A stretch of DNA of 64,000 bases from a virus. The stretch lies in the IMG/VR virus record IMGVR_UViG_3300018080_000100; one strand, written 5' to 3'. The notes below the pieces were generated by a model. That model worked only from the letters and a program-made list of their open reading frames with translations, made no database searches and was not told the origin of the DNA. Positions 1 to 64,000 of this stretch are shown piece after piece (positions within the stretch are counted from its first letter, which is position 1; the number at the start of each line of letters is the position of its first letter). Made by a program: the position numbers and the translations under genes.

Positions 1-28
1 AATTTGGGCGCACAACGAGCCTGACGGT

Positions 29-307
29 TTGACCCTGTATCGTGGTATGCTGGATACCAGCGACATCCTGAATGGCATCCGCCGTGCCGGCGAGTTGCAA
101 GCATTGCTGGCACACCAGATGCTGGACCTTACGATCTGGATCGAACGGGATGTCCCAAAGGATCCGTCATGCGAAATCACCATCGACGATTGCGACATCG
201 CGATCCCGAACAACGGCACTTTGGAGGAACTGTACCAGCGCTTGGAGCGGTTCTCCAAAGTGACCGGCTTGTTCGAGCCGGATGTGCACCATCGTCAATA
301 TCGTTGA
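29..307 (+). CDS. hypothetical protein (may begin upstream of window)
   Basis: 92-aa ORF from the six-frame track on the plus-strand block at the left end; no recognisable motif. Confidence 0.35.
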   Translation: MTLYRGMLDTSDILNGIRRAGELQALLAHQMLDLTIWIERDVPKDPSCEITIDDCDIAIPNNGTLEELYQRLERFSKVTGLFEPDVHHRQYR

Positions 308-316
308 GGTGACCCG

Positions 317-895
317 GTGGACATTGGCCTTGGTTGGTTATCGGACTTTGTGCGATGGGTGTCGCGAATCTTCCCGCGCGGCTTACACGTGGATGCCACG
401 CAGGAAGGTGTGATGCTCACGCTCAGTAGAGCGAAGCGCATCAGGCCTGGCTTCCATATCTACTGGCCTCCCATCCAACGGCCGATGGTCCATCCGGTTA
501 AGCGCGACTCTTTCGAAGTCGGCGTGCAGACTCTACCGCACAGATCCGAACGCCCGATTGGCATTTGCATCTCTGTTACTGTAGTCTACACGATTGGCGA
601 CATAATGAAAGCGCTGGTTGACACCTACAACTTCCCGTCGACCATCAAAGACCGAGCGCAGGGCGCTGTCATAGGCGCATGCATCGGCAAGACGATCACC
701 GAACTAGCCGACAATCACCAGAAGATTAACGCGGCGCTAACACGCAGAATGCGTAAGGCGCTCGACAAATACGGCGTCGAAGTGGAAGAGGCATTCATGT
801 CCGACTTCCACCTGTCCAACATGCATCGAGTACACGGCGGCACAACAGTCCTACCGATGGACGCTGCCGAGGAAGAAGAGGAGGAAGAGGAATGA
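317..895 (+). CDS. SPFH/band-7-like protein with poly-Glu C-terminus
   Basis: 192-aa ORF; the central segment resembles stomatin/prohibitin SPFH-domain profiles (…GVEVEEAFMSDFHLS…); terminal EEEEEEEEE run. Confidence 0.4.
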   Translation: MDIGLGWLSDFVRWVSRIFPRGLHVDATQEGVMLTLSRAKRIRPGFHIYWPPIQRPMVHPVKRDSFEVGVQTLPHRSERPIGICISVTVVYTIGDIMKALVDTYNFPSTIKDRAQGAVIGACIGKTITELADNHQKINAALTRRMRKALDKYGVEVEEAFMSDFHLSNMHRVHGGTTVLPMDAAEEEEEEEE

Positions 896-1140
896 TGGCA
901 AAGGCCACCGCAGACCCGCTTGCAGCTTTGAAGTCTCGTACACGGCGCGTGACCCCGAAGGTACTACGCGGCGACAGCAAGAAGCTCTGGGACGAGTTCG
1001 TCCAGAACTATGCAAACGAGGAGTATGCAGGCATCCCAATGACCGATCTCTACGAGTGGGCCAAAGAGCATTGCAAGCTGACATGCTCGCTTAGCTGCTT
1101 CCGGCAGGCGCTGATTGAGCAGGCAGAGAATCGCCCTTAA
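892..1140 (+). CDS. hypothetical protein
   Basis: 82-aa ORF whose ATG overlaps the preceding stop (ATGA); no motif. Confidence 0.35.
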   Translation: MMAKATADPLAALKSRTRRVTPKVLRGDSKKLWDEFVQNYANEEYAGIPMTDLYEWAKEHCKLTCSLSCFRQALIEQAENRP

Positions 1141-1936
1141 TCCTGATCTTGCGGAAACGGCGCCCCAGCTGCCCATCGTGCAAACCATCATCGAGATCAA
1201 CCGCCAGTAGGGCGGCGTACATGGTGGTGCGCAGATGGCGCAGCTCAATCGCAGTTTGGTCTAGCTGTCGCGACTCGTTGTCGAGCGCCACCTCAACGTC
1301 GTACTGCCGCTTCTCGCGTTCGCGAATGGTCGCCAGTCTCTCGCCTTCCTCCACCGTGAACTTCTCGATCCGCTCCTTTAGATCGGCCTCGCGGACAGCC
1401 AATTCGTCTGCGCGATTCTTGAGGATGAGCTTCTCCCGCTGCCGCATCTTCATGAATTCCGCACGATCGCGTTCGAGCTCCGTCAGCCGTTTGCTGAAAT
1501 GCTCTTCGGCTTCCGTCTGCTCTACTTCATAGCGCCCAATCTTCTGGCGCCATCTACGGCGGCCGGTCTTGAACGGGCCGCCCTGTCTAAAGCGTGATTT
1601 GACACGTGCGCCAAGCGCGGCGCTGGCTTCTTTGCGGGAGCTGGCTGTAGAGCCCGCCTGATCGACGCTGTTGCACCACGTCCAGCAAGCCAGATCCTCA
1701 GCATCCTCGCGGCTAGCGAACTCGACCCACATGGCATAGCCGCTGGGGACATGTAGCGCCACCCAGTAGCGTTTGCCGTTATCGTCGGGATCGTCCTGAT
1801 AAACCGCCCAGACGCCTTCTGTGCCCAGCACTGGGTACGCCAAGCGCCGTTCGCGCTTATGATTCCAGTCGATCACACGCTCGACCTCGATAGCCGGCGG
1901 ACCGTAGGGGTCCGCCGGCTCCTTGGTCTTGGTCAT
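1091..1936 (-). CDS. hypothetical coiled-coil protein
   Basis: 281-aa ORF with a charged heptad-like C-terminal half; no enzymatic motif. Confidence 0.45.
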   Translation of the reverse strand: MTKTKEPADPYGPPAIEVERVIDWNHKRERRLAYPVLGTEGVWAVYQDDPDDNGKRYWVALHVPSGYAMWVEFASREDAEDLACWTWCNSVDQAGSTASSRKEASAALGARVKSRFRQGGPFKTGRRRWRQKIGRYEVEQTEAEEHFSKRLTELERDRAEFMKMRQREKLILKNRADELAVREADLKERIEKFTVEEGERLATIREREKRQYDVEVALDNESRQLDQTAIELRHLRTTMYAALLAVDLDDGLHDGQLGRRFRKIRIKGDSLPAQSAPAGSS

Positions 1937-2508
1937 TCGCAGTAGCCCTTAGACTTGCCCCAAGCGGCGCAGGTCTTCGACATACTGTTGTTCGCATGAA
2001 ACCAGTCACGCGCCCAATCCCAGTCGTCGTTGACCAGCGTGGCAAAGTCATGCTCGTTGAGTTCGATGACCGTATCAGTGGTCAGCTCCAACATGCGGAT
2101 CACGCGGTCGTAGTCGGCCACATGGTTCGCCGGCGGCCACGCGCGGATGTCCACGCGGATAGCTTTGCCGTCGCGCAGCTTCTGCGCCTCGCCTTCGAGC
2201 TTCTCTGCGGTCTTGGCGCAGAAGCCGGCAAGCGCTTCGTCGCGCATGGTTATATGCTGCTCTCGGTTCTTCCGAACGATATCAAGCAGCTTGTCACGTT
2301 CCATCGTGCATTTGATGTCCAAGGTAAATCTCCGATACGTGTCGAAACGTGCGCGCGCCAGGCCTTGTGTGTTGCCTATCGACCCGCCCATCGTTTCATA
2401 TGCGTAGAATTCCAGCTTGTAGCGCGGCCCCCGAATATACATTTCGGCCGGGAGCCGCGCGCCTGGTATGCTGAATGCGCCGTAGCGATTAGGCGTTGAC
2501 CAGTTCAT
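1933..2508 (-). CDS. hypothetical protein
   Basis: 191-aa ORF whose stop overlaps the start of the downstream gene. Confidence 0.45.
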   Translation of the reverse strand: MNWSTPNRYGAFSIPGARLPAEMYIRGPRYKLEFYAYETMGGSIGNTQGLARARFDTYRRFTLDIKCTMERDKLLDIVRKNREQHITMRDEALAGFCAKTAEKLEGEAQKLRDGKAIRVDIRAWPPANHVADYDRVIRMLELTTDTVIELNEHDFATLVNDDWDWARDWFHANNSMSKTCAAWGKSKGYCE

Positions 2509-4594
2509 TGAACTCGTCTTCGGTCAGGATGGTGACATCCAGTTGCCGCGCCTTAGTCAGCTTGCTGCCGGCATCTGCGCCGGCCACGAGATAGTCGGTC
2601 TTGCCCGAGACACTGCTCGAAGCTTTGCCGCCAGCATCCTTGATGGCTTGTTTGATGCCATCGCGGGTGTAGCCGACGAGCTTGCCAGTCGCGCAGATGT
2701 TCTTGCCGTCCAGCGGACGTGGTCCGGCTGGCACTACCTCTGGCGGGGGATCGCCCATGCCCGTGTTGACGCCCCAGGTACGGAAGTCTTCCAGGAGCTG
2801 TCTGTTCCCGTCATGGGCCAGCCAGTCTTCAAGACTTGCAGCCGTCTCCTTACCTATCCCCTCCAGCTCGCTCAGACTATCTGCGCTCCACGAATTGCCC
2901 AACTCCACAAAAACGTCGACTGGCTTGCCGGCGCGCGCAACCACGGCCTTGCAAATCAGCTCGGAATTGGTCCGCCCGACGTGCTTGATGTTGAGCGACG
3001 CCATCAGGCGCCACGAGGGACGCGTAGCAGCCTCGTCTATGGCCGCCAGGAGCTTTTTCGACTTCCCAGGCGTCAAACCCGGAATGGCCCCAGAATCGGC
3101 GTCTACGGTGTCGTAGAGGCACCATAGATCGGCCAGGCTTGTGAGCAGCCCACCAACTTCGCCGTTGTAATCCTCCGCCATCATCGCCTGGACGGCCTTG
3201 GGACCGAGTCCGTCGATATCCAGGCGGCTGCGGTCGGCAGCTGCGAGGATTACGGCTTCTAGCTGGGCTGGGCAGCCTGCGGTGTTTGTGCAGGACACGA
3301 GGGGACCATCGCGCACGGTGTTGGCCTCGCAGACCGGGCACTTCTCGGGCGGCTTGAACTTCCGCGGCCGTCCGGTGCGCTTGCCCGTGTGTACCCGCAC
3401 CAGGTGGGGTATGATCTTCCCCGCCTTCTCCAGCGTCACAGTGTCCCCGATGCGGGGGTCCAACCGTTCGACCTCGTCGAAGTTGAACAGGGTGCTCTTC
3501 TGTACCGTAGTCTCAGCGATCTCGACGGGCTCGTAGTAGGCGACAGGCGTCAGCGTTCCTTGCTTACCGACCTGCGTCTCGAGCCGTACGATCTTGGTTT
3601 CAGCCTCATATCGCTCCCATTTGTAGGCCATGGCCCACGAAACGTGGCGCGATGAAACAGAGCCCATTGTTTCACGATCGCTGAAACAGTCCAGTTTCAG
3701 CACGATCCCGTCGACCGGAATATCAAGACCGTTGATCACGGCGACCATCTGCTCGATCTGCTTGCGCGCGACTGGATACGTCAGCGGGTTCATAGTCTCG
3801 CAGTTGCTCGGAATGCCCATCAGATGCAGCGCGTACATCGTCTCAACGAATGAGTCGTTGTAGTAGTCCGGATCGAACTGGCCGACGCCATGCGCTATGA
3901 AGTGCAGCTTGCGCTTCCAGCATTCCTTAGGGTCGTGCTGCCGCAATGCGCCCGACGCCGCGTTTCTGGAGTTCTTGAAGGGTTCCTCGCCGGCCTTCTC
4001 CTGCGCGTCCACCAGCGCGGCGAAGGCCGAGTTGGGGATATAGACCTCGCCGCGGACCTCCACGGTGCCGTCAACTTTGATCACATGATCATTTTTCGGC
4101 AGGTCGTCTCGGACGAGGCGTTCCAGCTTGCGCGGGATACCGCGGATCGACATGGCATTGTGGGTGATGTCATCACCCTTCTTGCCGTCGCCGCGGGTCA
4201 CAGCGCGCGTCAGTACACCGTCGACGTAGATCAGGCTGATGGCGCAGCCATCGACCTTCCAGTCGGCGCTATATACCGGGCCTTTCTTGAGCTTATGCGA
4301 CGCACGGACGTGGAACTTGTCCAACGCATCCACGTCAAAACCGTTGTCGATCGAGAGCATCGACACAGCGTGCTTGACGGATTTCAGCCCAGCGATGGGC
4401 TCGCCGCCGACACGTTGCGTGGGACTCTTCGGGTCAGCGAATTCCGGATTCTCGGCTTCCAGACGCTGCAGCTCCTTGAACTGCTTGTCGTAGAACGCAT
4501 CCGAGACGACCGATTCGCTGTATGTGTAGTACATACGGTCCCATTCTGCGATCGCGTCGCGGAGTTCTTCAATCTGTGTCCTTACGTCAGGCAT
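2489..4594 (-). CDS. ligA: NAD-dependent DNA ligase
   Basis: 701 aa; N-terminal Ia domain; adenylation motif KxDG (WKVDGCAISLIYVDG); OB fold; Cys4 zinc finger (CPVCEAN…C…C); HhH region; C-terminal BRCT-like domain. Matches the LigA family throughout. Confidence 0.9.
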   Translation of the reverse strand: MPDVRTQIEELRDAIAEWDRMYYTYSESVVSDAFYDKQFKELQRLEAENPEFADPKSPTQRVGGEPIAGLKSVKHAVSMLSIDNGFDVDALDKFHVRASHKLKKGPVYSADWKVDGCAISLIYVDGVLTRAVTRGDGKKGDDITHNAMSIRGIPRKLERLVRDDLPKNDHVIKVDGTVEVRGEVYIPNSAFAALVDAQEKAGEEPFKNSRNAASGALRQHDPKECWKRKLHFIAHGVGQFDPDYYNDSFVETMYALHLMGIPSNCETMNPLTYPVARKQIEQMVAVINGLDIPVDGIVLKLDCFSDRETMGSVSSRHVSWAMAYKWERYEAETKIVRLETQVGKQGTLTPVAYYEPVEIAETTVQKSTLFNFDEVERLDPRIGDTVTLEKAGKIIPHLVRVHTGKRTGRPRKFKPPEKCPVCEANTVRDGPLVSCTNTAGCPAQLEAVILAAADRSRLDIDGLGPKAVQAMMAEDYNGEVGGLLTSLADLWCLYDTVDADSGAIPGLTPGKSKKLLAAIDEAATRPSWRLMASLNIKHVGRTNSELICKAVVARAGKPVDVFVELGNSWSADSLSELEGIGKETAASLEDWLAHDGNRQLLEDFRTWGVNTGMGDPPPEVVPAGPRPLDGKNICATGKLVGYTRDGIKQAIKDAGGKASSSVSGKTDYLVAGADAGSKLTKARQLDVTILTEDEFNELVNA

Positions 4595-4925
4595 AGTCTT
4601 CCCCTCCTGGGAGCTTCTCGATTTTCTGTTGGATGATAAACGGCTTCTCGGCTTTGTGCCAATGCGGCCGATCCTGCAGCCATTCGTCCAGGGTCGTTGT
4701 TAGGTCGTATGCGGACCCGGCCATGGAGATGACAATTGTATCGCGCTCACCGTCGAAGAAGATCGGCCCGATGGGCATCAAGCCAGCAACCAGTGGATGT
4801 ACTAGCACTTGATTCATCTGCGGCTGATACCATACGGGCAGCTCGATCTCCGTCTCGACGATTTCGCTCGTTTCTCCGTGAAGAATCACGGGCATCTGAA
4901 TGAACGCCCTGTAGTGGTCGCTCAC
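4587..4925 (-). CDS. hypothetical protein (GTG start overlapping the upstream stop, GTGA)
   Basis: In-frame GTG overlaps the TGA of the upstream ORF and is preceded by a purine-rich stretch; 112 aa; no motif. Confidence 0.3.
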   Translation of the reverse strand: MSDHYRAFIQMPVILHGETSEIVETEIELPVWYQPQMNQVLVHPLVAGLMPIGPIFFDGERDTIVISMAGSAYDLTTTLDEWLQDRPHWHKAEKPFIIQQKIEKLPGGEDYA

Positions 4926-5164
4926 TTCTTCTTCTCCCGCTTGGGCTTCAACTTCGTCTCCTTGCTTTCTAAGCGCCGGGCAACATCGTAGTCGAGACAC
5001 TCGCGGTCGTACCGAGAGAGCTCTTCGATGTAACACCGTTCGCAGCGTACGAATGGCAGCCTAGCGCCACCAGTCGTAGGATACCAATTCGTGGTCACCT
5101 CGAGACATCTCGTGCATTTCTTTGTTGGCCGCCTTAGCGGCTTGGCTACGCTTGTAGTCTGCAT
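4922..5164 (-). CDS. small zinc-ribbon protein
   Basis: 80 aa with CxxC…CxxC (KKCTRC…VRCERCY) and a Lys-rich tail; it overlaps the neighbouring ORF, so the start is uncertain. Confidence 0.3.
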   Translation of the reverse strand: MQTTSVAKPLRRPTKKCTRCLEVTTNWYPTTGGARLPFVRCERCYIEELSRYDRECLDYDVARRLESKETKLKPKREKKK

Positions 5165-5375
5165 AAAGTGCCTCGATTAGTTGTTTGAACCGCCAACGCT
5201 GTGTGCCACACGCACACCGCCTAAGGATGTCGGGACGCCTCTGCATGATCCAGAGATCTGCAGCGTTTCTTTGTCTCGTGGACATGTATTGCGTCCAATA
5301 GTCTTCAGCAGCCTCTTGGCCGCGTGTGACCCGCATGTCGAGCGCGTTCTGTATCGACCACGGCAGGTATCTCAC
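5061..5375 (-). CDS. hypothetical protein
   Basis: 104-aa ORF; no motif. Confidence 0.3.
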   Translation of the reverse strand: MRYLPWSIQNALDMRVTRGQEAAEDYWTQYMSTRQRNAADLWIMQRRPDILRRCACGTQRWRFKQLIEALYADYKRSQAAKAANKEMHEMSRGDHELVSYDWWR

Positions 5376-5451
5376 GGCGGGGCGTGCTGCACTCGAATCC
5401 TGTTCAGATGGCGCTGTCTGTCCATAGCGGTATCCTCCATGATGAAGGTGA

Positions 5452-7269
5452 TTACAATACTGCGGGCGCTTCGGCGTCCACAGGTGCCTCGGCAGCTACT
5501 ACCAGAGGCGGACGACTGTCGTCTTCTTCGTTCTCAGCCGGACCGTGCAGGTTTTCGGCAAGCTCTAGGCCCTCCTCTAGCCGGTCAGCTTCTCTTAACT
5601 CTTGTTCGGTCATCCTGGCGTTCACGAACTCGGCGACGGTTGGCATCCGTACCGAGCAGTTGTACATGAACTGCCCAATACCCCAGCGGTTGCCCATCCA
5701 GTCGTGATAGCGCGCGTAGAACGCTTTGGTGTGCTTGTGCGCCTTGAACGACGGCGTTGAGTGCAACGCCTCGTGCACGAGCAAATGGGCGTAGCGCATC
5801 CACGCCGTAGGCCCTGTCTTCATGTCGCGCACGTGCTCGCGGTTGATGGCTATGTAGGTCTTGCCGTCCGTCCACGATGTCAACGGACCGTACCCAAGCA
5901 CGATACGCATGTCGTGGAGATTTTTACCAGGACCGCCTGGCCACGCACGCCACAGCTGATTGACGTTCTGCCGTAGGCATCCCAGGACCACAGATTCAAC
6001 ACGATTGAGCTGAGAGTCATCGATGATCTGCGACTTGGAATTCAGCGAGGCGACCAAATCGCCCCACGGTATGTACGTTAGCGCGTAGCGGTCGTACCCG
6101 CCGATTACGCGATTAACCAGCGCCACCAACGCTTCGCAGTTCTGCAGCCCGAAACGGGTCAGCGTGGTGTTGTCTATCACGCACGCCAGCTGATTGATGG
6201 TAATCGCCGCGACATTCGAGCGGTGCCTGTAACTGTAGTTGTCAGCGCCCCGCGGCGGGCTGGTAACTTGGCCACGGGCCACGTTGTGGACCTGCCGCAC
6301 AGTAAGATTCGCACGCTGCTCAAATCGCTTGAAGAGCCGAGCATTCTTGAACTGCTGGGCTTCCAGCTCGCCGTCTTTGGCCTGGTTACAGAGCCGTACA
6401 CGATCATCCTCGGTCAGCCTAACGGGCGCCGCGCGATTACCTGTCCTACGGCGCTGCGTTCCGGGCGTGGAACGCGTGCGCGTCTGCTCGGCGTTAGCCC
6501 GCTTGGTGATCTCCTTGAGCACCTTACGCCAGACAGGGCAGTCATCCATGATGTCGTTGCGCGCGAAGTTCACCTTGAGCGGCTTCTTCGTCACGACGTC
6601 ACCGCCTACACCGTACTTGTACCGGTAGTAGGAGATCACTTTGATGCCCTGGTTGTACACGCGCAGGTCTTGGTTCGCCCGATACCGAATATCGGCCTCC
6701 GGCGTCTCGACGTCCCACGGTACGCGGGCGCGATTGGCGACGAACTTGTCACCGTTCAGCGTGGCGTTCAGCTCAACGTACTTGGCGTTGCTCTTGATCT
6801 CTTCCTGCAGCTGCGACAACTGGGTGTGCGACAGCTGCTTGAACAGCTCTACTGTGACACTGCACCCGTCGCGGTGGTCCAGGCCCTCGGTAAGGTGGTA
6901 GTCCAGGCCGTCGCGCTCGATGTTGACGACCATCTCGAATTCGCCTGAGCGCCAGATGTTGTGGCCGAAAGCGAATAGCTGGCCACGGCCCATCCGGAAC
7001 GCTCCGAATGTCTTGTTCTCTCGTGCCTCATGCATCTTGCCGAAGACCTCGAAGAAGTCCTCGATGTCGCTTCGGGAGCGGAAACCCTTTCCGTTGTCCC
7101 GAATCGTCAGCATATTTCGCGTGAGTTCGATCTCGCATGTGGAGGCGCCTGCGTCGATGGCGTTCATGACGCCCTCGATCGTGGCTTTCCACAGGCTGCC
7201 GGCCTGACGTTTGATTATGTCAACCAGCAGTTGTTGGTCCATTTTGAAGCTACGTCGTTCTCTGCTCAT
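5452..7269 (-). CDS. GHKL-family ATPase fused to a C-terminal HExxH (zincin-like) domain
   Basis: 605 aa. N-terminus has the Bergerat-fold N-box (EGVMNAIDAGAS) and G1 box (IRDNGKGF). C-terminus carries LLVHEALHS (HExxH). The architecture is not a standard described fusion. Confidence 0.6.
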   Translation of the reverse strand: MSRERRSFKMDQQLLVDIIKRQAGSLWKATIEGVMNAIDAGASTCEIELTRNMLTIRDNGKGFRSRSDIEDFFEVFGKMHEARENKTFGAFRMGRGQLFAFGHNIWRSGEFEMVVNIERDGLDYHLTEGLDHRDGCSVTVELFKQLSHTQLSQLQEEIKSNAKYVELNATLNGDKFVANRARVPWDVETPEADIRYRANQDLRVYNQGIKVISYYRYKYGVGGDVVTKKPLKVNFARNDIMDDCPVWRKVLKEITKRANAEQTRTRSTPGTQRRRTGNRAAPVRLTEDDRVRLCNQAKDGELEAQQFKNARLFKRFEQRANLTVRQVHNVARGQVTSPPRGADNYSYRHRSNVAAITINQLACVIDNTTLTRFGLQNCEALVALVNRVIGGYDRYALTYIPWGDLVASLNSKSQIIDDSQLNRVESVVLGCLRQNVNQLWRAWPGGPGKNLHDMRIVLGYGPLTSWTDGKTYIAINREHVRDMKTGPTAWMRYAHLLVHEALHSTPSFKAHKHTKAFYARYHDWMGNRWGIGQFMYNCSVRMPTVAEFVNARMTEQELREADRLEEGLELAENLHGPAENEEDDSRPPLVVAAEAPVDAEAPAVL

Positions 7270-7792
7270 TCCTCTTCAGCGAAATGCGGCGAGGCGCCCT
7301 GTTCTCGGTGGCGTCTTCTTTGACCTCCGGCGGCTCCTCGTCGTGGGTATGGTAGCGGGGGTGGCGATACAACACGCGATTCCGAACGGTTTCCTCGATC
7401 TTGACGATGTTGTTCATCAGGATTGCAGGCCCGCTTTCGGACTTGCTGTTGTACAGCATGATTGGAACCGTCTGGTCCCCGTCGCTAAGAGATATGTACC
7501 CCTCATCGTAGTCGCCCCAAGCACGCCCGGTCAGCGGGTTGCCGTAGTAGATACGGAAGCGCATCCTATCGATGCGCAGCGCCAGGCGTATTTGGAAGAA
7601 ATCGATGATCGCCCTAGGCACGTGTGGGCCGTAGAGCTCAGGGTAGTACGTTGCAGCACGCAACTTAGCTCGAGAAATCGTAGATGGTAGCGTCGTCAGG
7701 GAGTCCTGGGTATCTTCCACAGAGGATCTTGAGCGCGTGTTTGTAGGTGTCGACGACATCTTCTCTGGCTTGTCTTGAAACCTCGTCCACAA
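7250..7792 (-). CDS. hypothetical protein (true start probably internal; 5' region overlaps the RNase H gene)
   Basis: 180-aa ORF; it overlaps 7665..7792 with the upstream ORF; no motif. Confidence 0.3.
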   Translation of the reverse strand: MWTRFQDKPEKMSSTPTNTRSRSSVEDTQDSLTTLPSTISRAKLRAATYYPELYGPHVPRAIIDFFQIRLALRIDRMRFRIYYGNPLTGRAWGDYDEGYISLSDGDQTVPIMLYNSKSESGPAILMNNIVKIEETVRNRVLYRHPRYHTHDEEPPEVKEDATENRAPRRISLKRNEQRTT

Positions 7793-8306
7793 GGATGTTC
7801 AGATTCACGCGGTCGCGTTCGACGTGGTGAAACGTCATGACGAAGCCGCGCTTGCGGTACTCGTCGAAAGCGGACCACAGTTCCTGGTGTGAACGTCGCG
7901 ACTCGGGCCGGTTGCCGGCCGTTGCCACGATCTTGCTGTCAGTCACTATATGGATCTGCATCTGGCGGTTGACCGCCTGCAGTTCTCTTCGCCGGTGTCG
8001 TCCCGGGCCGTCTCGCCCGGTATACCAGCTCAGCGCATGCAGATACGGAAACAGCTCGCCTAGCGTCACGGTGCCAGTATTCATGGCGCCGTAGAACAGC
8101 TTGCGCGCGCCGCTGTATCTGTCGATCAGTACGGCTGCCCAGCCTGCACCCATCTTCCAGCCGAGCCCGGACCCATCACCGATGATGATGGTGTCCCACT
8201 CAGTTATCTTCAGGTGGGCGCGGAGGTCGGCCAAACTGGCCAGTCCGGGAAGCAGGTGCTTCTTGCGCTTCTTTGCCGCTGTGCGCGTTTTCGTCTCTGT
8301 TGTCAC
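7665..8306 (-). CDS. RNase H-like ribonuclease
   Basis: 213 aa; IIIGDGSGLGW…; …TFHHVERDRVNLNILVDEVSRQA matches the RNase H catalytic Asp/Glu and C-terminal H…D layout. Confidence 0.5.
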   Translation of the reverse strand: MTTETKTRTAAKKRKKHLLPGLASLADLRAHLKITEWDTIIIGDGSGLGWKMGAGWAAVLIDRYSGARKLFYGAMNTGTVTLGELFPYLHALSWYTGRDGPGRHRRRELQAVNRQMQIHIVTDSKIVATAGNRPESRRSHQELWSAFDEYRKRGFVMTFHHVERDRVNLNILVDEVSRQAREDVVDTYKHALKILCGRYPGLPDDATIYDFSS

Positions 8307-8586
8307 TTTGTCTCGCCCTGACCGCCTCTTCGGCAGCCCTAAAGAACTGGGAGAGTCCGCGGCCTAGCACACCCGGCAGCTCAGCTGCTGTAGCGCCCAG
8401 GCGGCAGACTATAGATGGATCTTGCAAATCTCCGAAGGCCAAATGCGCCGGCACACCCGTAAGCTCTGGGGCGTACAGCAGCGCGACGGCAGCGCCGTCC
8501 AGCTCCGGAAACTCCTCGATCAGCTGTCCGAACATTTCGTGCAGACGTGCATTGATCTCTTCGTCGAATCGCTTACGTTCCGCCAT
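8200..8586 (-). CDS. hypothetical protein
   Basis: 128-aa ORF; no motif. Confidence 0.35.
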   Translation of the reverse strand: MAERKRFDEEINARLHEMFGQLIEEFPELDGAAVALLYAPELTGVPAHLAFGDLQDPSIVCRLGATAAELPGVLGRGLSQFFRAAEEAVRARQSDNRDENAHSGKEAQEAPASRTGQFGRPPRPPEDN

Positions 8587-9052
8587 CCGGCAATCGCTCC
8601 TTAATGAACCGCAGGATCTCAGCCCCTACCGCATCCCAGTCGAAGTATGGCCGACGGCCGTCCTCTGGGAAGATCAGCGGAGCGCCAGCTGCGGCGTCGT
8701 CGATGTAGTAGTGCGCGTATGCCTTGTTCGAAGTCGTCCAAGGTTGCGGGTTCTCATTCAGCAGATCGAACTCGACGCCGACCGATTCGCAGTAATCGAC
8801 AGCCTCGGTCAGCACACTGCCTTCTACCTGATTGTCGCTCCGCATGGTCCAGAGGATGAGGGTCGCCCCTGCTTCCTTGAACTTCTTCAACCACTCCAGC
8901 GCCTGCGGCACGGGTGGGCCAACATCGGGGAATCGATGCTCTACGATCGTGCCGTCGAAGTCGACGGCGATATACACCTTACGTCCTGGCATTTTGTTCC
9001 TGTGATCAAGTTTCGTCCGGGTCGAATATCTCTCGATTCTCGTCCAGGACAT
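8573..9052 (-). CDS. HAD-superfamily phosphatase/nucleotidase-like protein
   Basis: 159 aa; N-terminal motif I DFDGT (IAVDFDGTIV); small cap-less HAD fold typical of phage 5'-nucleotidases. Confidence 0.55.
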   Translation of the reverse strand: MSWTRIERYSTRTKLDHRNKMPGRKVYIAVDFDGTIVEHRFPDVGPPVPQALEWLKKFKEAGATLILWTMRSDNQVEGSVLTEAVDYCESVGVEFDLLNENPQPWTTSNKAYAHYYIDDAAAGAPLIFPEDGRRPYFDWDAVGAEILRFIKERLPDGGT

Positions 9053-9166
9053 CCAGCCGCCGTAGCGGCATGGCCTCAGCGCGGCGCTTGGCCGCGTCTA
9101 CGTCCTCAGTGTCAACGACTGCCAGGGCGTCCATCGTCACGCGTACGGGTATCTCAAAGGTAGGCA
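9006..9166 (-). CDS. small hypothetical protein
   Basis: 53 aa from an internal ATG that overlaps the upstream stop (TGATG). Confidence 0.3.
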
Positions 9167-9535
9167 TCAGTCGTTCTCCGGATCGTTGTCGATCGGCAGC
9201 GCTGCGGTGAGCGAGCCAATCAGTAGTGAAACACGGGTAGCCGCCAGGGAGTAGACTGGCAAGTACCAGACTACGTCCCACGGCGGCGACAGCCATAGGC
9301 TTGGTACGTAGAACAGCACCACGAGCCAGAAAGCAGCATGGTACGACAGACAGACGCGGCAGTTGACGAGCCAGGCCAGCTTGGCCCAGAACCAATCCCG
9401 CCGCGGCCGTTCGATCGGCTCCGCCATGACCGATATCCAGTCACGGAACTCTTCGAATAGCCCGCCTTTGTGCAGCCAGGCGTTCGCGAGAGCGCCCGTA
9501 GCAAGAAAGAGTACCACGAAGTCTAGCAGGTGCAT
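9167..9535 (-). CDS. membrane protein
   Basis: 122 aa with about three hydrophobic helices; ATG directly after an intergenic region. Confidence 0.4.
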   Translation of the reverse strand: MHLLDFVVLFLATGALANAWLHKGGLFEEFRDWISVMAEPIERPRRDWFWAKLAWLVNCRVCLSYHAAFWLVVLFYVPSLWLSPPWDVVWYLPVYSLAATRVSLLIGSLTAALPIDNDPEND

Positions 9536-9538
9536 GTC

Positions 9539-9769
9539 CTATTTTCCTTTACGTCGACCTTGTCGTCGATCCTGGTCCGCTTGTGCGAAACCTTTGGCAG
9601 CATGGAACGCCATGAATAGCGCGCCACCAACGATCAGCAGCGGTATCAGCGACTCGATGCCAGCGATCATGAATGCGATCAGCAAAGCAATTGCGAGCAT
9701 ACCGGCTGCCATTTTCGCCCACTCGTCGAACATGAGTTCAGCCCTCTCAAGTCCATACGGTCTGGTCAA
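9539..9769 (-). CDS. small membrane protein
   Basis: 76 aa with two predicted TM helices (…IALLIAFMIAGIESLIPLLIVGGALFMAF…) and a basic tail. Confidence 0.4.
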   Translation of the reverse strand: MTRPYGLERAELMFDEWAKMAAGMLAIALLIAFMIAGIESLIPLLIVGGALFMAFHAAKGFAQADQDRRQGRRKGK

Positions 9770-9838
9770 TATTTACAGCGAACCCCGCTGGGGCGCTACT
9801 TTCGGTCTTCGCATTCACGCAAGACCTATGCTATCTTG

Positions 9839-9982
9839 CTATAGATAGCAAACCACCATACAAATTACCCAGACCACCAGCAGAGCGATCCAGAACTTCT
9901 TCGTATGTGACCAGACATGACCACAGTATCGTTCGAAGGACTCGAACTTTTCCAGGTCATCACTCTTAGGACCATCCTCCAT
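9839..9982 (-). CDS. small hydrophobic-tail protein
   Basis: Internal ATG (MEDGPK…) with GGAGAG 9 nt upstream; C-terminal TM segment; divergent from the terminase gene. Confidence 0.25.
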   Translation of the reverse strand: MEDGPKSDDLEKFESFERYCGHVWSHTKKFWIALLVVWVICMVVCYL

Positions 9983-11876
9983 GTCTTCTGACTCTCCAGT
10001 CTTCGACGAACCGATTGCGCTAGAAGGACTCCTGGCGCAAGCGAAAACAGTGTTCAATCCCGATGAAAACTCTCGAATAACGTCCACCGACCAGGTGGCC
10101 GCCTACAATAAGCTGTTGCGCACAGGCCAGGTAGATACCCTGGCGCACGCGCTACCGCTTATGTTGAACCTCAAGGGTAATCCGTACACCCTGAACGACC
10201 ACTTTCCTTTCGAGGAAATCTTCCGGTTCCACATGCCGTCGGCGCTGATCTACAAGACCGGCCGGCAGGTGTCCAAATCTACATCTCTGGCAGCGCACGG
10301 CGTCGTTACGTCGATCTCGCTGCCGAACATCACCACGCTGTACGTCATGCCGCTCTTCGAGCAGGTGCGCCGTTTCAGCACGATGTTTGTGCAACCATTC
10401 ATCGACCAATCGCCGGTCAAGAAGCTCTGGACGGGCACGGACACCGTGAACAGCGTGCTCCACCGCAGCTTCCACAACCATTCGAAGATGCTCTTCTCGT
10501 TCGCGTTCCTGAACGCAGACCGTATCCGCGGTATTTCCGCGGACAAGATGGCGGTCGACGAAGTCCAGGACATGAACCACGAGCACATCCCCATTATACG
10601 CGAAACGATGTCGGCAAGCCCGTGGGCCTTCCGACAATTTACCGGAACGCCCAAAACGCTCGACAATACGCTGGAAGCGCTCTGGGGTGAGTCGTCCCAA
10701 GCAGAGTGGTTTGTGCCGTGCATGCACTGCACGACCAACGGCGCGCCGACCTGGAACATCCCCACAATGGAGTTCCACCTGGAGAAGATGATCGGGCCCT
10801 ACCGCCCAGACATCTCCGAGGCGCATCCGGCAACGATCTGCCACAAGTGCGGCAAAGCGATCAGCCCACGCCTCGGCCGGTGGGTGCACAGATACCCTGA
10901 TCGGATTTGGGATCAGGCGGGCTATCACGTGCCGCAGGTCATAATGCCGCTGCACTATGCGAAACCTGACAAGTGGGCAGAACTACTTGCCAAGATGGCC
11001 GGTAAGGGCAACACCCCGCTGAACGTGTTCTTCAACGAAGTGCTGGGCGAATCGTACGATACGGCAGCCAAGCTCGTGACGCTGACCGAGATCGACGCGG
11101 TGTCAAACCTTGGCGAGAACACCATCAACGCAGCGCGCGCCCGCCGGGGTATGTACAGCATGGTTGTGCTGGCAGTCGACTGGGGTGGCGGCGGTGAGAA
11201 GGGCCTGAGCTTCACGACGGCTGCCGTGTTGGGTATGCGCCGAGACGGCACCATCGAGGTCATCTACGGCAAGCGCCTGCTGACGCCACACGACCACCTG
11301 CGCGAGGCTCGAGAGATCAAGCAGCTCTGGGAGATCTTCAAGCCCACGATACTGGCGCACGACTACACAGGCGCCGGTGCGCTCCGCGAGACGTTCCTGA
11401 TCCAGGCTGGTGTGCCCACGCGGGCCACGATGCCTTGCCAGTACGTCCGCTCGGCGTCGCAGCAGCCGTGCTACCACGTGGCGCCTACGCTGCAGCACCC
11501 ACGCTCGCACTACCGCGTTGACAAGAGCCGCTCGCTGTTGCTCACCTGCGCGATGATCAAATGCCGACGGCTCAAGTTCTTCAACAAGGACCACAATAGC
11601 AAGGAAGACCCAGGACTCATCTGGGACTTCTTGGCCCTGGTGGAAGACAAGGTCACCACGATGGCTGCGGGCGAGATCTACCGGATCACGAAGCAGCCGG
11701 GCTTCACCGACGACTTCGCGCAAGCTGTGAACCTGGGATGCGTCGCAATGTGGTATCGCACCCGCAGATGGCCAAAGCTTGACGAGATCGCCGAGTACGC
11801 CATCACGGACGACCAGCTACGCGCGTCGGTGCCGCAGCACGACTCCGACTGGGACGACGAGCTACTGCCAGGCTAG
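9981..11876 (+). CDS. terL: terminase large subunit (ATPase + nuclease)
   Basis: 631 aa; Walker-A-like YKTGRQVSKST; Walker B MAVDEVQDM; C-terminal RNase-H-like nuclease segment (VLAVDWGGGG…); inserted Cys/His cluster (CMHC…CHKC). One of the few plus-strand genes. Confidence 0.55.
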   Translation: MSSDSPVFDEPIALEGLLAQAKTVFNPDENSRITSTDQVAAYNKLLRTGQVDTLAHALPLMLNLKGNPYTLNDHFPFEEIFRFHMPSALIYKTGRQVSKSTSLAAHGVVTSISLPNITTLYVMPLFEQVRRFSTMFVQPFIDQSPVKKLWTGTDTVNSVLHRSFHNHSKMLFSFAFLNADRIRGISADKMAVDEVQDMNHEHIPIIRETMSASPWAFRQFTGTPKTLDNTLEALWGESSQAEWFVPCMHCTTNGAPTWNIPTMEFHLEKMIGPYRPDISEAHPATICHKCGKAISPRLGRWVHRYPDRIWDQAGYHVPQVIMPLHYAKPDKWAELLAKMAGKGNTPLNVFFNEVLGESYDTAAKLVTLTEIDAVSNLGENTINAARARRGMYSMVVLAVDWGGGGEKGLSFTTAAVLGMRRDGTIEVIYGKRLLTPHDHLREAREIKQLWEIFKPTILAHDYTGAGALRETFLIQAGVPTRATMPCQYVRSASQQPCYHVAPTLQHPRSHYRVDKSRSLLLTCAMIKCRRLKFFNKDHNSKEDPGLIWDFLALVEDKVTTMAAGEIYRITKQPGFTDDFAQAVNLGCVAMWYRTRRWPKLDEIAEYAITDDQLRASVPQHDSDWDDELLPG

Positions 11877-12586
11877 TCATCCCATTCCTCGATCCGGTAG
11901 CCAAGGAACTCGAACAGCTGATCGTTGGGCTCCCTGTAGACGTCCGCCAGCCGCTGGCGCATCTTAGCGCGCATAGGCGGATACTTCCGTCGGTAGTTAC
12001 GCGTATGGGGCAGCTTGCACCCAGCCAGCCCAAGCCACGCGAAGACGTCGTTCGTGGTGCGGGCGCTGTCAATACGCATGCGCTCGTTCACGATGATTAG
12101 CTGTTGCTCACGTGGGTAGAATTCCGTGAGTACCTTGAGTTGTTTAGCGTACAGCCCGCGTCGGATACAATCGAGCTCGCCGCGCAGCGTAAGCTCTTTG
12201 TCGACATCCGGCAGCTCTTCGTTGATAAACTCGCGGAACGAACGGCCTTTTGCGCTGCCGCCGCGCCGTGCTAGTTGGTACTGCGAGTAGCACCGATCAA
12301 TCGGGTTACGTAGCACCATGATCAGCTTGACCTGCGGCAGCACTGTATGCATGCGGGCGATGTGCGTCCGGTGCAGCATGTATCCGGGTGTCTTCTCGCC
12401 GCAGACGCGTCCGCGACTGCCGTTGAACTGCCGTACGTACCAGGCTACGCCGCGGTCCCAATGCATATCAAAGAAGTGCAGCTCCTTGCCTGGAAAATAG
12501 ACGGCAGGATGTTGCTGCATATTGGACACCAGCGCGGTGGTGCCGCACTTCTGCGCTCCCGCTATCACAAAGTATGGTAGTTGCAT
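11873..12586 (-). CDS. sulfotransferase-family protein
   Basis: 237 aa; 5'-PSB motif PYFVIAGAQKCGTTAL and a downstream R…S 3'-PB-like region; matches Sulfotransfer_3/Stf0-like families. Confidence 0.6.
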   Translation of the reverse strand: MQLPYFVIAGAQKCGTTALVSNMQQHPAVYFPGKELHFFDMHWDRGVAWYVRQFNGSRGRVCGEKTPGYMLHRTHIARMHTVLPQVKLIMVLRNPIDRCYSQYQLARRGGSAKGRSFREFINEELPDVDKELTLRGELDCIRRGLYAKQLKVLTEFYPREQQLIIVNERMRIDSARTTNDVFAWLGLAGCKLPHTRNYRRKYPPMRAKMRQRLADVYREPNDQLFEFLGYRIEEWDD

Positions 12587-12648
12587 AGCTACTCCTGGTT
12601 AAGGTCCGCCATGATCGTTGCACGCGCATAGGTACCTCCTTATGCATG

Positions 12649-12669
12649 AAAAAAGCCCCTTTCGGGGCT
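12649..12669 (-). terminator. rho-independent terminator
   Basis: GC hairpin AGCCCC-TTTC-GGGGCT followed, on the minus strand, by TTTTTT; lies downstream of the tRNA array. Confidence 0.55.
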
Positions 12670-12670
12670 A

Positions 12671-12744
12671 GGTGGCTGGAGGGATTTGAACCCTGCTCCT
12701 TCAGCGCCACAAGCTGACGTGCTGCCTGGTACACCACAGCCACA
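12671..12744 (-). tRNA. tRNA-His (anticodon GTG), extra 5' G
   Basis: Hand-folded cloverleaf: acceptor GTGGCTG/CAGCCAC, T-loop TTCAAAT, anticodon loop TTGTGGC. Confidence 0.7.
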
Positions 12745-12745
12745 G

Positions 12746-12816
12746 TGGCCCCACTAGGAATCGAACCTAGACCTGACGGTTAAGAGCCGCCTGCTCGACC
12801 TTCGAGCTACGGAGCC
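12746..12816 (-). tRNA. tRNA-Lys (CTT)
   Basis: Cloverleaf with T-arm CTAGG-TTCGATT-CCTAG and anticodon loop CTCTTAA. Confidence 0.65.
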
Positions 12817-12838
12817 AATTTTGTTCATATGATCAAGA

Positions 12839-12909
12839 TCCGCCACACGGAGTTGAACCGTGTCCTCCGGCTTACCATGCCGGGCTCGTACCAGTCCGAG
12901 CTCTGGCGG
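12839..12909 (-). tRNA. tRNA-Thr (GGT)
   Basis: T-arm CACGG-TTCAACT-CCGTG; anticodon arm CCGGC-ATGGTAA-GCCGG. Confidence 0.6.
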
Positions 12910-12923
12910 AAAACAGCCCTAAG

Positions 12924-12994
12924 ATCCGAGGGCAGGAATCGAACCCGCACCTGCTGAGTACGAAACAGCTGTTCTGCCGTTAAACTACCCCGGA
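12924..12994 (-). tRNA. tRNA-Thr (CGT)
   Basis: Acceptor TCCGGGG/CCTCGGA; T-loop TTCGATT; anticodon loop TTCGTAC. Confidence 0.55.
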
Positions 12995-13122
12995 TCATCA
13001 GCGGAAGAGTATCCAAAACATGCCCAACACCACGATCCCAACAATGACATCGCGCGCTACGTCAGGCCAGGTGGTGGCCTCCGCAAGCAACATTTCCATG
13101 ACAAACCTCCTTTGTTAGTCAG

Positions 13123-13193
13123 TGGTCCCACTAGGAATCGAACCTAGACCCGCTGCTTAAAAGGCAGCAGCTCGACCTTCGAGCTATAGGACC
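13123..13193 (-). tRNA. tRNA-Lys (TTT)
   Basis: Paralog of the CTT tRNA; anticodon arm GCTGC-CTTTTAA-GCAGC. Confidence 0.65.
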
Positions 13194-13198
13194 GTAAG

Positions 13199-13276
13199 TA
13201 GCGGTGGACGGATTCGAACCGCATCTTCCGCAGGGGCTACCCACGGCGCTCTACCTGACGACTACCGACCCCGCAG
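13199..13276 (-). tRNA. tRNA-like element (isotype unresolved, possibly degenerate)
   Basis: Good T-loop GGTTCGAATCC, but acceptor and anticodon pairing could not be completed by hand. Confidence 0.3.
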
Positions 13277-13437
13277 CCCGTGGATGTGACGTCACCATCC
13301 GGGACCCGATCGCGCAGACGAATGTTCACGCCCTCGACGTGTACTTTGTCTCAGACGCTTCATTTGAGCTACACCGCCATAAGACGGCCGCTAGGACCAC
13401 ATCTTTCCTGAATGCGTTATTTCAGCACGCAGCCAAG

Positions 13438-13509
13438 TCGCTCCGCTCGGGGTCGAACCGAGACCACTGGATCATGACTCCAGCACACTGCCAATTATGT
13501 TACGGAGCA
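13438..13509 (-). tRNA. tRNA-Met (CAT)
   Basis: Anticodon arm CTGGA-GTCATGA-TCCAG; T-arm CTCGG-TTCGACC-CCGAG. Confidence 0.6.
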
Positions 13510-13510
13510 G

Positions 13511-13580
13511 TCGGATGCCTGGGTTTCGAACCCAGCTCGGGGGCCTTATAAGAGTCCCCTAGGTCCCAAGCCTGCATCCA
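13511..13580 (-). tRNA. tRNA-like element with non-canonical anticodon arm
   Basis: Acceptor TGGATGC/GCATCCG and T-arm CTGGG-TTCGAAA-CCCAG are fine, but the anticodon region is a GGGG/CCCC stem with a 12-nt loop. Confidence 0.35.
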
Positions 13581-14129
13581 TCATAGCTTCACAGCCCAAG
13601 TCGTGTCCTCGAATACGTCGACGCGGTCCGCGAATTCCCTATCTACTGCTTTCATCACGCCACGGAAGCGCTTGTCGTAGTCATGCCCGGCGATGAACCG
13701 CGTGCAATGCGGCAGCCACAGCTTGATTTGCCGTGACACAGCTGCGTCCGTATGCACAGCGTCGATGTACACGCCGTCGACCTTACCGATGAACGGTTCA
13801 ACGTCCATGTCGAAGGCGTTTATCAGCATGACGTTACGCTGATTGTACGTGTTCTTGTGGGCTTGCGCATGCGCCCAGCGCATGTCGCGCGGATGCATCT
13901 CCGCACCGACACAGTCGCCAAGCGTTTTGTCGATTGTTAGTTCCCACGGATCGACGCCGAGCACGTAGTCGAAATACTTGGCGTGGACTAGTGTGCTTTC
14001 GCCCTGCCATACGCCCAATTCGACCAATGTTCCACCGCCGTACTTACGGCCAAACGCGTGCAGGCCTTCCGTTAGGCCGGGCGCGGCGCGCATGCACAAT
14101 CTAGGATCGTCGAGCTTGTTCTTTGTCAT
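13581..14129 (-). CDS. class I SAM-dependent methyltransferase-like protein
   Basis: 182 aa; motif-I-like LVELGVWQGEST and acidic motif II; found within the sugar-modification cluster. Confidence 0.45.
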   Translation of the reverse strand: MTKNKLDDPRLCMRAAPGLTEGLHAFGRKYGGGTLVELGVWQGESTLVHAKYFDYVLGVDPWELTIDKTLGDCVGAEMHPRDMRWAHAQAHKNTYNQRNVMLINAFDMDVEPFIGKVDGVYIDAVHTDAAVSRQIKLWLPHCTRFIAGHDYDKRFRGVMKAVDREFADRVDVFEDTTWAVKL

Positions 14130-14141
14130 TTGTTCCTCCAG

Positions 14142-14215
14142 TAGGCGATGCAGGACTTGAACCTGCCGCCTCCACCGTGTCGAGGTGGCGCTCTGGCCTG
14201 ATGAGCTAATCGCCT
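14142..14215 (-). tRNA. tRNA (anticodon GAC, Val) - tentative
   Basis: Acceptor AGGCGAT/ATCGCCT; D-arm GCTC…GAGC; T-loop TTCAAGT; anticodon loop TCGACAC has an unusual C33. Confidence 0.45.
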
Positions 14216-14318
14216 GCGGATCCGGTAGGGGCTTGCCCGGGGCGGGGCCCCTAGGCCGGACTTCGAACCCGTATTATCGCTCCTCCATTCCCCTAGTTGT
14301 TAAGGAGTCCCGGATCAG
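14216..14318 (-). other. tRNA-like remnant (T-arm-like GGGTTCGAAGTCC without a closable acceptor stem)
   Basis: A T-loop motif is present but no cloverleaf could be closed; possible pseudo-tRNA or long-arm tRNA that was not resolved. Confidence 0.2.
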
Positions 14319-14392
14319 TCTGGGTAGCAAGATTTGAACTTGCGTCCTCGCGGTCCCGAACCGCGCGCTCTGCCAGGCTGAGCTACACCCAG
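14319..14392 (-). tRNA. tRNA-Pro (CGG)
   Basis: Anticodon arm CGCGG-TTCGGGA-CCGCG; T-arm GCAAG-TTCAAAT-CTTGC. Confidence 0.65.
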
Positions 14393-14393
14393 A

Positions 14394-14984
14394 TTACAAT
14401 TCTTGTATGCGTTCCTGCTTGAGCCACTTGCGTAGCAGCGCTTGCTCGGAATGCGCGTCGTGTCCTTTGAAGTTCGCATTGTACCCGAAGCAGGCGATCT
14501 TTATCGTCCAGTACGTGTACGCCGGATTGTCGACCAACCACTTCAAGATCCAAACGCCCGCGCTCGGATTCACGTTCTGCTCTACACCGAAGTTGCGTTT
14601 GTATCGCCGTACCCACGCGCAATGGCGCCTGTCAACGAATTCTACGCGCGATTCTTTGAGCGCCGGATAGCGTTTGAAGAACGGACAAAGGTCCATCTTG
14701 GTTAACTGGCTAGGCCGGAGCTTTTCGCGCTGTGACGGCATAATCCACAGATGCGGCTGCGCTTTCACGACTTCTGGGACGAGCCTAAGGCGCCCCATCG
14801 CTATCAACTCTCCATGGCCTTTCGCTGCACCACGTAGCGCCAGGTGTGTCGTACGTTTGCCGATCAGCCCGGTCTCGTAGAACGGTGTCGTCTGGAAGCG
14901 CGCAACAGCGTCCGCCGCATCTATAGCTGCGGACATGTCTTCGGACGGCTTGCTGTTGCCGACTACGACGATGGTTTTTGACAT
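14394..14984 (-). CDS. GT42/Maf-like nonulosonic-acid (sialyl) transferase, paralog 1
   Basis: 196 aa; N-terminal IVVVGNSKPS (compare CstII VIIAGNGPS); C-terminal KGHDAHSEQALLRKWL (compare CstII IGHSKNTDIKALEFL, catalytic His); sits beside the CMP-NulO synthetase. Confidence 0.5.
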   Translation of the reverse strand: MSKTIVVVGNSKPSEDMSAAIDAADAVARFQTTPFYETGLIGKRTTHLALRGAAKGHGELIAMGRLRLVPEVVKAQPHLWIMPSQREKLRPSQLTKMDLCPFFKRYPALKESRVEFVDRRHCAWVRRYKRNFGVEQNVNPSAGVWILKWLVDNPAYTYWTIKIACFGYNANFKGHDAHSEQALLRKWLKQERIQEL

Positions 14985-15628
14985 AATCCGGCTCCAACGT
15001 GCTCCGCAAGCTCCCAGTCAGCCTCGGTGTCAATGTCGACCAGTTCGGTGCCGCGCACTTCTTGGAACCATGGATGGAAACCGATGCGCCGTCCGTGCTC
15101 ACGCATGAAAGTGCGCCGAAGAATCCAGAAGCCATCCGACTCAATGAAGATCGGCGCTTGCGTTTGCGTCGGCGGACATGTACGTGGGTCGTGGTTGATT
15201 GACTGGTAGTGGCAGTTCCACAGACGTCCGCGGACGGCTTGCATGCTGGCGGCCGAATCAAAACCGCTAGCGATGACAGCATTCATGGCGGTGCGGATAC
15301 TGTCCACGCGAATGAACGGCGACGTCGCGTTCTTGATGCAGCACCACGTCGCTTTCTCTGGAACGGCCGCCAGCATATCGCGAAACATTCTGTTGCTGTC
15401 CTGTATCTCCATGACGGTCCGCTCGGGATACAGCACGACGTCGGACGGGACGTGATCCATGATGGCGGGTTCGCCGTAGACGCCGATCTCGTCGATAAGA
15501 CCCTCTTCACGCAGCTGGCGTAGCGGTTCCAGCGTCCATTCGTACAGCGGGCGTCCGCACAGTTCGCGGAAGTTCTTGCCGGGCACACGCTCGCTGCGCA
15601 TCTTCAGGGGTGTGACAGCTATTCGCAT
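14963..15628 (-). CDS. acylneuraminate (nonulosonic acid) cytidylyltransferase, CMP-NeuAc synthetase family
   Basis: 221 aa; IAVTPLKMRSERVPGKNFRELCGRPLYEWT matches the CTP_transf_3 P-loop (IIPARGGSKGIPxKN…L.GKPL); the …TSPF… motif is also conserved. Confidence 0.65.
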   Translation of the reverse strand: MRIAVTPLKMRSERVPGKNFRELCGRPLYEWTLEPLRQLREEGLIDEIGVYGEPAIMDHVPSDVVLYPERTVMEIQDSNRMFRDMLAAVPEKATWCCIKNATSPFIRVDSIRTAMNAVIASGFDSAASMQAVRGRLWNCHYQSINHDPRTCPPTQTQAPIFIESDGFWILRRTFMREHGRRIGFHPWFQEVRGTELVDIDTEADWELAEHVGAGLCQKPSS

Positions 15629-16254
15629 GGTATGTCTCCCATGTTACCGATCGGGTGCAACCGGCCGCCACGCACCCAACGTTTCAGCAGCTCACGCTCC
15701 AGGCCTTCTGGATGATGACCGCGAAAACCGCCCGTGAAGCCGGTAACCTGTATGGTATACTCTGCAAACTCCGTTTGCGATAGCAGCCATTGTAGCACCC
15801 ATAAGCCGCCCGTTGGCTCCACATGGCCTTTGAAGCGCCGTCGCCTCCAAAAGTATGCTTTCAGCGCCGTACGTGCTGACATATCCACGAAGCGTATCGG
15901 CAGCTCGCTCATCTGCGGATAACGTGCGAAGAAGGGCGCAACCTCGACGTGATGCAGATTGCACCACGACAACTTACGCGGCGCATGCATGCCCCAGCCG
16001 TCGCTGCGCATGACCCACAGCTCTGGTCTGGCAGCTAGTGCCTCCTGCGATAGGGGCAGCTTGCCTGTACTCAGATCTTTGCCAGTCCCTGTCGAGGCGC
16101 CGCGGAATGCCAACGCCGTTGTCTTAGTGCCGGTCAGCCCTAACGGGTAGTAGAAAGCCATCTGGAAGCGTACGACTTCGTCAGCGTCGTCGATGATCTC
16201 CGACAGGTCGACAGTCGGCTCAGCGTTTCCGACGACTACCATAGTCTTGGCCAT
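15619..16254 (-). CDS. GT42/Maf-like nonulosonic-acid transferase, paralog 2
   Basis: Start refined to ATG (MAKTMVVVGN) with GGAGG 5 nt upstream; C-terminal GHHPEGLERELLKRW; ~30% identical to paralog 1. Confidence 0.5.
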   Translation of the reverse strand: MAKTMVVVGNAEPTVDLSEIIDDADEVVRFQMAFYYPLGLTGTKTTALAFRGASTGTGKDLSTGKLPLSQEALAARPELWVMRSDGWGMHAPRKLSWCNLHHVEVAPFFARYPQMSELPIRFVDMSARTALKAYFWRRRRFKGHVEPTGGLWVLQWLLSQTEFAEYTIQVTGFTGGFRGHHPEGLERELLKRWVRGGRLHPIGNMGDIPCE

Positions 16255-16271
16255 GACGCCTCCGTGCGAGT

Positions 16272-16345
16272 GCGCGCAGTCAGGATTCGAACCTGCATTT
16301 CTCCGTTGGCTACACTTAGGTTCCGGCAGCGCTACCTTTCCCGTT
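16272..16345 (-). tRNA. tRNA-like element (unresolved)
   Basis: T-loop CAGGTTCGAATCCTG present; acceptor pairing not found by hand. Confidence 0.25.
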
Positions 16346-16387
16346 CTCGCCCGCGGTTGACTGTCCAATCAGCCTATACGCGCGAAG

Positions 16388-16461
16388 TCTAAGTGGCAGG
16401 ATTCGAACCTGCGGCCTTCTGGCCCCCAGCCAGACGCTCTACCAGACTGAGCTACACTCAG
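16388..16461 (-). tRNA. tRNA-Pro (GGG)
   Basis: Acceptor CTGAGTG/CACTTAG; anticodon arm TCTGG-CTGGGGG-CCAGA. Confidence 0.6.
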
Positions 16462-17078
16462 ATTAGCCAATCGTTTTCATCCTGCATACGCTGGATTTTC
16501 TTGGTCTGCTTGATATGCCAGTTGTAGTGGCACATATAGCGATTCTCGCTCAGCTGACTGTTCAGCTGGTACCACCCAGACGGGTACATCAGCGGGTCCA
16601 GCATGACCATGTCCACGACATCAGGCTCTTTCCGCAACCTGTGCTGGATACGCATCTGATCGTCGCAGTATTGGCGGCGCCGGCGGTACTTAGGCAGGTT
16701 CGCAGGGTCCAGCAGGTCCAGCGTCGCTGGCGTCGGTGCCGCGGCGAAGAATCCTGCGCACACCTTGTTGTCGCCGTCCGGACAGTCACGTTGGAAGACG
16801 ATGTCGTGGCCTTCAAGCGTGCGCTCCAAATCCTTACGCGGATCACGGCGGAAAACGACGTCGACGTCGGTCCAGATGACGACCTCGCCTTTCAGAAGCT
16901 CCTTGCGTACGAGCCTGACCTTCTGCATCATCATCTGTTCGAACAGCTCGGTACCGTACGGCTCGCCGTGCACCTGCATATCGTGGATCTCGATGCCAAC
17001 GCCGATGCGCTTCAACGACGCGAGCATGTTTTGCACCAGCGGACCCACTCTTTCGGTGCACATCGAAATCAATTTCAT
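16458..17078 (-). CDS. nucleotide-diphospho-sugar glycosyltransferase (GT-A-like, DxD)
   Basis: Start refined to MKLISM… just before the tRNA; WTDVDVVF DxD motif; resembles Nucleotid_trans/GT77-like viral glycosyltransferases. Confidence 0.45.
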   Translation of the reverse strand: MKLISMCTERVGPLVQNMLASLKRIGVGIEIHDMQVHGEPYGTELFEQMMMQKVRLVRKELLKGEVVIWTDVDVVFRRDPRKDLERTLEGHDIVFQRDCPDGDNKVCAGFFAAAPTPATLDLLDPANLPKYRRRRQYCDDQMRIQHRLRKEPDVVDMVMLDPLMYPSGWYQLNSQLSENRYMCHYNWHIKQTKKIQRMQDENDWLI

Positions 17079-17085
17079 AGGTGAA

Positions 17086-17157
17086 GTACCCTCGGTAGGA
17101 TTCGAACCCACGTGGAACGGTGTAGAAAACCGTGGCCTATCCTCTAGGCTACGAGGG
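17086..17157 (-). tRNA. tRNA-Arg (TCT)
   Basis: Anticodon arm ACGGT-TTTCTAC-ACCGT; T-loop TTCGAAT. Confidence 0.65.
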
Positions 17158-17167
17158 CATTATATCA

Positions 17168-17239
17168 GTCACCCCACCAGGAGTCGAACCTGGGCCTGCG
17201 GCTTCGGAGGCCGCCGTCTTGTCCTCTCGACTATGGGGT
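17168..17239 (-). tRNA. tRNA-Arg (CCG)
   Basis: Anticodon arm GCGGC-CTCCGAA-GCCGC; T-arm CCAGG-TTCGACT-CCTGG. Confidence 0.6.
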
Positions 17240-17367
17240 GTGAACGCGACGGCCCGGACCTCTATTTCAGTACGGCCTGGGATCATTGCGGGTGTCTAAG
17301 GTTACGCCGTCGAGTGCGTGACGAAACGACGACTCCCACTCCAGTACGTCACGATACTCCGCCGCGA

Positions 17368-17440
17368 GCAGCCCCGGCAGGATTCGAACCTGCATTAACC
17401 TGGCTTAGGACACCAGTGCCTTTCCGTTAGGCGGCGGGAC
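17368..17440 (-). tRNA. tRNA-Arg (CCT)
   Basis: Acceptor AGTCCCG/CGGGGCT; anticodon arm CTGGT-GTCCTAA-GCCAG. Confidence 0.6.
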
Positions 17441-17448
17441 TGAGGCCG

Positions 17449-18177
17449 TTAGGCCAACGCTTCTGAAACTTCAAGGCGCTTGCCCTTGAAATTGGGTTCG
17501 TTCCAGACCTCCAGGTAGAGATCCATCCACTCGCCGCTCTTCGACGTCGGTATGCGCCATATCAGGAACGGATCGTGTGTGCGCGACAGTTCGCAGATAT
17601 GGAACGTGCCGAAATGACACCGCTTCGAGATGTCTACTGCGGACTGCAATGCGAACTCGGGCACAGGGCGCTCGTAGCCCTTGAGTGGCACAATGCCCCA
17701 GTCTGGCGCACCAATATTCATCGCGATGAATGCAATGACGAACGACACACACGTCGGCAGCCACGCCCAGCACCATGTCGCCCAGACATACGTGGGTATA
17801 ACACCCCCGCCGAGGAACATACAGAGAGACACGATGCCAGCGAACAACGTGGCCAATGACCCGCACACGAACACCGCGCACGTGACCCTGTCGAGCAGCC
17901 AGAATGCGCCACCCCAGCCGTAGGCCGACAGCGCCAGCGTCTTGATCTTGTACCGGTTGACGGACTTCGGATCGAACGGCCGGATGTCCAACTCTTCCAG
18001 CACAGCGATTGCTTCGCATTTGCGCTGATGTTCCACACCCAACGCGCCTGCTTTGTCGCGCAGCGGCTTGTAACCAAGTCGCACATGCGCTTCCTCTCCA
18101 AGCGACGGCGAAACGTCGCACTCTTGCGGCCGGATAACGGTCTCTGGCGGCACACGCACCAATGTAGTGCTACTCAC
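17449..18177 (-). CDS. integral membrane protein
   Basis: 242 aa with 3-4 TM helices in the middle (WGGAFWLLDRV…LFAGIVSLCMFLGGGVIPTYVWATWCWAWLPTCVSFVIAFIAM). Confidence 0.4.
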   Translation of the reverse strand: MSSTTLVRVPPETVIRPQECDVSPSLGEEAHVRLGYKPLRDKAGALGVEHQRKCEAIAVLEELDIRPFDPKSVNRYKIKTLALSAYGWGGAFWLLDRVTCAVFVCGSLATLFAGIVSLCMFLGGGVIPTYVWATWCWAWLPTCVSFVIAFIAMNIGAPDWGIVPLKGYERPVPEFALQSAVDISKRCHFGTFHICELSRTHDPFLIWRIPTSKSGEWMDLYLEVWNEPNFKGKRLEVSEALA

Positions 18178-18210
18178 TGCAGACTCCTTCCTTTAGAACA
18201 AGTGACCAAG

Positions 18211-18282
18211 TACGGGTGCAGGGAATCGAACCCTAGACTTCTGGTTGGAAGCCAGATGTGTTGCCACTAGCACCACACCCGC
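18211..18282 (-). tRNA. tRNA-Gly (TCC)
   Basis: Anticodon arm TCTGG-CTTCCAA-CCAGA; T-loop TTCGATT. Confidence 0.6.
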
Positions 18283-18663
18283 ATAAGAGGAGCAAGAACT
18301 ACTGACCCTAAGCTACTGACCGGGGGCGACCCGGTCGCACTCTCAGGGCAACACGAGTATATCTCTCCGGAGCCATCCGGAGCCTTCACGCACTACTTCG
18401 TCCTCAACCGCACGCGAATGCGGTACCCGCTGGCAAACGGGGCTCCTCAGTACGGCGCCGGAGGGTCGAACTCCAACCTCGACGTTGGCAACGTCGCGTG
18501 CACAGCCGGTACACTAGCGCCGCAAAAAGCAGAACGGGCTACTCACGCCGCGGCCCAGCTGGAAGCTACCCAGCCGGGGTGCGCGGATGTAGGGCTCCGG
18601 ACAGATGTATCACGGTACCCATCAACACCGCCGGGCAACCCAGCTTCCCCGCTCTGCTGTACG

Positions 18664-19407
18664 TTACTCTTGATCGCTGTATTGTATCGGTTCCTCGGGG
18701 CACGTACAGGGATGCGCGTCTCGGATTGCGCTTGCCGACGAGTTCTTCTGACAATCAGCATTGCGAGGATCATGCCGCTTCGGGATGAACGTAACTCTGT
18801 CACACGTGCATGGCTTGAGCGTGCCATGCGACAACGCCTTAGCGCCGTTCCAGGGACAATCCTCGTTATCAGGGTTGTGATTCTGGATGTACGCGTTCGG
18901 CAGCGCTGCGACCGGCGTTACCTTAGGGCACGTGCAGCCGGCTGGTTTGTCCTCCGTTGCAGAGTTCCACAGGCAGTCCGGGTTGTCCGGATCGTGGATG
19001 CGCCCGTCGGTGCCGATCGTCCGCGGTTGTACGTCGCCCGGCCACTCCCACACAAAGTTCTGTGTGAATCCGCCATGCGTCTTGCGCTTCATGGCTGCAG
19101 CTTGCTCAGGATCGAGATAGCGGTGCCACTGTTGCCCTACGTAGCGTAACGCCTCGTAGACGTCGCCGATCTCGCGCTCGATAGCCTTGAACACTTCGGC
19201 ACGTTTCGGATCCAAGTCTTGTCGTACAGGCAAGCGCTGGTACTCGCGAATGGCGTCCAGCAACTCTTGCGCCTCTTCGACTACCTTCTCTGCGCCGAGC
19301 AGCTGTCTGCTCTCGCCGGGTGGAATCTGCCGGATCGTTCCGTTGAGCGGACCCTCGCCGGCTAGTCGTCTACCGGGCACAAAGTCCCGGACCAGTTTGC
19401 TTCCCAT
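18664..19407 (-). CDS. MazG/HisE-like NTP pyrophosphohydrolase domain protein with C-terminal Cys-repeat region
   Basis: N-terminal ~90 aa resemble all-alpha NTP-PPase; C-terminus has three repeats of DP(D/R)N(P/A)DC…CTC(P/D). Confidence 0.4.
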   Translation of the reverse strand: MGSKLVRDFVPGRRLAGEGPLNGTIRQIPPGESRQLLGAEKVVEEAQELLDAIREYQRLPVRQDLDPKRAEVFKAIEREIGDVYEALRYVGQQWHRYLDPEQAAAMKRKTHGGFTQNFVWEWPGDVQPRTIGTDGRIHDPDNPDCLWNSATEDKPAGCTCPKVTPVAALPNAYIQNHNPDNEDCPWNGAKALSHGTLKPCTCDRVTFIPKRHDPRNADCQKNSSASAIRDAHPCTCPEEPIQYSDQE

Positions 19408-19437
19408 CGTATCTCCTTTTTGATCATGAGATCAATT

Positions 19438-19716
19438 TTACCAGCGGATTTCGGTGAACGGCCGCGAGCACGGATGCCCGGGGTCTGGGTCGTCATGCCG
19501 AATCACCTCGAAGCCGTCTTGGCGAAGCCGCATGAACACGGCGCGCTCCTCTGCCGGCGTCGGATGCTTTTTGAAGTTTGTGAACGGATTCATTATGCTG
19601 CTGCGGCCTTGCAGCGCAGCGCCTTTGATCCGTTCGTAGATAGACGCCAGGATCGGTTCGATCACCGGCCCTTGCAGGTTCTTGCGCGTGATGTCGCGCG
19701 CTTCATCAGCTTTCAT
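19438..19716 (-). CDS. hypothetical protein
   Basis: 92-aa ORF. Confidence 0.3.
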   Translation of the reverse strand: MKADEARDITRKNLQGPVIEPILASIYERIKGAALQGRSSIMNPFTNFKKHPTPAEERAVFMRLRQDGFEVIRHDDPDPGHPCSRPFTEIRW

Positions 19717-20020
19717 CGTCGTCTCCGTGCATGGCCGACAGCAAACCGAGCAGCTCGAAGACGCGCTTGGCGTCTATGGGCTTATCGGGCGTTAGCTGTT
19801 CGGGCTGGATTTTCTCGTCGCCGAAGTAGCTGTAGCCGTGGGCGACGTCCGGACTCAATGTCAGCTTGGTTTCGACCCACTTGTCGAAATCGTCGCCGAG
19901 TTCGTCTTCGGCTTCTGCGAGCAGCTTGCCGAGTTCATGGGCCCGCAGCAGTAACGCTCGGCCCATGCGCATCACACCCAGATGGTGCTGATGGATCTTG
20001 CCTATGGTTTCTTCAGACAT
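19706..20020 (-). CDS. hypothetical acidic protein
   Basis: Start refined to ATG overlapping the upstream stop (ATGA coupling); 104 aa. Confidence 0.35.
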   Translation of the reverse strand: MSEETIGKIHQHHLGVMRMGRALLLRAHELGKLLAEAEDELGDDFDKWVETKLTLSPDVAHGYSYFGDEKIQPEQLTPDKPIDAKRVFELLGLLSAMHGDDDES

Positions 20021-20280
20021 CACTTTCCTTTCTCTGCTAGCTCTGCTAGCGTATCGCCGTGACAGGCCTGCGGGGCGCAATAACAACCAAGCACTTTGCC
20101 GCGCAGTGTTGGCAAAAGCCATAGCAAATGCGGCTGCGTTTGCAACCATGCTCGATATTTGGCAATCACCTCTGCGCGTGTACCATCTGGGCCAATACGA
20201 AAAGGATTGCCCCAGATGCTCCCACGTCCGATATAGATATCGAACGGCTCGCGTTTGCAATGTACGACACGTGTAGTCAT
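20020..20280 (-). CDS. DUF4326-family protein
   Basis: Start refined to MTTRVVHCKREPFDIYIGRGS…WGNPF…LGCYCAP..CH immediately downstream of tRNA-Ser; DUF4326 signature residues. Confidence 0.5.
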   Translation of the reverse strand: MTTRVVHCKREPFDIYIGRGSIWGNPFRIGPDGTRAEVIAKYRAWLQTQPHLLWLLPTLRGKVLGCYCAPQACHGDTLAELAEKGK

Positions 20281-20282
20281 AG

Positions 20283-20376
20283 CGGAAGCGGCAGGGCTCG
20301 AACCTGCAACGGGTATTTCACCGCGACTGGCTTCCAACCAGTTTCCTATCCATTCGGCTCGCTTCCGGGACCGCAT
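20283..20376 (-). tRNA. tRNA-Ser (GGA), long variable arm
   Basis: 94 nt; anticodon arm ACTGG-TTGGAAG-CCAGT; acceptor GGAAGCG/CGCTTCC. Confidence 0.6.
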
Positions 20377-20481
20377 GGGCTAAGCAAGGCCCTCTCGTCG
20401 AGCGGCTGCGACGGGTTGTGAGTATGGCGTCCCTCACTCATCCACGGACGGTCGGTGATACCCGCCGACAGGTCTCGAGAG

Positions 20482-20565
20482 TGGGAGCGGAAGGATTTGC
20501 ACCTCCATTAGCACACGTTGTGCAACCGCCGTACGAACGGCACGTCCTCCTGGGACAGCACTCCC
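20482..20565 (-). tRNA. tRNA (class II, long arm; isotype unresolved)
   Basis: 84 nt; acceptor GGGAGTG/CGCTCCC; atypical T-loop TGCAAAT; anticodon arm ambiguous. Confidence 0.35.
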
Positions 20566-20770
20566 ATAACCGCGCGCCAAGGCTAACACGGCAGCGGCCA
20601 GGCCTGACCGCCACGGTGCGTTACGTTGGCATACGCTGGCGCGGTCAGCGGCCTTGTGCCCATGGCAGGGCAGAGGAACAGTTACTCGCATCGAACTGAC
20701 AAGAAGTCGCGGCTGATGCTCTCACCACGCGAGGAGGCTGGTGTTATCGTACACCTGCAAAAACGTCGAG

Positions 20771-20852
20771 CGGAAGCGGGAGGAGTCGAACCTACCTACC
20801 GTTTGACCGGCGACCGGCTAGCAACCGGCTTGCCCCCGTGGGCCACACTTCC
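20771..20852 (-). tRNA. tRNA-Ser (GCT)
   Basis: Anticodon arm GCCGG-TTGCTAG-CCGGT; long variable arm. Confidence 0.55.
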
Positions 20853-20857
20853 GTCAG

Positions 20858-20940
20858 CGGAGGGAGAGGGAGTCGAACCCACAAGGCTTGCGCTCGACGG
20901 TTTTCAAGACCGCTGCAGTCTCCGATCTGCTTGTCCCTCC
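20858..20940 (-). tRNA. tRNA-Ser (TGA)
   Basis: Anticodon arm GCGGT-CTTGAAA-ACCGT; D-arm GCAG…CTGC; long variable arm. Confidence 0.6.
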
Positions 20941-21179
20941 TAGTCTTCATCCCAGTTGTCACTGGGTAGCACGAATCCATGTTCTGTGTTGTCGTCGAAT
21001 ACCAGCTTGATGCATGGCTCTTCGCCGAAAGCGCCTTCTACCTCCGTTTTGTAGATGGCTACGATGGTCTTGCCCACCACGTCTTCTAGGGCGCATTCGC
21101 CGCTAGGTTCGCCCGGCAACTGCCCTGCGATCAGCTTCATCCTTCGGTTCCTTCGGTAATGAGTCTCCGGTGTTTTCAC
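20940..21179 (-). CDS. hypothetical protein
   Basis: 79-aa ORF. Confidence 0.3.
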   Translation of the reverse strand: MKTPETHYRRNRRMKLIAGQLPGEPSGECALEDVVGKTIVAIYKTEVEGAFGEEPCIKLVFDDNTEHGFVLPSDNWDED

Positions 21180-21399
21180 GGTGCGTGCGCACCGCCTTCT
21201 GTATGTCCGGTATCTTGCCGGACGTCTCGCCCACGAACGTCACGACCCAGCCATCTGACCAACGGCCGTAATCGTCCTGCAGTTTGACAACGCCGCCCAG
21301 CTTGGCGAACTTCTTCGGTATGAAGGAGACGATCTTGGCGCGCTTGTCGTCACGCCATTGCTCTAACACACACTGGCGATAGTCAGTCTTCTTACTCAT
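21103..21399 (-). CDS. hypothetical protein
   Basis: Start refined to MSKKTDY… just downstream of tRNA-Val; 98 aa. Confidence 0.35.
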   Translation of the reverse strand: MSKKTDYRQCVLEQWRDDKRAKIVSFIPKKFAKLGGVVKLQDDYGRWSDGWVVTFVGETSGKIPDIQKAVRTHRENTGDSLPKEPKDEADRRAVAGRT

Positions 21400-21413
21400 G
21401 GCTTCCTTTCGAG

Positions 21414-21488
21414 TAGGCCCAGTTGGATTTGAACCAACGTCCACCGCGGTGTAAACACGGCACTCTGGCCGGGCTGAGTTATGGGCCT
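21414..21488 (-). tRNA. tRNA-Val (TAC)
   Basis: Anticodon arm CCGTG-TTTACAC-CGCGG; T-arm GTTGG-TTCAAAT-CCAAC. Confidence 0.6.
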
Positions 21489-21670
21489 TTGTAGTAAAAC
21501 GAGGGCAAAGGTGGTGCCAACGGCGGGACAGCTTGAACGCCGTACTGCGCTCCTGCCACATATCGACCAACCACGGCGTCCAGCGCAGGCTCCGACGAGT
21601 ACGCATCCGAGCAGCGTTAATGCACCGTAACTAGCTTTCTTATCCTCCCACCTTCACCGTCGTGGGCGCA

Positions 21671-21837
21671 TTAGCCCTTAGGCTTATCATTCGTTGCGTC
21701 GATGTACGGGCCATTGCCCACGGCGAATTCGCCGCACTTATGGCAACATAGCGTCAACGCAGCGTCGCTAATCCGTATCAGTTCTCGGCGGGCGCGATCG
21801 CCACACCACGTACACGCATCCATGTTCTTCATCGCGT
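21671..21837 (-). CDS. small zinc-ribbon protein
   Basis: 55 aa with CxxC…CxxC. Confidence 0.3.
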
Positions 21838-21861
21838 ATTCCTTTCGTTGGGAGAAGTGAG

Positions 21862-21932
21862 CAGGTCCTAGAGGAGTCGAACCTCTTCTTGCGGTTTCGT
21901 AGACCGCCGTGCATCCAGCACACCCAGGACCT
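21862..21932 (-). tRNA. tRNA-Arg (ACG)
   Basis: Anticodon arm GCGGT-CTACGAA-ACCGC. Confidence 0.6.
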
Positions 21933-21996
21933 AGCCCAGTAGGGAATGGTACGGCCCCTACTGGCACAGCGCCGAAGCGCCACGGTGCTGCCACCG

Positions 21997-22152
21997 TTAA
22001 GTTCGCTTTTCGTTTGGACAGCCGCGCTCGTGGCACGGCTTGCCGTTGATGACCATTGCGTTGCATTTGGAGCATTTGACGTCACAGTAACCCTCTCCGC
22101 GCGGCTTAGACGATAAGTCGAAACCAAGGCGTTTCAGTTCTTGCGTAGTCAT
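21997..22152 (-). CDS. small zinc-ribbon protein
   Basis: 51 aa (MTTQELKRLGFDLSSKPRGEGYCDVKCSKCNAMVINGKPCHERGCPNEKRT); below the ORF-track length cutoff. Confidence 0.3.
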   Translation of the reverse strand: MTTQELKRLGFDLSSKPRGEGYCDVKCSKCNAMVINGKPCHERGCPNEKRT

Positions 22153-22168
22153 TATAGTCTCCTTTCAG

Positions 22169-22238
22169 ACGCGCCGTTGGGATTCGAACCCACTTTGACG
22201 GTTTTGCAGACCGCCGCCCGGCCACCGGAAGCGGCGCG
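22169..22238 (-). tRNA. tRNA-Cys (GCA)
   Basis: Anticodon arm GCGGT-CTGCAAA-ACCGT. Confidence 0.55.
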
Positions 22239-22242
22239 TATG

Positions 22243-22407
22243 TTAATCCGGCAGGTACACCTTACGGTAAGCACGCTGTCCTAACCAGGCAGCTCCTTCT
22301 ACCCATTCCTGTGCTTCTTCAACCGTCTTGACTGATTCACCCGTCGGCTTCGGTGACGAGAACATAGTGCCGTCGCCGTCCTCCATCAGCACATAGATGT
22401 AGTACAT
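22243..22407 (-). CDS. small hypothetical protein
   Basis: 54 aa (MYYIYVLMEDGDGT…) with a perfect AAGGAGG 6 nt upstream; not in the ORF track because it is under 60 aa. Confidence 0.4.
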   Translation of the reverse strand: MYYIYVLMEDGDGTMFSSPKPTGESVKTVEEAQEWVEGAAWLGQRAYRKVYLPD

Positions 22408-22417
22408 GTCTCCTCCT

Positions 22418-22906
22418 TTATGCTATCCGTCCCGCCAGCCAGTTGGAAGGTGGCCGCCAGTTGTTGTAGTCGCGGTAATGCACGACGGTGTAGAACAGGC
22501 CGCTGGCCGCCACGTCGTCTGGTTTCAGCCACCGCGGGTCAGCGCCACGCGCGCGCTTGTACGCCTTGCGCACAACGCTTACACAGTTCTCGCCACGGCG
22601 TTCGCGCCGCAGGAACCGAAAGATCGAGGCGATCTTACGGTACTTGGTGCCTACAAGGCTGCGCGCATGTTGCGCTGCTCGGTAACCTAGCTGCGCATCT
22701 GGATTACGCAACAGCAGAAATTCTGGATACCGCGCTATGAAATCTGCAAGGTGTACGGCGATCACCGCATTGGGCTTGGCCTGCGCCTCGATGACGTACG
22801 TCCCGGCGGATATGGCGGCGTGGTTCCAGTATCCAGGACTATCGTTGCCCACTGCGTCGGTGTTCCGGGTGAGGAACACGTCGCCAGCTCGACTAATGTG
22901 TGACAT
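22418..22906 (-). CDS. permuted papain-fold (NlpC/P60-YiiX-like) hydrolase - tentative
   Basis: Start refined to MSHISRAG… (AAGGAGA upstream); candidate catalytic residues NHAAI (His) and ENCVSVV (Cys). Confidence 0.35.
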   Translation of the reverse strand: MSHISRAGDVFLTRNTDAVGNDSPGYWNHAAISAGTYVIEAQAKPNAVIAVHLADFIARYPEFLLLRNPDAQLGYRAAQHARSLVGTKYRKIASIFRFLRRERRGENCVSVVRKAYKRARGADPRWLKPDDVAASGLFYTVVHYRDYNNWRPPSNWLAGRIA

Positions 22907-22926
22907 AGCTTCTCCTTCGTTGTCAG

Positions 22927-22998
22927 CGGACTGGGTGGTGCTCGAACCCACGTCTCGTGCTCTTCAGGCACGCGCTATACCGTCTCAGCTACCAGTCC
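22927..22998 (-). tRNA. tRNA-Phe (GAA)
   Basis: Anticodon arm CGTGC-CTGAAGA-GCACG. Confidence 0.6.
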
Positions 22999-23029
22999 AT
23001 GTTCCCGAAATTGCTTTCGGGGACATCAT

Positions 23030-23677
23030 CTAAACCTCATGTACGCCTATGTTTACGGCCAGCGACTCGTCTTTTGCCGCCGCCGCCAGAATGTCCTGGA
23101 AGCGTACCATCTCCTCGGGCGCCATTGTGACATGGGCGGCGACGCGGCCGTTCACGAAGAGCATGCCGGATGTGAAATAGTCGCCTTTGGCTACGTGCAG
23201 TATCTGGAATGTCATGCGAAGGCGTTCCACCGGAGCGTTCTTGCAACCTAGGAGGAGCAGGACCTCGTTCCGGACATCTTTCAACCTGAGTCCTAGGTTC
23301 AGCAATACCTGCGACGCAGTGCCTTCGCCTTCCCGAAGCAGTCCCAGCAAGATGTGCTCGGTGCCGACGTGGTTGTGGTTGAGCAGCCGCGCCTCGTCCA
23401 TAGCGAACTCTATGACCTTCTTGGCCCGGGGCGTCTGCGGCAGCTTGCCCATGGTCACCATATCGGGACCGCTCTGGACCAGCTTCTCCACCTCGAGGCG
23501 GATCTTCCGCACGTCGTAGCCTAGATTCTGCAGCGCGTTGGACGCGACCCCGCTGCCCTCCTTAATCAGTCCCATCAACACATGCTCGGTGCCGACGTAC
23601 TCGTGGTTGAACCGCTGGGCCTCTTGGTTGGCCAGCTGAAACACCCGTCGTGCTCGATCCGTGAACTTCTCGTACAT
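23030..23677 (-). CDS. Clp N-terminal-domain (double Clp_N repeat) protein lacking an AAA+ module
   Basis: 215 aa; two repeats FTDRARRVFQLANQEAQRFNHEYVGTEHVLMGL / …EARLLNHNHVGTEHILLGLLREGEG typical of ClpA/B/C N-domains. Confidence 0.55.
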   Translation of the reverse strand: MYEKFTDRARRVFQLANQEAQRFNHEYVGTEHVLMGLIKEGSGVASNALQNLGYDVRKIRLEVEKLVQSGPDMVTMGKLPQTPRAKKVIEFAMDEARLLNHNHVGTEHILLGLLREGEGTASQVLLNLGLRLKDVRNEVLLLLGCKNAPVERLRMTFQILHVAKGDYFTSGMLFVNGRVAAHVTMAPEEMVRFQDILAAAAKDESLAVNIGVHEV

Positions 23678-23904
23678 ACATACTCCTTCCGTGTGCGACC
23701 GCCAGGCTGGCTAAACCCAGCGGTCGCCTGATATTGGTTGACTTGTCAAAGATCATTGTTGCTGCGGAGTTCGTGTGCCATCACCTTGCTGGCGCTTACG
23801 ATCCGCAGTTCGGCCAACACCGTACTCGCCGGCGCTGACCGAACGTTTGTTCCGCTGCAGACGTCGCCTGCGGCGTTCGAGTTTCTTCTGCTTCTTATTC
23901 ATAG

Positions 23905-23978
23905 TGGCCCAGGTGAGATTCGAACTCACAGCATCTCGACGTTTGAAATCGAGTGGTCTGCCGGTTGCCTACCGGGCC
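23905..23978 (-). tRNA. tRNA, anticodon CAA (Leu codon UUG); class-I length
   Basis: Member of a five-gene paralogous tRNA family with body GG(C)CCGG-TA-GGCAA..GGCAGACCAC and a short variable loop. Confidence 0.5.
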
Positions 23979-24083
23979 ATTGGCATCAGGGGCCACCTCC
24001 TAAGGACCCCATCGTTACACTTGTGTCTCTCGCCGCCCTGTCTTTAACCAGGCACGGGACCGCACCATTGCGGCTGTAACGAG

Positions 24084-24157
24084 TAGCTCAGGTGGGATTC
24101 GAACCCACAGCATCCCGGGGTTTAAGCCCAGGTGGTCTGCCTATTGCCTACCGAGCC
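24084..24157 (-). tRNA. tRNA, anticodon TAA (Leu codon UUA); same family
   Basis: Anticodon arm CTGGG-CTTAAAC-CCCGG; 74 nt. Confidence 0.5.
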
Positions 24158-24305
24158 ATTTGCGAGCAAGGTGAGCCGCTTTCATACTCACTTCCCTCAC
24201 CGTGTCGTTCATCCTATTGGTCCTAGGTCCGACAAGGATCTCCCGCACGGATTGCGCCAGCCATGACCCGGAGTCGACTCGTGGTCTAGCCATGCTCGCA
24301 CGACG

Positions 24306-25022
24306 CTAGCGCCGTTTACGCTTCGTAGGATCCTTTCGGAAACTGAACTTGTTGAAGCCCTTGGCGCCGACCATCACTTTGTCGGGCACGTCCGGGATCG
24401 GTTTCTCTGGCTGCGCTTGCGCGCCCAGGTACATGGCGAGCTCTTGGAACGCTGTGTACCGGTCGAGCACTCGATAAAACTCGATGACCTCCAGTCTAGG
24501 GTTGATCTCTATCTCGTAAACGCTTTTGCGCCATACACGGGCGCGGCTGCTGTCTGCCAGGAAGATCGGCGCACCGAACTTCTCGAACAGCTCCTCGTGT
24601 TTGTCTCGTACTGCCTCTATCTCCTCGAAGAACTTCTCAATGGAGACCCGCGTGCTCGCCGGCCAACATTCTTTCCGCCATGTCCTTCGCTTCGGTAGTG
24701 GCTTTGTGTACGCGGCGACCTCCTTCTTATGCATGGTCGCATTCACCCACGCTAGAACCTCGTCAGGGTTGTAGCAGAACACCGGTTTGCAATCTGCTGT
24801 CTGGTACTGGGGTATCCGCACGAGCGGATACAGCTTGCCGCAGAAGCCCACGACAAGCCTTTCTGCGGGTAGTTTGGCCCAGCCACCGCGTCGCTTATGC
24901 AACGGAAACGGGTACTCTGCAATCTCAACGTCCTCCGATTTTCTAAGGTAGATGAGCGACTGGTCCTGGCCTGCGCCTTGGATGCAGTCATAGTAGTCGT
25001 GAAACTCGGATATTATGCGCAT
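24306..25022 (-). CDS. hypothetical protein
   Basis: Start refined to MRIISEFHDYYD… just downstream of the tRNA; 238 aa; no motif. Confidence 0.4.
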   Translation of the reverse strand: MRIISEFHDYYDCIQGAGQDQSLIYLRKSEDVEIAEYPFPLHKRRGGWAKLPAERLVVGFCGKLYPLVRIPQYQTADCKPVFCYNPDEVLAWVNATMHKKEVAAYTKPLPKRRTWRKECWPASTRVSIEKFFEEIEAVRDKHEELFEKFGAPIFLADSSRARVWRKSVYEIEINPRLEVIEFYRVLDRYTAFQELAMYLGAQAQPEKPIPDVPDKVMVGAKGFNKFSFRKDPTKRKRR

Positions 25023-25058
25023 GTCTCCACGTGTGTCTGTTGGTGACAGTTTTACCAG

Positions 25059-25131
25059 TAGGCGCGGCAGGATTCGAACCTGCAACATCTAGGTCCTAAA
25101 CCTAGCGTCTCTGCCGTTGGACTACACGCCC
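25059..25131 (-). tRNA. tRNA, anticodon TAG (Leu codon CUA)
   Basis: Anticodon arm CTAGG-TTTAGGA-CCTAG; short variable loop. Confidence 0.5.
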
Positions 25132-25135
25132 AAAG

Positions 25136-25216
25136 CGGAAGCGGGAGGAGTCGAACCTCCTACGGAGTTACCCGCGACTGTTTTCGAGGCAGCTTCCTAC
25201 CGTTAGGCTCGCTTCC
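25136..25216 (-). tRNA. tRNA-Ser (CGA)
   Basis: Acceptor GGAAGCG/CGCTTCC (shared with the other Ser tRNAs); loop CTCGAAA; long variable arm. Confidence 0.5.
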
Positions 25217-25220
25217 GTAG

Positions 25221-25294
25221 TAGCCCAGGTGAGATTCGAACTCACAGCATCGCGGGGTCTGAGGCCGCGTGGTCTGCCGATTGCCTACCGGGCT
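25221..25294 (-). tRNA. tRNA, anticodon CAG (Leu codon CUG); same family
   Basis: Body AGCCCGG-TA-GGCAATCGGCAGACCAC…; loop CTCAGAC. Confidence 0.5.
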
Positions 25295-25298
25295 ATAG

Positions 25299-25372
25299 TA
25301 GCAAGGGTGGGATTCGAACCCACAGCATCACGCCCTCTCAAGGCGCGTGGTCTGCCTGTTGCCTACCTTGCT
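25299..25372 (-). tRNA. tRNA, anticodon GAG (Leu codon CUC); same family
   Basis: Anticodon arm GCGCC-TTGAGAG-GGCGT. Confidence 0.5.
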
Positions 25373-25437
25373 AGGAGGCGGGGGTGAGTCAGGGCGGTGC
25401 ACCCTTACTTAATCCGTGACTATTCCCCCGCCACACG

Positions 25438-25815
25438 TTAGCTCTCGAGACTATCCCGGAGCTCTGCTGCTTCTTCTTCAAGCGCCCGCAGGCGCTCGCG
25501 TTGGCTTCGTTGTACCTGCGCCTCGCGACGCGCCGCTTGCCGTTCCTGGTACTCCGCAACATGCTCGGCCATGTTGAGCACGGCGTCGACGTGTTGCTGT
25601 ACCTCGTATCGGACTATCTGCACGGAGTTGATGTCAATGCGGCCGTATGCCATACCGTTATGCGATACGGCCAGGCCGAGATGGGAATTGAGCGCGCCCA
25701 GCGTATTCCAGGTCTTGCCCTTCTTGTTCCATCGCGGCGTGTAGCCTCCTGTCGAAAATAGTCCGTCCTGTCGTTTGATCTTGTATACGTGCTTCGTCTC
25801 TGTGATCATTCGCAT
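25438..25815 (-). CDS. hypothetical protein
   Basis: 125-aa ORF with a charged coiled-coil C-terminus. Confidence 0.4.
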   Translation of the reverse strand: MRMITETKHVYKIKRQDGLFSTGGYTPRWNKKGKTWNTLGALNSHLGLAVSHNGMAYGRIDINSVQIVRYEVQQHVDAVLNMAEHVAEYQERQAARREAQVQRSQRERLRALEEEAAELRDSLES

Positions 25816-25823
25816 CCTCGAAG

Positions 25824-25911
25824 TGGGAGATGAGGGAATCGAACCCCTCGGCCGCCACCTTACGTTCTTTTAGGCCAACGGGTTTACAGCCCGCCGAAAG
25901 GAACACCTCCC
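25824..25911 (-). tRNA. tRNA-Tyr (GTA), long variable arm
   Basis: 88 nt; anticodon arm GCGGG-CTGTAAA-CCCGT. Confidence 0.55.
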
Positions 25912-26181
25912 ATGGGGATAGGTGTCGCCTTCGTATACGGCCAGTCGGATGTGTGCATCCTGTTGCTCCTTATACGGATTTCTTCCGCGGCGAATGGCGG
26001 AAAGTCGGTAAGAATCGGGGAGCCTGTTCGCCGCGGGTTTGGTTATCTGCCAAAGCCCAATAGGGTCACGAGGGTCCCCGGATAAGGCCGGACAGACAGG
26101 CAGCGCAGATGACTCGATGACTTGAGTTTTCTGTGCCGCTTGTTCATAGCCTTGCTCCGGTGAAGATTCTGAAATTCTACG

Positions 26182-26556
26182 TTATGGGGTCGTAGTACGC
26201 AACCCCTGGTCGAAGATCACCGTGAATTCTTCGCCGGTGTGCCGGTTGCGCACCTTGGCGCCGTCGGCATGGATCAGCAGCATGTCATACGGAATCACCT
26301 TCCCGTCGACGATCAGCAGCCGCGCTGAAATGTGCTCTTCCACCTTCTGCGCCCGTAGAATAGTGGGCGCCGGCTCCAGGGGCCCTTCGGCCGGCAGCTC
26401 CGGATTGGCCATGATTGGCAGTCTGGGCGGTCTCGTGGTCACGTACCAGACGACGTAACCCCAGACACACAGCGCCAATATGATCGATACGATGCAGAAT
26501 GCGATAGGCCAGCTACGGGGCGCTTCCGCTTCCTGCGACTCCTGGGATTCGCTCAT
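26182..26556 (-). CDS. membrane protein
   Basis: Start refined to MSESQ… with AAGGAGG 6 nt upstream; one TM helix (WPIAFCIVSIILALCVWGYVVWYV). Confidence 0.4.
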   Translation of the reverse strand: MSESQESQEAEAPRSWPIAFCIVSIILALCVWGYVVWYVTTRPPRLPIMANPELPAEGPLEPAPTILRAQKVEEHISARLLIVDGKVIPYDMLLIHADGAKVRNRHTGEEFTVIFDQGLRTTTP

Positions 26557-27052
26557 CGAGCACCTCCTTGGTACTAGCGTCATTTGGCCAGCGCGACACC
26601 AACAGGCGCCGCTGCTGCTCGCCATTGAAACCCTCCAGCGTCAGGCCGCACTCCTCGCACGGCCCGCTCTGGCGGTGTTCACCGGTCACGACGGTGCAGG
26701 TGTCGTGGCCGTACTTACAGCCGTGGATTACACAGCAATGTTCGGTATGTACGTCCGAGGGCGTTCCTGGCTCTCGAACTTTGATCTCATGATCAATTTT
26801 CACCATGGTCGGCGCCACCTTGGGAATGATGAACGCCTCGAAGCGCTCACCCAGGCCTGGGCCGTCCGGCTGGGCACGTAGCGCGCGCACCATATCGCGG
26901 TTGTTGAACCCTATCGGAATGGCGTGTTCGCCCCAGTAGCGCGCATCTAGATCAGTGACGTAGATGCCTCCGCAGATGCCGCACTCGCAGCATCGCTCCT
27001 CATAGGCCAGCTTGAAGATGTCGTGGCAGTTCGTGCAGAGAACCAGCTTCAT
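26513..27052 (-). CDS. Cys/His-rich hypothetical protein
   Basis: 179 aa with many CxxC/CC clusters (CTNCH…CCECGICGG…HCCVIHGCKYGHDTC). Confidence 0.4.
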   Translation of the reverse strand: MKLVLCTNCHDIFKLAYEERCCECGICGGIYVTDLDARYWGEHAIPIGFNNRDMVRALRAQPDGPGLGERFEAFIIPKVAPTMVKIDHEIKVREPGTPSDVHTEHCCVIHGCKYGHDTCTVVTGEHRQSGPCEECGLTLEGFNGEQQRRLLVSRWPNDASTKEVLDERIPGVAGSGSAP

Positions 27053-27294
27053 ATGCAGAAAGCACCTATGACGGCCAGGGCCACGACGGCCAAGCCAATG
27101 ATGAAGTAAGCCACAACAAACGACATGACGCCGTGTGTTGAGCCGCCGCGGGTTCTGTCCAGCAAAGCTTTCAGCTCCTTCGCCGTCAATTCCGAGTTGG
27201 GATGACGTGCGATCGGTCGTTCACTCGGCATCGGGCTCTCCGTCGTAGAGTACGCGGTGCGCGTCGCACAGCGCACGTACCCAGCGTTTGCCAC
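27049..27294 (-). CDS. small membrane protein
   Basis: 81 aa with a C-terminal TM (VVAYFIIGLAVVALAVIGAFCI). Confidence 0.35.
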   Translation of the reverse strand: MANAGYVRCATRTAYSTTESPMPSERPIARHPNSELTAKELKALLDRTRGGSTHGVMSFVVAYFIIGLAVVALAVIGAFCI

Positions 27295-27670
27295 CGTGGG
27301 TGACGTTCTCGGTCGTTCCGCAGTGCTCGCAGGTCTTCGTGGATTGGCGCTCGGCCTCGTCCACGAGCTTGCTTACTGCTTCGGCATCCAGCTTGTCGTT
27401 GGCCTGGGAGTGCCAGTAAAAGCGCAGCCCGCCGAACTTCTCCTTGATCTGATCAGCCACGACCGCCTCTCCGCCGGGCAGCGCCATGATCTTGGCGCAG
27501 AGATCGTCCAGCAGCTGCAACCAGCCGCTACCAATACAGATTCCGAAGGCCATGCACGTCTTCGTCATGTCACCCCCGTAATCGCGCATGATCGTCGGAT
27601 ACTTCTCGACCAGCTCCTTCTCCTTCGCAGCGCGCTCGGCTGCTCTCTGTTTCTGTAGCGCTTCGTCCAT
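27221..27670 (-). CDS. hypothetical protein
   Basis: 149-aa ORF; C-terminal CEHCG…C…H cluster. Confidence 0.4.
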   Translation of the reverse strand: MDEALQKQRAAERAAKEKELVEKYPTIMRDYGGDMTKTCMAFGICIGSGWLQLLDDLCAKIMALPGGEAVVADQIKEKFGGLRFYWHSQANDKLDAEAVSKLVDEAERQSTKTCEHCGTTENVTHGGKRWVRALCDAHRVLYDGEPDAE

Positions 27671-37241: not shown

Positions 37242-37580
37242 CCGGGTGTGCTAGGACTGATCCGACTTGTTGACTTCTCCGTTTAATCCGTATGCGTGAA
37301 TCTCTCGTAAAAGGCGTACTTCATTATACTACCGGGGCTCGAGCGCCGATTTGCCAGGCCGGCTCGGCGAGGCCTTTGTAGGGCACCTGCCACTGGCAGA
37401 TGCCAAGCGCCCCGGGGGGAGTTGATACCCCATCTCCTAGTAGGTAAGGATAGCTACGGAATTCGATTCAACAAGTGACAACACGGGTGATCTTGAGCGA
37501 TAGCTTGAGTCTGAACGTGAAGTGCGCATAGGGTTCCGTTGATGGTGACGCTCTAGCAATTGAGCTACCCCACAGGAAAG

Positions 37581-37652
37581 ATCCGGCGGTGGGATTCGAA
37601 CCCACGTGGGCTGGTTTACAAAACCAGTGCATGGCCTCTCTGCCACACCGGA
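37581..37652 (-). tRNA. tRNA-Thr (TGT)
   Basis: Anticodon arm CTGGT-TTTGTAA-ACCAG; T-arm GTGGG-TTCGAAT-CCCAC. Confidence 0.6.
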
Positions 37653-37754
37653 GTAAGTTGTGGGGGGAGGACTCCAACCTCCAACCTTCACCTATGGAAC
37701 CTGTATCATGCGCGTTTTTGAGTCTGAGTCTGAACTTGTCGCTATGTAAAGCTG

Positions 37755-38519
37755 CTACGCGGTCTGCGCCGGAGCAGCAGCTTTCGCTCCTTGCGTAATG
37801 AAGTCGAAGAGCGGCCGGGCGATCTCGAAGCTGTCGGTCTGCGCCTGGTTGGCCTGTTCGCGGGCCAGCCGGATGCCTTCGATCAGCTTGTCGACGCGCT
37901 CCAGCATCTTCTCCTTCTCGTCTGCCGGTATTCTACCCGACATGAGCACAGTTTCCCACTCACCTACGACGATGTCCTCGTCGAAGCGCTCGGTCTGTGC
38001 AGGGTGCTCGGTGGTGGCTTCGTACTTCACCAGTACCTGTGGGACTTTCCGCGTCCGGACCTTGCTTGTCTTCCCCGTCACGAAGCAGTTGCGGTTGGGG
38101 TCGTGGGTCCAGTTTTCGGCGGAGTCCAGTACCGGCAGATGTGCTAGGAATGTGCGCACGTCGGTGACGTGCTTTTCCAGGAACAGCAAGCTGGTGACCG
38201 GTACGTCGGCCAGGATCAGGGCGCCATCCACCTTGATGTCGCCCTTGGCCGTGCAGTTGGCTGCGTCCTGCGTCGCGGTGACGTTCAGGAGCTTGGTCCA
38301 ATGCTTGACGGCCTTCTTGAGGCAGCTTTCCCAGGTGCACTGGATGTTCTTGTGCTCCGGCGGCAGCTGAGGCTCGTCCTCGCGCTTGGATTTGTAGGTC
38401 CGCACCAGTCCGTCGAACAAGGCAGGTTTCTGGACCTGCTTGTAGATGGTGGTGACGGCTTCCTGCGTCCGGGTTCGTTGCCCGTTCGCAACAGCGATGA
38501 TCTGATTCAGTTTGGGCAT
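37755..38519 (-). CDS. hypothetical protein
   Basis: 254-aa ORF; no motif. Confidence 0.4.
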   Translation of the reverse strand: MPKLNQIIAVANGQRTRTQEAVTTIYKQVQKPALFDGLVRTYKSKREDEPQLPPEHKNIQCTWESCLKKAVKHWTKLLNVTATQDAANCTAKGDIKVDGALILADVPVTSLLFLEKHVTDVRTFLAHLPVLDSAENWTHDPNRNCFVTGKTSKVRTRKVPQVLVKYEATTEHPAQTERFDEDIVVGEWETVLMSGRIPADEKEKMLERVDKLIEGIRLAREQANQAQTDSFEIARPLFDFITQGAKAAAPAQTA

Positions 38520-38582
38520 CCTTTGCCTCCTCCTTTGAATCTGAAACTAACGGTCCTAATTTTGATCTCATGATCAAAAAGC

Positions 38583-38651
38583 AGTCCGGCAGGGAGTCGA
38601 ACCCCATCCTGCTGATCCAGAGTCAGCCGTGCCGCCAATACACCACCGGAC
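38583..38651 (-). tRNA. tRNA-Gln (CTG)
   Basis: Anticodon arm GCTGA-CTCTGGA-TCAGC. Confidence 0.55.
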
Positions 38652-38713
38652 AATATGACGCCACCGTCGGAACGCCGACGGTGGCGGTACTCTTTCTGCA
38701 CATGGCAGATGAG

Positions 38714-39034
38714 CTAAGCAGCAGTCAGTTCGGCCTGGACGTCTTCCATAAGGCCGGCGAGCTCCTGCATACAAGCGCTGACGTACTCTGTGATACTCTC
38801 GGTATCGGTACCGTCGACCTCGATGCCGTCAAGGCGCTCCGCGGCAGCTTGGCCGCGCGCGATGACGATCTCGGTCATCCGATCGGACTCCAGATCATAC
38901 TGGATGTCGCACTTCATTCTTCCAAAGCCAGGGGCATCGGTGCTCATGTGGAGCATGGCCTTCTTGCCGCCCGGGGCCTTGAACGAACACTTCAACTTCG
39001 CCTTCTTGGGCATGTAGCCCTCCTCCAGCCCCAT
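38714..39034 (-). CDS. hypothetical protein
   Basis: 106-aa ORF. Confidence 0.35.
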   Translation of the reverse strand: MGLEEGYMPKKAKLKCSFKAPGGKKAMLHMSTDAPGFGRMKCDIQYDLESDRMTEIVIARGQAAAERLDGIEVDGTDTESITEYVSACMQELAGLMEDVQAELTAA

Positions 39035-39132
39035 GCGTTACGCCCCCTTATCAAAGACGCCAAGCATGAAAAACAGCATGACGACTACACACGCAATCCA
39101 GATCGTGTCGTCCATCAGTTCCTCCTTCTGAG

Positions 39133-39203
39133 CAGCCCAACAGGGAGTCGAACCCCGTCCTGCAGGTCCAAAACCTGTCGTGCAGCCGTTACACCATTGG
39201 GCA
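39133..39203 (-). tRNA. tRNA-Gln (TTG)
   Basis: Loop TTTTGGA; one acceptor mismatch at 1-72. Confidence 0.5.
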
Positions 39204-39477
39204 ATAATGTGAGGCGCGTCGCTTGTGCCGATGCTGCAATCTCGGAATACGGCGCTGAGGCATAAGTAGCTTACTGTCCTCCCTCACCAGTACCGCGTAC
39301 GGGTTTCGATCCCGTCTGATCAGGTTGAAAGCCTGATGACCTCACCAGAAGTCGAACGCGGCCTGTGCGCCCCCGACCACAATTGGTCCGACCACGCGGC
39401 TTAGCGGGGGCATCGTAGGTGGCTACTCCACGGACTCGTAATGGTCTCCTTATCTGCAGGTGAACCACAAGTGTAAG

Positions 39478-39548
39478 CTGCTCGGCTAGGAGTCGAACCT
39501 AGACCACTCGGTTAACAGCCGAGCGCTCTGCCTCAGAGCTACCGAGCA
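39478..39548 (-). tRNA. tRNA-Asn (GTT)
   Basis: Anticodon arm CTCGG-CTGTTAA-CCGAG; T-arm CTAGG-TTCGACT-CCTAG. Confidence 0.6.
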
Positions 39549-39552
39549 AAAG

Positions 39553-39625
39553 CAGGCACCCAGGGAATCGAACCCCGCCACGCGGATTTGGAGTCCGCAT
39601 CGCCAGCCTTGGAACATTGGCACCT
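39553..39625 (-). tRNA. tRNA-Trp (CCA)
   Basis: Anticodon arm GCGGA-CTCCAAA-TCCGC. Confidence 0.55.
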
Positions 39626-40025
39626 GTAACAGTGAGTAGCGCAGACTCGAACACCGAGCAGGGGTTGACATACCGATGCGCGACTGGTGCTTGAGGAAAA
39701 CGTAGGTGGGTATAGACCTTCCTGGATGTGCCAACTGCATACGGCCTGGCCCAGAGCCACCTGACTCTTTCCGACTCACTGAGCGCCCCGACGGGGTTAT
39801 GATCCCCGTACTCCGGATCGACAGTCCGGCGTTTTTCCGATTGAAACTACCGGGGCGTTTGGAGGCGCGCTGACGCAGTACGCCAAGCCACCTCCTCTAG
39901 GTTGGCAGCTACACGGATGTGACACATCCGCTCACATGCGCATACCAGGTCGCAACTGCGCTCCGCCCCGACATTGGGGGAACGGTCTACGTGTCACCAG
40001 TTGCTCACCCACTTCGAAGTATCGT

Positions 40026-40223
40026 TCACCGACCCTTTTTCGTCAAGGGCTCGGGCTTCTTGGCCTTCTTCTTCGGTACACTCGCTTTGACGACGTCCTT
40101 GCCGCACACCGTGCAGCGATGGCCAGCGCCAGTAGCGGTTACAGTCTCGTTGCAAACTCGTCTCTTGTGCCCATACTGCGCGTCCTGGTACGGATGGTCG
40201 CACAGACATTCCTTGATTGGCAT
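40026..40223 (-). CDS. small zinc-binding protein
   Basis: Start refined to MPIKECLCDH… (AAGGA upstream); CxC…C…CxxC; Lys-rich tail. Confidence 0.4.
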   Translation of the reverse strand: MPIKECLCDHPYQDAQYGHKRRVCNETVTATGAGHRCTVCGKDVVKASVPKKKAKKPEPLTKKGR

Positions 40224-40331
40224 GTGTTTCCTTTCGGTGTCATACGAAAACAGCGCAGCGGAAACTGAGCTCCGCTGCGCTGTTAAGTGTCTCAAACAAA
40301 GCTGGCGGAGGTTAGCCCGCCAGCATTATGC

Positions 40332-40994
40332 TTAGACGGGCGTCTCGGTGATCCGGTTGGGCGCATTTTCTGGCCCGCGCGGTTCCATCGAGGCTTCGAT
40401 CTGCGCCACGTCGACGCGGTTGTCGTTGCCTGCGAAGGTCATCAGGTACGCGAGGATCTGTTGGTACAGACCGTAAACGCGCAGCGAGTCGTGTCGGGTG
40501 ATGAACCGCGAACGCTCGCGCGAGTTGAGTCGCGTCCAGGTTACGATCACTGTGTCGACGGCCGACAACAGGATCCGGCCGTTGCCGCTCATGTTGAGCT
40601 GGCTGTTCACCGGGATGTCGACGTCCTGGCCCGAGAAGTCCCAAGGGAGTTGGTACATCTGCGTGGCCGGCATCTGGATGTCGTCGCCACCAAACGGATT
40701 GGCAGCATCGGTGATGTCCGCAGTTGCGTCGATCGCCGTAGCGATCTTGTCGCCGAGATCAGCACCGTCTGGGTTATGAGTAACCCGGCGACGCCAGCGA
40801 TCAGCGTTGACAAGCAGCTGCAGAAAATGGTCTCTCGACGGGTCGTCGAGACCGCCTCGGTCGCGGAGATCTTCACTGTGGACAATCTCCGAGCGCAGCA
40901 ACATCAACGGCTGCAGACCGGCGGCGATGTGATGGTTTCGGCATTCCGTGATTACGTTACGGAATTGTTCGACGCCAGGGTCACCTACTGGCAT
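40332..40994 (-). CDS. hypothetical protein
   Basis: 220-aa ORF. Confidence 0.4.
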   Translation of the reverse strand: MPVGDPGVEQFRNVITECRNHHIAAGLQPLMLLRSEIVHSEDLRDRGGLDDPSRDHFLQLLVNADRWRRRVTHNPDGADLGDKIATAIDATADITDAANPFGGDDIQMPATQMYQLPWDFSGQDVDIPVNSQLNMSGNGRILLSAVDTVIVTWTRLNSRERSRFITRHDSLRVYGLYQQILAYLMTFAGNDNRVDVAQIEASMEPRGPENAPNRITETPV

Positions 40995-42754
40995 GACTGG
41001 TCTCCTTTGGTGGGAGTTGAATGATAGGTTGCTGCCGGCGCCATTTCATTGAAGCGTCTCAGCAGCGTGTCCTTCATTATACGCGCCCAGTCATTCTCAG
41101 GTCCAGAGGGCTCTTGGTCAATTTTCTTGTCAAGTTCGTCGAGAGTAAGTCGGCCGATAAGTGCATCAAGTATCGGCGAACGTCCTTCGAGCTCCGAAAG
41201 TCGTATAAATTCCTGTGCTTCCGAGATGTCTCGGGGCACTGTGTCGTGGGTGGGAAACGTATCGGGCTCGGAAGCCCCTCCTTGCCCAGGCGGCGTCACG
41301 GGCGGGTCAACAGGCGGTACGACAGGCGGATCTGTGGGCGGTTCGATGGGCGTAACAGGCGGCAAATCAGGCAGTTTTGGCGCAGGCTTGCCGCGGAACC
41401 AGCAGAACGCCTTGTAGATACCAAAGCCGAGCGCCAGCAATCCGCCACCACCTGCCGATCCTGTCAGTAGCCACATGAGCGCCTGCTGCACCGACGGCTT
41501 TACCATATCCCAGTTTGACGGTTCGTCCGGCTCGGTTACCGTGGGCGGCGGATCGTTATTTGTCGGCGGCTCTACAGGCGGCGTAACCGGAGGGTCAACT
41601 GGCGGCGTAACCGGAGGGTCAACTGGCGGCGTAACTGGGGGTTGCACAGGTGGTTCGACCGGCGGCTGTACAGGTGGCGTAACCGGAGGCGTAACTGGCG
41701 GTTCAACAGGAGGTTCAACAGGCGGTTCAACCGGTGGCACCACTGGCGGCACTACAGGCGGTGGCTCAGCTGGCGGCGCAACTGGTGGCGTCACTGGTGG
41801 CACTACAGGCGGTGGCTCGACCGGCGGTGTCACCGGAGGCGTGACAGGCGGCTGTACAGGTGGCGTAACCGGAGGCTCGACCGGGGGCGTAACCGGAGGC
41901 GTGACAGGTGGCGTAACTGGGGGCACGACAGGCGGCTGTACAGGCGGCTGTATTGGCACCAGTGGCGGCCGCGGCTTTGGCGGCTGCGGGTACGGCGGGA
42001 GAATGAACTTCAACAGCGCACGCACACGCGGAAAGTAAGGTCCGCAGCAGCAGTTACCGTCAGTGCCGGTGATCAACCCTACGACTTCACCGCGCGACGT
42101 GTAGATCGGTCCGCCGCTCATGCCGCTGATTGCCGGCCCTCGGAACTCGATGACCGAGAGCGTGCGCCCTTGATCGAACGATAGCCATTTGCTGAACGTC
42201 CCCTTTGTGACGCGGTATGTAGTATTCATCGCCCAGCCGGACGCCCAATATATCTCGCCTTGCCTGGGCGGGCCTTTTGCGAAGCGCACCGGCTTGATAC
42301 CCGGATCGTCGATCTCGACGACGGCTACATCATAGAGATGGTTGTAGCGCAGCATTCGTGCCTTGAGCATCTTGCCGTTGATCAGCGTGACCGTCACAAC
42401 GGCCCCAGGCTTGTAGCCATGGGCGCAGGTGATCACGTGCGCTTTACCGTCCTTCTGTGCTGCAATAAAGCCGCTGCCGGCCAGTTCGCCGAATGCTACC
42501 TTGACCACCTGTTCGCAGGGTGGTGCTGCTGGAAGTGCTGGCGGCGCTGGTGCGGCCCAGGACTGCGATGGCGATGCGCGCCATTGGGTTTCGTGCGGCA
42601 GCTGCATCAGCAGCCCGCGGTAATCCTGCCGGCTAGGCGAATTGCGCTCTTCCCAGGGAACTACTTCATAGATGTCTACAGAACGGGGCTGGCCCGCAGC
42701 TACGGTTGGCAGCAGTAGGCATGCCAACAGGCAGAAAAGCGTACAGCATCTCAT
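40985..42754 (-). CDS. secreted, membrane-anchored trypsin-like (S1) serine protease with long PPVx repeat linker
   Basis: Start refined to MRCCTLFCLLACLLLPTVAAG (signal peptide; AAGGAG upstream). Catalytic His in ITCAHG and Ser in GMSGGPI. About 45 tandem (T/V/E/Q)PPV units, a TM helix (LMWLLTGSAGGGGLLALGFGIYKAFCWF), then a C-terminal domain. Confidence 0.6.
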   Translation of the reverse strand: MRCCTLFCLLACLLLPTVAAGQPRSVDIYEVVPWEERNSPSRQDYRGLLMQLPHETQWRASPSQSWAAPAPPALPAAPPCEQVVKVAFGELAGSGFIAAQKDGKAHVITCAHGYKPGAVVTVTLINGKMLKARMLRYNHLYDVAVVEIDDPGIKPVRFAKGPPRQGEIYWASGWAMNTTYRVTKGTFSKWLSFDQGRTLSVIEFRGPAISGMSGGPIYTSRGEVVGLITGTDGNCCCGPYFPRVRALLKFILPPYPQPPKPRPPLVPIQPPVQPPVVPPVTPPVTPPVTPPVEPPVTPPVQPPVTPPVTPPVEPPPVVPPVTPPVAPPAEPPPVVPPVVPPVEPPVEPPVEPPVTPPVTPPVQPPVEPPVQPPVTPPVDPPVTPPVDPPVTPPVEPPTNNDPPPTVTEPDEPSNWDMVKPSVQQALMWLLTGSAGGGGLLALGFGIYKAFCWFRGKPAPKLPDLPPVTPIEPPTDPPVVPPVDPPVTPPGQGGASEPDTFPTHDTVPRDISEAQEFIRLSELEGRSPILDALIGRLTLDELDKKIDQEPSGPENDWARIMKDTLLRRFNEMAPAATYHSTPTKGDQSCQ

Positions 42755-42973
42755 CGGGGACTCCTTTGCTGAGAGACGTGCATATTCTCTCATCAGACAC
42801 CGACGGAGTGGCGCTGTCAAGATCCTTGGGAAGTGGTAGCCCTGTGAGTCGAACACAGCACAGCGCGGTTATCAGCCGTGCTTGGGCAACCGGCCCTCGA
42901 CTACCATGGCCCTGGGCCCGGAGGCCCAGGGAGGACTTTCCATTATTTGGGATTGTCCGTTTCTCGTCCAGAC

Positions 42974-43861
42974 CTATCGGCGTCCGCCCGGCTGAGCGTT
43001 TGCCTGCGTCTCAATCGACTGCTGCAGCGTGGCCAGGGCCTGACGCTGCGAGGAGGCCTCGACAGCCGACGTGGCGATACCGCGGGCATCCTCGCGCGCT
43101 GTGGCGAGTTGTGCCTCGACGTTCTCCAGCTGCTTCTCCAGTGCGCCAATACGGGCCATCAGCGCCTGCTGTTCGGCGTTCGCCAGCTGCGCTGCGGCTT
43201 CGGCGTCCTTCTTGAGCATGGCCTTCTCGTGGGAGAACGCCTGGCCCAGCGACTTGGTGACCTCGGCCTTGGCCGTCTCGACGGCCTCCTCGATCTCGGC
43301 CGGGAGGTTCTCGACCTGAGCCTCGAGATCGGTCATCTTCGTTTCGCGCTCTTCCACGGCCTCGATGCGCTCGGCCAGGGACTTGGAAACGTCTTCCATG
43401 CGGATGCGCTCCTTGCGCTGCCGCTCCTCAGACTCCGCTTCGAACGCCGTGCGTGCGCGGTCGTTGCGCTGCTGCCGATCGTAATCGTGCTGCTCCTGTT
43501 CGCGAGCCCACGCTTCGTCGCGCTCGGCCTGCTCGTCCTGCCACTCCTTGCGGCGCTTCCGAGACTTGTCCTTCGCGTCTTCCTCGGCCTCGTCGACCTT
43601 CTTCTTGATCTCGTCGAGGGTGTCTGCCTGAACCTCGATGTCGTGGATGTCCGCCAACTCCTCTTTCCGCGCCCCAATGGCCGTTTCCAGATTGCGAAGC
43701 TCCTCGATTTTCTCGGTCATGGTGACGCCAAGCGCGGCCAACGTACCTTGCACGTTGGTCTGTACAGTTCCGACCTGGTCAAGCACTTTCTTGACGTCGG
43801 ATTCCGACACGGCCTTGAGAGCCGCGTCCACGTCGGTTTTCTTGCGACGTGTTGCTGCCAT
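42974..43861 (-). CDS. highly charged coiled-coil protein (scaffold-like)
   Basis: 295 aa, E/K/R/A-rich heptads throughout; sits between the protease and primase genes. Confidence 0.4.
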   Translation of the reverse strand: MAATRRKKTDVDAALKAVSESDVKKVLDQVGTVQTNVQGTLAALGVTMTEKIEELRNLETAIGARKEELADIHDIEVQADTLDEIKKKVDEAEEDAKDKSRKRRKEWQDEQAERDEAWAREQEQHDYDRQQRNDRARTAFEAESEERQRKERIRMEDVSKSLAERIEAVEERETKMTDLEAQVENLPAEIEEAVETAKAEVTKSLGQAFSHEKAMLKKDAEAAAQLANAEQQALMARIGALEKQLENVEAQLATAREDARGIATSAVEASSQRQALATLQQSIETQANAQPGGRR

Positions 43862-43883
43862 GCAACATTCTCCTATAGAGACG

Positions 43884-43908
43884 AAAAAAGGCGCCCGACG
43901 TGGGCGCC
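43884..43908 (-). terminator. rho-independent terminator
   Basis: GGCGCCC-gacg-TGGGCGCC hairpin plus, on the minus strand, a T6 run; downstream of tRNA-Met. Confidence 0.5.
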
Positions 43909-43913
43909 TAAAA

Positions 43914-43987
43914 TGGGGGAGACAGGATTCGAACCTGCGGTCTTCGGCGTATGAAACCGACGGGGACGGCCGCTCCCCTACTCCCCG
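43914..43987 (-). tRNA. tRNA-Met (CAT), second copy
   Basis: Anticodon arm TCGGT-TTCATAC-GCCGA; 1-72 mismatch in the acceptor stem. Confidence 0.5.
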
Positions 43988-44002
43988 ATATGTTCTGTTA
44001 CT

Positions 44003-44293
44003 CTACCCGCGATCTTTGTCGTCGTCAAGCGTCTTTCGGGCAGATTTGGGCACCATAGCCATGAAATTCTCGATGCGCCCGAGTATGCCTTTGATATGGC
44101 CAGCCTGCTCGAGCGTGACATTGTGGATGGTCTCCCAGCGTGCGATGCCACGCAGCTCCTTAACGGCGTTCATCGACTCGTAGACGAATCTGTCGGCCTC
44201 CTTCTCGATAGGGATATAGGCCAGCAAGGATTCGAGATCGTCGAGTTTTTGTAGGGCTACGGCGCACAGCTTGGCCATTTTCTTGGCATTCAT
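44003..44293 (-). CDS. hypothetical protein
   Basis: 96-aa ORF. Confidence 0.35.
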   Translation of the reverse strand: MNAKKMAKLCAVALQKLDDLESLLAYIPIEKEADRFVYESMNAVKELRGIARWETIHNVTLEQAGHIKGILGRIENFMAMVPKSARKTLDDDKDRG

Positions 44294-47076
44294 CGCTCAC
44301 CTCCAATCACCGTGAGTTGGCGTCGGGAAGAACGACATCGTTCGATTTGCTTATTCCACCAAGAGTCTATGATGAACCACCCAATGTCTCCATTATATTC
44401 GCATTCGCAGTCGAGCGCATTGCCCATTTTGAATGCGTCGGTGACCTTGCCCGGGTCCGCAAGCGCTAAATTTCGTTTGAGAAGCGCGTGGTCCAGGACC
44501 GTTCGGGACAGGAAAACACCAGGAGCGCGGTCCGCCTCGGCTATCCGTATGATCGTTGGCATCTTGTACTTATGTGCTTCTTCGGCGTGGCAGAAGCGCA
44601 CCGCGCCGTCTTCGATGAAGCTGTACAGCAGTTGCACAAGCTGGCCGGCCCGACACGTTTCTGAGTCGGAACCGTCGTCGATCAGACGCACACCTTCGTG
44701 TACCACCTGCGGATCACCCAGCCTGGACATCATCTCGGTCATGCTATCAGCGACACCATAAATGTGCTCGCGACACCCGGCCAGGCGCAACTTGTCCACG
44801 CACAACCACTTGAGCCACAGCGGCAATACCAGCGGGCCGTACATACTGATTTCGGGACCAGGCTGTATCGGACTTTCGTCCTGGATGAAGCGCCAGGCGT
44901 CCAGCGTACCCGCCAGCCGCGCCCATGGCTCCGTCATATGGACGATCGTATTGCGCGTGTAGTCGCCGTTGAACAGTGTGCTCATCAGGCGCCGCGACGC
45001 TGCGCTGGCGTCGAGGTTGAGGATCAGTGGCCAGTTGTGCTGCTGCAGGATATCCTCGATCTTGTGGGCCGTACGGGTGCTATCCATGCTCTTGTGCCCA
45101 CCGATACGAAACTCTTGACAACCACTTGCCCGGGCGCTCGCACGCCCAACCATCAGCGCTCCGTGTCCAATCAGTCCGAGTCCGGATATTCTCCGGCCCG
45201 TCGCGGGTGCTACTATGTTTGCACCAAGGCAGACCGTGGACGCCCAGAACAAGCGGTTTGCAGGCGTATCGCGCAATAACGGCACGATTTTCGATGGGGT
45301 AGCGGGAGCGCCCAGGTTTTTGCCTGGCGCCCACTCATCAACGACGTGTGAGGGATCGTCGACGACTTCGCCACCTACGTGTATCGAAAACTGCGGTAGC
45401 GCGAAACAAGAATCCTTCGGTTTCCATCCGAATTTTCCGTCCTCCTTGATTACTTCTGGCTCGTGGAATTGCCGCGCGATGTCTAGCAGATATGCGTTCC
45501 ACCCGCGCTTAACAACCACCAGCTTACCTGCGGCGGCGAGCAGCTTCTTGCGAAGCCAAACGCCTGGGTTTTTGTCGATGGTGTCCATTGCTTCCTGGAA
45601 TGGATACTCATCACCCTTATATAGAATGCGGCCGTTGCAGTACACATCAGCGTCCGGGTCGTCAGTGCATAACACCTTCTCGATCCTGATGATCGCGTTG
45701 GAGATGCACTCGCTCGCCTCAGACTTGACCGACATGTACCAACCTTCGTCCGACTCTATAACCTCTTTGCCGTTGATCCGTGCTGTACCAACCAGCCGGA
45801 CCCTACGTTTGTTACGATCGATTAGCTGTTTGATATCGTCTGCGCACGTGGCGACGAACGACTGCATTTGCTCTGGGGCAATCTCCAACCGGCCCAGCAG
45901 GGCCACAGCCTTGTCTTCTGGCAGCGTGCGCAAGGCGTGCTCCAGCGAGGCTGTCCAGTGTACGGCGTTCTTGTGAATCAAGTTCAGCCATACGTGCGGA
46001 GGCTTACGTCCCAGATATGTAGGTGTCTTGCTGATGCAGATCATCCCGTCGGCACGGGCTGCCATGTTGAACAGGTCTGCCGTCAGCGTAGCGCCCCAGA
46101 ACGTGAAGTGCTTGTCCGGCCGCGTACGCCAGATGTCGTGTGCGACCAGCTCGCAGAGGCGTGTGATGCGCTTCACCTTGGCGTTGTACGTCCCCACCAC
46201 AGGTAGGGGGAGATCTGACTCCCGCATGTGCCGTGCCTGCAGCTTCAGCGCATGGACCGGGTCGTTGAACACGAAGATACGGTCACCGAAACGATCCCGG
46301 TGTGCAGTCTGCGAATCCAGCACGTCGTACATACACAGACCAGACTCCACTTGCGGCCTGTTCGACCCCTCGCCGTCGATAATGTGGTAGGCGTAGTCCG
46401 TGTCGCGCCTGCCCTGCCGCCCGATGAATAGCCAGCCCGAGCATTGCCCGGGCAGCGTATGGAACGGAATGGTAAGCACGTCACGCCAGCCTTTGCCCTT
46501 GAAGAATCGTGCGCCCTTCTTCATCTTGTGCCAGTCGTCGTGCGGTTTGAAGAAGGTCTGGTAGACCCTGAGCCGGTCAGCCCCGCCCATAAACCGGCCC
46601 ATACGTTTCGGCCAGTAGGGCTTCAGCTGGTCCGCTGGCAGCCCTGTTTGCTGCAATATGAAGTTGACCTTCACGTGCCCCTCGCTGATAGCCTCGCGAG
46701 CATCGTCGAGCAGCTTGACGCAGTTCTCCTGCATCCCGAGCACCTGCTTCTCGTACTTCGCCACGAACTCTGGCGCAGACCGTTCTTCAGGGATCGTACA
46801 GCCCGCGGTCACAAGCTTGCGCACCGCCAGCTGTATGGAGCAGTCCCAGTGGCTTGCTGCCAGTGATATCATGTCCCCTTTGGAATGACAGTCGGGACAG
46901 TGGTGCCAATTACCGCCGAACCTGGTATCATTGAATACAGTCAACCGGCGCCCGTGGCACAACGGGCATTCGGTCAACAGCGGTATAGGTCCCTCGCGCG
47001 TCGTGACGCCTAATAGCGGCAGCACTTGATGGTAGTCGACGTGGCTGTTTAGCGATCTGCGCTTCTGGGACATCAC
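44290..47076 (-). CDS. DNA primase (DnaG-type CHC2 zinc finger) / large replication protein
   Basis: 928 aa; N-terminal CPLCHGRRLTVFNDTRFGGNWHHCPDCHSKGDMISLAASHWD matches the DnaG zinc-ribbon (CxxCH…HCxxC…G..I.F); large downstream domains consistent with a primase-polymerase/helicase loader. Confidence 0.5.
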   Translation of the reverse strand: MMSQKRRSLNSHVDYHQVLPLLGVTTREGPIPLLTECPLCHGRRLTVFNDTRFGGNWHHCPDCHSKGDMISLAASHWDCSIQLAVRKLVTAGCTIPEERSAPEFVAKYEKQVLGMQENCVKLLDDAREAISEGHVKVNFILQQTGLPADQLKPYWPKRMGRFMGGADRLRVYQTFFKPHDDWHKMKKGARFFKGKGWRDVLTIPFHTLPGQCSGWLFIGRQGRRDTDYAYHIIDGEGSNRPQVESGLCMYDVLDSQTAHRDRFGDRIFVFNDPVHALKLQARHMRESDLPLPVVGTYNAKVKRITRLCELVAHDIWRTRPDKHFTFWGATLTADLFNMAARADGMICISKTPTYLGRKPPHVWLNLIHKNAVHWTASLEHALRTLPEDKAVALLGRLEIAPEQMQSFVATCADDIKQLIDRNKRRVRLVGTARINGKEVIESDEGWYMSVKSEASECISNAIIRIEKVLCTDDPDADVYCNGRILYKGDEYPFQEAMDTIDKNPGVWLRKKLLAAAGKLVVVKRGWNAYLLDIARQFHEPEVIKEDGKFGWKPKDSCFALPQFSIHVGGEVVDDPSHVVDEWAPGKNLGAPATPSKIVPLLRDTPANRLFWASTVCLGANIVAPATGRRISGLGLIGHGALMVGRASARASGCQEFRIGGHKSMDSTRTAHKIEDILQQHNWPLILNLDASAASRRLMSTLFNGDYTRNTIVHMTEPWARLAGTLDAWRFIQDESPIQPGPEISMYGPLVLPLWLKWLCVDKLRLAGCREHIYGVADSMTEMMSRLGDPQVVHEGVRLIDDGSDSETCRAGQLVQLLYSFIEDGAVRFCHAEEAHKYKMPTIIRIAEADRAPGVFLSRTVLDHALLKRNLALADPGKVTDAFKMGNALDCECEYNGDIGWFIIDSWWNKQIERCRSSRRQLTVIGGER

Positions 47077-47101
47077 AACCTCCGGTACAGGAACCTGAAC
47101 T

Positions 47102-48325
47102 ATGTCTACCGTACACGATCAGACCGTCGATTTGAATGGCCAAGAGCTGCATCGCATCCTCTCTATCTACCCGCTCCCGGACTTCGTGAAGAACGCGAGC
47201 CGGCAGGATGTTTGCGGTGACGACACGCTCCCGCCACATCTGTTTGCCGATATTACTCGTCGGCGCTACCCGATCCACTCTGGCCCGGCCACCGTCATCT
47301 CGTCCGTGTTCTTCCAGGAGAAGAAGGCCGCGATGAACCCGCATCAGGCCGCCCTGATCGAGAGCAAACTGGACAAGGCCGCCGAATACTTCAAGGTGGG
47401 CGGCTACATCCGCCGGCTTACCGAGAAGGTCGCTGAGGCCGCCACGTATGACGAGACTGCGCTACAGGATGGAACATTCGCCATCGTGTTCGAGCGCGCT
47501 GACGGGACCAAGGAGCGCCACTACCCGATGCGCAACGTCCCGGAAGTGAAGACAGCGGCCGTCTGGTTGCGCGACCACCGCGACGAGCTGCCCTTCGAGG
47601 ACCGTCGGCAGATCGCCAACAAGATCCTCGAGAAGGCTGCAGAGTTCGGCGCAGGGTTGCCCGAGCACCGATACATGCTGGAGAAAACGGCTGGTCTCGG
47701 CGCGTGCTCCGGGAAAGACGCAGCCAAACTGATCCGCACGCGTATTTTCGCTGCAGGCAGCACGCACCGGCCGAGCCAGGTCCAGCAGGAGCTGGAGAAG
47801 CTGGCCAAGCTGTGCGAGGAGAGCCCGCAGGCTATTCATCATTTCTCCTCCCTGACGAAGATCGCGTCGATCGTGGATCAGTTCGACCACGAGCACGGCC
47901 TTCAGGGCAAGTACGATGACGTCATCGAGCGCCCGGAGGATGTGTTGTTCGCCGTCACCGCAAAGGCAGCGGCTGATGTCGACGATGACATCGTTGGGAA
48001 CGTGCTGACCGGCAACTACTACAAGAAGGCCGATCTGCAGACCCTTCCGATCAGGGACCTGGCCGACAACCTGGGCGACGATTTCGCACAGGAAGTCAGC
48101 ACGGCAGGCGCCTGGGTCGACATCGAGAAGCTGGCGAGCATCGTGCCGACGCTGCCGCTCGGAGACGCCGAGCTGTTCGACGAGGTCGCATCCGCGGCTG
48201 GCGTAACGCCGTTCGCCACGAAGTCAGCCTCCGTCGGAATGTCGATCTCGGCAGCAGAGCAGATCGCTATGAGCAACCAGCACAAGGCTGCGCCTGGTAG
48301 CCTGTGGGCACGCGCCAAGCGCTAA
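47102..48325 (+). CDS. hypothetical protein
   Basis: 407-aa ORF on the plus strand; no motif. Confidence 0.4.
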   Translation: MSTVHDQTVDLNGQELHRILSIYPLPDFVKNASRQDVCGDDTLPPHLFADITRRRYPIHSGPATVISSVFFQEKKAAMNPHQAALIESKLDKAAEYFKVGGYIRRLTEKVAEAATYDETALQDGTFAIVFERADGTKERHYPMRNVPEVKTAAVWLRDHRDELPFEDRRQIANKILEKAAEFGAGLPEHRYMLEKTAGLGACSGKDAAKLIRTRIFAAGSTHRPSQVQQELEKLAKLCEESPQAIHHFSSLTKIASIVDQFDHEHGLQGKYDDVIERPEDVLFAVTAKAAADVDDDIVGNVLTGNYYKKADLQTLPIRDLADNLGDDFAQEVSTAGAWVDIEKLASIVPTLPLGDAELFDEVASAAGVTPFATKSASVGMSISAAEQIAMSNQHKAAPGSLWARAKR

Positions 48326-48594
48326 TCGTCCTCGACGGCTGATCCGTACTCAACGCGGGGCTCGGCGAATTGGATTCGGGACATTGTGGCGCGCCGCATA
48401 AGCTCGCCGATAGCCTCTATCCAGTCGGCCTCGCTTGGCTCGCCCGGCATCTCCACTGGGCCGATGCAGTTGTACGTATGCGCGTAGCAGTCGTCGATGT
48501 GCGCCTGGGCCTCCTCCTCCGTATCGAACGTCGAAGGATACCATTCGGTCGACGCACCGCCTTGTTGCACTACGATGTAGATATGGTCACTCAT
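48322..48594 (-). CDS. hypothetical acidic protein
   Basis: 90-aa ORF. Confidence 0.35.
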   Translation of the reverse strand: MSDHIYIVVQQGGASTEWYPSTFDTEEEAQAHIDDCYAHTYNCIGPVEMPGEPSEADWIEAIGELMRRATMSRIQFAEPRVEYGSAVEDD

Positions 48595-48878
48595 AATTTC
48601 AACCTCTCATCGCGGACAGTGGGCGCTGGAGGCACACGATGGCACGGCGAGGCCTCTATGGCCTTCATATTGGCCAGCTTCTCCTCCAGCTTTTTGATCA
48701 CATGATCAATATGTTCACGGCACATCCGTGCGCACTCTTCCTCAGAGGTGCACCACTTGTTCGCACCCTTATACATGCGGGTCACGCCGCCGCGTTCCTT
48801 TAGGAACAGGCAGTGCTTCGTCTCGTGGTCCAAGTGGTACACCTCTACGCGCGGCGCACCCATGTGCGACGCATACAT
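48591..48878 (-). CDS. hypothetical protein
   Basis: Start refined to MYASHMGAPRVEVYHLD…, downstream of the GA(C/A)-rich repeat region. Confidence 0.3.
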   Translation of the reverse strand: MYASHMGAPRVEVYHLDHETKHCLFLKERGGVTRMYKGANKWCTSEEECARMCREHIDHVIKKLEEKLANMKAIEASPCHRVPPAPTVRDERLKL

Positions 48879-48900
48879 GACGTAGATGCGGGTCGGTTCG

Positions 48901-49095
48901 TCAGTCGTACTCGTCGTCGAAGTCATCCTCGTCCTCGTCGTCGAAGTCGTCGTCCCAATCGTCGTCGAAGTCGTCGTCTTCGTCGTCGTCCCAGTCGTCA
49001 TCATCATCGTCCGGGTCCACGTCGAAGTCGTCCTCTAGCTCGAAGTCGTCGTCAAGCCTCGGGGACGTTGTGGGTGGGTCTAGGGTCATCGGCAT
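48901..49095 (-). CDS. highly acidic D/E-repeat small protein (DNA-mimic-like)
   Basis: 64 aa; AAGGAG upstream; ~70% Asp/Glu punctuated by W/F (DDDDDWDDDEDDDFDDDWDDDFDDEDEDDFDDEYD). Confidence 0.4.
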   Translation of the reverse strand: MPMTLDPPTTSPRLDDDFELEDDFDVDPDDDDDDWDDDEDDDFDDDWDDDFDDEDEDDFDDEYD

Positions 49096-49318
49096 TTTGA
49101 ATCTCCTTGAATTCCCTGGGCAGCCTGGCAAAGGTTCGGAGCGCGAATAACACCAACAGCGCCAAGGCCGTGTGTGTACACGTCTTGTCGCTGCCCGCAA
49201 TCCACAAACCGACCTGAACACCAAACAACCCAATCGTTGCCAGAATGAGCAGCAGGGACTGTATGACAGGCACCGTACATAGCTCACCGATTATCGAAAG
49301 CGTTTTCGGGGGCTGCAT
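49052..49318 (-). CDS. small membrane protein
   Basis: 88 aa; AAGGAGGG upstream; two TM helices. Confidence 0.4.
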   Translation of the reverse strand: MQPPKTLSIIGELCTVPVIQSLLLILATIGLFGVQVGLWIAGSDKTCTHTALALLVLFALRTFARLPREFKEIQNADDPRPTHNVPEA

Positions 49319-49328
49319 GGCGCCCTCC

Positions 49329-49868
49329 TTACGAATCAGAGATGAACCCGCGATGCTCGTGGAGCATCTCGGTCACGGGTAGTATTTCTTCAAGACCAGC
49401 CAGTTGGCGCTTCATCCTGCGGTCGTAGAGTACCACGTTCACAGCAGCTGCCAGGTTCAGGCAGTGGGCGGCCGGTATGGCCAGGAACCGGTGACAATGA
49501 CGCAGAGTGACAGAACCTAGGCTGCCGTCCTCCGGACCGAACACGTAGAGCGCGTTCTCCGGATGTTCAAAGGTCGTAAGCAGCTCGGACGACTTGTTCA
49601 GCTCGACAGCCACTGGCGTAACATCGCCGTTGTACCTGTCGAAGAACCGGTCATCGTTGATGATCTGTACGTCCTTGTAGCCTTTCATGCGCTCTTCGCG
49701 CGGAAGGCGATAACCCTCATGCGGCTCAAGGGGCACACGGTCCCCTGTGAACCACAATTGGGTTGCGCCAAAACAGGAGCACGCACGAAGCGTGGATCCC
49801 ACGTTATGCGGAAACTTCGGCCGGATCAGCGCAACTGCCGGCGTCACTCCCTTCGGAGGGCGCTTCAT
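49329..49868 (-). CDS. SpoU/TrmH-family RNA 2'-O-methyltransferase (SPOUT)
   Basis: 179 aa; motifs ALIRPKFPHNVGSTLRACSCFGA, YVFGPEDGSL and AIPAAHCLNLAAAVNVVLYD match the TrmH/TrmL SPOUT signature. Confidence 0.6.
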   Translation of the reverse strand: MKRPPKGVTPAVALIRPKFPHNVGSTLRACSCFGATQLWFTGDRVPLEPHEGYRLPREERMKGYKDVQIINDDRFFDRYNGDVTPVAVELNKSSELLTTFEHPENALYVFGPEDGSLGSVTLRHCHRFLAIPAAHCLNLAAAVNVVLYDRRMKRQLAGLEEILPVTEMLHEHRGFISDS

Positions 49869-50673
49869 CGTTTACCTCGTTGTCCGTGGTGGCCATGGCC
49901 GCAACAGCTCGGCCTTCCTGCTCAAGCTGCGCCCGCTCCGTTGCCGACAACGGGGTGTGTACTGGCAGCGTGCACGCCGCATCGATCAGCTGAATCGCCA
50001 ACCTGACGTTCTCATCGACGGGCGGGTTGCATCCGGGATGCGTATCACCGGCCATAGCCAACACTGAGAAATGCGACTCTCCGCTCAGCATGTACCGATA
50101 AGCGTAGCGGATCGCGTCCACGGCGGCTGGGATCGCCAGCGTCGGCAGCTGTGTGTTGACCAGCGTGCTCCACGGGTATTGGAGCGGCCGGCCGCCTGGT
50201 GACAGCAATGTGCGCATGCCGGCAAACGACATGTTACGGCGGGCGTCGCCCTCCCATGGCGCTGTGCGGAACAGCATGTGTGCGGCGATTTTGCCCGGCA
50301 CACGGATGGCACGCAAAGCAGCCACCGTCTTACCGAGATTCTTGTTCCACGGGTCCGTCGGATGCCGCACGGCGCCGCCAACGTGGATCGACGGCGTGCC
50401 TGTGGCGTTTTCAATGTCGGACTGCAAGAAGAACGCCAGGCCGGCCGTAATCTTCACGGTGGTGCGCCCACGGCCGCTGGGCATCAGGCCGTTGATATTA
50501 TCGAATTTGCCCAACGGCGCGCTATAGACGGGCTGCATGTACCGGATGAACAAATGCTTGCCGAACGACTTCTCCTCGACGTGCGCTAGCGCCCGGCGGC
50601 ACAACTCCGTAATGTCCGCCTTTGTCTTGGCAGTCTCCAAGCCGGTACGGACGATTTCACCTAGATCCGTCAT
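49804..50673 (-). CDS. hypothetical protein
   Basis: 289-aa ORF; its 3' end overlaps the SpoU ORF start by ~65 nt. Confidence 0.35.
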   Translation of the reverse strand: MTDLGEIVRTGLETAKTKADITELCRRALAHVEEKSFGKHLFIRYMQPVYSAPLGKFDNINGLMPSGRGRTTVKITAGLAFFLQSDIENATGTPSIHVGGAVRHPTDPWNKNLGKTVAALRAIRVPGKIAAHMLFRTAPWEGDARRNMSFAGMRTLLSPGGRPLQYPWSTLVNTQLPTLAIPAAVDAIRYAYRYMLSGESHFSVLAMAGDTHPGCNPPVDENVRLAIQLIDAACTLPVHTPLSATERAQLEQEGRAVAAMATTDNEVNDEAPSEGSDAGSCADPAEVSA

Positions 50674-50760
50674 GGATCTGACCTCCTTATTCGTAGTGAA
50701 AACCCGCCGCCCCGAAGGGGCGACGGGCCACCGTGCGGGTTCAGGACACGGATGAGTGTG

Positions 50761-51699
50761 TTACTGAGTCGCGGGCGCGTGTCGAATGGTTTCGATCGAC
50801 TCCCGCATCATAGCGGTGTTCATCGTGGCCTGGTTGATCGCCTCGTAAGGCATAATGAAGACCACGTTGTTCTCGCCCTTGGCCATTTCGGTGGAGACGT
50901 TTTCCATCACCTCCATCTGGCGCCACGATAAGTACGATGGCGTCAGCGACTTGGCCAAGATACCGTTTTCGTCCGCCTGGGCTTGCGCCCGGATCATACG
51001 GACTTTTGCCAATTCCGTTTCTATTCCGGCCCGCCGTTGTGCTTCCGCCATTTCGGCCTCAGCCAGGGCTGCCTTCCGTTGATCTTCCAGCTCGGCATTC
51101 TTGATAGCGTTCCGTTGCTGGATAACGACCGGCGGATAGTCGATGTTGGAGACCAACACCGCCGATACGTTCAGCGGGTACTTCAGCGCGGTCAGTCGTT
51201 TGCGTACGTCCGCCGATAGATCCGCCTCGATCTTCAATCTGTTAGGCCGGATGTCATCGGTTTCGTACGTGCTAACGATATTGCGCGTTGACGATCGAAT
51301 GATGTCCCGAACGGTCATCTCGTAGAACTTGTCCAGAGACAGCTCGTGTCCGGCTACCTCAGAGCCGTCTGCTGTCTTAATCGCCGGAACTTTCTCCTTG
51401 ATGAACTCGATCGAATCTTTGTCGACCTGGAACGACAGCACGGCCTTCGTGTCGACGTCCATGTTGATATCGTCCGTACAGAGAATCTTCAGCGTCTCCT
51501 TGTACGACTTCAACTTCTGGTCAACGAAGTACAGCCGATCGCGGCCGTAGGCCTTGTACACGCCCTCGCTGACGATGGTGCTCTCACCGCTTGGGTGGAG
51601 GATGATCACCTTCTTTCCAGGAGGCACGACGCTTCCCATGCACCCGGTCAGTGTCATCACGAAACACGCCAACAAGCTAATCAGAATCAACCTCTTCAT
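50761..51699 (-). CDS. SPFH/band-7 family lipoprotein
   Basis: 312 aa; lipobox MTLTGC; SPFH-like core; C-terminal Ala/Glu coiled coil (AALAEAEMAEAQRRA). Confidence 0.5.
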   Translation of the reverse strand: MKRLILISLLACFVMTLTGCMGSVVPPGKKVIILHPSGESTIVSEGVYKAYGRDRLYFVDQKLKSYKETLKILCTDDINMDVDTKAVLSFQVDKDSIEFIKEKVPAIKTADGSEVAGHELSLDKFYEMTVRDIIRSSTRNIVSTYETDDIRPNRLKIEADLSADVRKRLTALKYPLNVSAVLVSNIDYPPVVIQQRNAIKNAELEDQRKAALAEAEMAEAQRRAGIETELAKVRMIRAQAQADENGILAKSLTPSYLSWRQMEVMENVSTEMAKGENNVVFIMPYEAINQATMNTAMMRESIETIRHAPATQ

Positions 51700-52141
51700 C
51701 GCTCTTCGACTCCTTTCGGTCCTTGAAGAACTGCTCTCGGAAGTCGCCGAGATTTTCCATCTTCTCTTGCTGGATCTCGGTGCCTTCCTTCCGGATCTCC
51801 TCCTTGCGGGTCTCCGGGTTATTTTGGCCTTGGAATAGCTGGCCAGGCTCCACCGACTCTTCCAAAGTGCCGGTAGGGTCTTCCTTCGAGCTGGGGATCA
51901 CCCAGCCCGTCATGACGAACGCCAGTCCCCATAGGATCAGGATCCCTATGAGCACTGGGCCCATCAGACTATGCACCCACTCCCGAATCTGCTCAACGGC
52001 CTCGATGGCGTCCTCGTCACCTTCGGCACGTCCGCGCATCCATTTGAGCGCCAGCTTGGTCAGCAATACTGCGATAAGCCAGCACGCCAATAGGATTAGC
52101 AGCCCGAACAGCAGGCTAGTCCTTACTTCGACTGGTGGCAC
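51677..52141 (-). CDS. membrane protein (GTG start)
   Basis: GTG preceded by AAGGAGG; two TM helices; charged C-terminal tail. Confidence 0.35.
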   Translation of the reverse strand: MPPVEVRTSLLFGLLILLACWLIAVLLTKLALKWMRGRAEGDEDAIEAVEQIREWVHSLMGPVLIGILILWGLAFVMTGWVIPSSKEDPTGTLEESVEPGQLFQGQNNPETRKEEIRKEGTEIQQEKMENLGDFREQFFKDRKESKSDEEVDSD

Positions 52142-52967
52142 GCTTGCCTCCTTTCTTGCGGTCAGTCTTGATACGCCGGTATTCGCGCTGATCGCGCTTC
52201 CGCCGTTGGTTATGAAGCAGTCGGCCCGGACGCCCTCCGAGGGCGCGTCGTACAGGATCTGCAAGTTGCTGCCGCATTAGCCACTTGCGCATCGCTGTCC
52301 AGGTTCCCCACTTCATTCGTTTGCACTGCTCGCGCAGTGCCCACAGGTCGTCGACAGTCAGCCATTTGTAGTCGTCGGATTTATGGGTTCGATGGGCCTG
52401 GATCATTCGGCGGAATGTGCTGGGACGTGCCTGCCGAAACATGTATCGTGCCTCATCCAAATGCCGTAGAACTAGCTTGCTGATGTCGTCGCAACTCTGG
52501 CCGATGTCTTCCCAAGGGTACTTCGGCCTGTCTGATTTGAAGACGGCATTGCCTTTCAGCGCCGTCACTATGCCGTTGTTGGGGCACCACCGCCCGACCA
52601 CGTGCGTAGTTGTGGTCGGCCAAGTCATCATGCCCGGATCGGTCGTCAGCATCTGTAAAGCAACGCCGACGCCGAACGGCTGCGCCCACGAATCCGACAA
52701 CGTGACGTCGCGCGAGAACGCTGCCGAACTGATGTACTCGGATTTCTCCGGGCAAGCTATCCGGACCACCCCTCCCTCGAAAGGGAGAGGAAAGTCCGGA
52801 TATGTTGTTCCGTGCAGCTTCAGCGCCAGCTCGTCGGCGGCATCGATAATGTGCTCGTCCACAGACGGCTCGTGGCGTAACCGCCCGGGGTCGTTTTCTC
52901 GCACAGCCCTGTTGATTACCCCGGCACGGCCGGTTGGATCACAGCTGTTGACCAGCAAAATTGACAT
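52116..52967 (-). CDS. hypothetical protein
   Basis: 283-aa ORF with a basic C-terminus. Confidence 0.4.
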   Translation of the reverse strand: MSILLVNSCDPTGRAGVINRAVRENDPGRLRHEPSVDEHIIDAADELALKLHGTTYPDFPLPFEGGVVRIACPEKSEYISSAAFSRDVTLSDSWAQPFGVGVALQMLTTDPGMMTWPTTTTHVVGRWCPNNGIVTALKGNAVFKSDRPKYPWEDIGQSCDDISKLVLRHLDEARYMFRQARPSTFRRMIQAHRTHKSDDYKWLTVDDLWALREQCKRMKWGTWTAMRKWLMRQQLADPVRRALGGRPGRLLHNQRRKRDQREYRRIKTDRKKGGKRATSRSKD

Positions 52968-53587
52968 TGTTCGCAGTGCCTTTTCGGTTTGATACCGTTC
53001 TCAGCGGGACACACCAAGCATCCATTGATCTTCTTCACGATAGTATCCCGTTTGACCCTGAAAACCAAGTCGCAGTAGTCAGGCACTGATTCGCCGTGTT
53101 CGCATTGCATATAGCAAGAGCGGATCCCGTCGACCGGAGGCACACCATCGATGGAGTGCGTGATCTTGTCGCAGGAAAACCACAGGTGGAAGTTGTCCAC
53201 GTTGGCTAGGTCGATGAGAGCGTCGAGCAGCTTGGCTCGGCGCCATGACCGTGTATATGCATAGAACGTCACGTCTGGGCAGCCTTGCGCGATCTGAATC
53301 CACTTGCGGATGTAGGGCGCGCTGTAGAAATCGCCGGCAACGTGTACTCGTAGTATCTTCAACTCCAGCTGTCTGATCTCGTCGATCATCTTCTTCACGA
53401 AGTCGGGCTCCTTGGACGCGTCCCAGTTGCGCTGATGCGCAGCAGTGACGTTCGTCATCCGAAAGAACCCATTCGTGGCATAACAGTCAGATTCGCATAC
53501 CTCGGTTCTACCTGGGCAGGTCTCTACAGCCAGGATAGAGAAGCATGGAACCTCGCCAAGCTTTGAGTTGCCTGGTCGGATCAGCAA
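52916..53587 (-). CDS. Cys-cluster hypothetical protein
   Basis: 223 aa; N-terminal CPGRTEVCESDC; C-terminal CLVCP…CEQCQFC. Confidence 0.4.
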   Translation of the reverse strand: MLIRPGNSKLGEVPCFSILAVETCPGRTEVCESDCYATNGFFRMTNVTAAHQRNWDASKEPDFVKKMIDEIRQLELKILRVHVAGDFYSAPYIRKWIQIAQGCPDVTFYAYTRSWRRAKLLDALIDLANVDNFHLWFSCDKITHSIDGVPPVDGIRSCYMQCEHGESVPDYCDLVFRVKRDTIVKKINGCLVCPAENGIKPKRHCEQCQFCWSTAVIQPAVPG

Positions 53588-53679
53588 TAGAATTCTCCTG
53601 TACGCACAACGATCTAGTAACGCCGGCGCCGCTCATCGCAGCACCGGCTCCAAGATCAGCGCGACACAGGAGTTGAAGC

Positions 53680-53907
53680 TTAATACGTGTACTCTAAGGC
53701 GGTTGCGGCTACGTCTTCCAGCAGGTCGCTGGCAAACTGCCCGCCGCCGAAACCGGCGACAATCTCATGTCCGCAGCCGGGGCAGCGCCATACGTCACCG
53801 TAATGGTAGGTGGCGGGATGCTCACCCATACCCTCGTCTTTTACGAGGAAGTCGTTCTTGGCGCAACGCATGCTGCGCCGACACGGTACACACACGGGCG
53901 GGGTCAT
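53680..53907 (-). CDS. zinc-ribbon small protein
   Basis: 75 aa with CVPC…CPGCGH. Confidence 0.35.
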   Translation of the reverse strand: MTPPVCVPCRRSMRCAKNDFLVKDEGMGEHPATYHYGDVWRCPGCGHEIVAGFGGGQFASDLLEDVAATALEYTY

Positions 53908-54281
53908 ACCTTCACCCGCTTTCCGAGGCGGATGTTGCGCGGTTGTCGCTCGCTGAAATCGAGCTGCTTGCGCTTGATCTGCGTGTTCTCCGGCGCGAAC
54001 TCGTCGACCGGTACCATATCCGTGAACTTGCTGGCGCGTGCTTCTTTGCAGTGCCTGCAGTCCCGCGGTTTCGGATTACCCTTACCATCCTTCTTCAAAA
54101 TAGCCCAGCCGCGACAATCGCAGCTCAGCACTCCATCGTTCCAAAGGATAGTCAGGTATTTCGTCAGGCCGTTGGAGCTCACTGACTCCTTGACCTTCTT
54201 CGGGCTTACGCCCCTGGAGCTGCTGCTCCCCGCAGGGAATTTCTTCCCCTTCTTGAACGTCCACTCCAGGTGTTCCGCCAT
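53904..54281 (-). CDS. hypothetical protein
   Basis: 125-aa ORF. Confidence 0.35.
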   Translation of the reverse strand: MAEHLEWTFKKGKKFPAGSSSSRGVSPKKVKESVSSNGLTKYLTILWNDGVLSCDCRGWAILKKDGKGNPKPRDCRHCKEARASKFTDMVPVDEFAPENTQIKRKQLDFSERQPRNIRLGKRVKV

Positions 54282-54314
54282 GGAGAATTTCCTCCAGATC
54301 TTTCCAACCGGGCA

Positions 54315-55466
54315 TCAGGCTGCCACTGGTTTCTTCGGTCTGTTGCGCAGCTTGATACCGCGGAAGCGTCGTACAGCGTTCGACGACTCTTCAGCGTCGG
54401 CAGCCTCGTTGCGCACGCCTTGCAGCCCAGCAGCCAAGGCAGCGCCGATTTCGGCGTCGCCGTTCAGCATCTGGGGCGTGACGTTGTCGAGGCGCTGTCG
54501 GCATTCGCGCATGGTCCTGAGCAGTTCAGGTCCGGCCAGGAACTCGAAGCCCTCGACCATCTCGAACGCCTCGCGGACCTGGTTGATCGTACCGTTGCGG
54601 ATGATACGATCTGGGTCCTTGAGCGCGGCCATGAGGTTGTCGGCGGCGTCCATGAGCACCTGACGCGGCTCGCGGGCCATGTCCTGCAGCATTTCCTGCG
54701 TGAACTTGTGCATCTGCTCGCGCGCCTCGTCGACCAGCTCATTGGCCTCGTCGTCGGTGATCTGACGCTCACGCTGCGCCTCGGACTCCTTGAAGTTCTT
54801 CAGGGCCGTCAGCGCGTTCTTGATCGCACGTGGCCGCGCCTGCTTCAAGTCGTCGAACTTCTGCGCAGAATCGTTGATAGCGCGCTCGATGTCGCGCATC
54901 TGTGTCTCGTTCAGATTGGTGCGCCCGCCAGCCGGTATGATAGCCCAGACGATACCGAACTTATCGGCAACCTCGTCGGAGTCCGGCAGCTTGCCTTGCA
55001 CCTTCTTGAACAAGTCCTCTTCCAGCTTCTCTTCAAGCGTGGCGAGGATGTCCTCGTAATCCGCGACAAACTCGTCGCGGCATTGCTCCATCTCTGCACG
55101 GAGCGCACGTAGGCCCTGGAAGATGTCCTTCGCCCGAGCGACTGGCAACACAGCCATGCCCCTCGCGGCGAATTGAATGGATGCGTGCGACAGCAAAGAG
55201 CGCGCACGTCCCTCGAGATTGCCCAGCCGCTTGCGCCATTCCGTGGGCATGAGCTGCCACTGCGGTTTGGTGCGAAACTCCTCGGCTATCTCCTTCTTCT
55301 CTTCCTCGGTCTTTCCGTTTCCTTCGACCTTGACCTCTACGATCGCGTCGGCGATCTTGTAGGACATCTTCGGCCAGGAAATGTGTAGCATCACCAGAAA
55401 TACGTGCCTGGTGATTGCGTCGAGCAGTTGCTCACCCTCAAGTGCCTGTTGATTCTCGTTTGGCAT
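54315..55466 (-). CDS. hypothetical protein
   Basis: 383-aa ORF. Confidence 0.4.
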   Translation of the reverse strand: MPNENQQALEGEQLLDAITRHVFLVMLHISWPKMSYKIADAIVEVKVEGNGKTEEEKKEIAEEFRTKPQWQLMPTEWRKRLGNLEGRARSLLSHASIQFAARGMAVLPVARAKDIFQGLRALRAEMEQCRDEFVADYEDILATLEEKLEEDLFKKVQGKLPDSDEVADKFGIVWAIIPAGGRTNLNETQMRDIERAINDSAQKFDDLKQARPRAIKNALTALKNFKESEAQRERQITDDEANELVDEAREQMHKFTQEMLQDMAREPRQVLMDAADNLMAALKDPDRIIRNGTINQVREAFEMVEGFEFLAGPELLRTMRECRQRLDNVTPQMLNGDAEIGAALAAGLQGVRNEAADAEESSNAVRRFRGIKLRNRPKKPVAA

Positions 55467-55764
55467 TGTCTCTCAATCTGATCAAACGTGGGTTACGTTC
55501 ATCTGCGGCTGGTGGTTCAGGAACGTCGAACACCATCTGCGCAAACTCTTCCGGGGAGCACTTTACGTGTTTGACGCCGTCGTCAAGCAACAATATCTCA
55601 GTCCCCGACCACTGGTATTCTGTGTCCCAGTGATACGTGATCGCTTGGAAGCGCACAACGCAAGCAGGGTTGATCCAGATACGTTCTGTATCATGTGCTG
55701 CCACGTTGCGGCGCAAATGCGCGCTCGTCGTTACCTCAATCTCGACTATGTGCTGCACGGGCAT
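55438..55764 (-). CDS. hypothetical protein (tandem paralog A)
   Basis: 108 aa; C-terminus RNPRLIRLRDNAKRE shared with the neighbouring paralog. Confidence 0.4.
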   Translation of the reverse strand: MPVQHIVEIEVTTSAHLRRNVAAHDTERIWINPACVVRFQAITYHWDTEYQWSGTEILLLDDGVKHVKCSPEEFAQMVFDVPEPPAADERNPRLIRLRDNAKRESTGT

Positions 55765-56050
55765 TGTCTCTCAATCTGATCAGCCGCGGCTTACGGTTAT
55801 CGACGGGCGGCGTTGGCGGATCCGCATACAGCCGCTCCACAAAGACGTAAGGGGTTTCGTTCGTGTACACGTCGCCGAAATCCTTGGTGACGATCTTCGT
55901 GCCTTCCCAGCGGAAACGCGTACCCGCATTGAACTCAGCTGCGCCGACCACAATGATCTGCTCGATGTTGAGCCATAGCGCGTAATGCTTACGCTGGACC
56001 GCCTTCTCGTCCGGATTCCCAACAGCCACTACTTCGATTAGGCTAATCAC
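55736..56050 (-). CDS. hypothetical protein (tandem paralog B)
   Basis: 104 aa; C-terminus RKPRLIRLRDNARAA; the same 22-nt upstream DNA motif as paralog A. Confidence 0.4.
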   Translation of the reverse strand: MISLIEVVAVGNPDEKAVQRKHYALWLNIEQIIVVGAAEFNAGTRFRWEGTKIVTKDFGDVYTNETPYVFVERLYADPPTPPVDNRKPRLIRLRDNARAAHSRD

Positions 56051-56403
56051 GGCTTCGCTTCAGCCAGCGGTAGGTTATGTCTCTTCAGCCAGGCAATCTC
56101 AGCATTGATCGCGGCTTTGTACTCGGCAAACGGACCTAAGACTGGCCCGCCGACAGGAGACAGATCAGCCCAGAACAGGTTCGGATCGATAGGGTCGAGG
56201 CAGTCCAAGACCCATCGCCGTTGTTCCTGTATCCGGGCGCGCGCCTCCTCAGATAAATCGGCCCAGCTCTCCACGTGCGACGCGCGCCTCGTGGAGAGCT
56301 TAGGACCGATGGAGGTACCGTATCTCTCAGAATCTGGGTCTACCAGATGGCGAGATGTACCGTTAGGTTCGACGACGATCTCGACGGTTCTACCCGCCAC
56401 AGC
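56047..56403 (-). CDS. second DUF2997-like repeat fused to a C-terminal helical domain (frame-shifted relative to the upstream DUF2997 ORF)
   Basis: No ATG is available; possible GTG start or +1 continuation of 56390..56611; contains VEIVVEPNGT, mirroring IEVIVDPKGV of the upstream ORF. Confidence 0.25.
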   Translation of the reverse strand, partial: AVAGRTVEIVVEPNGTSRHLVDPDSERYGTSIGPKLSTRRASHVESWADLSEEARARIQEQRRWVLDCLDPIDPNLFWADLSPVGGPVLGPFAEYKAAINAEIAWLKRHNLPLAEAKP

Positions 56404-56611
56404 CGCCACCGCCCTGTTGTGATTTGATTTCGACCTCGTGCGGGTCTTCATACGCGTCAGCGGTAGCCTCTGTCTCCAGGACTTCACCAAAACGCGCCTC
56501 GTAACCGGCGGTTGCAAGTCTGCAAGCGCCGCCCTGGAGCCCGAAGGTAGTCGTCTTGGTGACGCCCTTGGGGTCCACAATAACCTCGATACGTGGTCCG
56601 TCAGCGGACAT
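56390..56611 (-). CDS. DUF2997-family protein
   Basis: 73 aa; AGGAGA upstream; RIEVIVDPKGVTKTTTFGLQGGACRLATAGYEARFGEVLETEATADAYE matches the DUF2997 pattern. Confidence 0.5.
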   Translation of the reverse strand: MSADGPRIEVIVDPKGVTKTTTFGLQGGACRLATAGYEARFGEVLETEATADAYEDPHEVEIKSQQGGGGCGG

Positions 56612-56653
56612 ATGATCTCCTAATTTTGATCAGGTGAACAAGATTGGCCAGTC

Positions 56654-57064
56654 CTAGACGGAGTAGCCGCCCTCGCTCGCGCCGCCGTCTTCGGTCTCGT
56701 AGCCACCGCCGCCGAGCGGGATGGTGCACTTGATCGAACCGTCGGACAGTCTCTGCTCTTCAAACTCATGGCCTTCAACTTCGGCCTGAGCCTTCGTCGC
56801 TTCGACAGCGTAGCCCTGCTTGAGCGAGTCAAGCTCGGACTCCTTGCCCCAGCGGCCGCCGTAGTTGTCGAACACGCATTCGCCGGTGTTCGTATCGATC
56901 GTGACCGGGTTTTGCCAGTCTTTCAGCTGCACCTGATGACCGCCCATAGAGGCGCCACGTGCTTTCTGCACACGGCCCAGGTACTTAGCGCCGATACGTT
57001 CACAAGCCTTCTTGAGCGTTGCGACGTCCTTGATAGCGGACTTTCTGCGAGTGATATGGCTCAC
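56654..57064 (-). CDS. DUF1257-family protein
   Basis: 136 aa; N-terminus MSHITRRKSAIKDVATLKKACERIGAKY matches the DUF1257 consensus MSHFSTIKTQIKD…L.KAL.DLG. Confidence 0.55.
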   Translation of the reverse strand: MSHITRRKSAIKDVATLKKACERIGAKYLGRVQKARGASMGGHQVQLKDWQNPVTIDTNTGECVFDNYGGRWGKESELDSLKQGYAVEATKAQAEVEGHEFEEQRLSDGSIKCTIPLGGGGYETEDGGASEGGYSV

Positions 57065-57073
57065 AGTGATCTC

Positions 57074-58780
57074 CTAGTTAAGTTCGGGTTGCGCGGCGGC
57101 TGCGGCTCTTGTTGTCGAGACCTTGCGGCTGGCGCGCGAACGTGTGGTGTCCTGCACTTTCTCGCCGTTTACCGGCTCCGTCTTATCTTGGCAGAACTTG
57201 CGGATCGCTGCAATGTCCTCAGCGTTGAGCCGGGCAACCGGGGTGATACCCTTGGCGGCTACCAACAGCTCGTCGATGGTCGGACGTACGGCATCAGCGT
57301 CTGGCATCTTGCCTTTCTTGCTGCCACCTGCTTCCCAGGTCGTCATCCGGTCGTCGTAGGCATTGCTACGCGCGGCGATGATGATTTCCTCCAGTTCGGC
57401 GCCAGTGAACTCGTCGGTCTTGTTGACCACGCGGCTCAGCGTCTTTTGATAGACGGCTGGATCGATCCCGCGCTTGTTCAGATGAATCTGCAGGATCTCC
57501 AGGCGCTCGTCCTTATCCGGCAGATCGGTGGACCAAACGCAGTCGAAGCGGCCGGCGCGCAGAAGCTCACCAGGTACGCCCGTCGTGCGGTTCATCGTCA
57601 CCATGACGAATACACGGTTGTCGGAGTCGACGCCCATGTCCCGCTCGGATAGCCAGTTCAGGAAGTAGCTCAGCACGCGCGAGGCCACACCGCTGTCTGC
57701 GGCCTGATTCTCATGCGCACCACCGAACGCCTTGTCGATCTCGTCGACCATGAGCAAGGCGTTGGGCATGGCGGCTACCATCTGGAGCGCTGTCCTGATC
57801 TTGGCCTCGGAACCGCCGACGTACTTGTCGAACATAGATCCGATGTCCATAAGCACCAGGTCCAGCCCCATCAGCTTGGCTGCTGCCTTGGCTACGAGCG
57901 TCTTGCCGGTACCAGGCGGACCGATTAGCACCGAGCCGCGAGGCTTCTCCATGTTGAGCGATTCGGCGTGCCTGGTGTAGGCACGACTACGACAGCGCAG
58001 CCACTCCAAGAAGTTCTTGAAGCCGCCGATGACGCCCTTGCCGGGGATCGAGGCGTTGGGGATGTAGGTCAGCCCCTCCACCTTGCGGATGACCTTCGCC
58101 TTCTCTGCGGCGATGATATCCATGATCTCGTCGGTGATGCCGCCGCAGGTCGCGATGGCGTAGGCAAAGATACGCTGCGCTTCTTCGGCAGTACAGCCGA
58201 GCAGCGAACGTGTGATCTTCTCTTCCATGTCCTCGTCGCACGCAGCGCCCTTCGACCCCTTGTTGCCCTTCTGGACAGAGTCGAGGATGAAGTCCACCAC
58301 GTCGGCCTTCATCTCGTCGTAGCGCGGCAGCTGGAAGTCGATGACGTCACAATACTCCGAGATATCGGGGTGCGGCGTCGGCGTAGTTGCGATGATCACG
58401 ATCGGGCGCGTGGTCTTGTCGTTGCTCAGCGCGTTGGAGATACAAAGCTCGGCCAACGTGCGCCGTAGCGCCAGATTACTCGGGCCACCGCCATTGAGAT
58501 ACGATCCAAGATCCTTCATTAAGACTAGGCCATGGCTGGCGATCTTGTCCCTGACGGACATCAGTGCCTTAACGGGGTCAGTAAGCTTGGCATCCCAGCT
58601 GGCGCCTGCAACGCAGTTCCAACTGTACCAGCGCAGATCGGTATCGCTCTGTTCGGTGTAAGCGTGGGCGATGCTCTTGAGCGTGCGTTCGGCACGGCCC
58701 TCATCGCCGGACAAGTACACCCAGATCACGCTGGACCCGGAGTCGATCTTGTCCATAAACGATTGTGTAAAGCTAGGCAT
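57074..58780 (-). CDS. AAA+ ATPase (classic AAA family)
   Basis: 568 aa; Walker A GPPGTGKT; Walker B LLMVDEID; SRH/arginine finger (…GRFD…); N-terminal uncharacterised domain. Confidence 0.65.
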   Translation of the reverse strand: MPSFTQSFMDKIDSGSSVIWVYLSGDEGRAERTLKSIAHAYTEQSDTDLRWYSWNCVAGASWDAKLTDPVKALMSVRDKIASHGLVLMKDLGSYLNGGGPSNLALRRTLAELCISNALSNDKTTRPIVIIATTPTPHPDISEYCDVIDFQLPRYDEMKADVVDFILDSVQKGNKGSKGAACDEDMEEKITRSLLGCTAEEAQRIFAYAIATCGGITDEIMDIIAAEKAKVIRKVEGLTYIPNASIPGKGVIGGFKNFLEWLRCRSRAYTRHAESLNMEKPRGSVLIGPPGTGKTLVAKAAAKLMGLDLVLMDIGSMFDKYVGGSEAKIRTALQMVAAMPNALLMVDEIDKAFGGAHENQAADSGVASRVLSYFLNWLSERDMGVDSDNRVFVMVTMNRTTGVPGELLRAGRFDCVWSTDLPDKDERLEILQIHLNKRGIDPAVYQKTLSRVVNKTDEFTGAELEEIIIAARSNAYDDRMTTWEAGGSKKGKMPDADAVRPTIDELLVAAKGITPVARLNAEDIAAIRKFCQDKTEPVNGEKVQDTTRSRASRKVSTTRAAAAAQPELN

Positions 58781-59981
58781 CCTCTGTCTTCTTTCTGAGT
58801 CGGATGAATCGTGCTAGCCTGTTTTCTGCACGCGGCAGCTTGTGCCGCTTCTTCGCCTTCTTCGCCGTATCGGCGTTGGCGATCTCGTTAAGGACGCGCT
58901 CCACGTCTTCCGGCGTTGTGCCGCGGAAGTCGTAGAACCGGTCCATGTAATTGACCGCGGTCTCGTAGTGGTTGCCTATGAGGATCTCGGTCAATGATCT
59001 ATCTTCCGACGCGTTGGTGGCGCTCCTGCGGCGCATGCCGAGGCGCACCAGCACTGCGTATTGCCAACCCTTGGTATGGCGCTCGTCTCGCACGGCTTGC
59101 TGTACGTTCTCGCAGACCTGCAAGATCTCGTCGAGTTCCGCGTCGCCGACATGCTCTAGGTCCCGGTTAGGTACCCAGACAGCCAGCTCTTTCAGCGTGT
59201 CGTGCAAATCGCCACCGGTGTGCGGCGTCGGCTCAGCGATCGCGTCGCTCAGCGTAGTCACAACCTCGTCGTAGTTGGTGCCGGTCGAGCTGGCGACGCG
59301 GTCGGCCCAGCTACGGAACGATCGCCGTATGGTATCGGTAGTCAGTGTAACGATGTCGCCGGTGGCCGCGCTCGCGATCTCTTGGAAGTGTGCTAACGCC
59401 CCCACATAGGCATCACGTTGAAGGACATCGGCTGCGTCGAGCGCCGCCATGTCGTCGTGTATTGCAAGCTGGGCCTCGGTGCATGCACGCACTACGCGCT
59501 GCGCCCTGGACAACACAGTCCACCCGTCAAGGTAGTTGCGCATGATACGATGCCAGCCAGGCTGCCGTACAAGTGGCGGCGTGTTGGTCTGGTACCAGAT
59601 GTCGTCAGGGAGATAGACATACACGTGCACTCGCTCGGTGCCGCCTCGCGCCTTAATACAAATCAGGCAGACGGTACCGGGACGGACAGCAGACTGCCCG
59701 TCTCTGATCTCCAGGTAATCCCCGGCGAACATGCGAATGTTGTGTGCGTTCTGGACCACACGATCTACGCGGCGTGCCCACTGTACAGCGGCGCCGCCCG
59801 GTATCTGGGTCCTGCGTGGGACTGAGTATGACGTAGGCGCACCTGCGTCGTCCTGTGCACCAAACAACCCGGACGGCAACGGTGGCTGTCCGGGTCGTGG
59901 TGTGCGCGCGCTAGCGTCGGGATGGGGCTGTGGCGGTCTGGACGAATAATCCCGACCGGTGCCCCGCCTCGCTATTGGCAT
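58773..59981 (-). CDS. hypothetical protein
   Basis: 402-aa ORF with a Pro-rich N-terminus. Confidence 0.4.
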   Translation of the reverse strand: MPIARRGTGRDYSSRPPQPHPDASARTPRPGQPPLPSGLFGAQDDAGAPTSYSVPRRTQIPGGAAVQWARRVDRVVQNAHNIRMFAGDYLEIRDGQSAVRPGTVCLICIKARGGTERVHVYVYLPDDIWYQTNTPPLVRQPGWHRIMRNYLDGWTVLSRAQRVVRACTEAQLAIHDDMAALDAADVLQRDAYVGALAHFQEIASAATGDIVTLTTDTIRRSFRSWADRVASSTGTNYDEVVTTLSDAIAEPTPHTGGDLHDTLKELAVWVPNRDLEHVGDAELDEILQVCENVQQAVRDERHTKGWQYAVLVRLGMRRRSATNASEDRSLTEILIGNHYETAVNYMDRFYDFRGTTPEDVERVLNEIANADTAKKAKKRHKLPRAENRLARFIRLRKKTEDA

Positions 59982-60694
59982 TAGACTGGTTTGAGCTCGT
60001 CGCTCTTTTCCTCCGTGCGTTTGAGCGCCGCCAGCATGTTCTTGACCGAATCCTTGGCGTCGCCGACCTGCAACGGTGTCTCGTCAAGCAGGGTGAGGAT
60101 CGTCCGCAGACGTGCCTTCACCATCTGGTTGATCTCTTCCGTCTTGGCCGCCTCGACGTCGTAGATGGCCGCGAACATCTGCGGGTCATCAGAGAACGTG
60201 TTCTGTACCTCCGCCCACACATCCTTGGGCAGGATGCCGAGCTGGAGCACGTCGGGTGGGCGCATAATGCCCTCGTCCTTGAGAGCGAACCCGATGTACT
60301 CCACGATCTTGTGGTCGAAAGGCTCTTCGTCTTGTGGGTCCGGTGGCCAAAGCAGAAGGGCCTCCGTGATACCCCAAGCTACTTCACCGGCGTCGGCCGG
60401 ATCCCAGGTCTCGAGATCCAGCGTGCCGTTGTACAACGTATTGCAGAGACGGACAAACGTGGGCAGGTCTCTGTAGAACCCGTCACTTGTCACTATCTCC
60501 ACGGCGGCCATAAGTCTGTTCAAAGAGGCGGGAGGCAGCTTGGCTCCGGCCATCTCCTCCAGCTCCATCCTTACCGTCGCCGGGTCCCACGTAAGTAGTT
60601 CCTCGCTCAAAAGGTCTACGGCCAGGACTAGGAGTACGGTTGCGGGGGTGTTCCCGTCCAGGATTATTTCTTTGACTTTGGGCGTTAGCGCCAT
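59981..60694 (-). CDS. hypothetical protein
   Basis: Start refined to MALTPKVKEIILDGNT… (GGGAGG upstream); overlaps the next ORF by ~210 nt, so one of the two is mis-called or frame-shifted. Confidence 0.35.
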   Translation of the reverse strand: MALTPKVKEIILDGNTPATVLLVLAVDLLSEELLTWDPATVRMELEEMAGAKLPPASLNRLMAAVEIVTSDGFYRDLPTFVRLCNTLYNGTLDLETWDPADAGEVAWGITEALLLWPPDPQDEEPFDHKIVEYIGFALKDEGIMRPPDVLQLGILPKDVWAEVQNTFSDDPQMFAAIYDVEAAKTEEINQMVKARLRTILTLLDETPLQVGDAKDSVKNMLAALKRTEEKSDELKPV

Positions 60695-61115
60695 CTTTGG
60701 CCTCCCGTTGTACGCGCAGCCATGCAAGCTGCACCGGTATCGCCAGATTGTACGAGACACCCTCAAAGGTCAGCGGACTGCCGTCGACCATCTGGCATTG
60801 CTGCAGGTCGTAGTAATCCGTTTCTCCTGCAATTTGCACCAGTTTGCGGTCGGCAATGGCCAAGATCTGGGGCGTCAGCTCTTCCTTGATAACGAGCTGG
60901 CGTTCCCAATATTCGGCACGCTCTAGTAACTGCTTGGAGAACAGCTGGATCACAACCATCATACCATCACCCGATATGATACCGCGAGGCACGATGGCGC
61001 TGTAGCTCCAAATTACGGCTGCGCGGGAGAATGGGATCTCCATCTTCGGGTTGAGGCCGCCTACCGGCACCCCGTCCCCGCGCAACGAGTTCAGAATTGA
61101 TTGCACTGCCAGCAT
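60483..61115 (-). CDS. hypothetical protein (3' portion low-complexity; possible frameshift)
   Basis: Start tentatively placed at an internal ATG; the C-terminal ~60 aa are Gly/Arg/Pro low-complexity read-through. Confidence 0.25.
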   Translation of the reverse strand: MLAVQSILNSLRGDGVPVGGLNPKMEIPFSRAAVIWSYSAIVPRGIISGDGMMVVIQLFSKQLLERAEYWERQLVIKEELTPQILAIADRKLVQIAGETDYYDLQQCQMVDGSPLTFEGVSYNLAIPVQLAWLRVQREAKDGANAQSQRNNPGREHPRNRTPSPGRRPFERGTTYVGPGDGKDGAGGDGRSQAASRLFEQTYGRRGDSDK

Positions 61116-61168
61116 CCGCTGACGAATGTACGGATCGGCAGCGACGACCTGTTCTAACGTAAGCGCCA

Positions 61169-61456
61169 CTAGAATCTCTGCGCAAACATGAACTCTGTGC
61201 GGAAGCCCTGCACCGGCACGGTCTGGTCCAGCGCCGCAGCGCCTTCCAACATCTCGCCGTCCTCGCCGAGCGGACCTGTGACCGGCTGATCGCACATACC
61301 GCCTGCGCCGAATCCGGCCGCGGCTGCCGCGTCGCGCGCTAGCGTTCGCGCCTCTGCGCTGTCCACGTCACCGCGTGTGGCTCCGTCGACGACGATCTTG
61401 AGCTTATCGACCCCGCCACCGCTTACGATACCGCTTCTTTCCTCATTAACCTGCAT
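61169..61456 (-). CDS. Gly/Ala-rich small protein
   Basis: Start refined to MQVNEERSG… (GAAGGAG upstream); 95 aa. Confidence 0.35.
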   Translation of the reverse strand: MQVNEERSGIVSGGGVDKLKIVVDGATRGDVDSAEARTLARDAAAAAGFGAGGMCDQPVTGPLGEDGEMLEGAAALDQTVPVQGFRTEFMFAQRF

Positions 61457-61653
61457 GAAAATGCTCCTTCGACCTACTGGGTGCGCTCCTGGACCATCCA
61501 GGGCGGCTACGACAGTATGCCGACTGTTGGGTGAATTTTCAATAGGTAAGAAAAGGGAGGCCCACTGGCCCACCCTTCTCATTCCCCTTATTCGCTGAAG
61601 ATCTGATGGTAGAAGTATGGTTAATACCAAGCTCTGACCATTAGATCCTCAGC

Positions 61654-62526
61654 TTAGGTTACGGCTGCCTCCTGGGCGGCCACGGCATACGCGGTTTCCG
61701 CGTCATCGCGTATGTCTACAGGCTTCTTGCCCTTGGGGGCTGCACGACGACCGTTGTAGTCCGCTTTCATCAAGCCCTCGCACTGGTTGTCGCCAGCGCA
61801 GACCTTGATAGGCACGAACTTGCCATGCTCTCTGGTGATTTCCATGTGCACCAGGCGCCGGTCCTCGTTCCGATGTGTGCAGTGTTCCCATTCACAGCGC
61901 CCTCGAGAATCGAAGGCACGTGATTCCTGTGCTGGTTTCTTTTGACGGGGCTGCTGCGGTATGGCCTTGGCGATGATAGCCTTCAGGGCCACCAGTTGGT
62001 GGTCCAGCGTATCTTGCGCCGCTGTAGCCAGTGCAGCATTCCGCTCGCGCTCGTCAGCCAGCTGCTGTCGAACTTCCGCCAATTCGTCTTTGAGCGACGC
62101 TTCCGACGCGGTCAGGCGCTCCACACGTGCCAGCAATTTTGCTGCGTCCGTGTCGACGTCCTGATGCAGATCGAGAATACGAGCGACTGCGCCTTGCACG
62201 AGAGTGCCGCGCTTGCGCAGTTTGATCTCGTCCTCCTCGTACTCGTCGAGCATTCGCTCGAGCTTGGTAGCCGCATCGCCGCGCATGGTGACTTCTAGAT
62301 CTACCATCTTATCGGCGTTATGCGGGTGGGCTGCTCGTGCTGGGATTTTCAGCAAGAGCGGCTTCCAATCGTATGCCCAGCGACAGACGTACGCCATCCA
62401 AACGGCGATGCCTACACTGGTCATGGTACACGCACGGACGTTGGCGTTGCCAACGAAGTACATGGCTGCGACCATTGCGATGATGGCCGCTCCGGCGATT
62501 GCCGGATAAAGGTAACGCTGGTACAT
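61654..62526 (-). CDS. membrane-anchored coiled-coil protein with C-terminal Cys/His cluster
   Basis: 290 aa; two N-terminal TM helices, a central coiled coil, and C…H…C…C at the C-terminus. Confidence 0.4.
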   Translation of the reverse strand: MYQRYLYPAIAGAAIIAMVAAMYFVGNANVRACTMTSVGIAVWMAYVCRWAYDWKPLLLKIPARAAHPHNADKMVDLEVTMRGDAATKLERMLDEYEEDEIKLRKRGTLVQGAVARILDLHQDVDTDAAKLLARVERLTASEASLKDELAEVRQQLADERERNAALATAAQDTLDHQLVALKAIIAKAIPQQPRQKKPAQESRAFDSRGRCEWEHCTHRNEDRRLVHMEITREHGKFVPIKVCAGDNQCEGLMKADYNGRRAAPKGKKPVDIRDDAETAYAVAAQEAAVT

Positions 62527-62805
62527 GGACTTACCTCCTTATGTACCTAACCCGTTGAACCCAGCCGCCAGTTACATCCGGCGACTTCCTGCAGCAAAAA
62601 TGAGAGACGCCGCCACCCTGTCAGAGTCGTAATGCTCTAAGGCAACCTACCTCGCATCTCTGCGACGTTGGCTATTGGACGATGCGTCATGGCGGCATCT
62701 CTCGTAGTCACGGCCCTTGCTGAAGAGGCCGCAAATGGAGTGCAAAAGAAAACGGCAGCGCCCGAAGTGGACGCTGCCGCTCGAAAGAAACTTTCCCCAT
62801 CACTC

Positions 62806-62936
62806 GGGAGAGGACTCGCCTGGATTCGAACCAGGGACCACTGGATTAAATTCGATAACGCTTACCGCTCGGCCCTGTAAGGCGTGGGTAGTTGATAAAC
62901 GAGTCTTCCGGTGCTCTTCCAACTGAGCTACGAGTC
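62806..62936 (-). other. tRNA-like gene with a ~60-nt insertion in the anticodon region
   Basis: Perfect acceptor GGACTCG/CGAGTCC, D-arm GCTC-AGTTGGAA-GAGC and T-arm CCTGG-TTCGAAT-CCAGG; the middle holds a long insert enclosed by CACCGGA/TCCAGTG pairing. Confidence 0.4.
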
Positions 62937-63016
62937 CTTAAAAGTGGGCGTGTTTGTAGCGGTCGAGGGAGCGATTGCCCTAAACAATAACCCTCTGTTG
63001 CAATCCGGCCCACAAG

Positions 63017-63140
63017 CTGGGGAGGTAGGAATCGAACCTACGCCTCGCGTTTTCAAGACGGTAACGCATTCCGTCCGGCCCTAAAAGGGCGTGTAATTGG
63101 CATGCGCGTTTTCACGTGCTTCCAGTTACACCACTCCCCA
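63017..63140 (-). other. tRNA-like gene with a ~50-nt insertion
   Basis: Acceptor TGGGGAG/CTCCCCA and T-arm GTAGG-TTCGATT-CCTAC; the insert is flanked by the direct repeat TGAAAACGCG and contains the ACACGCCC…TTTTAGGGCCGG motif. Confidence 0.35.
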
Positions 63141-63410
63141 ATTGACAACGCCAAGATCCTAAAGTAAGGGCGTGTGAATGACTGCGGATATTGGCGTTGT
63201 CATGGTACGATAATCCGCGGCCTCCGGCCCTAGTACGTTGGTTTCACTGAAAACGGGCGTGTTTGGTGTCTGTAGAGGGGTGGATTGGTTGTTGGTAATC
63301 AATAACCCTCAGTCGACGTCCGGCCCGAAGGGCCCGAGGCGGCGGTGAAACCGCCACGGGCATGTGGACAGTATAGCCCACGTGGCGGTCCTAGTACAAG
63401 GATGCCAAGG

Positions 63411-63477
63411 CGGGGCCGCTGGATTCGATCCTAGGATCACGTTCGCTGGTAAGAGCGTCTGCTTTCCACGGCCCCAA
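63411..63477 (-). other. minimal tRNA-like element
   Basis: GGGGCCG…CGGCCCC terminal pairing, an anticodon-like CGCT-CTTACCA-AGCG hairpin and a GGATCGAATCC T-loop-like motif; no clear D-arm. Confidence 0.25.

Positions 63478-64000: not shown

Follow-up and report, generated by a model that had tools for sequence, protein, structure and literature searches.

A giant-phage protein joining a GHKL-type clamp ATPase to a small zincin-like domain, and its family on mobile genetic elements

The gene and its ATPase half

The window analysed here comprises 64,000 nucleotides of IMG/VR virus record IMGVR_UViG_3300018080_000100, which belongs to a giant phage. At 5452..7269 on the minus strand it carries a gene whose product joins an Hsp90/MutL-type "clamp" ATPase to a tiny zinc-protease-like domain. 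According to the ORF list and its translation, this is a complete ORF of 605 aa with an ATG start, and its limits coincide exactly with those given in an earlier note made on this DNA. The annotated start is favoured over an alternative one at Met10 because residues upstream of the latter are conserved among homologues, F8 being kept in at least 90% of them. A scan for promoters and terminators around the gene gave no signals exceeding shuffled expectation.

The AF2 model of the 605 aa protein has a mean pLDDT of 86 and shows, from N- to C-terminus, the GHKL ATPase, a transducer, a basic linker, a helical middle domain, a mini-zincin and an acidic tail. Full-length homologues number 703 at E<=1e-3. 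Conservation was counted in 121 close homologues, and a distant set comprised 57 bacterial, plasmid and archaeal homologues. The nucleotide coordinates of the motifs were confirmed via translation. The features outside the mini-zincin are as follows, with counts given out of the 121 close homologues:

6781..7269, minus strand: GHKL (Bergerat-fold) ATP-binding domain, aa 1-163, including an N-terminal strand (aa 2-6)
7150..7176, minus strand: N-box E32-GVMN36-AID39-A (EGVMNAIDA); E32 in 119, N36 and D39 in 121
7084..7098, minus strand: G1 box D58-N-G60-K-G62 (DNGKG), with D58 as the adenine contact; D58, G60 and G62 in 121
6979..7005, minus strand: G2 box or ATP-lid, G89-AFRMGRGQ97; R92, G94, G96 and Q97 in 121
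6484..6780, minus strand: transducer or middle-domain-like alpha-beta module, aa 164-262
6556..6570, minus strand: NFARN loop, including R237; N234, A236 and R237 in 121
6418..6483, minus strand: Arg/Thr-rich basic disordered linker, aa 263-284 (TRTRSTPGTQRRRTGNRAAPVR); pLDDT <50 for aa 265-280
5914..6417, minus strand: family-specific, mostly helical middle domain, aa 285-452, confidently modelled
5452..5544, minus strand: acidic Ala/Pro-rich disordered tail and stop codon, not conserved; pLDDT <50 for aa 591-605

An N-terminal ATPase with an N-box and a G1-box had been proposed in the earlier note, and our results bear this out. Pfam HATPase_c_3 matches the protein with an E-value of 6.1e-7, scoring 30 bits against a curated cut-off of 25, and the motif residues are invariant or nearly so among the close homologues. 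The N-box aligns to the E-x-x-x-N-x-x-D-A pattern of MutL, MLH1 and PMS2, and the G1 box could be aligned too; E32 is the putative catalytic base and N36 the putative Mg2+ ligand. In NCBIfam only sub-threshold matches to the GHKL motifs were obtained (for MutL TIGR00585, 17.7 bits against a cut-off of 180), and the sole match among the PHROGs, phrog_6203, covers the N-terminal motifs and has no function assigned.

The predicted structure contains both the Bergerat fold and the transducer domain that characterise GHKL proteins, and its structural neighbours are Hsp90/TRAP1, the topoisomerase II ATPase, MORC and MutL, at sequence identities of 10-19%. In this regard, the earlier note had drawn analogies to MORC, PARIS and Gabija-like sensors. 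MORC is indeed a structural neighbour, but PARIS AriA and Gabija GajA belong to the ABC/OLD-type ATPases and not to the GHKL proteins, and the analogies are loose overall.

The NFARN loop lies behind the ATPase core at a position that, compared by motif, may be equivalent to that of the Arg loop of the Hsp90 middle domain. After the N-L-S-R-E loop of Hsp90, R237 is a putative gamma-phosphate sensor, which may be the counterpart of Hsp90 R380 on the basis of motif resemblance. NFARN persists in haloarchaeal homologues at 23% identity, as do the ATPase motifs in archaeal homologues at that same level, and the plasmid versions of the loop read NVSRS or NVSRT.

Beyond the transducer, the linker insertion is confined to the roughly 11 closest relatives. 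Within the middle domain, R290 and a TLxRFG motif are conserved; this domain has no meaningful Pfam match even at E<=10, and a profile search against the PDB returned chance-level matches only. In place of the tail, plasmid homologues have another extension, some 200 aa long.

The C-terminal zincin-like domain

Four features, again with counts out of 121, make up the C-terminal domain:

5545..5913, minus strand: minimal zincin-like metallopeptidase domain, aa 453-575 (three strands, the active-site helix and three helices)
5866..5874, minus strand: W466-T467-D468, on the strand preceding the active-site helix, a putative substrate-binding edge strand; W in 121, T in 120, D in 119
5731..5775, minus strand: metal-binding motif H499-E500-A-L-H503-x7-H511-x-H513; H499 in 120, E500 in 118, H503 in 120, H511 in 119, H513 in 120
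5701..5721, minus strand: F517-Y-x-x-Y/F-H522-D523, a helix after the metal site; F517 in 118, H522 in 116

The HEALH motif that the earlier note had recognised near the C-terminus (aa 499-503, nt 5761-5775) does not fall in a region predicted to be disordered. It lies at the end of a confidently modelled helix (aa 487-501; pLDDT of the region about 88-96), within a predicted domain of mixed beta-sheet and helices that has the topology of zincins. H-E-x-x-H is intact in 118 of the 121 close homologues and in 50 of the 57 distant ones, a conservation that is well past the chance occurrence of HExxH. H513 is likely the third metal ligand, because it is the only downstream His retained in the divergent plasmid versions from Pseudomonas and Acinetobacter. 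The flanking elements recur as well: archaeal and plasmid versions have (W/Y/F)TDG at the WTD strand, and the helix after the metal site reads EFYERFHD in plasmids and archaea.

When compared with Pfam at E<=10, the zincin region gave nothing meaningful, with no match to SprT-like, WLM or other peptidase families, and the zincin profile found only chance-level matches among PDB sequences. The absence of a sequence match to any peptidase family would fit a domain whose metal site is structural or which is a dead pseudo-peptidase, function residing in the ATPase only. The same can be said of three of the 121 homologues (P0020, P0017 and P0096), which have lost HExxH; because they keep the ATPase motifs alone, the ATPase can matter without the peptidase. 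However, the catalytic Glu is present in 118 of 121 sequences, together with three or four His and the WTD strand. Kept from phages to haloarchaea, this pattern is the one expected of an active site under purifying selection, and we consider a dead or purely structural site extremely unlikely.

Together, Pfam, the models and homologue conservation agree with the architecture put forward in the earlier note, an N-terminal GHKL ATPase plus a C-terminal zincin-like HExxH domain. Its remark that the combination is not a standard one also stands: the C-terminal part has no Pfam, NCBIfam or PADLOC assignment and no PHROG function, and a search of the full-text literature for a GHKL plus zincin domain combination found nothing relevant. 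The family is uncharacterised so far, and no earlier description of the GHKL-zincin fusion was found.

Family distribution and genomic contexts

A search with the zincin profile yielded 1,111 representative clusters at 50% identity. In the best 150 of these, nearly all proteins are 530-690 aa long and have the zincin domain at a constant position; among them, the GHKL-zincin fusion is fixed. Its carriers are phages (jumbo and mega-phages), conjugative plasmids, ICEs, archaeal (haloarchaeal) plasmids and chromosomes, the plasmid carriers including A. baumannii, P. aeruginosa, the P. syringae group, Xanthomonas and Aeromonas. Examples of plasmid homologues are WP_011282508 of P. savastanoi 1448A and WP_000204893 of A. 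baumannii. The phage framing of the earlier note must be revised in this respect: the family is not phage-specific but occurs equally on plasmids, ICEs and archaeal plasmids, and also on chromosomes. All annotated copies examined are named "ATP-binding protein", "hypothetical protein" or similar. Megablast of positions 1-20000 of the window against phage genomes gave no match, and hence no annotated close relative is at hand.

This distribution bears on the possibility that the protein is an analogue of T4 rIIA, in which GHKL and a lineage-specific C-terminus would shield the phage or plasmid from prophage abortive-infection or exclusion systems. The top matches in a viral structure library are rIIA proteins (Foldseek E 6e-13 to 1e-9). 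However, plasmids and archaea carry many members of the family, outside known rII biology, no rIIA PHROG was matched and no rIIB-like partner was seen. In addition, the hhalign alignment covers 72 columns in the GHKL motifs only, with a probability of 0.2%; this value and the differing C-terminal domains led us to reject orthology with rIIA, and we hold an analogous role to be improbable.

In the phage, the gene belongs to a DNA replication/repair operon with RNase H-like, NAD ligase and HAD/PNK-like phosphatase genes, and not to a toxin cassette. Two of these neighbours are given as context:

7665..8306, minus strand: RNase H-like protein, 213 aa, a semi-conserved upstream neighbour (partnership not proven)
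2489..4594, minus strand: NAD-dependent DNA ligase with BRCT, downstream in the same operon; Pfam DNA_ligase_aden 2.3e-60, OB and BRCT

The RNase H-like gene is syntenic in 12 phage loci and two planctomycete contigs, and in a PDB profile search 35 of the 36 matches of its product were to RNase HI at the DGS...E motif, all of them weak (E 0.02-0.6). Synteny of the NAD ligase gene extends to related phages and to a Rhodovibrio locus. Phage synteny within the replication/repair operon spans relatives at 42-60% identity. The arrangement of RNase H-like gene, small ORFs and NAD ligase gene is limited to the window's own phage clade; the RNase H-like ORF alone is seen again outside it, in four phage-like contigs that are more distant. 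The earlier note had also suggested looking for partner genes among the neighbours. An all-against-all BLAST of the ORFs around 62 genomic/plasmid loci and 28 viral loci revealed no universally conserved partner, which suggests that the protein works alone.

These neighbours argue against an Hsp90-like chaperone-protease, in which GHKL would act as a folding or holding clamp and the zincin would mature virion, replisome or T4SS proteins of the element, with no involvement of DNA. The phage neighbours are DNA ligase and RNase H-like genes rather than structural genes, and many of the other contexts are methyltransferase, ParB and helicase clusters. Moreover, Pfam HSP90 is not matched at E<=0.01, the C-terminal dimerisation elements of Hsp90 were not found in the sequence, and the helical domain and zincin stand in place of the Hsp90 C-domain. 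We regard this explanation as distinctly unlikely. A MutL-like role in DNA processing would instead make the zincin fold a metal-dependent nuclease, as in YbeY, that carries out ATP-gated nicking or end-processing with RNase H and ligase; we judge such a role very improbable. As to the MutL/MLH family itself, only the N-box/G1 region (aa 26-68) aligns, and neither the MutL transducer (DNA_mis_repair) nor, in Pfam, MutL_C was found.

Outside phages, plasmid copies lie between the genes for VirB11 and the coupling protein, or beside those for topoisomerase III/IA, SSB and primase. Other copies are found amid orphan DNA methyltransferases, ParB/PAPS-reductase, DUF262 and LPD polyvalent proteins. 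In haloarchaea an SF1 helicase gene adjoins, and an ArdC-like gene lies about 1.8 kb away. An M48 peptidase gene next to an Acinetobacter homologue was considered as a split version of the fusion and rejected; because the Acinetobacter protein carries zincin motifs itself, the adjacency is not counted as evidence.

Some chromosomal copies stand directly behind NurA-HerA genes or a type I restriction-like SNF2 protein/helicase, and some plasmid copies are close to toxin-antitoxin and zeta-toxin genes. Such associations would fit a defence or toxin module, acting in host or mobile-element immunity or superinfection exclusion, whose GHKL part senses invading DNA and whose protease is the effector; MORC-type GHKL proteins, likewise, are part of restriction-like systems (PMC2292703). 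On the other hand, a search of the PADLOC defence models at E<=1 matched 0 families, no immunity or antitoxin gene was seen as a cognate partner, the phage copies keep their synteny in the replication/repair operon, and plasmid copies sit inside transfer regions. The probability of a defence or toxin module appears slim.

Proposed mechanism and comparison with known systems

What this analysis established, namely the identity of the domains, the conservation of their motifs, the distribution of the family and its genomic contexts, allows us to propose a stand-alone, four-part enzyme of mobile genetic elements, in which a GHKL clamp cycle would position a target, likely a DNA-bound protein, for cleavage by the zincin. 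We put this forward tentatively, as a reading that is quite possible though short of probable. In this model, ATP would be bound and hydrolysed by aa 1-262 through E32/N36, D58, the G2 lid and the Hsp90-type R237. Following other GHKL proteins, ATP binding would probably bring about dimerisation via the N-terminal strand and thereby form a clamp, tied to the C-terminal domain by the flexible basic linker and the family-specific helical domain. The zincin (aa 453-575) would hold a metal on H499, H503 and H513 and, with E500 as general base, hydrolyse the bound polypeptide. The ATP-driven clamp would capture or position its target for this cleavage, most probably a protein bound to the DNA of the element. 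The scheme would be that of ArdC and Spartan, a DNA- or substrate-engaging module plus a SprT-like protease, here powered by GHKL. Its setting would be phage DNA replication and repair and plasmid transfer and establishment, possibly with removal of host DNA-bound or defence proteins.

The heterogeneity of the contexts, a HExxH-x9-H spacing unlike that of SprT/Wss1 and the few members that kept the ATPase motifs but lost HExxH count against the clamp-and-cleavage model. The roles suggested in the earlier note (toxin, exclusion factor or anti-defence effector) are candidates; for an anti-defence or establishment role it is association alone that makes it plausible, and the chromosomal copies adjoining NurA-HerA or a type I restriction-like helicase could equally point to a defence role. 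A bolder proposal, which we consider unlikely, is that the family represents the first energy-dependent protease on a GHKL dimerising clamp, used by mobile elements to cleave host proteins on incoming or replicating DNA. Candidate targets would be restriction or defence nucleases, silencers and covalent DNA-protein adducts. If true, the family would be an ATP-powered functional equivalent of ArdC/Spartan and would form a new class of anti-defence or establishment factors.

The family is large (about 1,100 clusters at 50% identity) and is present on clinically and agriculturally important plasmids, and an establishment or counter-defence role, if true, would matter for the host range of plasmids and for how resistance genes spread. 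Because plasmid homologues have culturable hosts, the question is directly testable by ArdC-style knockouts and conjugation.

With regard to the ATPase, Hsp90 (HtpG/TRAP1/GRP94), MutL, MORC and type II topoisomerase have in common with the present family a two-domain module bearing all Bergerat motifs. The Arg-bearing N-x-(A/S)-R loop resembles the catalytic loop of Hsp90, and in having a disordered linker ahead of a metal-dependent C-terminal domain the protein is reminiscent of MutL. However, it reaches no Pfam or NCBIfam model specific to any one of these families. The hallmarks of MORC/paraMORC proteins (an S5 domain with a conserved Lys, a coiled-coil insertion, R-M-like operons) were not found, nor was a CW domain, and the Toprim domain of type II topoisomerases is absent from the protein. 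rIIA, presented in parts of the literature as a poorly understood counter-defence factor, resembles it, along with rIIA-like proteins, in that a phage-encoded GHKL ATPase stands at the N-terminus and a long C-terminal region that varies between lineages comes after it; T4 rIIA, however, has neither HExxH nor a zincin domain, and the present family has no rIIB partner.

With regard to the protease, ArdC combines an ssDNA-binding domain with a Spartan-like metalloprotease and helps plasmids overcome restriction (PMC7213743). This anti-restriction protein of plasmid R388 differs from the present family in having ArdC-N and no ATPase, and the two show no sequence similarity; no ArdC-N ssDNA-binding domain precedes the metalloprotease in our protein. 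The third metal ligand is a Glu in ArdC, a gluzincin, whereas it is likely a His here. Compared with SprT/Spartan, Wss1 and the minigluzincins (selecase, proabylysin, projannalysin), the present family has a WTD strand and an FY..FHD helix of its own and matches none of the corresponding Pfam peptidase models. The SprT/Wss1 spacing is HExxH-x5-H, in contrast to HExxH-x9-H here, which sets the family apart from SprT, and SprT/Wss1-type proteases are fused to a Zn-binding or ubiquitin-related module instead of a GHKL ATPase.

FtsH and Lon likewise unite ATPase and protease in a single polypeptide, and FtsH also uses a HExxH zincin. To our knowledge, all energy-dependent proteases described so far are built on AAA+ rings. 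With a putative GHKL dimerising clamp as the ATPase of the present family, coupling would need another mechanism than that of FtsH or Lon, and if its two halves are coupled, the protein would constitute a mechanistically new ATP-dependent protease, with a GHKL clamp in place of an AAA+ unfoldase.

The gene and its two halves

The protein analyzed here, GHKL-zincin, carries a GHKL ATPase at its N-terminus and a HExxH zincin-like domain at its C-terminus. Its gene lies within a long minus-strand block, divergent from a gpA-type large terminase gene (9981..11876), and the coordinates of all its parts were checked by translation:

5452..7269, minus strand: GHKL-zincin ORF, ATG start, 605 codons
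5761-5775, minus strand: HEALH motif, aa 499-503, read from the translation

The start of the ORF and the stop of the upstream ORF overlap by 20 nt, and no promoter- or terminator-like signals above shuffled expectation surround the gene. Since homologues conserve the residues preceding the alternative Met10 (F8 in at least 90%), the annotated start is correct.

Pfam HATPase_c_3 matches aa 25-97 (E 6.1e-7, 30 bits) above its curated cut-off of 25, in agreement with the GHKL motifs proposed in the earlier note. Conservation was counted in an alignment of 39 sequences and then in one of 121. The N-box is retained almost throughout (E32 119/121; N36 and D39 121/121), and the G1 (D58, G60, G62) and G2 (R92, G94, G96, Q97) residues, together with the loop N234-F-A236-R237-N238, are invariant or nearly so in both alignments. 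The second domain of the family has no invariant Lys, the invariant Arg of N-F-A-R-N being found instead; this loop is near-universal among 57 full-length genomic, plasmid and archaeal homologues, and plasmid homologues carry N-V-S-R-S/T in its place. We take this Arg to recall R380 in the catalytic loop of Hsp90 (N-L-S-R-E), and not the lysine of MutL, GyrB and MORC.

Structural neighbours of GHKL-zincin, with their scores

TRAP1, 18.2
GRP94, 16.1
T6 topoisomerase II ATPase, 15.6
MORC3, 15.5
MutL, 15.4
MORC2, 15.2
SMCHD1, 14.9

As these alignments span 208-301 residues, aa 1-262 of the model comprise a Bergerat fold and a transducer, the two domains of a classical GHKL module. Alignment and model give good support to a GHKL ATPase that looks active and carries a putative Arg sensor of the Hsp90 type.

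The AlphaFold2 model, built with the family alignment as input (mean pLDDT 86), is disordered only at the Arg/Thr-rich linker (aa 265-280) and the acidic tail. The C-terminus has a zincin fold (aa 453-575), modelled as three strands, the HExxH helix, a loop with H511 and H513, and three more helices. W466-T467-D468 are invariant or nearly so in both alignments, and the metal motif is highly conserved (H499 120/121, E500 118/121, H503 120/121, H511 119/121, H513 120/121), as are F517 (118/121) and H522 (116/121) beyond it. Of the downstream His residues, only H513 persists in the divergent plasmid versions from Pseudomonas and Acinetobacter (HEVAHQGDSLACGHDEAFY, HEYAHLLDDEEGHNFEFY), which makes it the likely third metal ligand, with the spacing HExxH-x9-H. 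Only 3 of 121 homologues have lost HExxH, and all three retain the ATPase motifs; they speak for the alternative of a dead peptidase, the conservation in the other 118 against it. A minimal, active-looking zincin with His-Glu-His-His is well supported by the predicted fold and the conserved residues. The domain matches nothing in Pfam, even at E<=10, or among PDB sequences, and the confidently modelled middle domain (aa 285-452) found no sequence match in PDB profile and Pfam searches.

A fixed fusion on mobile elements

Among 5.8 billion proteins searched, 703 match GHKL-zincin at E<=1e-3; nearly all of the matches listed are 530-680 aa long and cover ~86-99% of the query, with identity down to 31%. 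A zincin-only profile retrieved 1,111 proteins at E<=1e-3 (906 at E<=1e-10) from 1.84 billion cluster representatives. Nearly all of the best 150 of these 1,111 measure 530-690 aa, with the domain at ~430-560, and the shorter proteins among them look like fragments. Given this uniformity of size and domain position, the sequences indicate that GHKL and zincin are permanently fused, and not by one genome's accident. HExxH lies at the same place in 50 of the 57 full-length homologues. The architecture that the earlier note had proposed, GHKL motifs with HEALH near the C-terminus, is thereby confirmed and fixed across the family.

The family is not phage-specific. IMG/VR holds 29 viral contigs with GHKL-zincin, the largest of 479 kb, and homologue-bearing contigs reach 213-233 kb. 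Among species-representative genomes, homologues occur in Mesorhizobium, Variovorax, Sphingomonas and Rhodovibrio, on a Herbaspirillum plasmid, and in MAGs of planctomycetes, Nitrospirota and CPR/DPANN; the haloarchaeal genomes among them (Natrinema, Natronorubrum, Haloterrigena, Natribaculum) have many copies each, often plasmid-borne. In PLSDB, 204 plasmids match (95 over >=80% of the query), led by Acinetobacter (89), Pseudomonas (50) and Xanthomonas (22), and 91 of the 204 are typed conjugative. The tblastn alignment of the Acinetobacter homologues is confined to the first 250 aa; they nonetheless carry WT...HEYAH...H..EFYERFHD. The annotated copies examined all carry names such as 'ATP-binding protein' or 'hypothetical protein'. 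GHKL-zincin is a large, coherent and uncharacterised mobile-element family.

Genomic neighbourhoods

In the window and its phage clade, GHKL-zincin is 42-60% identical, and small ORFs are followed by an RNase H-like ORF, a 180-aa ORF, GHKL-zincin, 2-3 small ORFs and an NAD-dependent DNA ligase, with a HAD/PNK-phosphatase-like gene close by and the terminase divergent.

7665..8306, minus strand: RNase H-like ORF, 213 aa, DGSG...E...TDS...D, upstream of GHKL-zincin
2489..4594, minus strand: NAD-dependent DNA ligase with BRCT domain, same operon as GHKL-zincin
8573..9052, minus strand: HAD/PNK-phosphatase-like protein (phrog_1238/phrog_415), same operon

The product of 7665..8306 may be a divergent RNase H, on weak but consistent evidence: 35 of 36 PDB profile matches are RNase HI, aligned at DGS...E (E 0.02-0.6), and Pfam and PHROG gave no match. 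Its synteny with GHKL-zincin extends over 12 phage loci and 2 planctomycete contigs. The ligase and the phosphatase-like protein together resemble a module that heals and seals ends.

Elsewhere in the window, 12671..43988 contains 39 tRNA genes, every one of them on the minus strand, with ORFs in between. Essentially all amino acids are represented (5 Leu, 5 Arg, 3 Ser, 3 Thr, 3 Pro and others, with 2 CAT-anticodon tRNAs of Met/Ile type), an unusually complete complement typical of jumbo or mega-phages. An 845-aa protein (29126..31663, minus strand) combines a Major Vault Protein shoulder domain (E 7e-23) with Vault_3 repeats and matches no PHROG; such a vault/SPFH-like protein is odd in a phage genome. 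An SPFH/Band-7 protein is encoded separately, at 50761..51699 (minus strand). Auxiliary genes are:

33008..34084, minus strand: NodZ-like fucosyltransferase
40985..42856, minus strand: trypsin-like peptidase, 623 aa
54315..55466, minus strand: DUF3150 protein
57074..58780, minus strand: AAA ATPase, 568 aa

On plasmids, the P. savastanoi 1448A homologue sits between virB11 and the coupling protein, with TrbM, type IA topoisomerase and SSB just downstream, and a P. aeruginosa homologue directly follows topoisomerase III, with a primase and an MTase-SNF2 polyvalent protein in the vicinity. Other plasmids place it among orphan DNA methyltransferases, ParB/PAPS-reductase, DUF262, DndB, DinG and LPD1/LPD7 proteins. 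Pseudomonas and Burkholderia plasmid versions are ~800 aa long (L060 11998..14388; L061 11989..14421; L067 8004..10427). Two aligned Pseudomonas proteins share an extra ~200-aa C-terminal tail with the conserved end PGETxWxLERNAAxAGFxRVEDYLKWR, absent from phage versions, and this tail could serve in T4SS recognition or in binding a partner. On A. baumannii plasmid pPM194122_1 (locus L068), an M48-family metallopeptidase gene (5099..5839) precedes the homologue by 160 bp in the same orientation, and a zeta-toxin gene is near.

Haloarchaeal homologues have an ArdC-like gene (ArdC-N plus HEYAH) ~1.8 kb upstream at 17-19 loci, and an SF1 helicase (752 aa) immediately upstream at 8. The module of ArdC-like gene, helicase and GHKL-zincin recurs in loci L034-L059 (e.g. 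L044 5506..6468, L046 5620..7878), and Natrinema hispanicum DSM 18328 has up to ~8 of them; this repetition suggests that related plasmids or integrated elements form a family.

Two chromosomal copies stand in defence-island-like settings. In Mesorhizobium sp. SP-1A (L009 4668..7883), NurA nuclease and HerA-like ATPase lie directly upstream, co-oriented, and the three genes may form a conflict module; in a Nitrospirota MAG, a type I R-like SNF2 protein lies beside the homologue. Such settings would suit a defence or toxin module, the rival to be set beside the lack of any match to the PADLOC defence models. The partner gene looked for among the neighbours did not emerge: no gene is universal across the viral, plasmid and genomic loci compared, and GHKL-zincin therefore most likely acts alone.

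Proposed mechanism and comparison with known systems

GHKL-zincin would dimerise through its N-terminus in an ATP-dependent manner, as is, to our knowledge, common to all characterised GHKL proteins, and the clamp cycle would be coupled to proteolysis. The substrates would be DNA-associated proteins, as suggested by the neighbouring genes for DNA processing and transfer, by the basic linker and by analogy with Spartan/Wss1 and ArdC. In this regard, ArdC combines an ssDNA-binding domain with a Spartan-like protease and lets R388 overcome recipient restriction (PMC7213743). That a GHKL clamp drives zincin cleavage of DNA-associated proteins for the mobile element's benefit is a reading we offer tentatively, as credible but short of probable; of its two halves, the biochemical one by itself is a good deal likelier than the biological one. 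As a candidate for a new ATP-coupled protease and for a plasmid or phage establishment factor, GHKL-zincin lends itself to testing, with tractable homologues on Pseudomonas and Acinetobacter plasmids.

There are three further rivals. One is an Hsp90-like chaperone-protease serving the element's own proteins; no Hsp90 family match was obtained. Another is a MutL/YbeY-like nuclease; GHKL-zincin is not a member of MutL, as the alignment is limited to N-box/G1, and TIGR00585 scores 17.7 against a cut-off of 180. An rIIA-like anti-exclusion role would fit the rIIA proteins being the best matches in a viral structure library, whereas the hhalign probability is 0.2% and T4 rIIA has no HExxH. Membership of MORC was likewise rejected (Arg in place of Lys, no R-M partner), as was that of SprT/Wss1 or ArdC, the likeness being one of fold only.

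The PARIS and Gabija analogies of the earlier note proved inexact; its view that the combination had not been described holds within our full-text literature search, which covered few subscription-journal papers and found nothing, so that absence is not proof. A jumbo-phage review (Aravind group) describes rIIA as 'GHKL plus highly variable C-terminal domain' and mentions SprT-like and ArdC-like peptidases separately, as stand-alone; the fusion is absent from this review and from the polyvalent-protein and MORC papers. Taken together, GHKL-zincin shows all testable features of the GHKL superfamily, to which it belongs, and is a fixed, previously undescribed combination of two known folds.

Follow-up and report, generated by a model that had tools for sequence, protein, structure and literature searches.

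The locus analysed here raises the question of what five short tRNA genes with leucine anticodons encode. A sequence-only reading of this 64-kb stretch of DNA (the window) had taken them for a novel leucine-decoding family or something else, on the grounds that they lack the long variable arm that bacterial LeuRS was assumed to require. Our analysis of the folds, relatives and coding context indicates that they are most likely five working type I leucine tRNAs, charged by the host LeuRS and forming part of a near-complete phage tRNA set.

Phage context and tRNA gene census

The window covers 64 kb of a source contig of at least 226,517 bp. The presence of a terminase large subunit and the relationship to the IMG/VR viral contigs L001 and L005 identify it as phage DNA, the terminase sharing 76% amino acid identity with L005. 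No DNA-level similarity to deposited phages was found. One window protein has homologues with 39% identity in LR756500, LR756501 and LR756503 (462-735 kb), and the nearest cellular relatives of the phage NAD-ligase are from Planctomycetaceae, with only 42-44% identity. The Clp_N-domain protein encoded next to the Leu genes matches L001 at 8251-8667 (tblastn, 65% amino acid identity), adjoining the four short Leu tRNAs of that contig; the position of this gene beside Leu tRNAs is thus conserved in L001. Huge phages with genomes above 200 kb reportedly carry tens of tRNA genes for nearly all amino acids. The window phage resembles them in tRNA number and genome size, with only distant protein similarity, and in the literature searched we found no statement on the class of huge-phage Leu tRNAs.

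All 39 tRNA genes called by ARAGORN in the 64-kb window lie on the minus strand. The total comes to these 39 confirmed genes, one probable Ser(CGA) gene and one doubtful Tyr gene, with 19 confirmed isotypes, or 20 if the Tyr gene is real. The large complement of the earlier reading holds, while its count of about 42 canonical genes does not. It had also listed Ile and Asp tRNAs as absent, and both are present, Asp(GUC) by ARAGORN and Rfam and Ile(GAU) by ARAGORN (see the table). Its isoacceptor counts for Thr and Pro (four each) and for Gly and Glu (one each) have to be corrected to three, three, two and two, respectively. Three of its four Ser genes were called by ARAGORN; they have kept their long arms and offer an internal contrast to the short Leu genes of the window. 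The fourth, Ser(CGA), is plausible by a hand fold with G73 and a long variable arm, its tool support being a sub-threshold Rfam match, and ARAGORN with relaxed settings returned a different, odd fold. The proposed Tyr tRNA was not confirmed: the Rfam match is weak, ARAGORN made no call even with relaxed settings, and no counterpart was found in L001. This element has good acceptor, anticodon and T arms, a D region of just 10 nt and a variable region of 29 nt.

Features of the window discussed in the text, with window coordinates (scaffolds A and B are described below)
Feature	Position	Strand	Evidence and remarks
Terminase large subunit (gpA ATPase)	9981..11876	+	Pfam PF05876, E=1.3e-10
tRNA gene region	12671..43988	-	39 ARAGORN-called tRNA genes with small ORFs in between; Rfam, 31 matches at gathering score, more at E<=1
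Three class II tRNA-Ser (GGA, GCU, UGA)	20282..20940	-	ARAGORN; 83-85 nt; long arm kept
Clp_N-domain protein	23030..23677	-	Pfam PF02861, E=1.7e-30; directly downstream of Leu cluster
Type I tRNA-Leu(CAA), scaffold A	23904..23978	-	ARAGORN cloverleaf; Rfam 45.3 bits; 2-bp D stem, variable loop GAUGCU, A73
Type I tRNA-Leu(UAA), scaffold A	24083..24157	-	ARAGORN; Rfam 41.8 bits
Type I tRNA-Leu(UAG), scaffold B	25058..25131	-	ARAGORN; Rfam 60.2 bits; 3-bp D stem, 5-nt variable loop AUGUU
Probable class II tRNA-Ser(CGA)	about 25137..25216	-	Between Leu(CAG) and Leu(UAG); Rfam tRNA-Sec model 33.2 bits, E=0.0056, below gathering; hand fold
Type I tRNA-Leu(CAG), scaffold A	25220..25294	-	ARAGORN; Rfam 39.3 bits
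Type I tRNA-Leu(GAG), scaffold A	25298..25372	-	ARAGORN; Rfam 43.8 bits
Doubtful tRNA-Tyr(GUA)-like element	25825..25911	-	Rfam 29.3 bits, E=0.058
tRNA-Asp(GUC)	39783-39856	-	ARAGORN; Rfam 45.6 bits
tRNA-Ile(GAU)	42833-42905	-	ARAGORN only

Folds, scaffolds and decoding of the five Leu genes

The five Leu genes span 1.5 kb within the region of 39 tRNA genes. ARAGORN folds each of them as a class I cloverleaf with a Leu anticodon (CAA, UAA, UAG, CAG or GAG), a variable loop of about 5 nt, A73 and a length of 73-74 nt up to the discriminator; their Rfam scores of 39.3-60.2 bits compare with a gathering score of 29 for RF00005. Since only 5-6 nt link the anticodon and T stems in these folds and the extra arm is absent, the five are not canonical class II tRNAs. 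The variable loop of the UAG gene is exactly 5 nt long, and that of the other four measures 5 or 6 nt, depending on whether or not C26-G44 is taken as a pair. Both the Leu anticodons and the missing arm had been described correctly from the sequence, as neither tool gave a long arm or another anticodon to any of the five. The non-canonical D arms ascribed to all of them apply to four genes, whose D stem consists of two G-C pairs only; the UAG gene has three pairs. U8-A14, G18G19 and a canonical T loop are present in these four genes, and the same positions are found in the UAG gene. A pattern search of the window for short tRNA-Leu returned exactly these five sites, with 0 expected from shuffles.

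The CAA, UAA, CAG and GAG genes share one scaffold (A), with the consensus GGUAGGCAAYNGGCAGACCAC ... GAUGCU, a 2-bp D stem, a 6-bp anticodon stem and the invariant GAUGCU loop; the copies in the window differ by anticodon and by compensated stem positions. We defined scaffold A by the D region UAGGCAAYNGGCAGACCAC, the GAUGCU variable loop and a Leu anticodon. In an alignment of 15 scaffold-A sequences from the window and six IMG/VR contigs, 97.7% of the cells were paired and 14 of the 20 pairs varied on both sides, a covariation score that was equalled by 0 of 500 shuffles, slid controls being just 29-52% paired. The two D-stem G-C pairs are invariant in this set, as are T8, A14, the GG of GGCAGA, G53-T54-T55-C56 and A58. 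Across all fetched loci, scaffold A is represented by 104 distinct sequences, every one with a Leu anticodon, and A73 was found in 97 of the 102 long enough to include the discriminator; GAUGCU shows no variation, even though the search pattern did not contain it. In 120 metagenome contigs all copies (109/109) carry Leu anticodons (UAG 58, CAG 17, UAA 16, CAA 12, GAG 6), in loci with a median density of 4.5 tRNA genes per kb, and none was found among the 120 fetched genome loci (of at least 120 listed). Scaffold A circulates widely in phage-type tRNA arrays.

Scaffold B, represented by the UAG gene, comes closest to the type I tRNA-Leu of bacterial chromosomes and has the same D-arm plan (UAGNCCAAYNGGCAGAGNC) as in Actinomycetota and S. 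coelicolor. In L001 the assignment is the reverse of that in the window, scaffold A carrying UAG and scaffold B carrying GAG, and the B copies of the two contigs have an identical anticodon stem (CUAGG/CCUAG). Anticodons thus move freely between scaffolds, as would be expected if the synthetase takes no account of the anticodon.

Could these genes encode something other than leucine acceptors, that is, tRNAs for another amino acid, decoys or tRNA-like RNAs, with Leu codons recoded or a role outside translation? The non-canonical D arm of four members would fit such a reading, as would MFE folding, which alone did not single out the cloverleaf. Against it, compensatory selection on the acceptor, anticodon and T stems is strong, the G18G19 and T-loop motifs are invariant, and the scaffold-A copies keep five anticodons, which are Leu in 109 of 109 and would be needless for a decoy. 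G3:U70 (Ala identity) and the long arm (Ser identity) are both absent. The Leu codons of the NAD-ligase gene, moreover, lie at conserved Leu positions: CTG, CTC, CTT, CTA and TTG fall in columns with 51-63% Leu among 105 homologues, against a background of 6%. We therefore regard this reading as very improbable. All six Leu codons occur in the phage (614 of 7654 codons, ~ 8%), and the five anticodons together read all six. As judged from the ligase columns, the Leu codons keep their standard meaning, so that a new decoding system need no longer be suspected in the window phage. The Leu-decoding part of the earlier reading is thus upheld by the anticodons, by the ligase columns and by the likeness to chromosomal type I tRNA-Leu.

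Short tRNA-Leu in bacteria and other phages

In textbooks, type I tRNA-Leu is rare in bacteria. It has likewise been presented as a rarity in the literature (PMC6614811). A genome scan for short tRNA-Leu gave at least 120 loci, with Actinomycetota in 69 of the 80 titles listed, and in two Planctomycetota MAG contigs short Leu tRNAs lay among chromosomal genes. These counts suggest that type I tRNA-Leu is routine in Actinomycetota chromosomes. The bacteria sampled usually have one short isoacceptor per locus (UAA, CAA or UAG), unlike the window, where all five Leu isoacceptors are short and four share scaffold A. In a search with an nhmmer profile of 92 type I Leu sequences from chromosomes, the five genes ranked 1st, 2nd, 3rd, 4th and 7th among the window tRNAs (UAG 36.6, UAA 28.6, CAG 26.7, CAA 23.4 and GAG 17.5 bits). 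Two non-Leu tRNAs, the better one at 22.3 bits, scored above GAG, which is a weak match.

Short tRNA-Leu is annotated in all cultured-phage records examined, with Mycobacterium, Gordonia, Microbacterium, Erwinia and E. coli as hosts, and Streptomyces and Lactobacillus phage records align without gaps to a type I query. The window shares its clustered tRNAs, including tRNA-Leu of 74-78 nt in these records, with LRRHood (Mycobacterium, Bxz1-like), Boopy and Forza (Gordonia), a 192-kb Microbacterium phage, Erwinia phage phiEa21-4 and Escherichia phage EscoHU1 (T5-like). The Leu(CAG) of the Microbacterium phage is scaffold A but for two bases (GGUAGGCAACUGGACGACCAC ... GAUGCU). Most of these cultured phages mix short and long Leu tRNAs or carry one to three, whereas the window phage has five short ones and no long one. 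In a horizontally transferred tRNA cluster of Mycobacterium, the variable loop of tRNALeu(UAG) is short, in contrast to that of the chromosomal isoacceptor (Behra et al. 2019, PMC6582537). Such clusters resemble the window in being dense and of probable phage origin; there, however, the short loop was mentioned only in passing, for a single isoacceptor of a bacterial genome, whereas the window holds a full Leu set in a phage genome. Being known from cultured phages and common in Actinomycetota chromosomes, short tRNA-Leu is not a novel family, and the set in the window is a further example of a known, little-discussed form.

In the fetched arrays, Ser tRNAs were long in 125 of 125 cases and Tyr tRNAs in 47 of 48, compared with 247 short and 60 long Leu tRNAs, a ratio that is biased because the loci were selected for containing short Leu. 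Within phage-type arrays sampled in this way, the counts suggest that tRNA-Leu is most often of type I. Recognition by SerRS and bacterial TyrRS involves the long arm, whereas LeuRS is not dependent on it. Shortening restricted to Leu fits this difference between the synthetases.

The same pattern might arise if the class I shape were itself selected, with arrays shedding the Leu arm so that nucleases or other host defence proteins recognising class II tRNAs miss their copies, while these stay chargeable. Short Leu tRNAs dominate arrays in which Ser and Tyr keep their arms, they also occur in phages of textbook type II hosts (E. coli, Erwinia), and the arm is missing from at least four different scaffolds, of which one resembles ordinary type II Leu in its D arm, suggesting that the arm was lost more than once. 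In favour of it, too, human Schlafen nucleases are selective for type II tRNAs. However, we know of no bacterial defence against the long arm of tRNA-Leu, and none targeting it was found in this analysis; Actinomycetota chromosomal type I tRNA-Leu exists without a phage context, the sampling favours loci with short Leu, and LeuRS tolerance combined with deletion bias in compact arrays would give the same pattern. Escape by shape is, on balance, unlikely. The wider proposition that Leu arm loss is a recurrent, selected trait of phage tRNA arrays and not a passive copy of the host, with a possibly specialised scaffold-A core found only in arrays, is doubtful, too. If it were true, the frozen D-region and variable-loop core of scaffold A could allow charging across hosts or escape from class II-recognising factors.

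Charging and proposed role

The premise that bacterial LeuRS requires the long arm is not general. In S. coelicolor, a type I tRNALeu(CAA) occurs naturally and is leucylated by the single LeuRS of this species (Fan 2019, PMC6614811), with a kcat/Km of 6.25 s-1 uM-1 versus 14.2 s-1 uM-1 for a type II isoacceptor, i.e. about half (PMC6614811). The identity elements listed for E. coli tRNA-Leu are A73, A14 and tertiary pairs, and loop length was found to matter (PMC6614811). The window genes share with the S. coelicolor and Actinomycetota forms the Leu anticodon, the short variable loop, U8-A14, G18G19, A73 and a length of about 74 nt; the charging measured was that of the S. coelicolor tRNA. Scaffold A calls for some caution, as its D stem is degenerate (2 bp) and 6 nt separate the anticodon and T stems. 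A short variable loop and A73 are also found in animal mitochondrial type I tRNA-Leu, whose LeuRS can do without the long arm (PMC6614811). The D/T-loop contacts of the mitochondrial tRNA are degenerate, unlike those of the window genes with their canonical G18G19 and GGUUCGAAUCC. Human mitochondrial tRNA-Leu was not charged by S. coelicolor LeuRS, so the mitochondrial and bacterial forms are not interchangeable, and the S. coelicolor type I tRNA was not charged by E. coli LeuRS, which makes charging dependent on the host enzyme (PMC6614811).

On the preferred reading, the Leu genes would be transcribed from the minus strand and then processed, and a CCA-adding enzyme would supply the CCA end post-transcriptionally, since CCA is not encoded in any of the five. 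Host LeuRS would then leucylate the phage type I tRNA-Leu without reading the anticodon, tolerating the 5-nt variable loop in at least some bacterial lineages, and the charged tRNAs may supplement or replace host tRNA-Leu during infection.

A LeuRS encoded elsewhere in the phage genome could instead charge the short tRNAs, as a co-evolved, host-independent pair. The window covers 64 kb of a contig of at least 226,517 bp, and the competence of LeuRS for type I tRNA is lineage-specific. Very large phages, moreover, are said to encode aminoacyl-tRNA synthetases at times. Set against this, Pfam gave no synthetase in the ten largest ORFs of the window (402-928 aa) or in the 19 smaller ORFs scanned, and scaffold A is also known from far smaller phages and arrays, as well as from the cultured 192-kb Microbacterium phage. 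The candidate host phyla carry chromosomal type I tRNA-Leu, so a competent host LeuRS is to be expected, and a phage-encoded enzyme appears quite unlikely.

The phage carries a kind of tRNA-Leu for which in vitro charging by a bacterial LeuRS is on record. The class of a phage tRNA-Leu may hint at the LeuRS, and hence the host, on which the phage relies. Nor should short tRNA-Leu be marked as aberrant by annotation pipelines in which a long arm is expected. Phages of E. coli and Erwinia carry type I Leu tRNAs as well, yet E. coli LeuRS did not accept the one from Streptomyces.

tRNA genes of the window and the five short leucine tRNAs

The minus strand carries every one of the 39 tRNA genes that ARAGORN called in the window, from 12671 to 43988; 31 of these were also recovered by the Rfam tRNA model at its gathering score. 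The total of about 42 proposed in a sequence-only reading was roughly right, with several corrections to its composition: Asp(GUC) and Ile(GAU), reported as absent, are both present, Thr and Pro have three genes each instead of four, and Gly and Glu have two each instead of one. A fourth Ser gene (CGA, 25137-25216) folds plausibly by hand, but its sole support from the tools was a sub-threshold Rfam match. A proposed Tyr gene (25825-25911) with a 10-nt D region was left out of the count, as ARAGORN did not call it even under relaxed settings with introns allowed and the related viral contig L001 has no homologous element. Four ARAGORN calls without an Rfam match at E ≤ 1, namely Thr(GGU) at 12837, Gly(GCC) at 18450, Ser(GCU) at 20770, and Ile(GAU) at 42833, are the least canonical tRNAs of the window. 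All three Ser tRNAs called by ARAGORN keep the long arm.

The five short leucine tRNAs read by hand were borne out, coordinates included, by both ARAGORN and Rfam (39-60 bits, threshold 29). In the ARAGORN drawings, all five have a 7-bp acceptor stem followed by A73, a normal T arm (GGUUCGAAUCC), and a variable loop of 5-6 nt with no extra arm (type I architecture), and their anticodons are those originally read. The sequences themselves rule out an alanine identity (G3:U70) and a serine identity (long arm).

Table. Coordinates and annotations of the features discussed (L numbers denote fetched records)
Source	Feature	Position	Strand	Support or remark
Window	tRNA-Leu(CAA)	23904-23978	-	ARAGORN + Rfam
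Window	tRNA-Leu(UAA)	24083-24157	-	ARAGORN + Rfam
Window	tRNA-Leu(UAG)	25058-25131	-	ARAGORN + Rfam
Window	tRNA-Leu(CAG)	25220-25294	-	ARAGORN + Rfam
Window	tRNA-Leu(GAG)	25298-25372	-	ARAGORN + Rfam
Window	Sulfotransferase	11873-12586	-	
Window	Cytidylyltransferase	14963-15628	-	
Window	Vault-domain ORF, 845 aa	29126-31663	-	Major Vault Protein shoulder (E=7e-23) and vault-repeat domains
Window	NodZ-like fucosyltransferase	33008-34084	-	
Window	Radical-SAM enzyme	34123-34908	-	
Window	YrlA (Y RNA-like) weak match	37521-37713	-	Rfam, 29.3 bits (gathering score 69)
Window	tRNA-Thr(UGU)	37580-37652		
Gordonia phage Boopy	Three short tRNA-Leu			75-76 nt, annotated
Microbacterium phage, 192 kb	Scaffold-A-like tRNA-Leu(CAG)			75 nt, annotated
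Mycobacterium phage LRRHood (Bxz1-like)	tRNA-Leu CAG, GAG, CAA			74-76 nt, annotated
Erwinia phage phiEa21-4	tRNA-Leu CAA and AAG	L258 594-670, 1131-1208		77 and 78 nt including CCA, annotated
Escherichia phage EscoHU1 (T5-like)	tRNA-Leu(UAA)	L257 588-664		77 nt including CCA, annotated

Four of the genes (CAA, UAA, CAG, and GAG; 75-84% pairwise identity) share one form, scaffold A, whose common D region UAGGCAAYNGGCAGACCAC allows only two G-C pairs and whose anticodon stem is lengthened to 6 bp by C26-G44. The UAG gene (scaffold B, the chromosomal form) has a regular 3-bp D stem. Scaffold A, with a 2-bp D stem, one spacer, and a 6-bp anticodon stem, amounts to nine stacked layers, equal to the 3 + 1 + 5 of an ordinary leucine tRNA, and by this count may still form the normal L shape. 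A pairing of G10-A13 (GGCA) with U46-U49 (UGCU) was also considered; both strands are invariant, which places it beyond the reach of covariation, and we offer it purely as an idea. In single-sequence folding, the cloverleaf was not always the minimum free energy structure and z-scores were modest; such folding being uninformative here, the weight rests on comparative evidence.

A weak match to YrlA in the window encloses tRNA-Thr(UGU) and is probably just a tRNA-like module. A gene for a Ro-like RNA-binding protein adjoins the tRNA array of Gordonia phage Boopy.

Conservation of scaffold A and the meaning of leucine codons

The scaffold-A D-region motif was present in 8 IMG/VR viral contigs and in at least 120 metagenome contigs. 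With 1,557 tRNA genes between them and a median density of 4.5 per kb, the 120 metagenome loci are dense tRNA arrays. All 109 scaffold-A tRNAs called in them carry a leucine anticodon (UAG 58, CAG 17, UAA 16, CAA 12, GAG 6); the scaffold is tied exclusively to leucine anticodons. A blastn search of 72,556 plasmids with a scaffold-A tRNA gave zero matches.

Across the 104 distinct scaffold-A sequences from all fetched loci, the GAUGCU variable loop did not vary, though it lay outside the search pattern, and of the 102 long enough to include the discriminator, 97 have A73. In an alignment of 15 members, both sides had changed in 14 of 20 pairs of the acceptor, anticodon, and T stems, with 97.7% pairing in these stems; the observed covariation score was matched by none of 500 shuffles, and slid controls fell to 29-52%. 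The window genes are thus cloverleaf tRNAs under purifying and compensatory selection.

In the ligase gene of the window, the columns aligned to CTG, CTC, CTT, CTA, and TTG codons were 51-63% leucine among 105 homologues, against 6% in the columns of other codons. Across 16 window genes, 8% of the codons stand for leucine, with all six leucine codons in use. Leucine codons of the phage thus behave as leucine. Readings of the five genes as recoding tRNAs, decoys, or pseudogenes are contradicted by this codon test, by the leucine-only anticodons, and by the covariation.

Gene order around the cluster is the same in L001, where the neighbouring Clp_N-domain protein is 65% identical in amino acids; in a second related viral contig, L005, the terminase is 76% identical to that of the window. 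Relative to window positions 23904-25372, two anticodons have traded scaffolds in the L001 cluster (7735-8133): there UAG sits on scaffold A and GAG on scaffold B. The anticodon stem of the B copies, CUAGG/CCUAG, is identical in both phages, and position 33 of the L001 GAG copy is C in place of U. Such an exchange is expected if the synthetase ignores the anticodon, as LeuRS does, and the four scaffold-A window genes look like duplicates that diverged through anticodon change. A search with the Clp_N protein gave four viral contigs with no leucine tRNAs nearby, which are uninformative on the history of the cluster.

Type I tRNA-Leu in bacteria and phages

Natural, experimentally charged precedents exist. 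In Streptomyces coelicolor, a tRNALeu(CAA) is of type I, its variable loop being 5 nt long, and the sole LeuRS of the species charges it about half as efficiently as a type II (long-arm) isoacceptor; U8-A14 and loop length matter for charging, and E. coli LeuRS leaves this tRNA uncharged (Fan et al., NAR 2019, PMC6614811). The premise that bacterial LeuRS needs the long arm accordingly does not hold in general. Within a horizontally acquired tRNA cluster of Mycobacterium, Behra et al. 2019 (PMC6582537) noted a tRNALeu(UAG) whose variable loop is short. In our literature searches, the subject was treated nowhere beyond these two papers.

A pattern specific to short leucine tRNAs, run against one genome of each bacterial species, gave at least 120 loci. 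Actinomycetota accounted for 69 of 80 titles among the matches listed, including Mycobacterium, Nocardia, Rhodococcus, Corynebacterium, Bifidobacterium, Gordonia, and Arthrobacter. Most listed genomes have one short UAA, CAA, or UAG gene with the scaffold-B D arm GUAGCCCAAYNGGCAGAGGCA. A profile built from 92 chromosomal sequences ranked the window leucine genes first to fourth and seventh among all window tRNAs.

In two Planctomycetota MAG contigs, short leucine tRNAs adjoin housekeeping genes. One of them (L015, JBCCHQ010000007.1) has CAG, UAA, and GAG genes in tandem at 3550-3912, then an odd 100-nt 'tRNA-Tyr' whose acceptor stem is poor; the genes on the flanks are chromosomal in type (subtilase, glutamate synthase, sigma-70 factor). 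Two contigs binned as Acidobacteriota MAGs have four short leucine tRNAs each (L023 1921-2411, L053 2054-2585) within arrays of 25-30 tRNAs in 4-8 kb. In the D arm (GUGGCGCAAU..GGCAGACGCG) they resemble ordinary class II tRNA-Leu, which suggests independent losses of the long arm in several lineages.

Cultured phage records already have short tRNA-Leu genes annotated (Table). Phage records matched a type I query in 300 cases, 208 of them with a single aligned place covering at least 80% of the 74-nt query, and most matches listed fall under annotated tRNA-Leu features. A second type I query aligned at full length and in one piece in Lactobacillus, Synechococcus, and Streptomyces phages. Enterobacterial hosts are textbook class II tRNA-Leu organisms. 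Short tRNA-Leu genes nevertheless occur in EscoHU1 and phiEa21-4, despite the rejection of the Streptomyces type I tRNA by E. coli LeuRS (PMC6614811). In many cluster J mycobacteriophages (records H71-H81), a stretch of ~54 nt is 96% identical to the 3' part of a Mycobacterium type I tRNA-Leu(CAA) and matches a site that the Hatfull laboratory described as attP/attB-11; integration of phage Gaia disrupts the host's gene for tRNA-Leu-CAA, and the phage carries its own tRNA-Leu-CAA (PMC10865867).

With such genes in S. coelicolor (PMC6614811), Actinomycetota chromosomes, and phage records, a novel decoding family, as earlier suggested, is not supported. The window genes form a complete set of five isoacceptors and belong to a kind of tRNA-Leu, the type I form of Actinomycetota and phage tRNA arrays, that is known but under-described. 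Noteworthy are the breadth of its occurrence and scaffold A, which is specific to arrays and has a frozen core made up of D region and variable loop.

In the fetched arrays, Ser tRNAs were long in 125 of 125 cases and Tyr tRNAs in 47 of 48, whereas 247 Leu tRNAs were short and 60 long, a ratio biased by the selection of loci for short Leu. The contrast fits the use of the long arm by SerRS and bacterial TyrRS, LeuRS relying on A73 and the tertiary core. The data also allow an adaptive account, judged improbable, in which shedding the arm evades host factors recognising class II tRNAs.

Charging, host, and phage context

The five genes would most likely be transcribed and processed, with CCA presumably added after transcription since they end in A73 followed by C. 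None of the window tRNA genes encodes a 3' CCA; several arrays with the same scaffold (L002, L004, L006-L008) have GUACCA ends, with CCA encoded. Host LeuRS would then leucylate the tRNAs for use at phage leucine codons, within a set covering 19-20 amino acids. Charging by a phage LeuRS encoded elsewhere is very improbable: the window covers only a minor part of the 226,517-bp assembled contig, k141_2629452 of ENA ERZ27256796, that encodes an identical ligase, which leaves space for such a gene, but it would be unneeded, as the likely host phyla already use type I tRNA-Leu. Pfam scanning of 29 window ORFs (ten of at least 402 aa, 19 smaller) found no synthetase.

Genes for a terminase large subunit and an NAD-dependent DNA ligase, together with further cargo typical of large phages, mark the window as phage DNA. 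When 12 kb of it were compared by Megablast with 50,697 phage records, there were zero matches, so this phage has no close deposited relative. The closest cellular relatives of the ligase are almost all Planctomycetaceae (42-44% identity), a weak hint about the host. The AAA ATPase (57074-58780), used as a protein query, retrieved only one clade of related large phage contigs, with no host signal.

Homologues with 39% identity to the vault-domain ORF occur in the uncultured huge-phage records LR756500, LR756501, and LR756503 (462-735 kb). The protein is of a vault-like or SPFH-like kind and is conserved in very large phages. Lying among the tRNA genes, the radical-SAM enzyme, NodZ-like fucosyltransferase, sulfotransferase, and cytidylyltransferase form a carbohydrate or modification cargo that is unusual in a phage.

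Follow-up and report, generated by a model that had tools for sequence, protein, structure and literature searches.

A stretch of 64,000 nucleotides of viral DNA (IMG/VR record IMGVR_UViG_3300018080_000100), referred to below as the window, contains a gene for a putative membrane-tethered protease and, next to it, a gene for a 220-residue protein. Both genes, and all other features given here with coordinates, lie on the minus strand. The open reading frame of the protease extends over 40985..42856 and encodes 623 aa when counted from a GTG codon at 42856, and this was the gene span given in the original prediction. The GTG falls within a tRNA-Ile(GAT) gene detected by ARAGORN at 42833..42905, directly upstream of the protease gene, and the start was therefore moved to the ATG at 42754. 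An AAGGAG Shine-Dalgarno sequence is located 7 nt upstream of this ATG, and on an independent contig (L096) gene callers likewise assigned this gene a length of 589 aa. The corrected coding sequence occupies 40985..42754 and encodes 589 aa followed by a TAG stop codon.

The next gene, at 40332..40994, encodes a helical protein of 220 aa (p220), predicted to be cytoplasmic, and its ATG overlaps the stop codon of the protease gene by 10 nt. A sequence resembling a sigma-70 promoter is present at 42942..42970, upstream of tRNA-Ile. It agrees with the consensus at 9 of 12 positions and, as a consensus match only, is a possible start of a unit comprising tRNA-Ile, the protease gene and p220. An intrinsic-terminator-like hairpin (40301..40324; a 9-bp stem with 7 GC pairs and a T-rich tail), located 8 nt past the p220 stop codon, appears to mark the end of the bicistronic protease-p220 unit.

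Sequence analysis confirmed that the predicted protease consists, in this order, of a signal peptide, a Trypsin_2 head, a proline-rich rod, one transmembrane (TM) helix and a presumably cytoplasmic three-helix C-terminal domain (CTD). This arrangement suggests a type-I (N-out, C-in) topology in the inner membrane. The signal peptide that had been proposed earlier was found as MRCCTLFCLLACLLLPTVAAG (42692..42754), with a Kyte-Doolittle hydrophobicity of 2.2 across 19 residues and a predicted signal peptidase I site after VAA or AAG. Homologues have equivalent N-terminal signals, and the peptide is probably cleaved off. It is followed by a Pro/Ala/Ser-rich extension of 59 aa (42515..42691), which is specific to this protein: it is missing from the homologue P0001 (alignment A1), and relatives have a CxxGxCP motif in its place. 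The extension could be a pro-region.

The head (42002..42514) was assigned to the chymotrypsin-fold serine proteases from sequence profiles and conservation of the catalytic triad. It matched Pfam PF13365 Trypsin_2 over profile positions 1-144 of 144 (65 bits against a gathering cut-off of 27.6, E=1.6e-17), in agreement with the trypsin fold named in the original prediction, and the chymotrypsin double beta-barrel is the fold expected from such a match. The catalytic His and Ser had been placed correctly in TCAHG and GMSGGP; these are His112 (42419-42421) and Ser213 (42116-42118, in a GxSGG serine motif). The Asp of the triad, whose absence would have spoken against a protease, was located as Asp142 in LYDVAVV (42329-42331). 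The three residues occur in the order His, Asp, Ser, align to the catalytic residues of HTRA1 and are conserved among 85 related heads in 80, 82 and 85 cases, respectively. By sequence, the closest solved structures in the PDB were HtrA1, DegS, DegQ and MucD (E about 1e-5), and a further match was the S1C-like sensor domain of the anti-sigma factor RsgI9 (7sjy, E=1.6e-4). The best NCBIfam matches were MarP (E=4.6e-13, 49 bits) and Do/HtrA. Pfam revealed no PDZ domain after the head at E values up to 1; the proline array comes next. We propose that the head is an active periplasmic serine protease, judging from these profile matches and the intact triad. Searches of INPHARED for near-identical or related phages gave tRNA-sized matches only, tblastn with the head gave two weak Listeria matches, and a scan of IMG/VR with the head alone gave none.

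The head is joined to the rod through a conserved junction, LPPYPQPPKPRPPLVPIQ (41948..42001), whose LPPY motif is also found in P0001, P0004, P0005 and the L102 protein. The PPVx tandem array that follows (41564..41947) has 31 tetrapeptide-type units plus PP, 128 aa in all, with 66 Pro, 34 Val, 10 acidic and no basic residues. Four further PPVx units are located past the TM helix, which brings the number to about 35 units and the number of PPV strings in the protein to 34, rather than the ~45 repeats claimed at first. The rod as a whole is 146 aa long, acidic and half proline, and if it adopted polyproline-II (PPII) geometry it would be about 40-45 nm long. The Pro content of the stalk is 52%, and basic residues are absent. 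Compared with the linkers of its family (median ~100 aa, Pro fraction 0.15) the stalk is an outlier both in length and in composition (170 aa, 0.46). The predicted 12-nt tandem array was confirmed by TRF. A CRISPR array, which had already been discounted, was rejected since the 12-nt period lies inside an open reading frame that keeps its frame. Between units, identity is 84% at the first two codon positions but only 37% at the third; such synonymous scrambling indicates selection on the peptide.

Comparison of repeat copy number revealed a polymorphic site at 41577..41635, a perfect 35-nt direct repeat with a spacing of 24 nt. Other assemblies of the phage are without one 24-nt copy (PPVT PPVD) and so have 29 units instead of 31. 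This two-unit indel is the sole difference between independent assemblies, with no others in 10 kb, which makes real variation in copy number more likely than an artefact of assembly, and the 29-unit form is best regarded as a co-circulating variant of the stalk. It could be argued that the 24-nt difference, together with two contigs that end inside the array, reflects expansion or collapse during assembly and that the real linker is short. We consider this highly improbable: the units are strongly diversified at synonymous sites (22 of 29 12-mers are distinct, and no exact repeat is longer than 35 nt), and the whole variable site of 59 nt is far shorter than the k of 141 used for the MEGAHIT contigs. 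Two independent assemblies yielded each allele, at least four samples gave the gene in separate assemblies, and the reading frame is kept through the whole array.

An acidic spacer, TNNDPPPTVTEPDEPSNWDMVKPSVQQ (41483..41563), probably lies on the periplasmic side of the membrane, next to the predicted TM segment ALMWLLTGSAGGGGLLALGFGIY-KAFCWF (41396..41482). The latter is Gly-rich, with acidic residues before and basic residues after it, and its hydrophobicity is moderate (Kyte-Doolittle 1.38) because of the Gly run. At the equivalent position family members have a TM segment followed by RRRRK. In the protein studied here the segment is followed by a basic stop-transfer sequence (RGKPAPK) and the second short Pro-rich stretch with the four PPVx units (41288..41395), which should be cytoplasmic. 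The TM helix and cytoplasmic tail described at the outset are thus both present in a layout shared by the CTD family, although the tail proved to contain a conserved domain genetically coupled to p220, a detail that had been missed. This domain (41036..41236), delineated by phmmer, alignment A3 and AlphaFold2 (AF2), is a three-helix bundle in the AF2 model (pLDDT 84, core above 95). Its motif is PRDxxEA..LRLSxLEGRSP..DAL.GR...DELD..ID...WA..L+..L..RFNEMAP, and 9 columns of the alignment are invariant. phmmer found CTD relatives in at least 130 protein clusters at E<1e-3 (down to E=5.5e-23). No match was detected in Pfam, and a fold search in the PDB gave generic helical matches only (E>0.5).

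p220 gave no match in Pfam, PHROG, NCBIfam, PADLOC, the PDB or BFVD. Its AF2 model has a pTM of 0.73, and 48 of its residues are invariant, many of them Arg, Asp or His; in diverse viral contigs it is 49-83% identical. As neither the CTD nor p220 has detectable fold relatives, the cytoplasmic half of the system yields no functional clue. The two are closely associated in genomes: of 72 loci from viruses or Planctomycetota, 66 have a CTD gene directly upstream of p220, and in 63 of these 66 the genes are adjacent on the same strand. Contact between the two proteins is a plausible reading of this linkage. The enzymatic head is less constant. In some relatives an HEVDH plus thioredoxin head replaces the protease; among 30 alternative heads HEVDH is present in 25 and WCxxC in 24, with a match to Pfam Thioredoxin. 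On the strength of these comparisons, head, spacer, TM helix and CTD together with p220 appear to be a widespread, unannotated two-gene module of phages and prophages.

When species-representative genomes were scanned with p220 as the probe, 70 of 74 matches were in Planctomycetota, cultured isolates included; Lacipirellula limnantheis I41, Adhaeretor mobilis HG15A2 and Planctomicrobium spp. are cultured carriers of the module. The phage is a huge one (226 kb or more) and most likely has its host in this phylum. Among relatives the module usually resides in prophages, beside a C92/YiiX-like (permuted NlpC/P60-like) amidase gene, which lies about 2 kb upstream in 59 of 67 cases; the amidase is absent from four of the seven viral contigs with the module. 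Other neighbours in relatives are small TM/coiled-coil proteins and, downstream, ParB-like, TerS-like, terminase and lambda-type portal genes. In some viral contigs Lipase_3 or caspase-like genes adjoin p220, and a Pfam scan of the region downstream of the module in viral contigs gave mixed neighbours. Some bacterial genomes (L057) have a three-gene core without obvious phage genes. In the window itself the neighbours of the protease gene are tRNAs and genes without assigned function. No C92 homologue was found anywhere in its 64 kb, no holin, endolysin or terminase is recognisable beside the pair, and TerL lies on the opposite strand at a distance of 30 kb; for this reason the lysis-cassette context comes from the relatives only.

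Several known proteins resemble parts of the protease. MarP (Rv3671c) of Mycobacterium tuberculosis is likewise a PDZ-less chymotrypsin-fold serine protease that is anchored in the cytoplasmic membrane and acts in the periplasm, where it cleaves the NlpC/P60 wall hydrolase RipA (PMC6628586); relatives of the present module usually have the permuted NlpC/P60-like C92 gene upstream. In MarP, however, the protease is C-terminal and follows four N-terminal TM helices, the reverse of the order found here, and the present protein has a predicted cleavable signal, a proline rod and a cytoplasmic CTD. The score against the MarP family was 49 bits, compared with an equivalog cut-off of 250. HtrA, DegP, DegS and DegQ (MEROPS S1C) agree with the present head in the GxSGG motif around the Ser and in the HtrA-type context of the Asp, and DegS is anchored in the inner membrane too, but the family is marked by one or two C-terminal PDZ domains after the protease, and the anchor is N-terminal rather than C-terminal; scores against the HtrA/DegP/DegS equivalog and subfamily models of NCBIfam were 23-43 bits for cut-offs of 408-470. 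Likeness to RsgI9 is confined to the protease-like domain, and no anti-sigma (RsgI type) or sigma domain was found in the protease or p220 with Pfam or NCBIfam.

With respect to the stalk, TonB and TolA also combine an inner-membrane anchor with a Pro-rich rod that presents a globular domain near the outer membrane, and the Pro-rich segment of TonB is thought to be a PPII rod long enough to cross the periplasm (PMC9022066). These proteins are not homologous to the protease, and TonB is anchored by its N-terminus and is a force transducer, not an enzyme; the present rod is longer (128-146 aa), uniformly acidic and built of regular PPVx tetrapeptides. The heads most similar to this one (40-44% identity) belong to P0001, P0004 and P0005, which have signal peptides and come from temperate-phage-like contigs of the same samples. 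Their stalk is also extended and PPII-based, but is made of a coiled coil and a Gly-Pro-Pro collagen repeat leading to a C-terminal beta-rich domain, and these proteins are without the TM helix, the CTD and the p220 neighbour.

Unimolecular spanins such as gp11 of phage T1 span the periplasm between an N-terminal export signal and a C-terminal TM helix, and are recognised by an N-terminal lipoprotein signal with a lipobox Cys. The relatives of the module occupy a similar, lysis-cassette-like genomic position, but the protease is much larger and has an enzymatic head and a cytoplasmic domain. Its sole lipobox candidate, LLAC, with Cys at residue 12 and Leu at -2, fails the standard lipobox pattern, and identity as a lipoprotein or u-spanin was rejected on these grounds.

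On balance we favour, with some reserve, a tethered periplasmic enzyme that cuts host envelope proteins late in infection and belongs to a module with CTD-p220 docking and interchangeable heads. According to this proposal the Sec signal peptide would export the HtrA/MarP-like Trypsin_2 head into the periplasm, and the single TM helix would anchor the protein. The acidic PPVx rod, if PPII, would keep the head at a long distance from the membrane, in the direction of the peptidoglycan and the outer membrane, within what would be an enlarged host periplasm. In the cytoplasm the CTD would dock with the translationally coupled p220, and the pair may determine where the enzyme is positioned or when it acts. 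The module would then be composed of a periplasmic protein-modifying head, which can be exchanged, a spacer, a TM helix and the CTD, together with p220 and usually C92. Its role may be the late cleavage of host envelope proteins, that is, dismantling of the envelope or support of lysis; alternatively, by analogy with MarP and RipA, the protease may cleave a wall hydrolase and so activate it. Substrate and timing are suggested by these analogies and by gene context. A lysis-related or envelope-remodelling enzyme had been among the first guesses; as a possible role it fits the neighbourhood in relatives, with C92, small TM/coiled-coil, lipase and terminase/portal genes.

It is also conceivable, although we think it unlikely, that the protein is an anti-sigma-like device for trans-membrane signalling or regulated release. 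The head would sense an envelope cue or be triggered by it, and the CTD would sequester p220 and then free it as a regulator that switches the expression of phage genes or the induction of the prophage. The strict conservation of the CTD-p220 pairing while the heads vary agrees with such a device, as do the match to the RsgI9 sensor domain and the abundance of invariant Arg, Asp and His residues in p220.

An equally improbable explanation is a superinfection-exclusion or host-conversion moron, in which a protease (or thioredoxin/metalloprotease) made in the infected or lysogenic cell would destroy the receptors or periplasmic entry proteins that competing phages use. Most family members are indeed located in prophages, at the border of the structural/packaging module where morons are typically found. 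In addition, a promoter-like site and a terminator belong to the unit itself, and the neighbours of p220 vary. Against this, the pair is kept in a huge, apparently lytic-type phage and in viral contigs as diverse as the p220 identities show, and conservation of this kind, combined with translational coupling, points to a core function in the phage. PADLOC matched no defence system in the protease, giving only generic protease-domain matches (RT-Protease_XI, LmuA, Avs1b), and nothing in p220, C92 or the thioredoxin-type head; a defence-system reading was accordingly rejected. The prohead or other virion-associated protease suggested in the original prediction is phage-encoded and would suit the label 'protease' of PHROG 9683, which the protein matched, but is scarcely credible for a product with a predicted signal peptide, TM helix and 40-nm stalk, envelope-anchored bacterial homologues, no S78, U35 or S49 match in Pfam or PHROGs and no capsid or portal gene adjacent in the window.

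Very little is known about phage entry, remodelling or lysis of Planctomycetota, whose envelope is unusual in its enlarged periplasm and its wall layers rich in protein and Cys, and a literature search found nothing specific on planctomycete phage lysis or on this protein family. The gene pair is conserved, yet wholly unannotated, in planctomycete genomes and diverse phages; each of its two conserved parts, CTD and p220, is a candidate for a new domain family, and several planctomycete isolates with the pair are open to genetic testing. Its design of exchangeable periplasmic enzyme, spacer, membrane anchor, docking domain and partner protein is also testable.

The tethered-enzyme proposal can be extended, tentatively and with more doubt than confidence, to an undescribed envelope-disruption system of protease, p220 and mostly C92 that is specialised for the planctomycete envelope and uses the PPVx array as an evolvable molecular ruler. 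In Planctomycetota the periplasm is extended and the wall proteins are rich in Cys (PMC12673574). The target would be this wide periplasm with its disulfide-cross-linked Cys/Pro-rich wall proteins; heads, either serine protease or metalloprotease plus thioredoxin, would be held at a set distance by a spacer of variable length and switched on from the cytoplasm by the CTD-p220 pair, and the step from 29 to 31 units would be a change in ruler length. The stalk is in any case a natural example of a length-variable polyproline spacer on an enzyme. It does not have to be a ruler whose length suits the periplasm, however, because many unrelated proteins of viruses contain PPVx spacers: five or more consecutive units are present in at least 120 viral contigs of IMG/VR, and their arrays, of up to 34 units (PPVD, PPVV, PPVT, PPVA), join unrelated N- and C-terminal domains. 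The GxSGG protease motif was found in none of ~45 top-ranked viral PPVx ORFs, and the TM+CTD layout in none of the 12 whose sequences were inspected. Many of these other arrays are perfect at the peptide level, whereas in the array described here the fourth position is variously T, E, Q, V, D or A.

The minus-strand open reading frame 40985..42856, in which a protease had originally been predicted, is real. However, the GTG codon taken as its start sits within the tRNA-Ile(GAT) gene (42833..42905, minus strand), and the start was therefore reassigned to the ATG at 42754, the first in-frame ATG past this tRNA gene, with AAGGAG 7 nt upstream. The product is 589 aa long, and the same 589 aa were obtained by a gene caller on an independent contig. 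Numbered from this Met, the protein comprises a hydrophobic signal (residues 1-21, Kyte-Doolittle 2.2), a Pro/Ala/Ser-rich extension unique to it (22-80), a Trypsin_2 domain (81-251), a conserved LPPY junction (252-269), the PPVx array (270-397), an acidic spacer (398-424), a Gly-rich hydrophobic segment (425-453), the sequence RGKPAPK (454-460), another short Pro stretch containing four PPVx units (461-489) and a conserved C-terminal domain, CTD (507-573). An export signal is present and the charge pattern of the hydrophobic segment is acidic outside and basic inside; the topology is probably N-out, C-in.

The N-terminal enzyme domain, or head, is an intact S1-type protease domain. Pfam Trypsin_2 matched it with E=1.6e-17 over all 144 profile positions and PHROG 9683 ('protease') with E=1e-9. 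The nearest solved structures are those of HTRA1, DegS, DegQ and MucD (E about 1e-5), with whose catalytic His, Asp and Ser the TCAHG, LYDVAVV and GMSGGP motifs align. The Asp, on which the original prediction had hinged, can thus be located in LYDVAVV, and the catalytic columns of 85 aligned related heads contain His in 80, Asp in 82 and Ser in all 85. The MarP and Do/HtrA models of NCBIfam ranked top, yet far under their cut-offs, and no PDZ domain was found in the protein. The closest heads (40-44% identity) belong to P0001, P0004 and P0005, homologues with the layout signal peptide-protease-coiled coil-collagen (GPP) that are located on temperate-phage-like contigs of the same samples. Bacterial proteins contain more distant heads (28-30% identity), preceded by a signal peptide and connected through a Pro/Ala-rich linker to a C-terminal transmembrane (TM) anchor; one of these proteins sits in a planctomycete-like chromosomal neighbourhood. 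With both collagen-stalked and Pro/Ala-linked, TM-anchored relatives, this head thus recurs on extended stalks or tethers. The protease-coiled coil-GPP collagen fusions (L001 407-1501; L004 2273-3304) adjoin caspase-like (Peptidase_C14) and integrase genes; they bear the query's head on a stalk of another kind.

The main array (window 41564..41947) consists of 31 PPVx-type units and a terminal PP. Its 128 aa include 66 Pro, 34 Val, 12 Thr, 8 Glu, 4 Gln, 2 Asp and 2 Ala and no basic residues; with the junction, the Pro-rich region extends to 146 aa. An earlier count of about 45 repeats was too high, as there are 34 'PPV' strings in the whole protein. Units are 84% identical to one another at codon positions 1 and 2 versus 37% at position 3, 22 of 29 12-mers are distinct, and no exact direct repeat is longer than one of 35 nt. 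These values indicate that selection acts on the peptide and that the DNA is not a recent perfect tandem. The rise of polyproline-II (PPII) is 0.31 nm per residue, which predicts a length of about 40 nm for the array and about 45 nm for the whole Pro-rich region; the stalk would have the geometry of a PPII rod. The stalk alone requires 75 Pro codons.

This phage has been assembled independently several times (longest contig 226.5 kb), with the 220-aa product of the gene directly downstream, p220, 100% identical among the assemblies. The 589-aa version is found in the window and in JGI 3300017992, and a 581-aa version in ENA ERZ27256796 and ERZ27256790. The latter are without one 24-nt copy (PPVT PPVD), precisely at the 35-nt perfect repeat, which is spaced 24 nt; over the 10 kb compared this is the only gap, and there are no mismatches. 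Two Logan contigs stop exactly at the same site. Since the variable site, at 59 nt, is well under the k-mer length used for the MEGAHIT contigs (k=141), assembler collapse is unlikely. A real polymorphism of 29 versus 31 units is the better reading, and the assembly artefact that the original prediction had allowed for is effectively excluded. The acidic proline repeat is long, under peptide-level selection and probably variable in copy number.

The value of the protein lies less in the proline stalk itself than in the widespread, unannotated two-gene phage module and the two candidate new domain families that it exposes. A full HMMER scan with the last 169 residues as probe gave 130 clusters with E<1e-3, of which 37 had E<1e-10; the match lies at about residues 75-158 of the probe in all of them. 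Most members are of 400-670 aa with the order signal/TM, Trypsin_2 with GDSGG, linker, TM and CTD; the linker is Pro-rich and often coiled-coil, and the TM segment ends in RRRRK. AlphaFold2 with a 30-sequence alignment modelled the CTD as a three-helix bundle (core pLDDT above 95), for which Foldseek found no match in the PDB below E=0.5; no Pfam model covers the region. The median linker length in the family is about 100 aa, with a Pro content of about 15%, against 170 aa and 46% Pro here. The nearest relative by p220 identity (L102, 83%) has the same head and LPPY junction and an acidic/coiled-coil, non-repetitive linker. Amplification of an ordinary spacer in this lineage thus gave rise to the PPVx array. 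At 41 loci (L038 6309-7931, L057 6264-7904 and 39 other genome loci) the CTD protein carries, in place of the serine protease, an alternative periplasmic head with HEVDH (25/30) and thioredoxin WCxxC (24/30) motifs (Pfam Thioredoxin, E=1.5e-8), followed by a Pro/Glu/Lys-rich linker, TM and CTD. Thus TM, CTD and p220 stay constant, and what varies is a protein-modifying enzyme in the periplasm. In several genomes protease-TM and CTD are encoded by two consecutive ORFs (L094 6478-7632 and 7697-7948; similar Bythopirellula/Lacipirellulaceae loci), which could reflect a frameshift, a pseudogene or a genuine split.

The p220 gene (40332..40994, minus strand) starts 10 nt ahead of the protease stop codon. 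Judged by consensus matches only, a promoter-like site (42970-42942, minus strand), tRNA-Ile, the protease gene, p220 and a strong terminator hairpin (40324-40301, minus strand) appear to form a transcription unit. The CTD search in IMG/VR found four contigs, all with a p220 homologue directly downstream, and these two genes are the only ones common to the four contigs and the window. With p220 as probe, 9 viral contigs and 74 species genomes were matched, 70 of the latter Planctomycetota, among them the isolates Planctomicrobium SH661/SH527/SH668, Lacipirellula limnantheis I41, Adhaeretor mobilis HG15A2 and Bythopirellula polymerisocia Pla144; a large protein database contains 461 p220 clusters. 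Of 72 loci whose sequence extends more than 2 kb upstream of p220, 66 had a CTD-bearing ORF, adjacent and on the same strand in 63 of these. In most viral contigs the gap between the two genes ranges from -14 to 21 nt; in genomes its median is 84 nt. The linkage is tight and conserved, the module is distributed in (pro)phages of Planctomycetota, and the CTD may contact p220.

A C92/YiiX-like permuted papain amidase is encoded about 2.2 kb upstream at 59 of 67 loci; no homologue was found in the window. Downstream, many prophages encode small proteins with an N-terminal TM and coiled coil, ParB-like, ATPase-GNAT and TerS-like proteins, terminase and a lambda-family portal. In viral contigs a class-3 lipase or caspase-like peptidase can be next past p220; in L102 and L012, TerL is reached within 1-4 kb. 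A DUF7873 protein (E=3e-92; window 37755-38519, minus strand) is encoded 2.5 kb downstream of the protease-p220 pair, and a 47%-identical copy lies at 8455-8775 of L004, the temperate-phage-like contig carrying the protease-collagen protein P0004.

The query is probably a membrane-tethered periplasmic serine protease, a known kind. The enzymes around the module (amidase, protease, thioredoxin/metalloprotease, lipase) fit a role in dismantling the envelope, as does the envelope biology of the likely hosts: the periplasm of Planctomycetota is extended, and their envelope contains Cys-rich YTV wall proteins as well as peptidoglycan (PMC12673574). Activation of the NlpC/P60 hydrolase RipA by MarP (PMC6628586) is a mechanistic precedent for the protease, and the PPII rod of TonB (PMC9022066) a geometric one for the stalk. 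Envelope proteins are the likely substrates, and the protease would act late or at lysis. Signalling or superinfection exclusion is a less likely role for the module. Function as a prohead protease, suggested originally, is effectively excluded. The original observation holds with the corrections given, and its interpretation is supported in part.

The window is part of a huge phage and encodes a large terminase, an NAD-dependent ligase and other phage genes; INPHARED contains no close relative. Its 39 tRNA genes (12671-43988, minus strand) cover nearly all amino acids, with three Pro, three Thr and two Val isoacceptors, and are scattered among the ORFs, alone or a few together, without forming a single block. 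The large terminase (9981-11876) is encoded on the plus strand, unlike all tRNAs and nearly every other long ORF, which lie on the minus strand. The latter strand also encodes an SPFH/Band-7 protein (50761-51699; PHROG 200, 'lipoprotein'), a NodZ-like fucosyltransferase (33008-34084), a radical-SAM protein (34123-34908) and a 928-aa ORF (44290-47076) with an N-terminal Cys/His zinc-finger-like motif and no significant family in Pfam, PHROGs or NCBIfam. An 845-aa ORF (29126-31663, minus strand) matches the Major Vault Protein shoulder (PF11978, E=7e-23) and Vault_3 repeat (E=4e-9); a vault-like protein is unusual in a phage.

The stalk type is not unique to this protein, as a DNA pattern encoding five PPVx units in a row matches at least 120 IMG/VR contigs. 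Among the matches listed, translated arrays reach 34 perfect units (PPVD, PPVV, PPVT, PPVA) and form linkers in unrelated proteins; none of the roughly 45 best ORFs listed has a GxSGG protease motif and none of 12 sequences read has the TM and CTD layout. Besides L143, L151, L209 and L214, at least 116 further IMG/VR contigs contain perfect arrays of the types (PPVD)n, (PPVV)n, (PPVT)n and (PPVA)n, 15-34 units long. In many viral proteins with such perfect arrays, a small Cys-rich C-terminal domain follows the array.

Follow-up and report, generated by a model that had tools for sequence, protein, structure and literature searches.

Comparative analyses show that a jumbo phage carries a real gene for a 64-aa protein made up largely of Asp and Glu residues, in which a polyanionic chain studded with aromatic residues is maintained by selection, and we tentatively propose that its product could act as a disordered polyanionic decoy on basic nucleic acid-binding surfaces, with the aromatic residues as anchors. 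The gene lies at 48901..49095 on the minus strand of the 64,000-nt stretch of viral DNA analyzed here (IMG/VR record IMGVR_UViG_3300018080_000100; hereafter the window).

The acidic-aromatic ORF and the phage that encodes it

Translation of 48901..49095 confirms that an ORF of 64 aa is present on the minus strand where the initial annotation had placed it. The product (MPMTLDPPTTSPRLDDDFELEDDFDVDPDDDDDDWDDDEDDDFDDDWDDDFDDEDEDDFDDEYD, followed by a stop codon) consists of a 14-aa non-repeat leader (MPMTLDPPTTSPRL) and a 50-aa D/E core carrying F, W, Y, L, V, and P residues; MPMTLDPPTTSPR is a peptide sequence from this acidic frame. With 34 Asp and 6 Glu residues, the protein is 62.5% D/E overall, below the ~70% originally claimed, but the value reaches 78% across the C-terminal 50 residues. 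The whole protein has a single basic residue (R13), and the core has no K, R, or H. Aromatic residues are present, as had been noted, and number eight (F18, F24, W35, F43, W47, F51, F59, and Y63), but the spacing then described as regular is only semi-regular (6, 11, 8, 4, 4, 8, and 4 residues), with a period of 4 or 8 residues in the C-terminal half. This period matches the 12- and 24-nt periods found by TRF in an imperfect tandem repeat under the core (48898..49011; unit DDDF or 8 aa, 72-80% matches, 4.2-8.4 copies). The good ribosome-binding site that had been proposed is an AAGGAG Shine-Dalgarno (SD) sequence (49103..49108, minus strand) located 7 nt upstream of the ATG, and it is formed by Lys-Glu codons in the conserved KE[IT]QN tail of the upstream gene. 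Codon choice follows the preference of the phage (GAC in 29 of 34 Asp codons, 73% genome-wide; TTC in 5 of 5 Phe codons, 88% genome-wide). An identical protein has been called by gene callers on 14 public contigs from at least eight samples; the DNA of the ORF is identical in these contigs as well and therefore says nothing about the frame.

The other 44 predicted proteins of the window contain 7-21% D/E and have pI values of 4.1-10.8; therefore, acidity is no general trait of this phage, and the acidic ORF stands alone, far beyond what chance would produce in this genome. In the six frames of the window, D/E runs of at least five residues occur three times in the acidic ORF and once elsewhere, as an E8 run at ~869. 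The latter forms the C-terminus (..DAAEEEEEEEE) of a 192-aa ORF (317-895, plus strand), and no further long acidic run exists in the window.

The window matches the ENA metagenome contig ERZ27256796:k141_2629452 (226.5 kb) at 100% identity over 12.2 kb. Its genes, nearly all on the minus strand, include those for a large terminase, an NAD-dependent ligase, and an AAA ATPase besides many ORFans. A megablast search with 6 kb around the locus against 50,697 GenBank phage records returned no match, and the large terminase shares only about 29-33% identity with its counterparts in Vibrio and Salmonella phages of 180-187 kb. Considering the lack of a near GenBank relative and the low identity of the terminase, the source is an uncultured jumbo phage of ~226 kb. 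Two further genes on the minus strand of the window deserve mention: an 845-aa protein (29126-31663) contains a Major Vault Protein shoulder domain (PF11978, E 7e-23) and Vault_3 repeats, which is unusual in a phage, and a 358-aa protein (33008-34084) matches NodZ-type fucosyltransferase (PF05830, E 2e-12).

Comparative evidence for the coding frame

Direct homology search with the acidic protein yielded no significant match among 3714 word-sharing candidates; composition-bias correction removes every match and makes such a search insensitive. Neighboring genes were therefore used as anchors to find relatives, and the homology of acidic ORFs between lineages is here defined by synteny and composition alone. 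The main anchor was the 111-aa gene immediately downstream (hereafter the anchor gene), and the use of a SpoU methylase gene and the p407 gene as further anchors added two extra lineages, L027 and L030/31/32/34. An acidic-aromatic ORF is found in the same position in five lineages (the window, L011, L012-15, L027, and L030-34; the contig L015 begins inside the ORF and lacks the sequence upstream), among which the identity of flanking genes is 31-86% for the anchor gene and 64-81% for p407. In all five lineages (L011, L013, L027, and L030 were inspected beside the window), AAGGAG or AGGGAG precedes the in-frame ATG of the acidic ORF by 6-10 nt.

GAC-type repeats are free of stops in most frames, so the openness of a frame by itself proves nothing. 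All four indels between the window and L011 within the acidic ORF are whole codons. L012 and L015 share a C-terminal segment of 96 nt that is free of repeats and in which eight positions differ; each of these differences is synonymous in the acidic frame, whereas none is synonymous and all eight are non-synonymous in the Thr-rich (+1) frame. The antisense frame that shares wobble positions is the only other frame with such an 8/0 pattern, but it has three stops in L012. The same test is impossible for eight close relatives (L001-L008, 99.1-100% identical to the window), in which the DNA of the acidic ORF is identical to that of the window. Synteny, whole-codon indels, and exclusively synonymous substitutions together show that the acidic frame is the translated coding frame of a real gene, and thereby support a frame assignment that the initial annotation had considered in need of confirmation.

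The opposite view, in which the acidic frame is non-coding and function resides in the Thr-rich frame, in an antisense frame, or in the repeat DNA itself, is very improbable. Although the repeat of the window can be read through without a stop in several frames, the Thr-rich frame shows the reverse substitution pattern described above and is closed in L012-14 by a stop between its T-rich part and the anchor gene, antisense frames are interrupted by stops in L012, and it is the encoded composition that is conserved between lineages while the DNA sequence of the repeat is not. Moreover, a search of the locus against Rfam gave no match, and no skew inflection was seen. Promoter and terminator signals at the locus did not exceed shuffled expectation.

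The Thr-rich ORF and the start of the downstream gene

The Thr-rich ORF at 48591..49007 had been regarded as an alternative to the acidic frame. It does exist as an open frame of 138 aa, but we rejected it as a rival gene: it is an over-extended version of the anchor gene (stop-free GAC repeats allow the extension) and, as mentioned, it is closed in L012-14. The anchor gene (48591..48926, minus strand; 111 aa, with a conserved LDHETKHCLFLKERGGVT segment) most likely starts at ATG 48926, which is also the start chosen by Prodigal, and shares 26 nt with the acidic ORF, where it is read in the +1 frame. Its N-terminus follows the pattern T-D/E-E/S-P-x-x-I/V-Y-V (TDEPTRIYV in the window) in all lineages, and the first beta-strand of its AlphaFold model (residues 12-18) falls within this conserved region; therefore, the gene must begin before the internal ATGs at 48878 and 48863 are reached. 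The 27 Thr-rich codons between ATG 48926 and 49007 are an artefact. Considering that the overlap covers the first nine codons of the anchor gene, both frames are probably translated there.

The SD-like motif of the anchor gene, GAGGA (48932..48936, minus strand), lies 5 nt before ATG 48926 and consists of Glu and Asp codons of the acidic ORF. The arrangement GAGGA, 5 nt, ATG is contained in GACGAGGACGAGGATG, which is common to the window and L011 and is composed entirely of Asp/Glu codons. Analogous sequences are GGAGG..ATG within GGGAGGATGATGACGATG in L027 and GAGGAGGACTGATG in L030. Thus, an SD and start of the downstream gene built of Glu/Asp codons can be located in four lineages (window 48924-48936, minus strand; L011 2610-2626; L027 ~5400-5420; L030 ~5313-5327, minus strand).

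The anchor protein is mildly basic (pI 8.3), and its homologs are 90%, 53%, and 57% identical, with 31% for L027. Comparison of its predicted structure (pLDDT 68) with PDB and BFVD produced no match at E<=0.001 and gave no clue to its function. A single-sequence search of IMG/VR with this protein found nothing, and a profile search likewise found nothing in IMG/VR; in JGI metagenomes it recovered L012 alone, a contig known by then.

Selection on amino acid composition

The sequence of the acidic ORF is not conserved between lineages, but its composition is: six acidic cores contain 73-93% D/E. The 54 non-acidic residues in these cores are 22 F, 9 Y, 6 W, 6 L, 3 I, 3 P, 3 A, 1 V, and 1 N, with no G, H, K, Q, S, T, or R at all, even though G, H, K, and Q are a single mutational step from D/E codons, and 40 of the 54 are at least two nucleotide changes away from any D/E codon. 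The hydrophobic residues recur at intervals of 4-8 positions, and the replacements between the window and L011 are like-for-like (W to F, F to Y, Y to F, and D and E for each other). Because the non-acidic residues are almost exclusively F, Y, W, L, and I and never G, H, K, or Q, the architecture of polyanionic spacers and aromatic stickers is a selected design and not a decaying GAC repeat or microsatellite.

These data bear on the role of the peptide itself. A rather improbable alternative is that the ORF merely serves as a translational-coupling leader or spacer for the downstream gene, held open by a slippage-prone GAC repeat, and that the peptide has little or no function. The position of the downstream SD and ATG inside the acidic ORF in four lineages would fit such a role, as would the rapid change of sequence and length (58-97 aa across lineages) and the openness of GAC repeats in most frames. 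However, coupling requires ~15 nt rather than 58-97 codons, the strong enrichment of F, W, L, and I is not mutational and the one-step products are wholly avoided, and the N-terminal leader is conserved between the window and L011, with identity at 19 of the first 23 residues. Furthermore, the ORF is kept in L030, where an unrelated gene replaces the downstream gene, and no length polymorphism is seen among the eight contigs nearly identical to the window.

Even less probable is a function as a sink for cations or polyamines or as a charged solubilizer (entropic bristle), which would buffer Mg2+, Ca2+, or polyamines or keep proteins soluble. From chemistry, ~40 carboxylates in 64 residues would be expected to bind divalent cations, but ion binding does not need strictly maintained aromatic and hydrophobic residues, and the rest of the phage proteome lacks an acidic, halophile-like adaptation.

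A fast-evolving cassette of small genes

The gene order around the acidic ORF is p289, SpoU methylase, a gene for a two-transmembrane (2-TM) protein, acidic ORF, anchor gene, and p90, followed by the convergent gene p407 and then by p928 and p96. The 2-TM gene (49052..49318, minus strand) overlaps the acidic ORF by 44 nt, has homologs in L011 and L012-14, and encodes an 88-aa protein with two hydrophobic segments, which were assigned as putative TM segments by inspection of the sequence only. The last gene of the minus-strand run, p90 (48322..48594; 90 aa, pI 4.1), overlaps the anchor gene by 4 nt and is variable among relatives. Upstream of the anchor homologs in L011 and L012-14, an ORF rich in D/E and F/W/Y is again present, preceded by a 2-TM mini-protein. 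In L027, the acidic ORF encodes 79 aa and the anchor gene is present (31% identical as noted), but the 2-TM gene is not. In L030/31/32/34, the acidic ORF has ~85 aa and the anchor gene is lacking; what follows downstream encodes an unrelated protein with a single TM segment.

Among relatives, p407 is 54-81% identical, and the small genes between SpoU and p407 have been gained, lost, and replaced: the anchor gene, where it occurs at all, can be as little as 31% identical, a different gene occupies the position of p90 in L012 and L015, and two relatives, L029 and L033, have no acidic ORF. Such turnover is typical of accessory genes and suggests a fast-evolving cassette. Within it, the acidic ORF is the most persistent small gene and outlives both neighbors, which argues against its being a mere leader or an obligate partner.

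It is nevertheless possible, albeit unlikely, that the acidic protein acts on its cassette partners, as a subunit, chaperone, or antagonist of the small membrane protein or the 111-aa protein; it might, for example, be the soluble acidic arm of a membrane-associated module and no decoy for host proteins. In favor of this, the gene overlaps its neighbors by 44 nt upstream and 26 nt downstream, with SD sequences inside each other's codons; a small TM protein is encoded upstream in the window, L011, and L012-14 and downstream in L030-34; and the anchor protein is mildly basic. On the other hand, the acidic ORF is kept without the 2-TM gene in L027 and without the anchor gene in L030-34, and L030 encodes its single-TM protein, which bears no relation to the 2-TM protein, on the opposite side. 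A fusion of the 2-TM and acidic proteins in L029 was considered and rejected, as the match is weak, covers 15 aa, and resembles what a deletion would leave behind. The fact that a small membrane protein adjoins the acidic ORF in four of the five lineages is left unexplained by a model of a cytoplasmic decoy.

Searches of the cassette genes against Pfam, PHROGs, NCBIfam, and PADLOC matched nothing except SpoU and, further upstream, Band_7, and no anti-defense or host-takeover annotation was recognizable among the neighboring genes. A search of IMG/VR with p289 found nothing. In an exact-sequence cluster look-up, the acidic protein was absent from the clustered collection and its neighbors had no names. 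Ten relatives that share only SpoU (L017-L026) have no other cassette gene in common and were uninformative.

Several rearrangements were observed in individual relatives. In L029 (5208-5651, minus strand), the 2-TM homolog is extended to 147 aa and its tail contains HVEVVDEAEH, which resembles the anchor protein, and PPELDDDF; it looks like a deletion/fusion remnant of the cassette. In L027 (4998-5207), what is left of SpoU is a 69-aa product in which its N- and C-terminal ends are joined in frame; this relative also lacks the 2-TM gene. L012 (1-42 and 570-617) and L013 (358-864) carry two copies of the final ~16 codons of SpoU on either side of an extra ORF of 168-174 aa, an arrangement that suggests an insertion with target-end duplication. 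A 165-aa protein of L033 was tried as an anchor homolog and rejected (hhalign probability 3%). L018, a contig of a different jumbo phage, encodes 1.2 kb from its SpoU homolog a 184-aa protein (5462-6016, plus strand) with an internal D/E-F tract, EDDDDFDDEDDFDDSDFDNGEDEEDFDDDEDDEDL, between basic regions. The block p96-p928-p407 (44003-48325) is 33-81% identical across all related jumbo phage contigs and matched no Pfam, PHROG, NCBIfam, or PADLOC family, and the p928 homolog of L027 has, by eye, an N-terminal Cys-rich motif that resembles a zinc ribbon.

Predicted disorder and a possible decoy mechanism

The initial annotation had proposed a DNA mimic similar to the anti-restriction proteins Ocr and ArdA. 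Both are folded proteins whose carboxylates are placed on a rigid scaffold that resembles B-DNA. T7 Ocr (gp0.3) and ArdA are, like the phage protein, small and strongly acidic, and they come from mobile elements and compete with DNA for DNA-binding enzymes. A Pfam scan of the window protein and three homologs (E<=10) gave no match, Ocr (PF08684) and ArdA (PF07275) included; phmmer against all PDB chains (E<=10) detected nothing for the acidic protein, nor did searches against PHROGs, NCBIfam, and PADLOC. The AlphaFold2 model of the acidic protein, built from the single sequence, has a pLDDT of 57 (all residues 50-70), a pTM of 0.14, and no secondary structure; the protein is probably intrinsically disordered, to the extent that a single-sequence model, which is a weak basis, can indicate. 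Given that neither a Pfam or PDB match nor a predicted fold was obtained, sequence comparison indicates that the protein is not a member of the Ocr or ArdA families, and a folded DNA mimic is unlikely. A folded mimic of the Ocr/ArdA type that blocks Type I restriction-modification is accordingly given a very low probability: its strong net negative charge and phage origin are all that speaks for it, whereas the sequence is of low complexity rather than of the kind expected for a patterned surface on a scaffold, and the protein, unlike Ocr and ArdA, is predicted to be unfolded. A literature search on aspartate-rich phage anti-restriction proteins found nothing relevant. What stands of the earlier proposal is the broader idea of a nucleic acid mimic or decoy, which is still the most plausible role.

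As we envisage the decoy, the product would be a disordered polyanion with ~40 carboxylates in 64 residues and almost no basic residues, into which one aromatic or hydrophobic residue is inserted per 4-8 positions. The carboxylate chain might fill a basic groove in which its target binds DNA or RNA. This target would most likely come from the host, with RNA polymerase, nucleoid proteins, nucleases, and immune sensors as candidates, and the aromatic residues would be anchor points that add affinity and some specificity. The protein would be co-translated in the overlapping run of small genes (2-TM, acidic, 111-aa, and 90-aa), in which codons of the acidic ORF would supply the ribosome-binding site of the next gene.

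The closest documented analogue is the central acidic domain of Gp44 of the Bacillus phage SPO1. Residues 56-122 of Gp44 are 57% D/E, contain no basic residue, have internal repeats, and are disordered; the domain is ssDNA-like, has been proposed to be an ssDNA mimic, and binds the beta and beta' subunits of RNA polymerase (PMC8208478). The window protein likewise contains a phage-encoded tract of more than 55% D/E without basic residues (78% in the core, with no K, R, or H) and with predicted disorder. In Gp44, however, the acidic segment is one domain of a 237-aa protein, between a folded DNA-binding N-terminal domain and a C-terminal region, whereas in our case the acidic tract makes up nearly the whole 64-aa protein, and regular studding with aromatic residues has not been described for Gp44. 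A sequence relationship to Gp44 was not detectable and no PHROG match was obtained, with composition-bias filters making the search insensitive.

Short acidic tips of bacterial nucleic acid-binding proteins provide further parallels. [quoted passage not shown] These tips are, like the phage protein, short disordered acidic peptides; the SSB tip also has aromatic or hydrophobic anchors, and DFDDD is common to it and the phage protein. Unlike them, the phage protein is a free-standing array of ~8-11 units, since the tips are 5-9 residues tethered to a folded protein.

This likeness raises a low-probability alternative in which the phage protein would be a multivalent mimic of acidic-aromatic docking tails such as SSB-Ct and would titrate SSB-interacting genome-maintenance enzymes away from host SSB. 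The core repeats D-F-D-D-D and D-D-D-[FW] are compatible with it, and DFDDD and DDDF/DDDW are present in the window protein. Nevertheless, the C-terminal Pro-Phe-COOH is absent in every homolog (the ends are EYD, DFD, HYYD, FDD, and EED), which weakens the model, and the spacing of the repeats and the identity of the aromatic residues vary freely between lineages.

Parallels also exist among eukaryotic polyacidic proteins. Prothymosin-alpha, acidic activation domains, and the acidic-aromatic motifs of histone chaperones are disordered and bind basic partners. They share with the phage protein an extended stretch of D/E that is interrupted here and there by aromatic or hydrophobic residues, but they belong to another domain of life, are not homologous to it, and have partners such as histones and Mediator.

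Wider occurrence and implications

An exact search for (DDDF)x3 in the DNA of 2.9 million viral contigs returned eight loci. Three unrelated phage contigs (L035, 1514-1549, minus strand; L036, 4016-4051, minus strand; L038, 12172-12450, plus strand) contain stand-alone acidic-aromatic ORFs of 71, 85, and 92 aa, each preceded by an SD sequence, and in L042 (1557-1592, minus strand) an SD-preceded ORF of 136 aa joins an acidic tract to a Cys-rich, probably zinc-binding domain. The GC content of these four unrelated contigs is 0.44-0.61. Two of the eight loci are giant-virus MAGs. In L040 and L041, which have an identical open frame of 73 codons, the motif is confined to the end of this frame and the remainder is not acidic. 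The neighborhoods of the unrelated (DDDF)n ORFs showed no common theme.

The recurrence of such ORFs hints at a class, probably convergent in origin, that standard pipelines overlook. It is conceivable, but rather doubtful, that free-standing mini-proteins of polyanion and aromatic stickers form a recurrent convergent class of phage effectors, namely disordered decoys with multiple binding units that would block host proteins of genome maintenance or immunity. Members of such a class would occupy basic nucleic acid-binding grooves or the docking pockets of acidic tails, and the jumbo phage gene would be one of them.

For annotation, the locus is a case in which composition alone left the reading frame ambiguous and this ambiguity is now resolved. 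It also illustrates how compactly genes can be packed, with Asp/Glu and Lys-Glu codons serving at the same time as the ribosome-binding site of the next gene. If the decoy reading is true, the acidic protein would be a minimal stand-alone form of a strategy documented so far only as a domain of a larger protein (SPO1 Gp44), in which a nucleic acid is imitated by a disordered chain and not by a sculpted fold. Proteins of this kind are erased by bias filters and easily dismissed as low-complexity noise; being invisible to homology searches, they may therefore represent an under-counted class of counter-defense or host-takeover factors.
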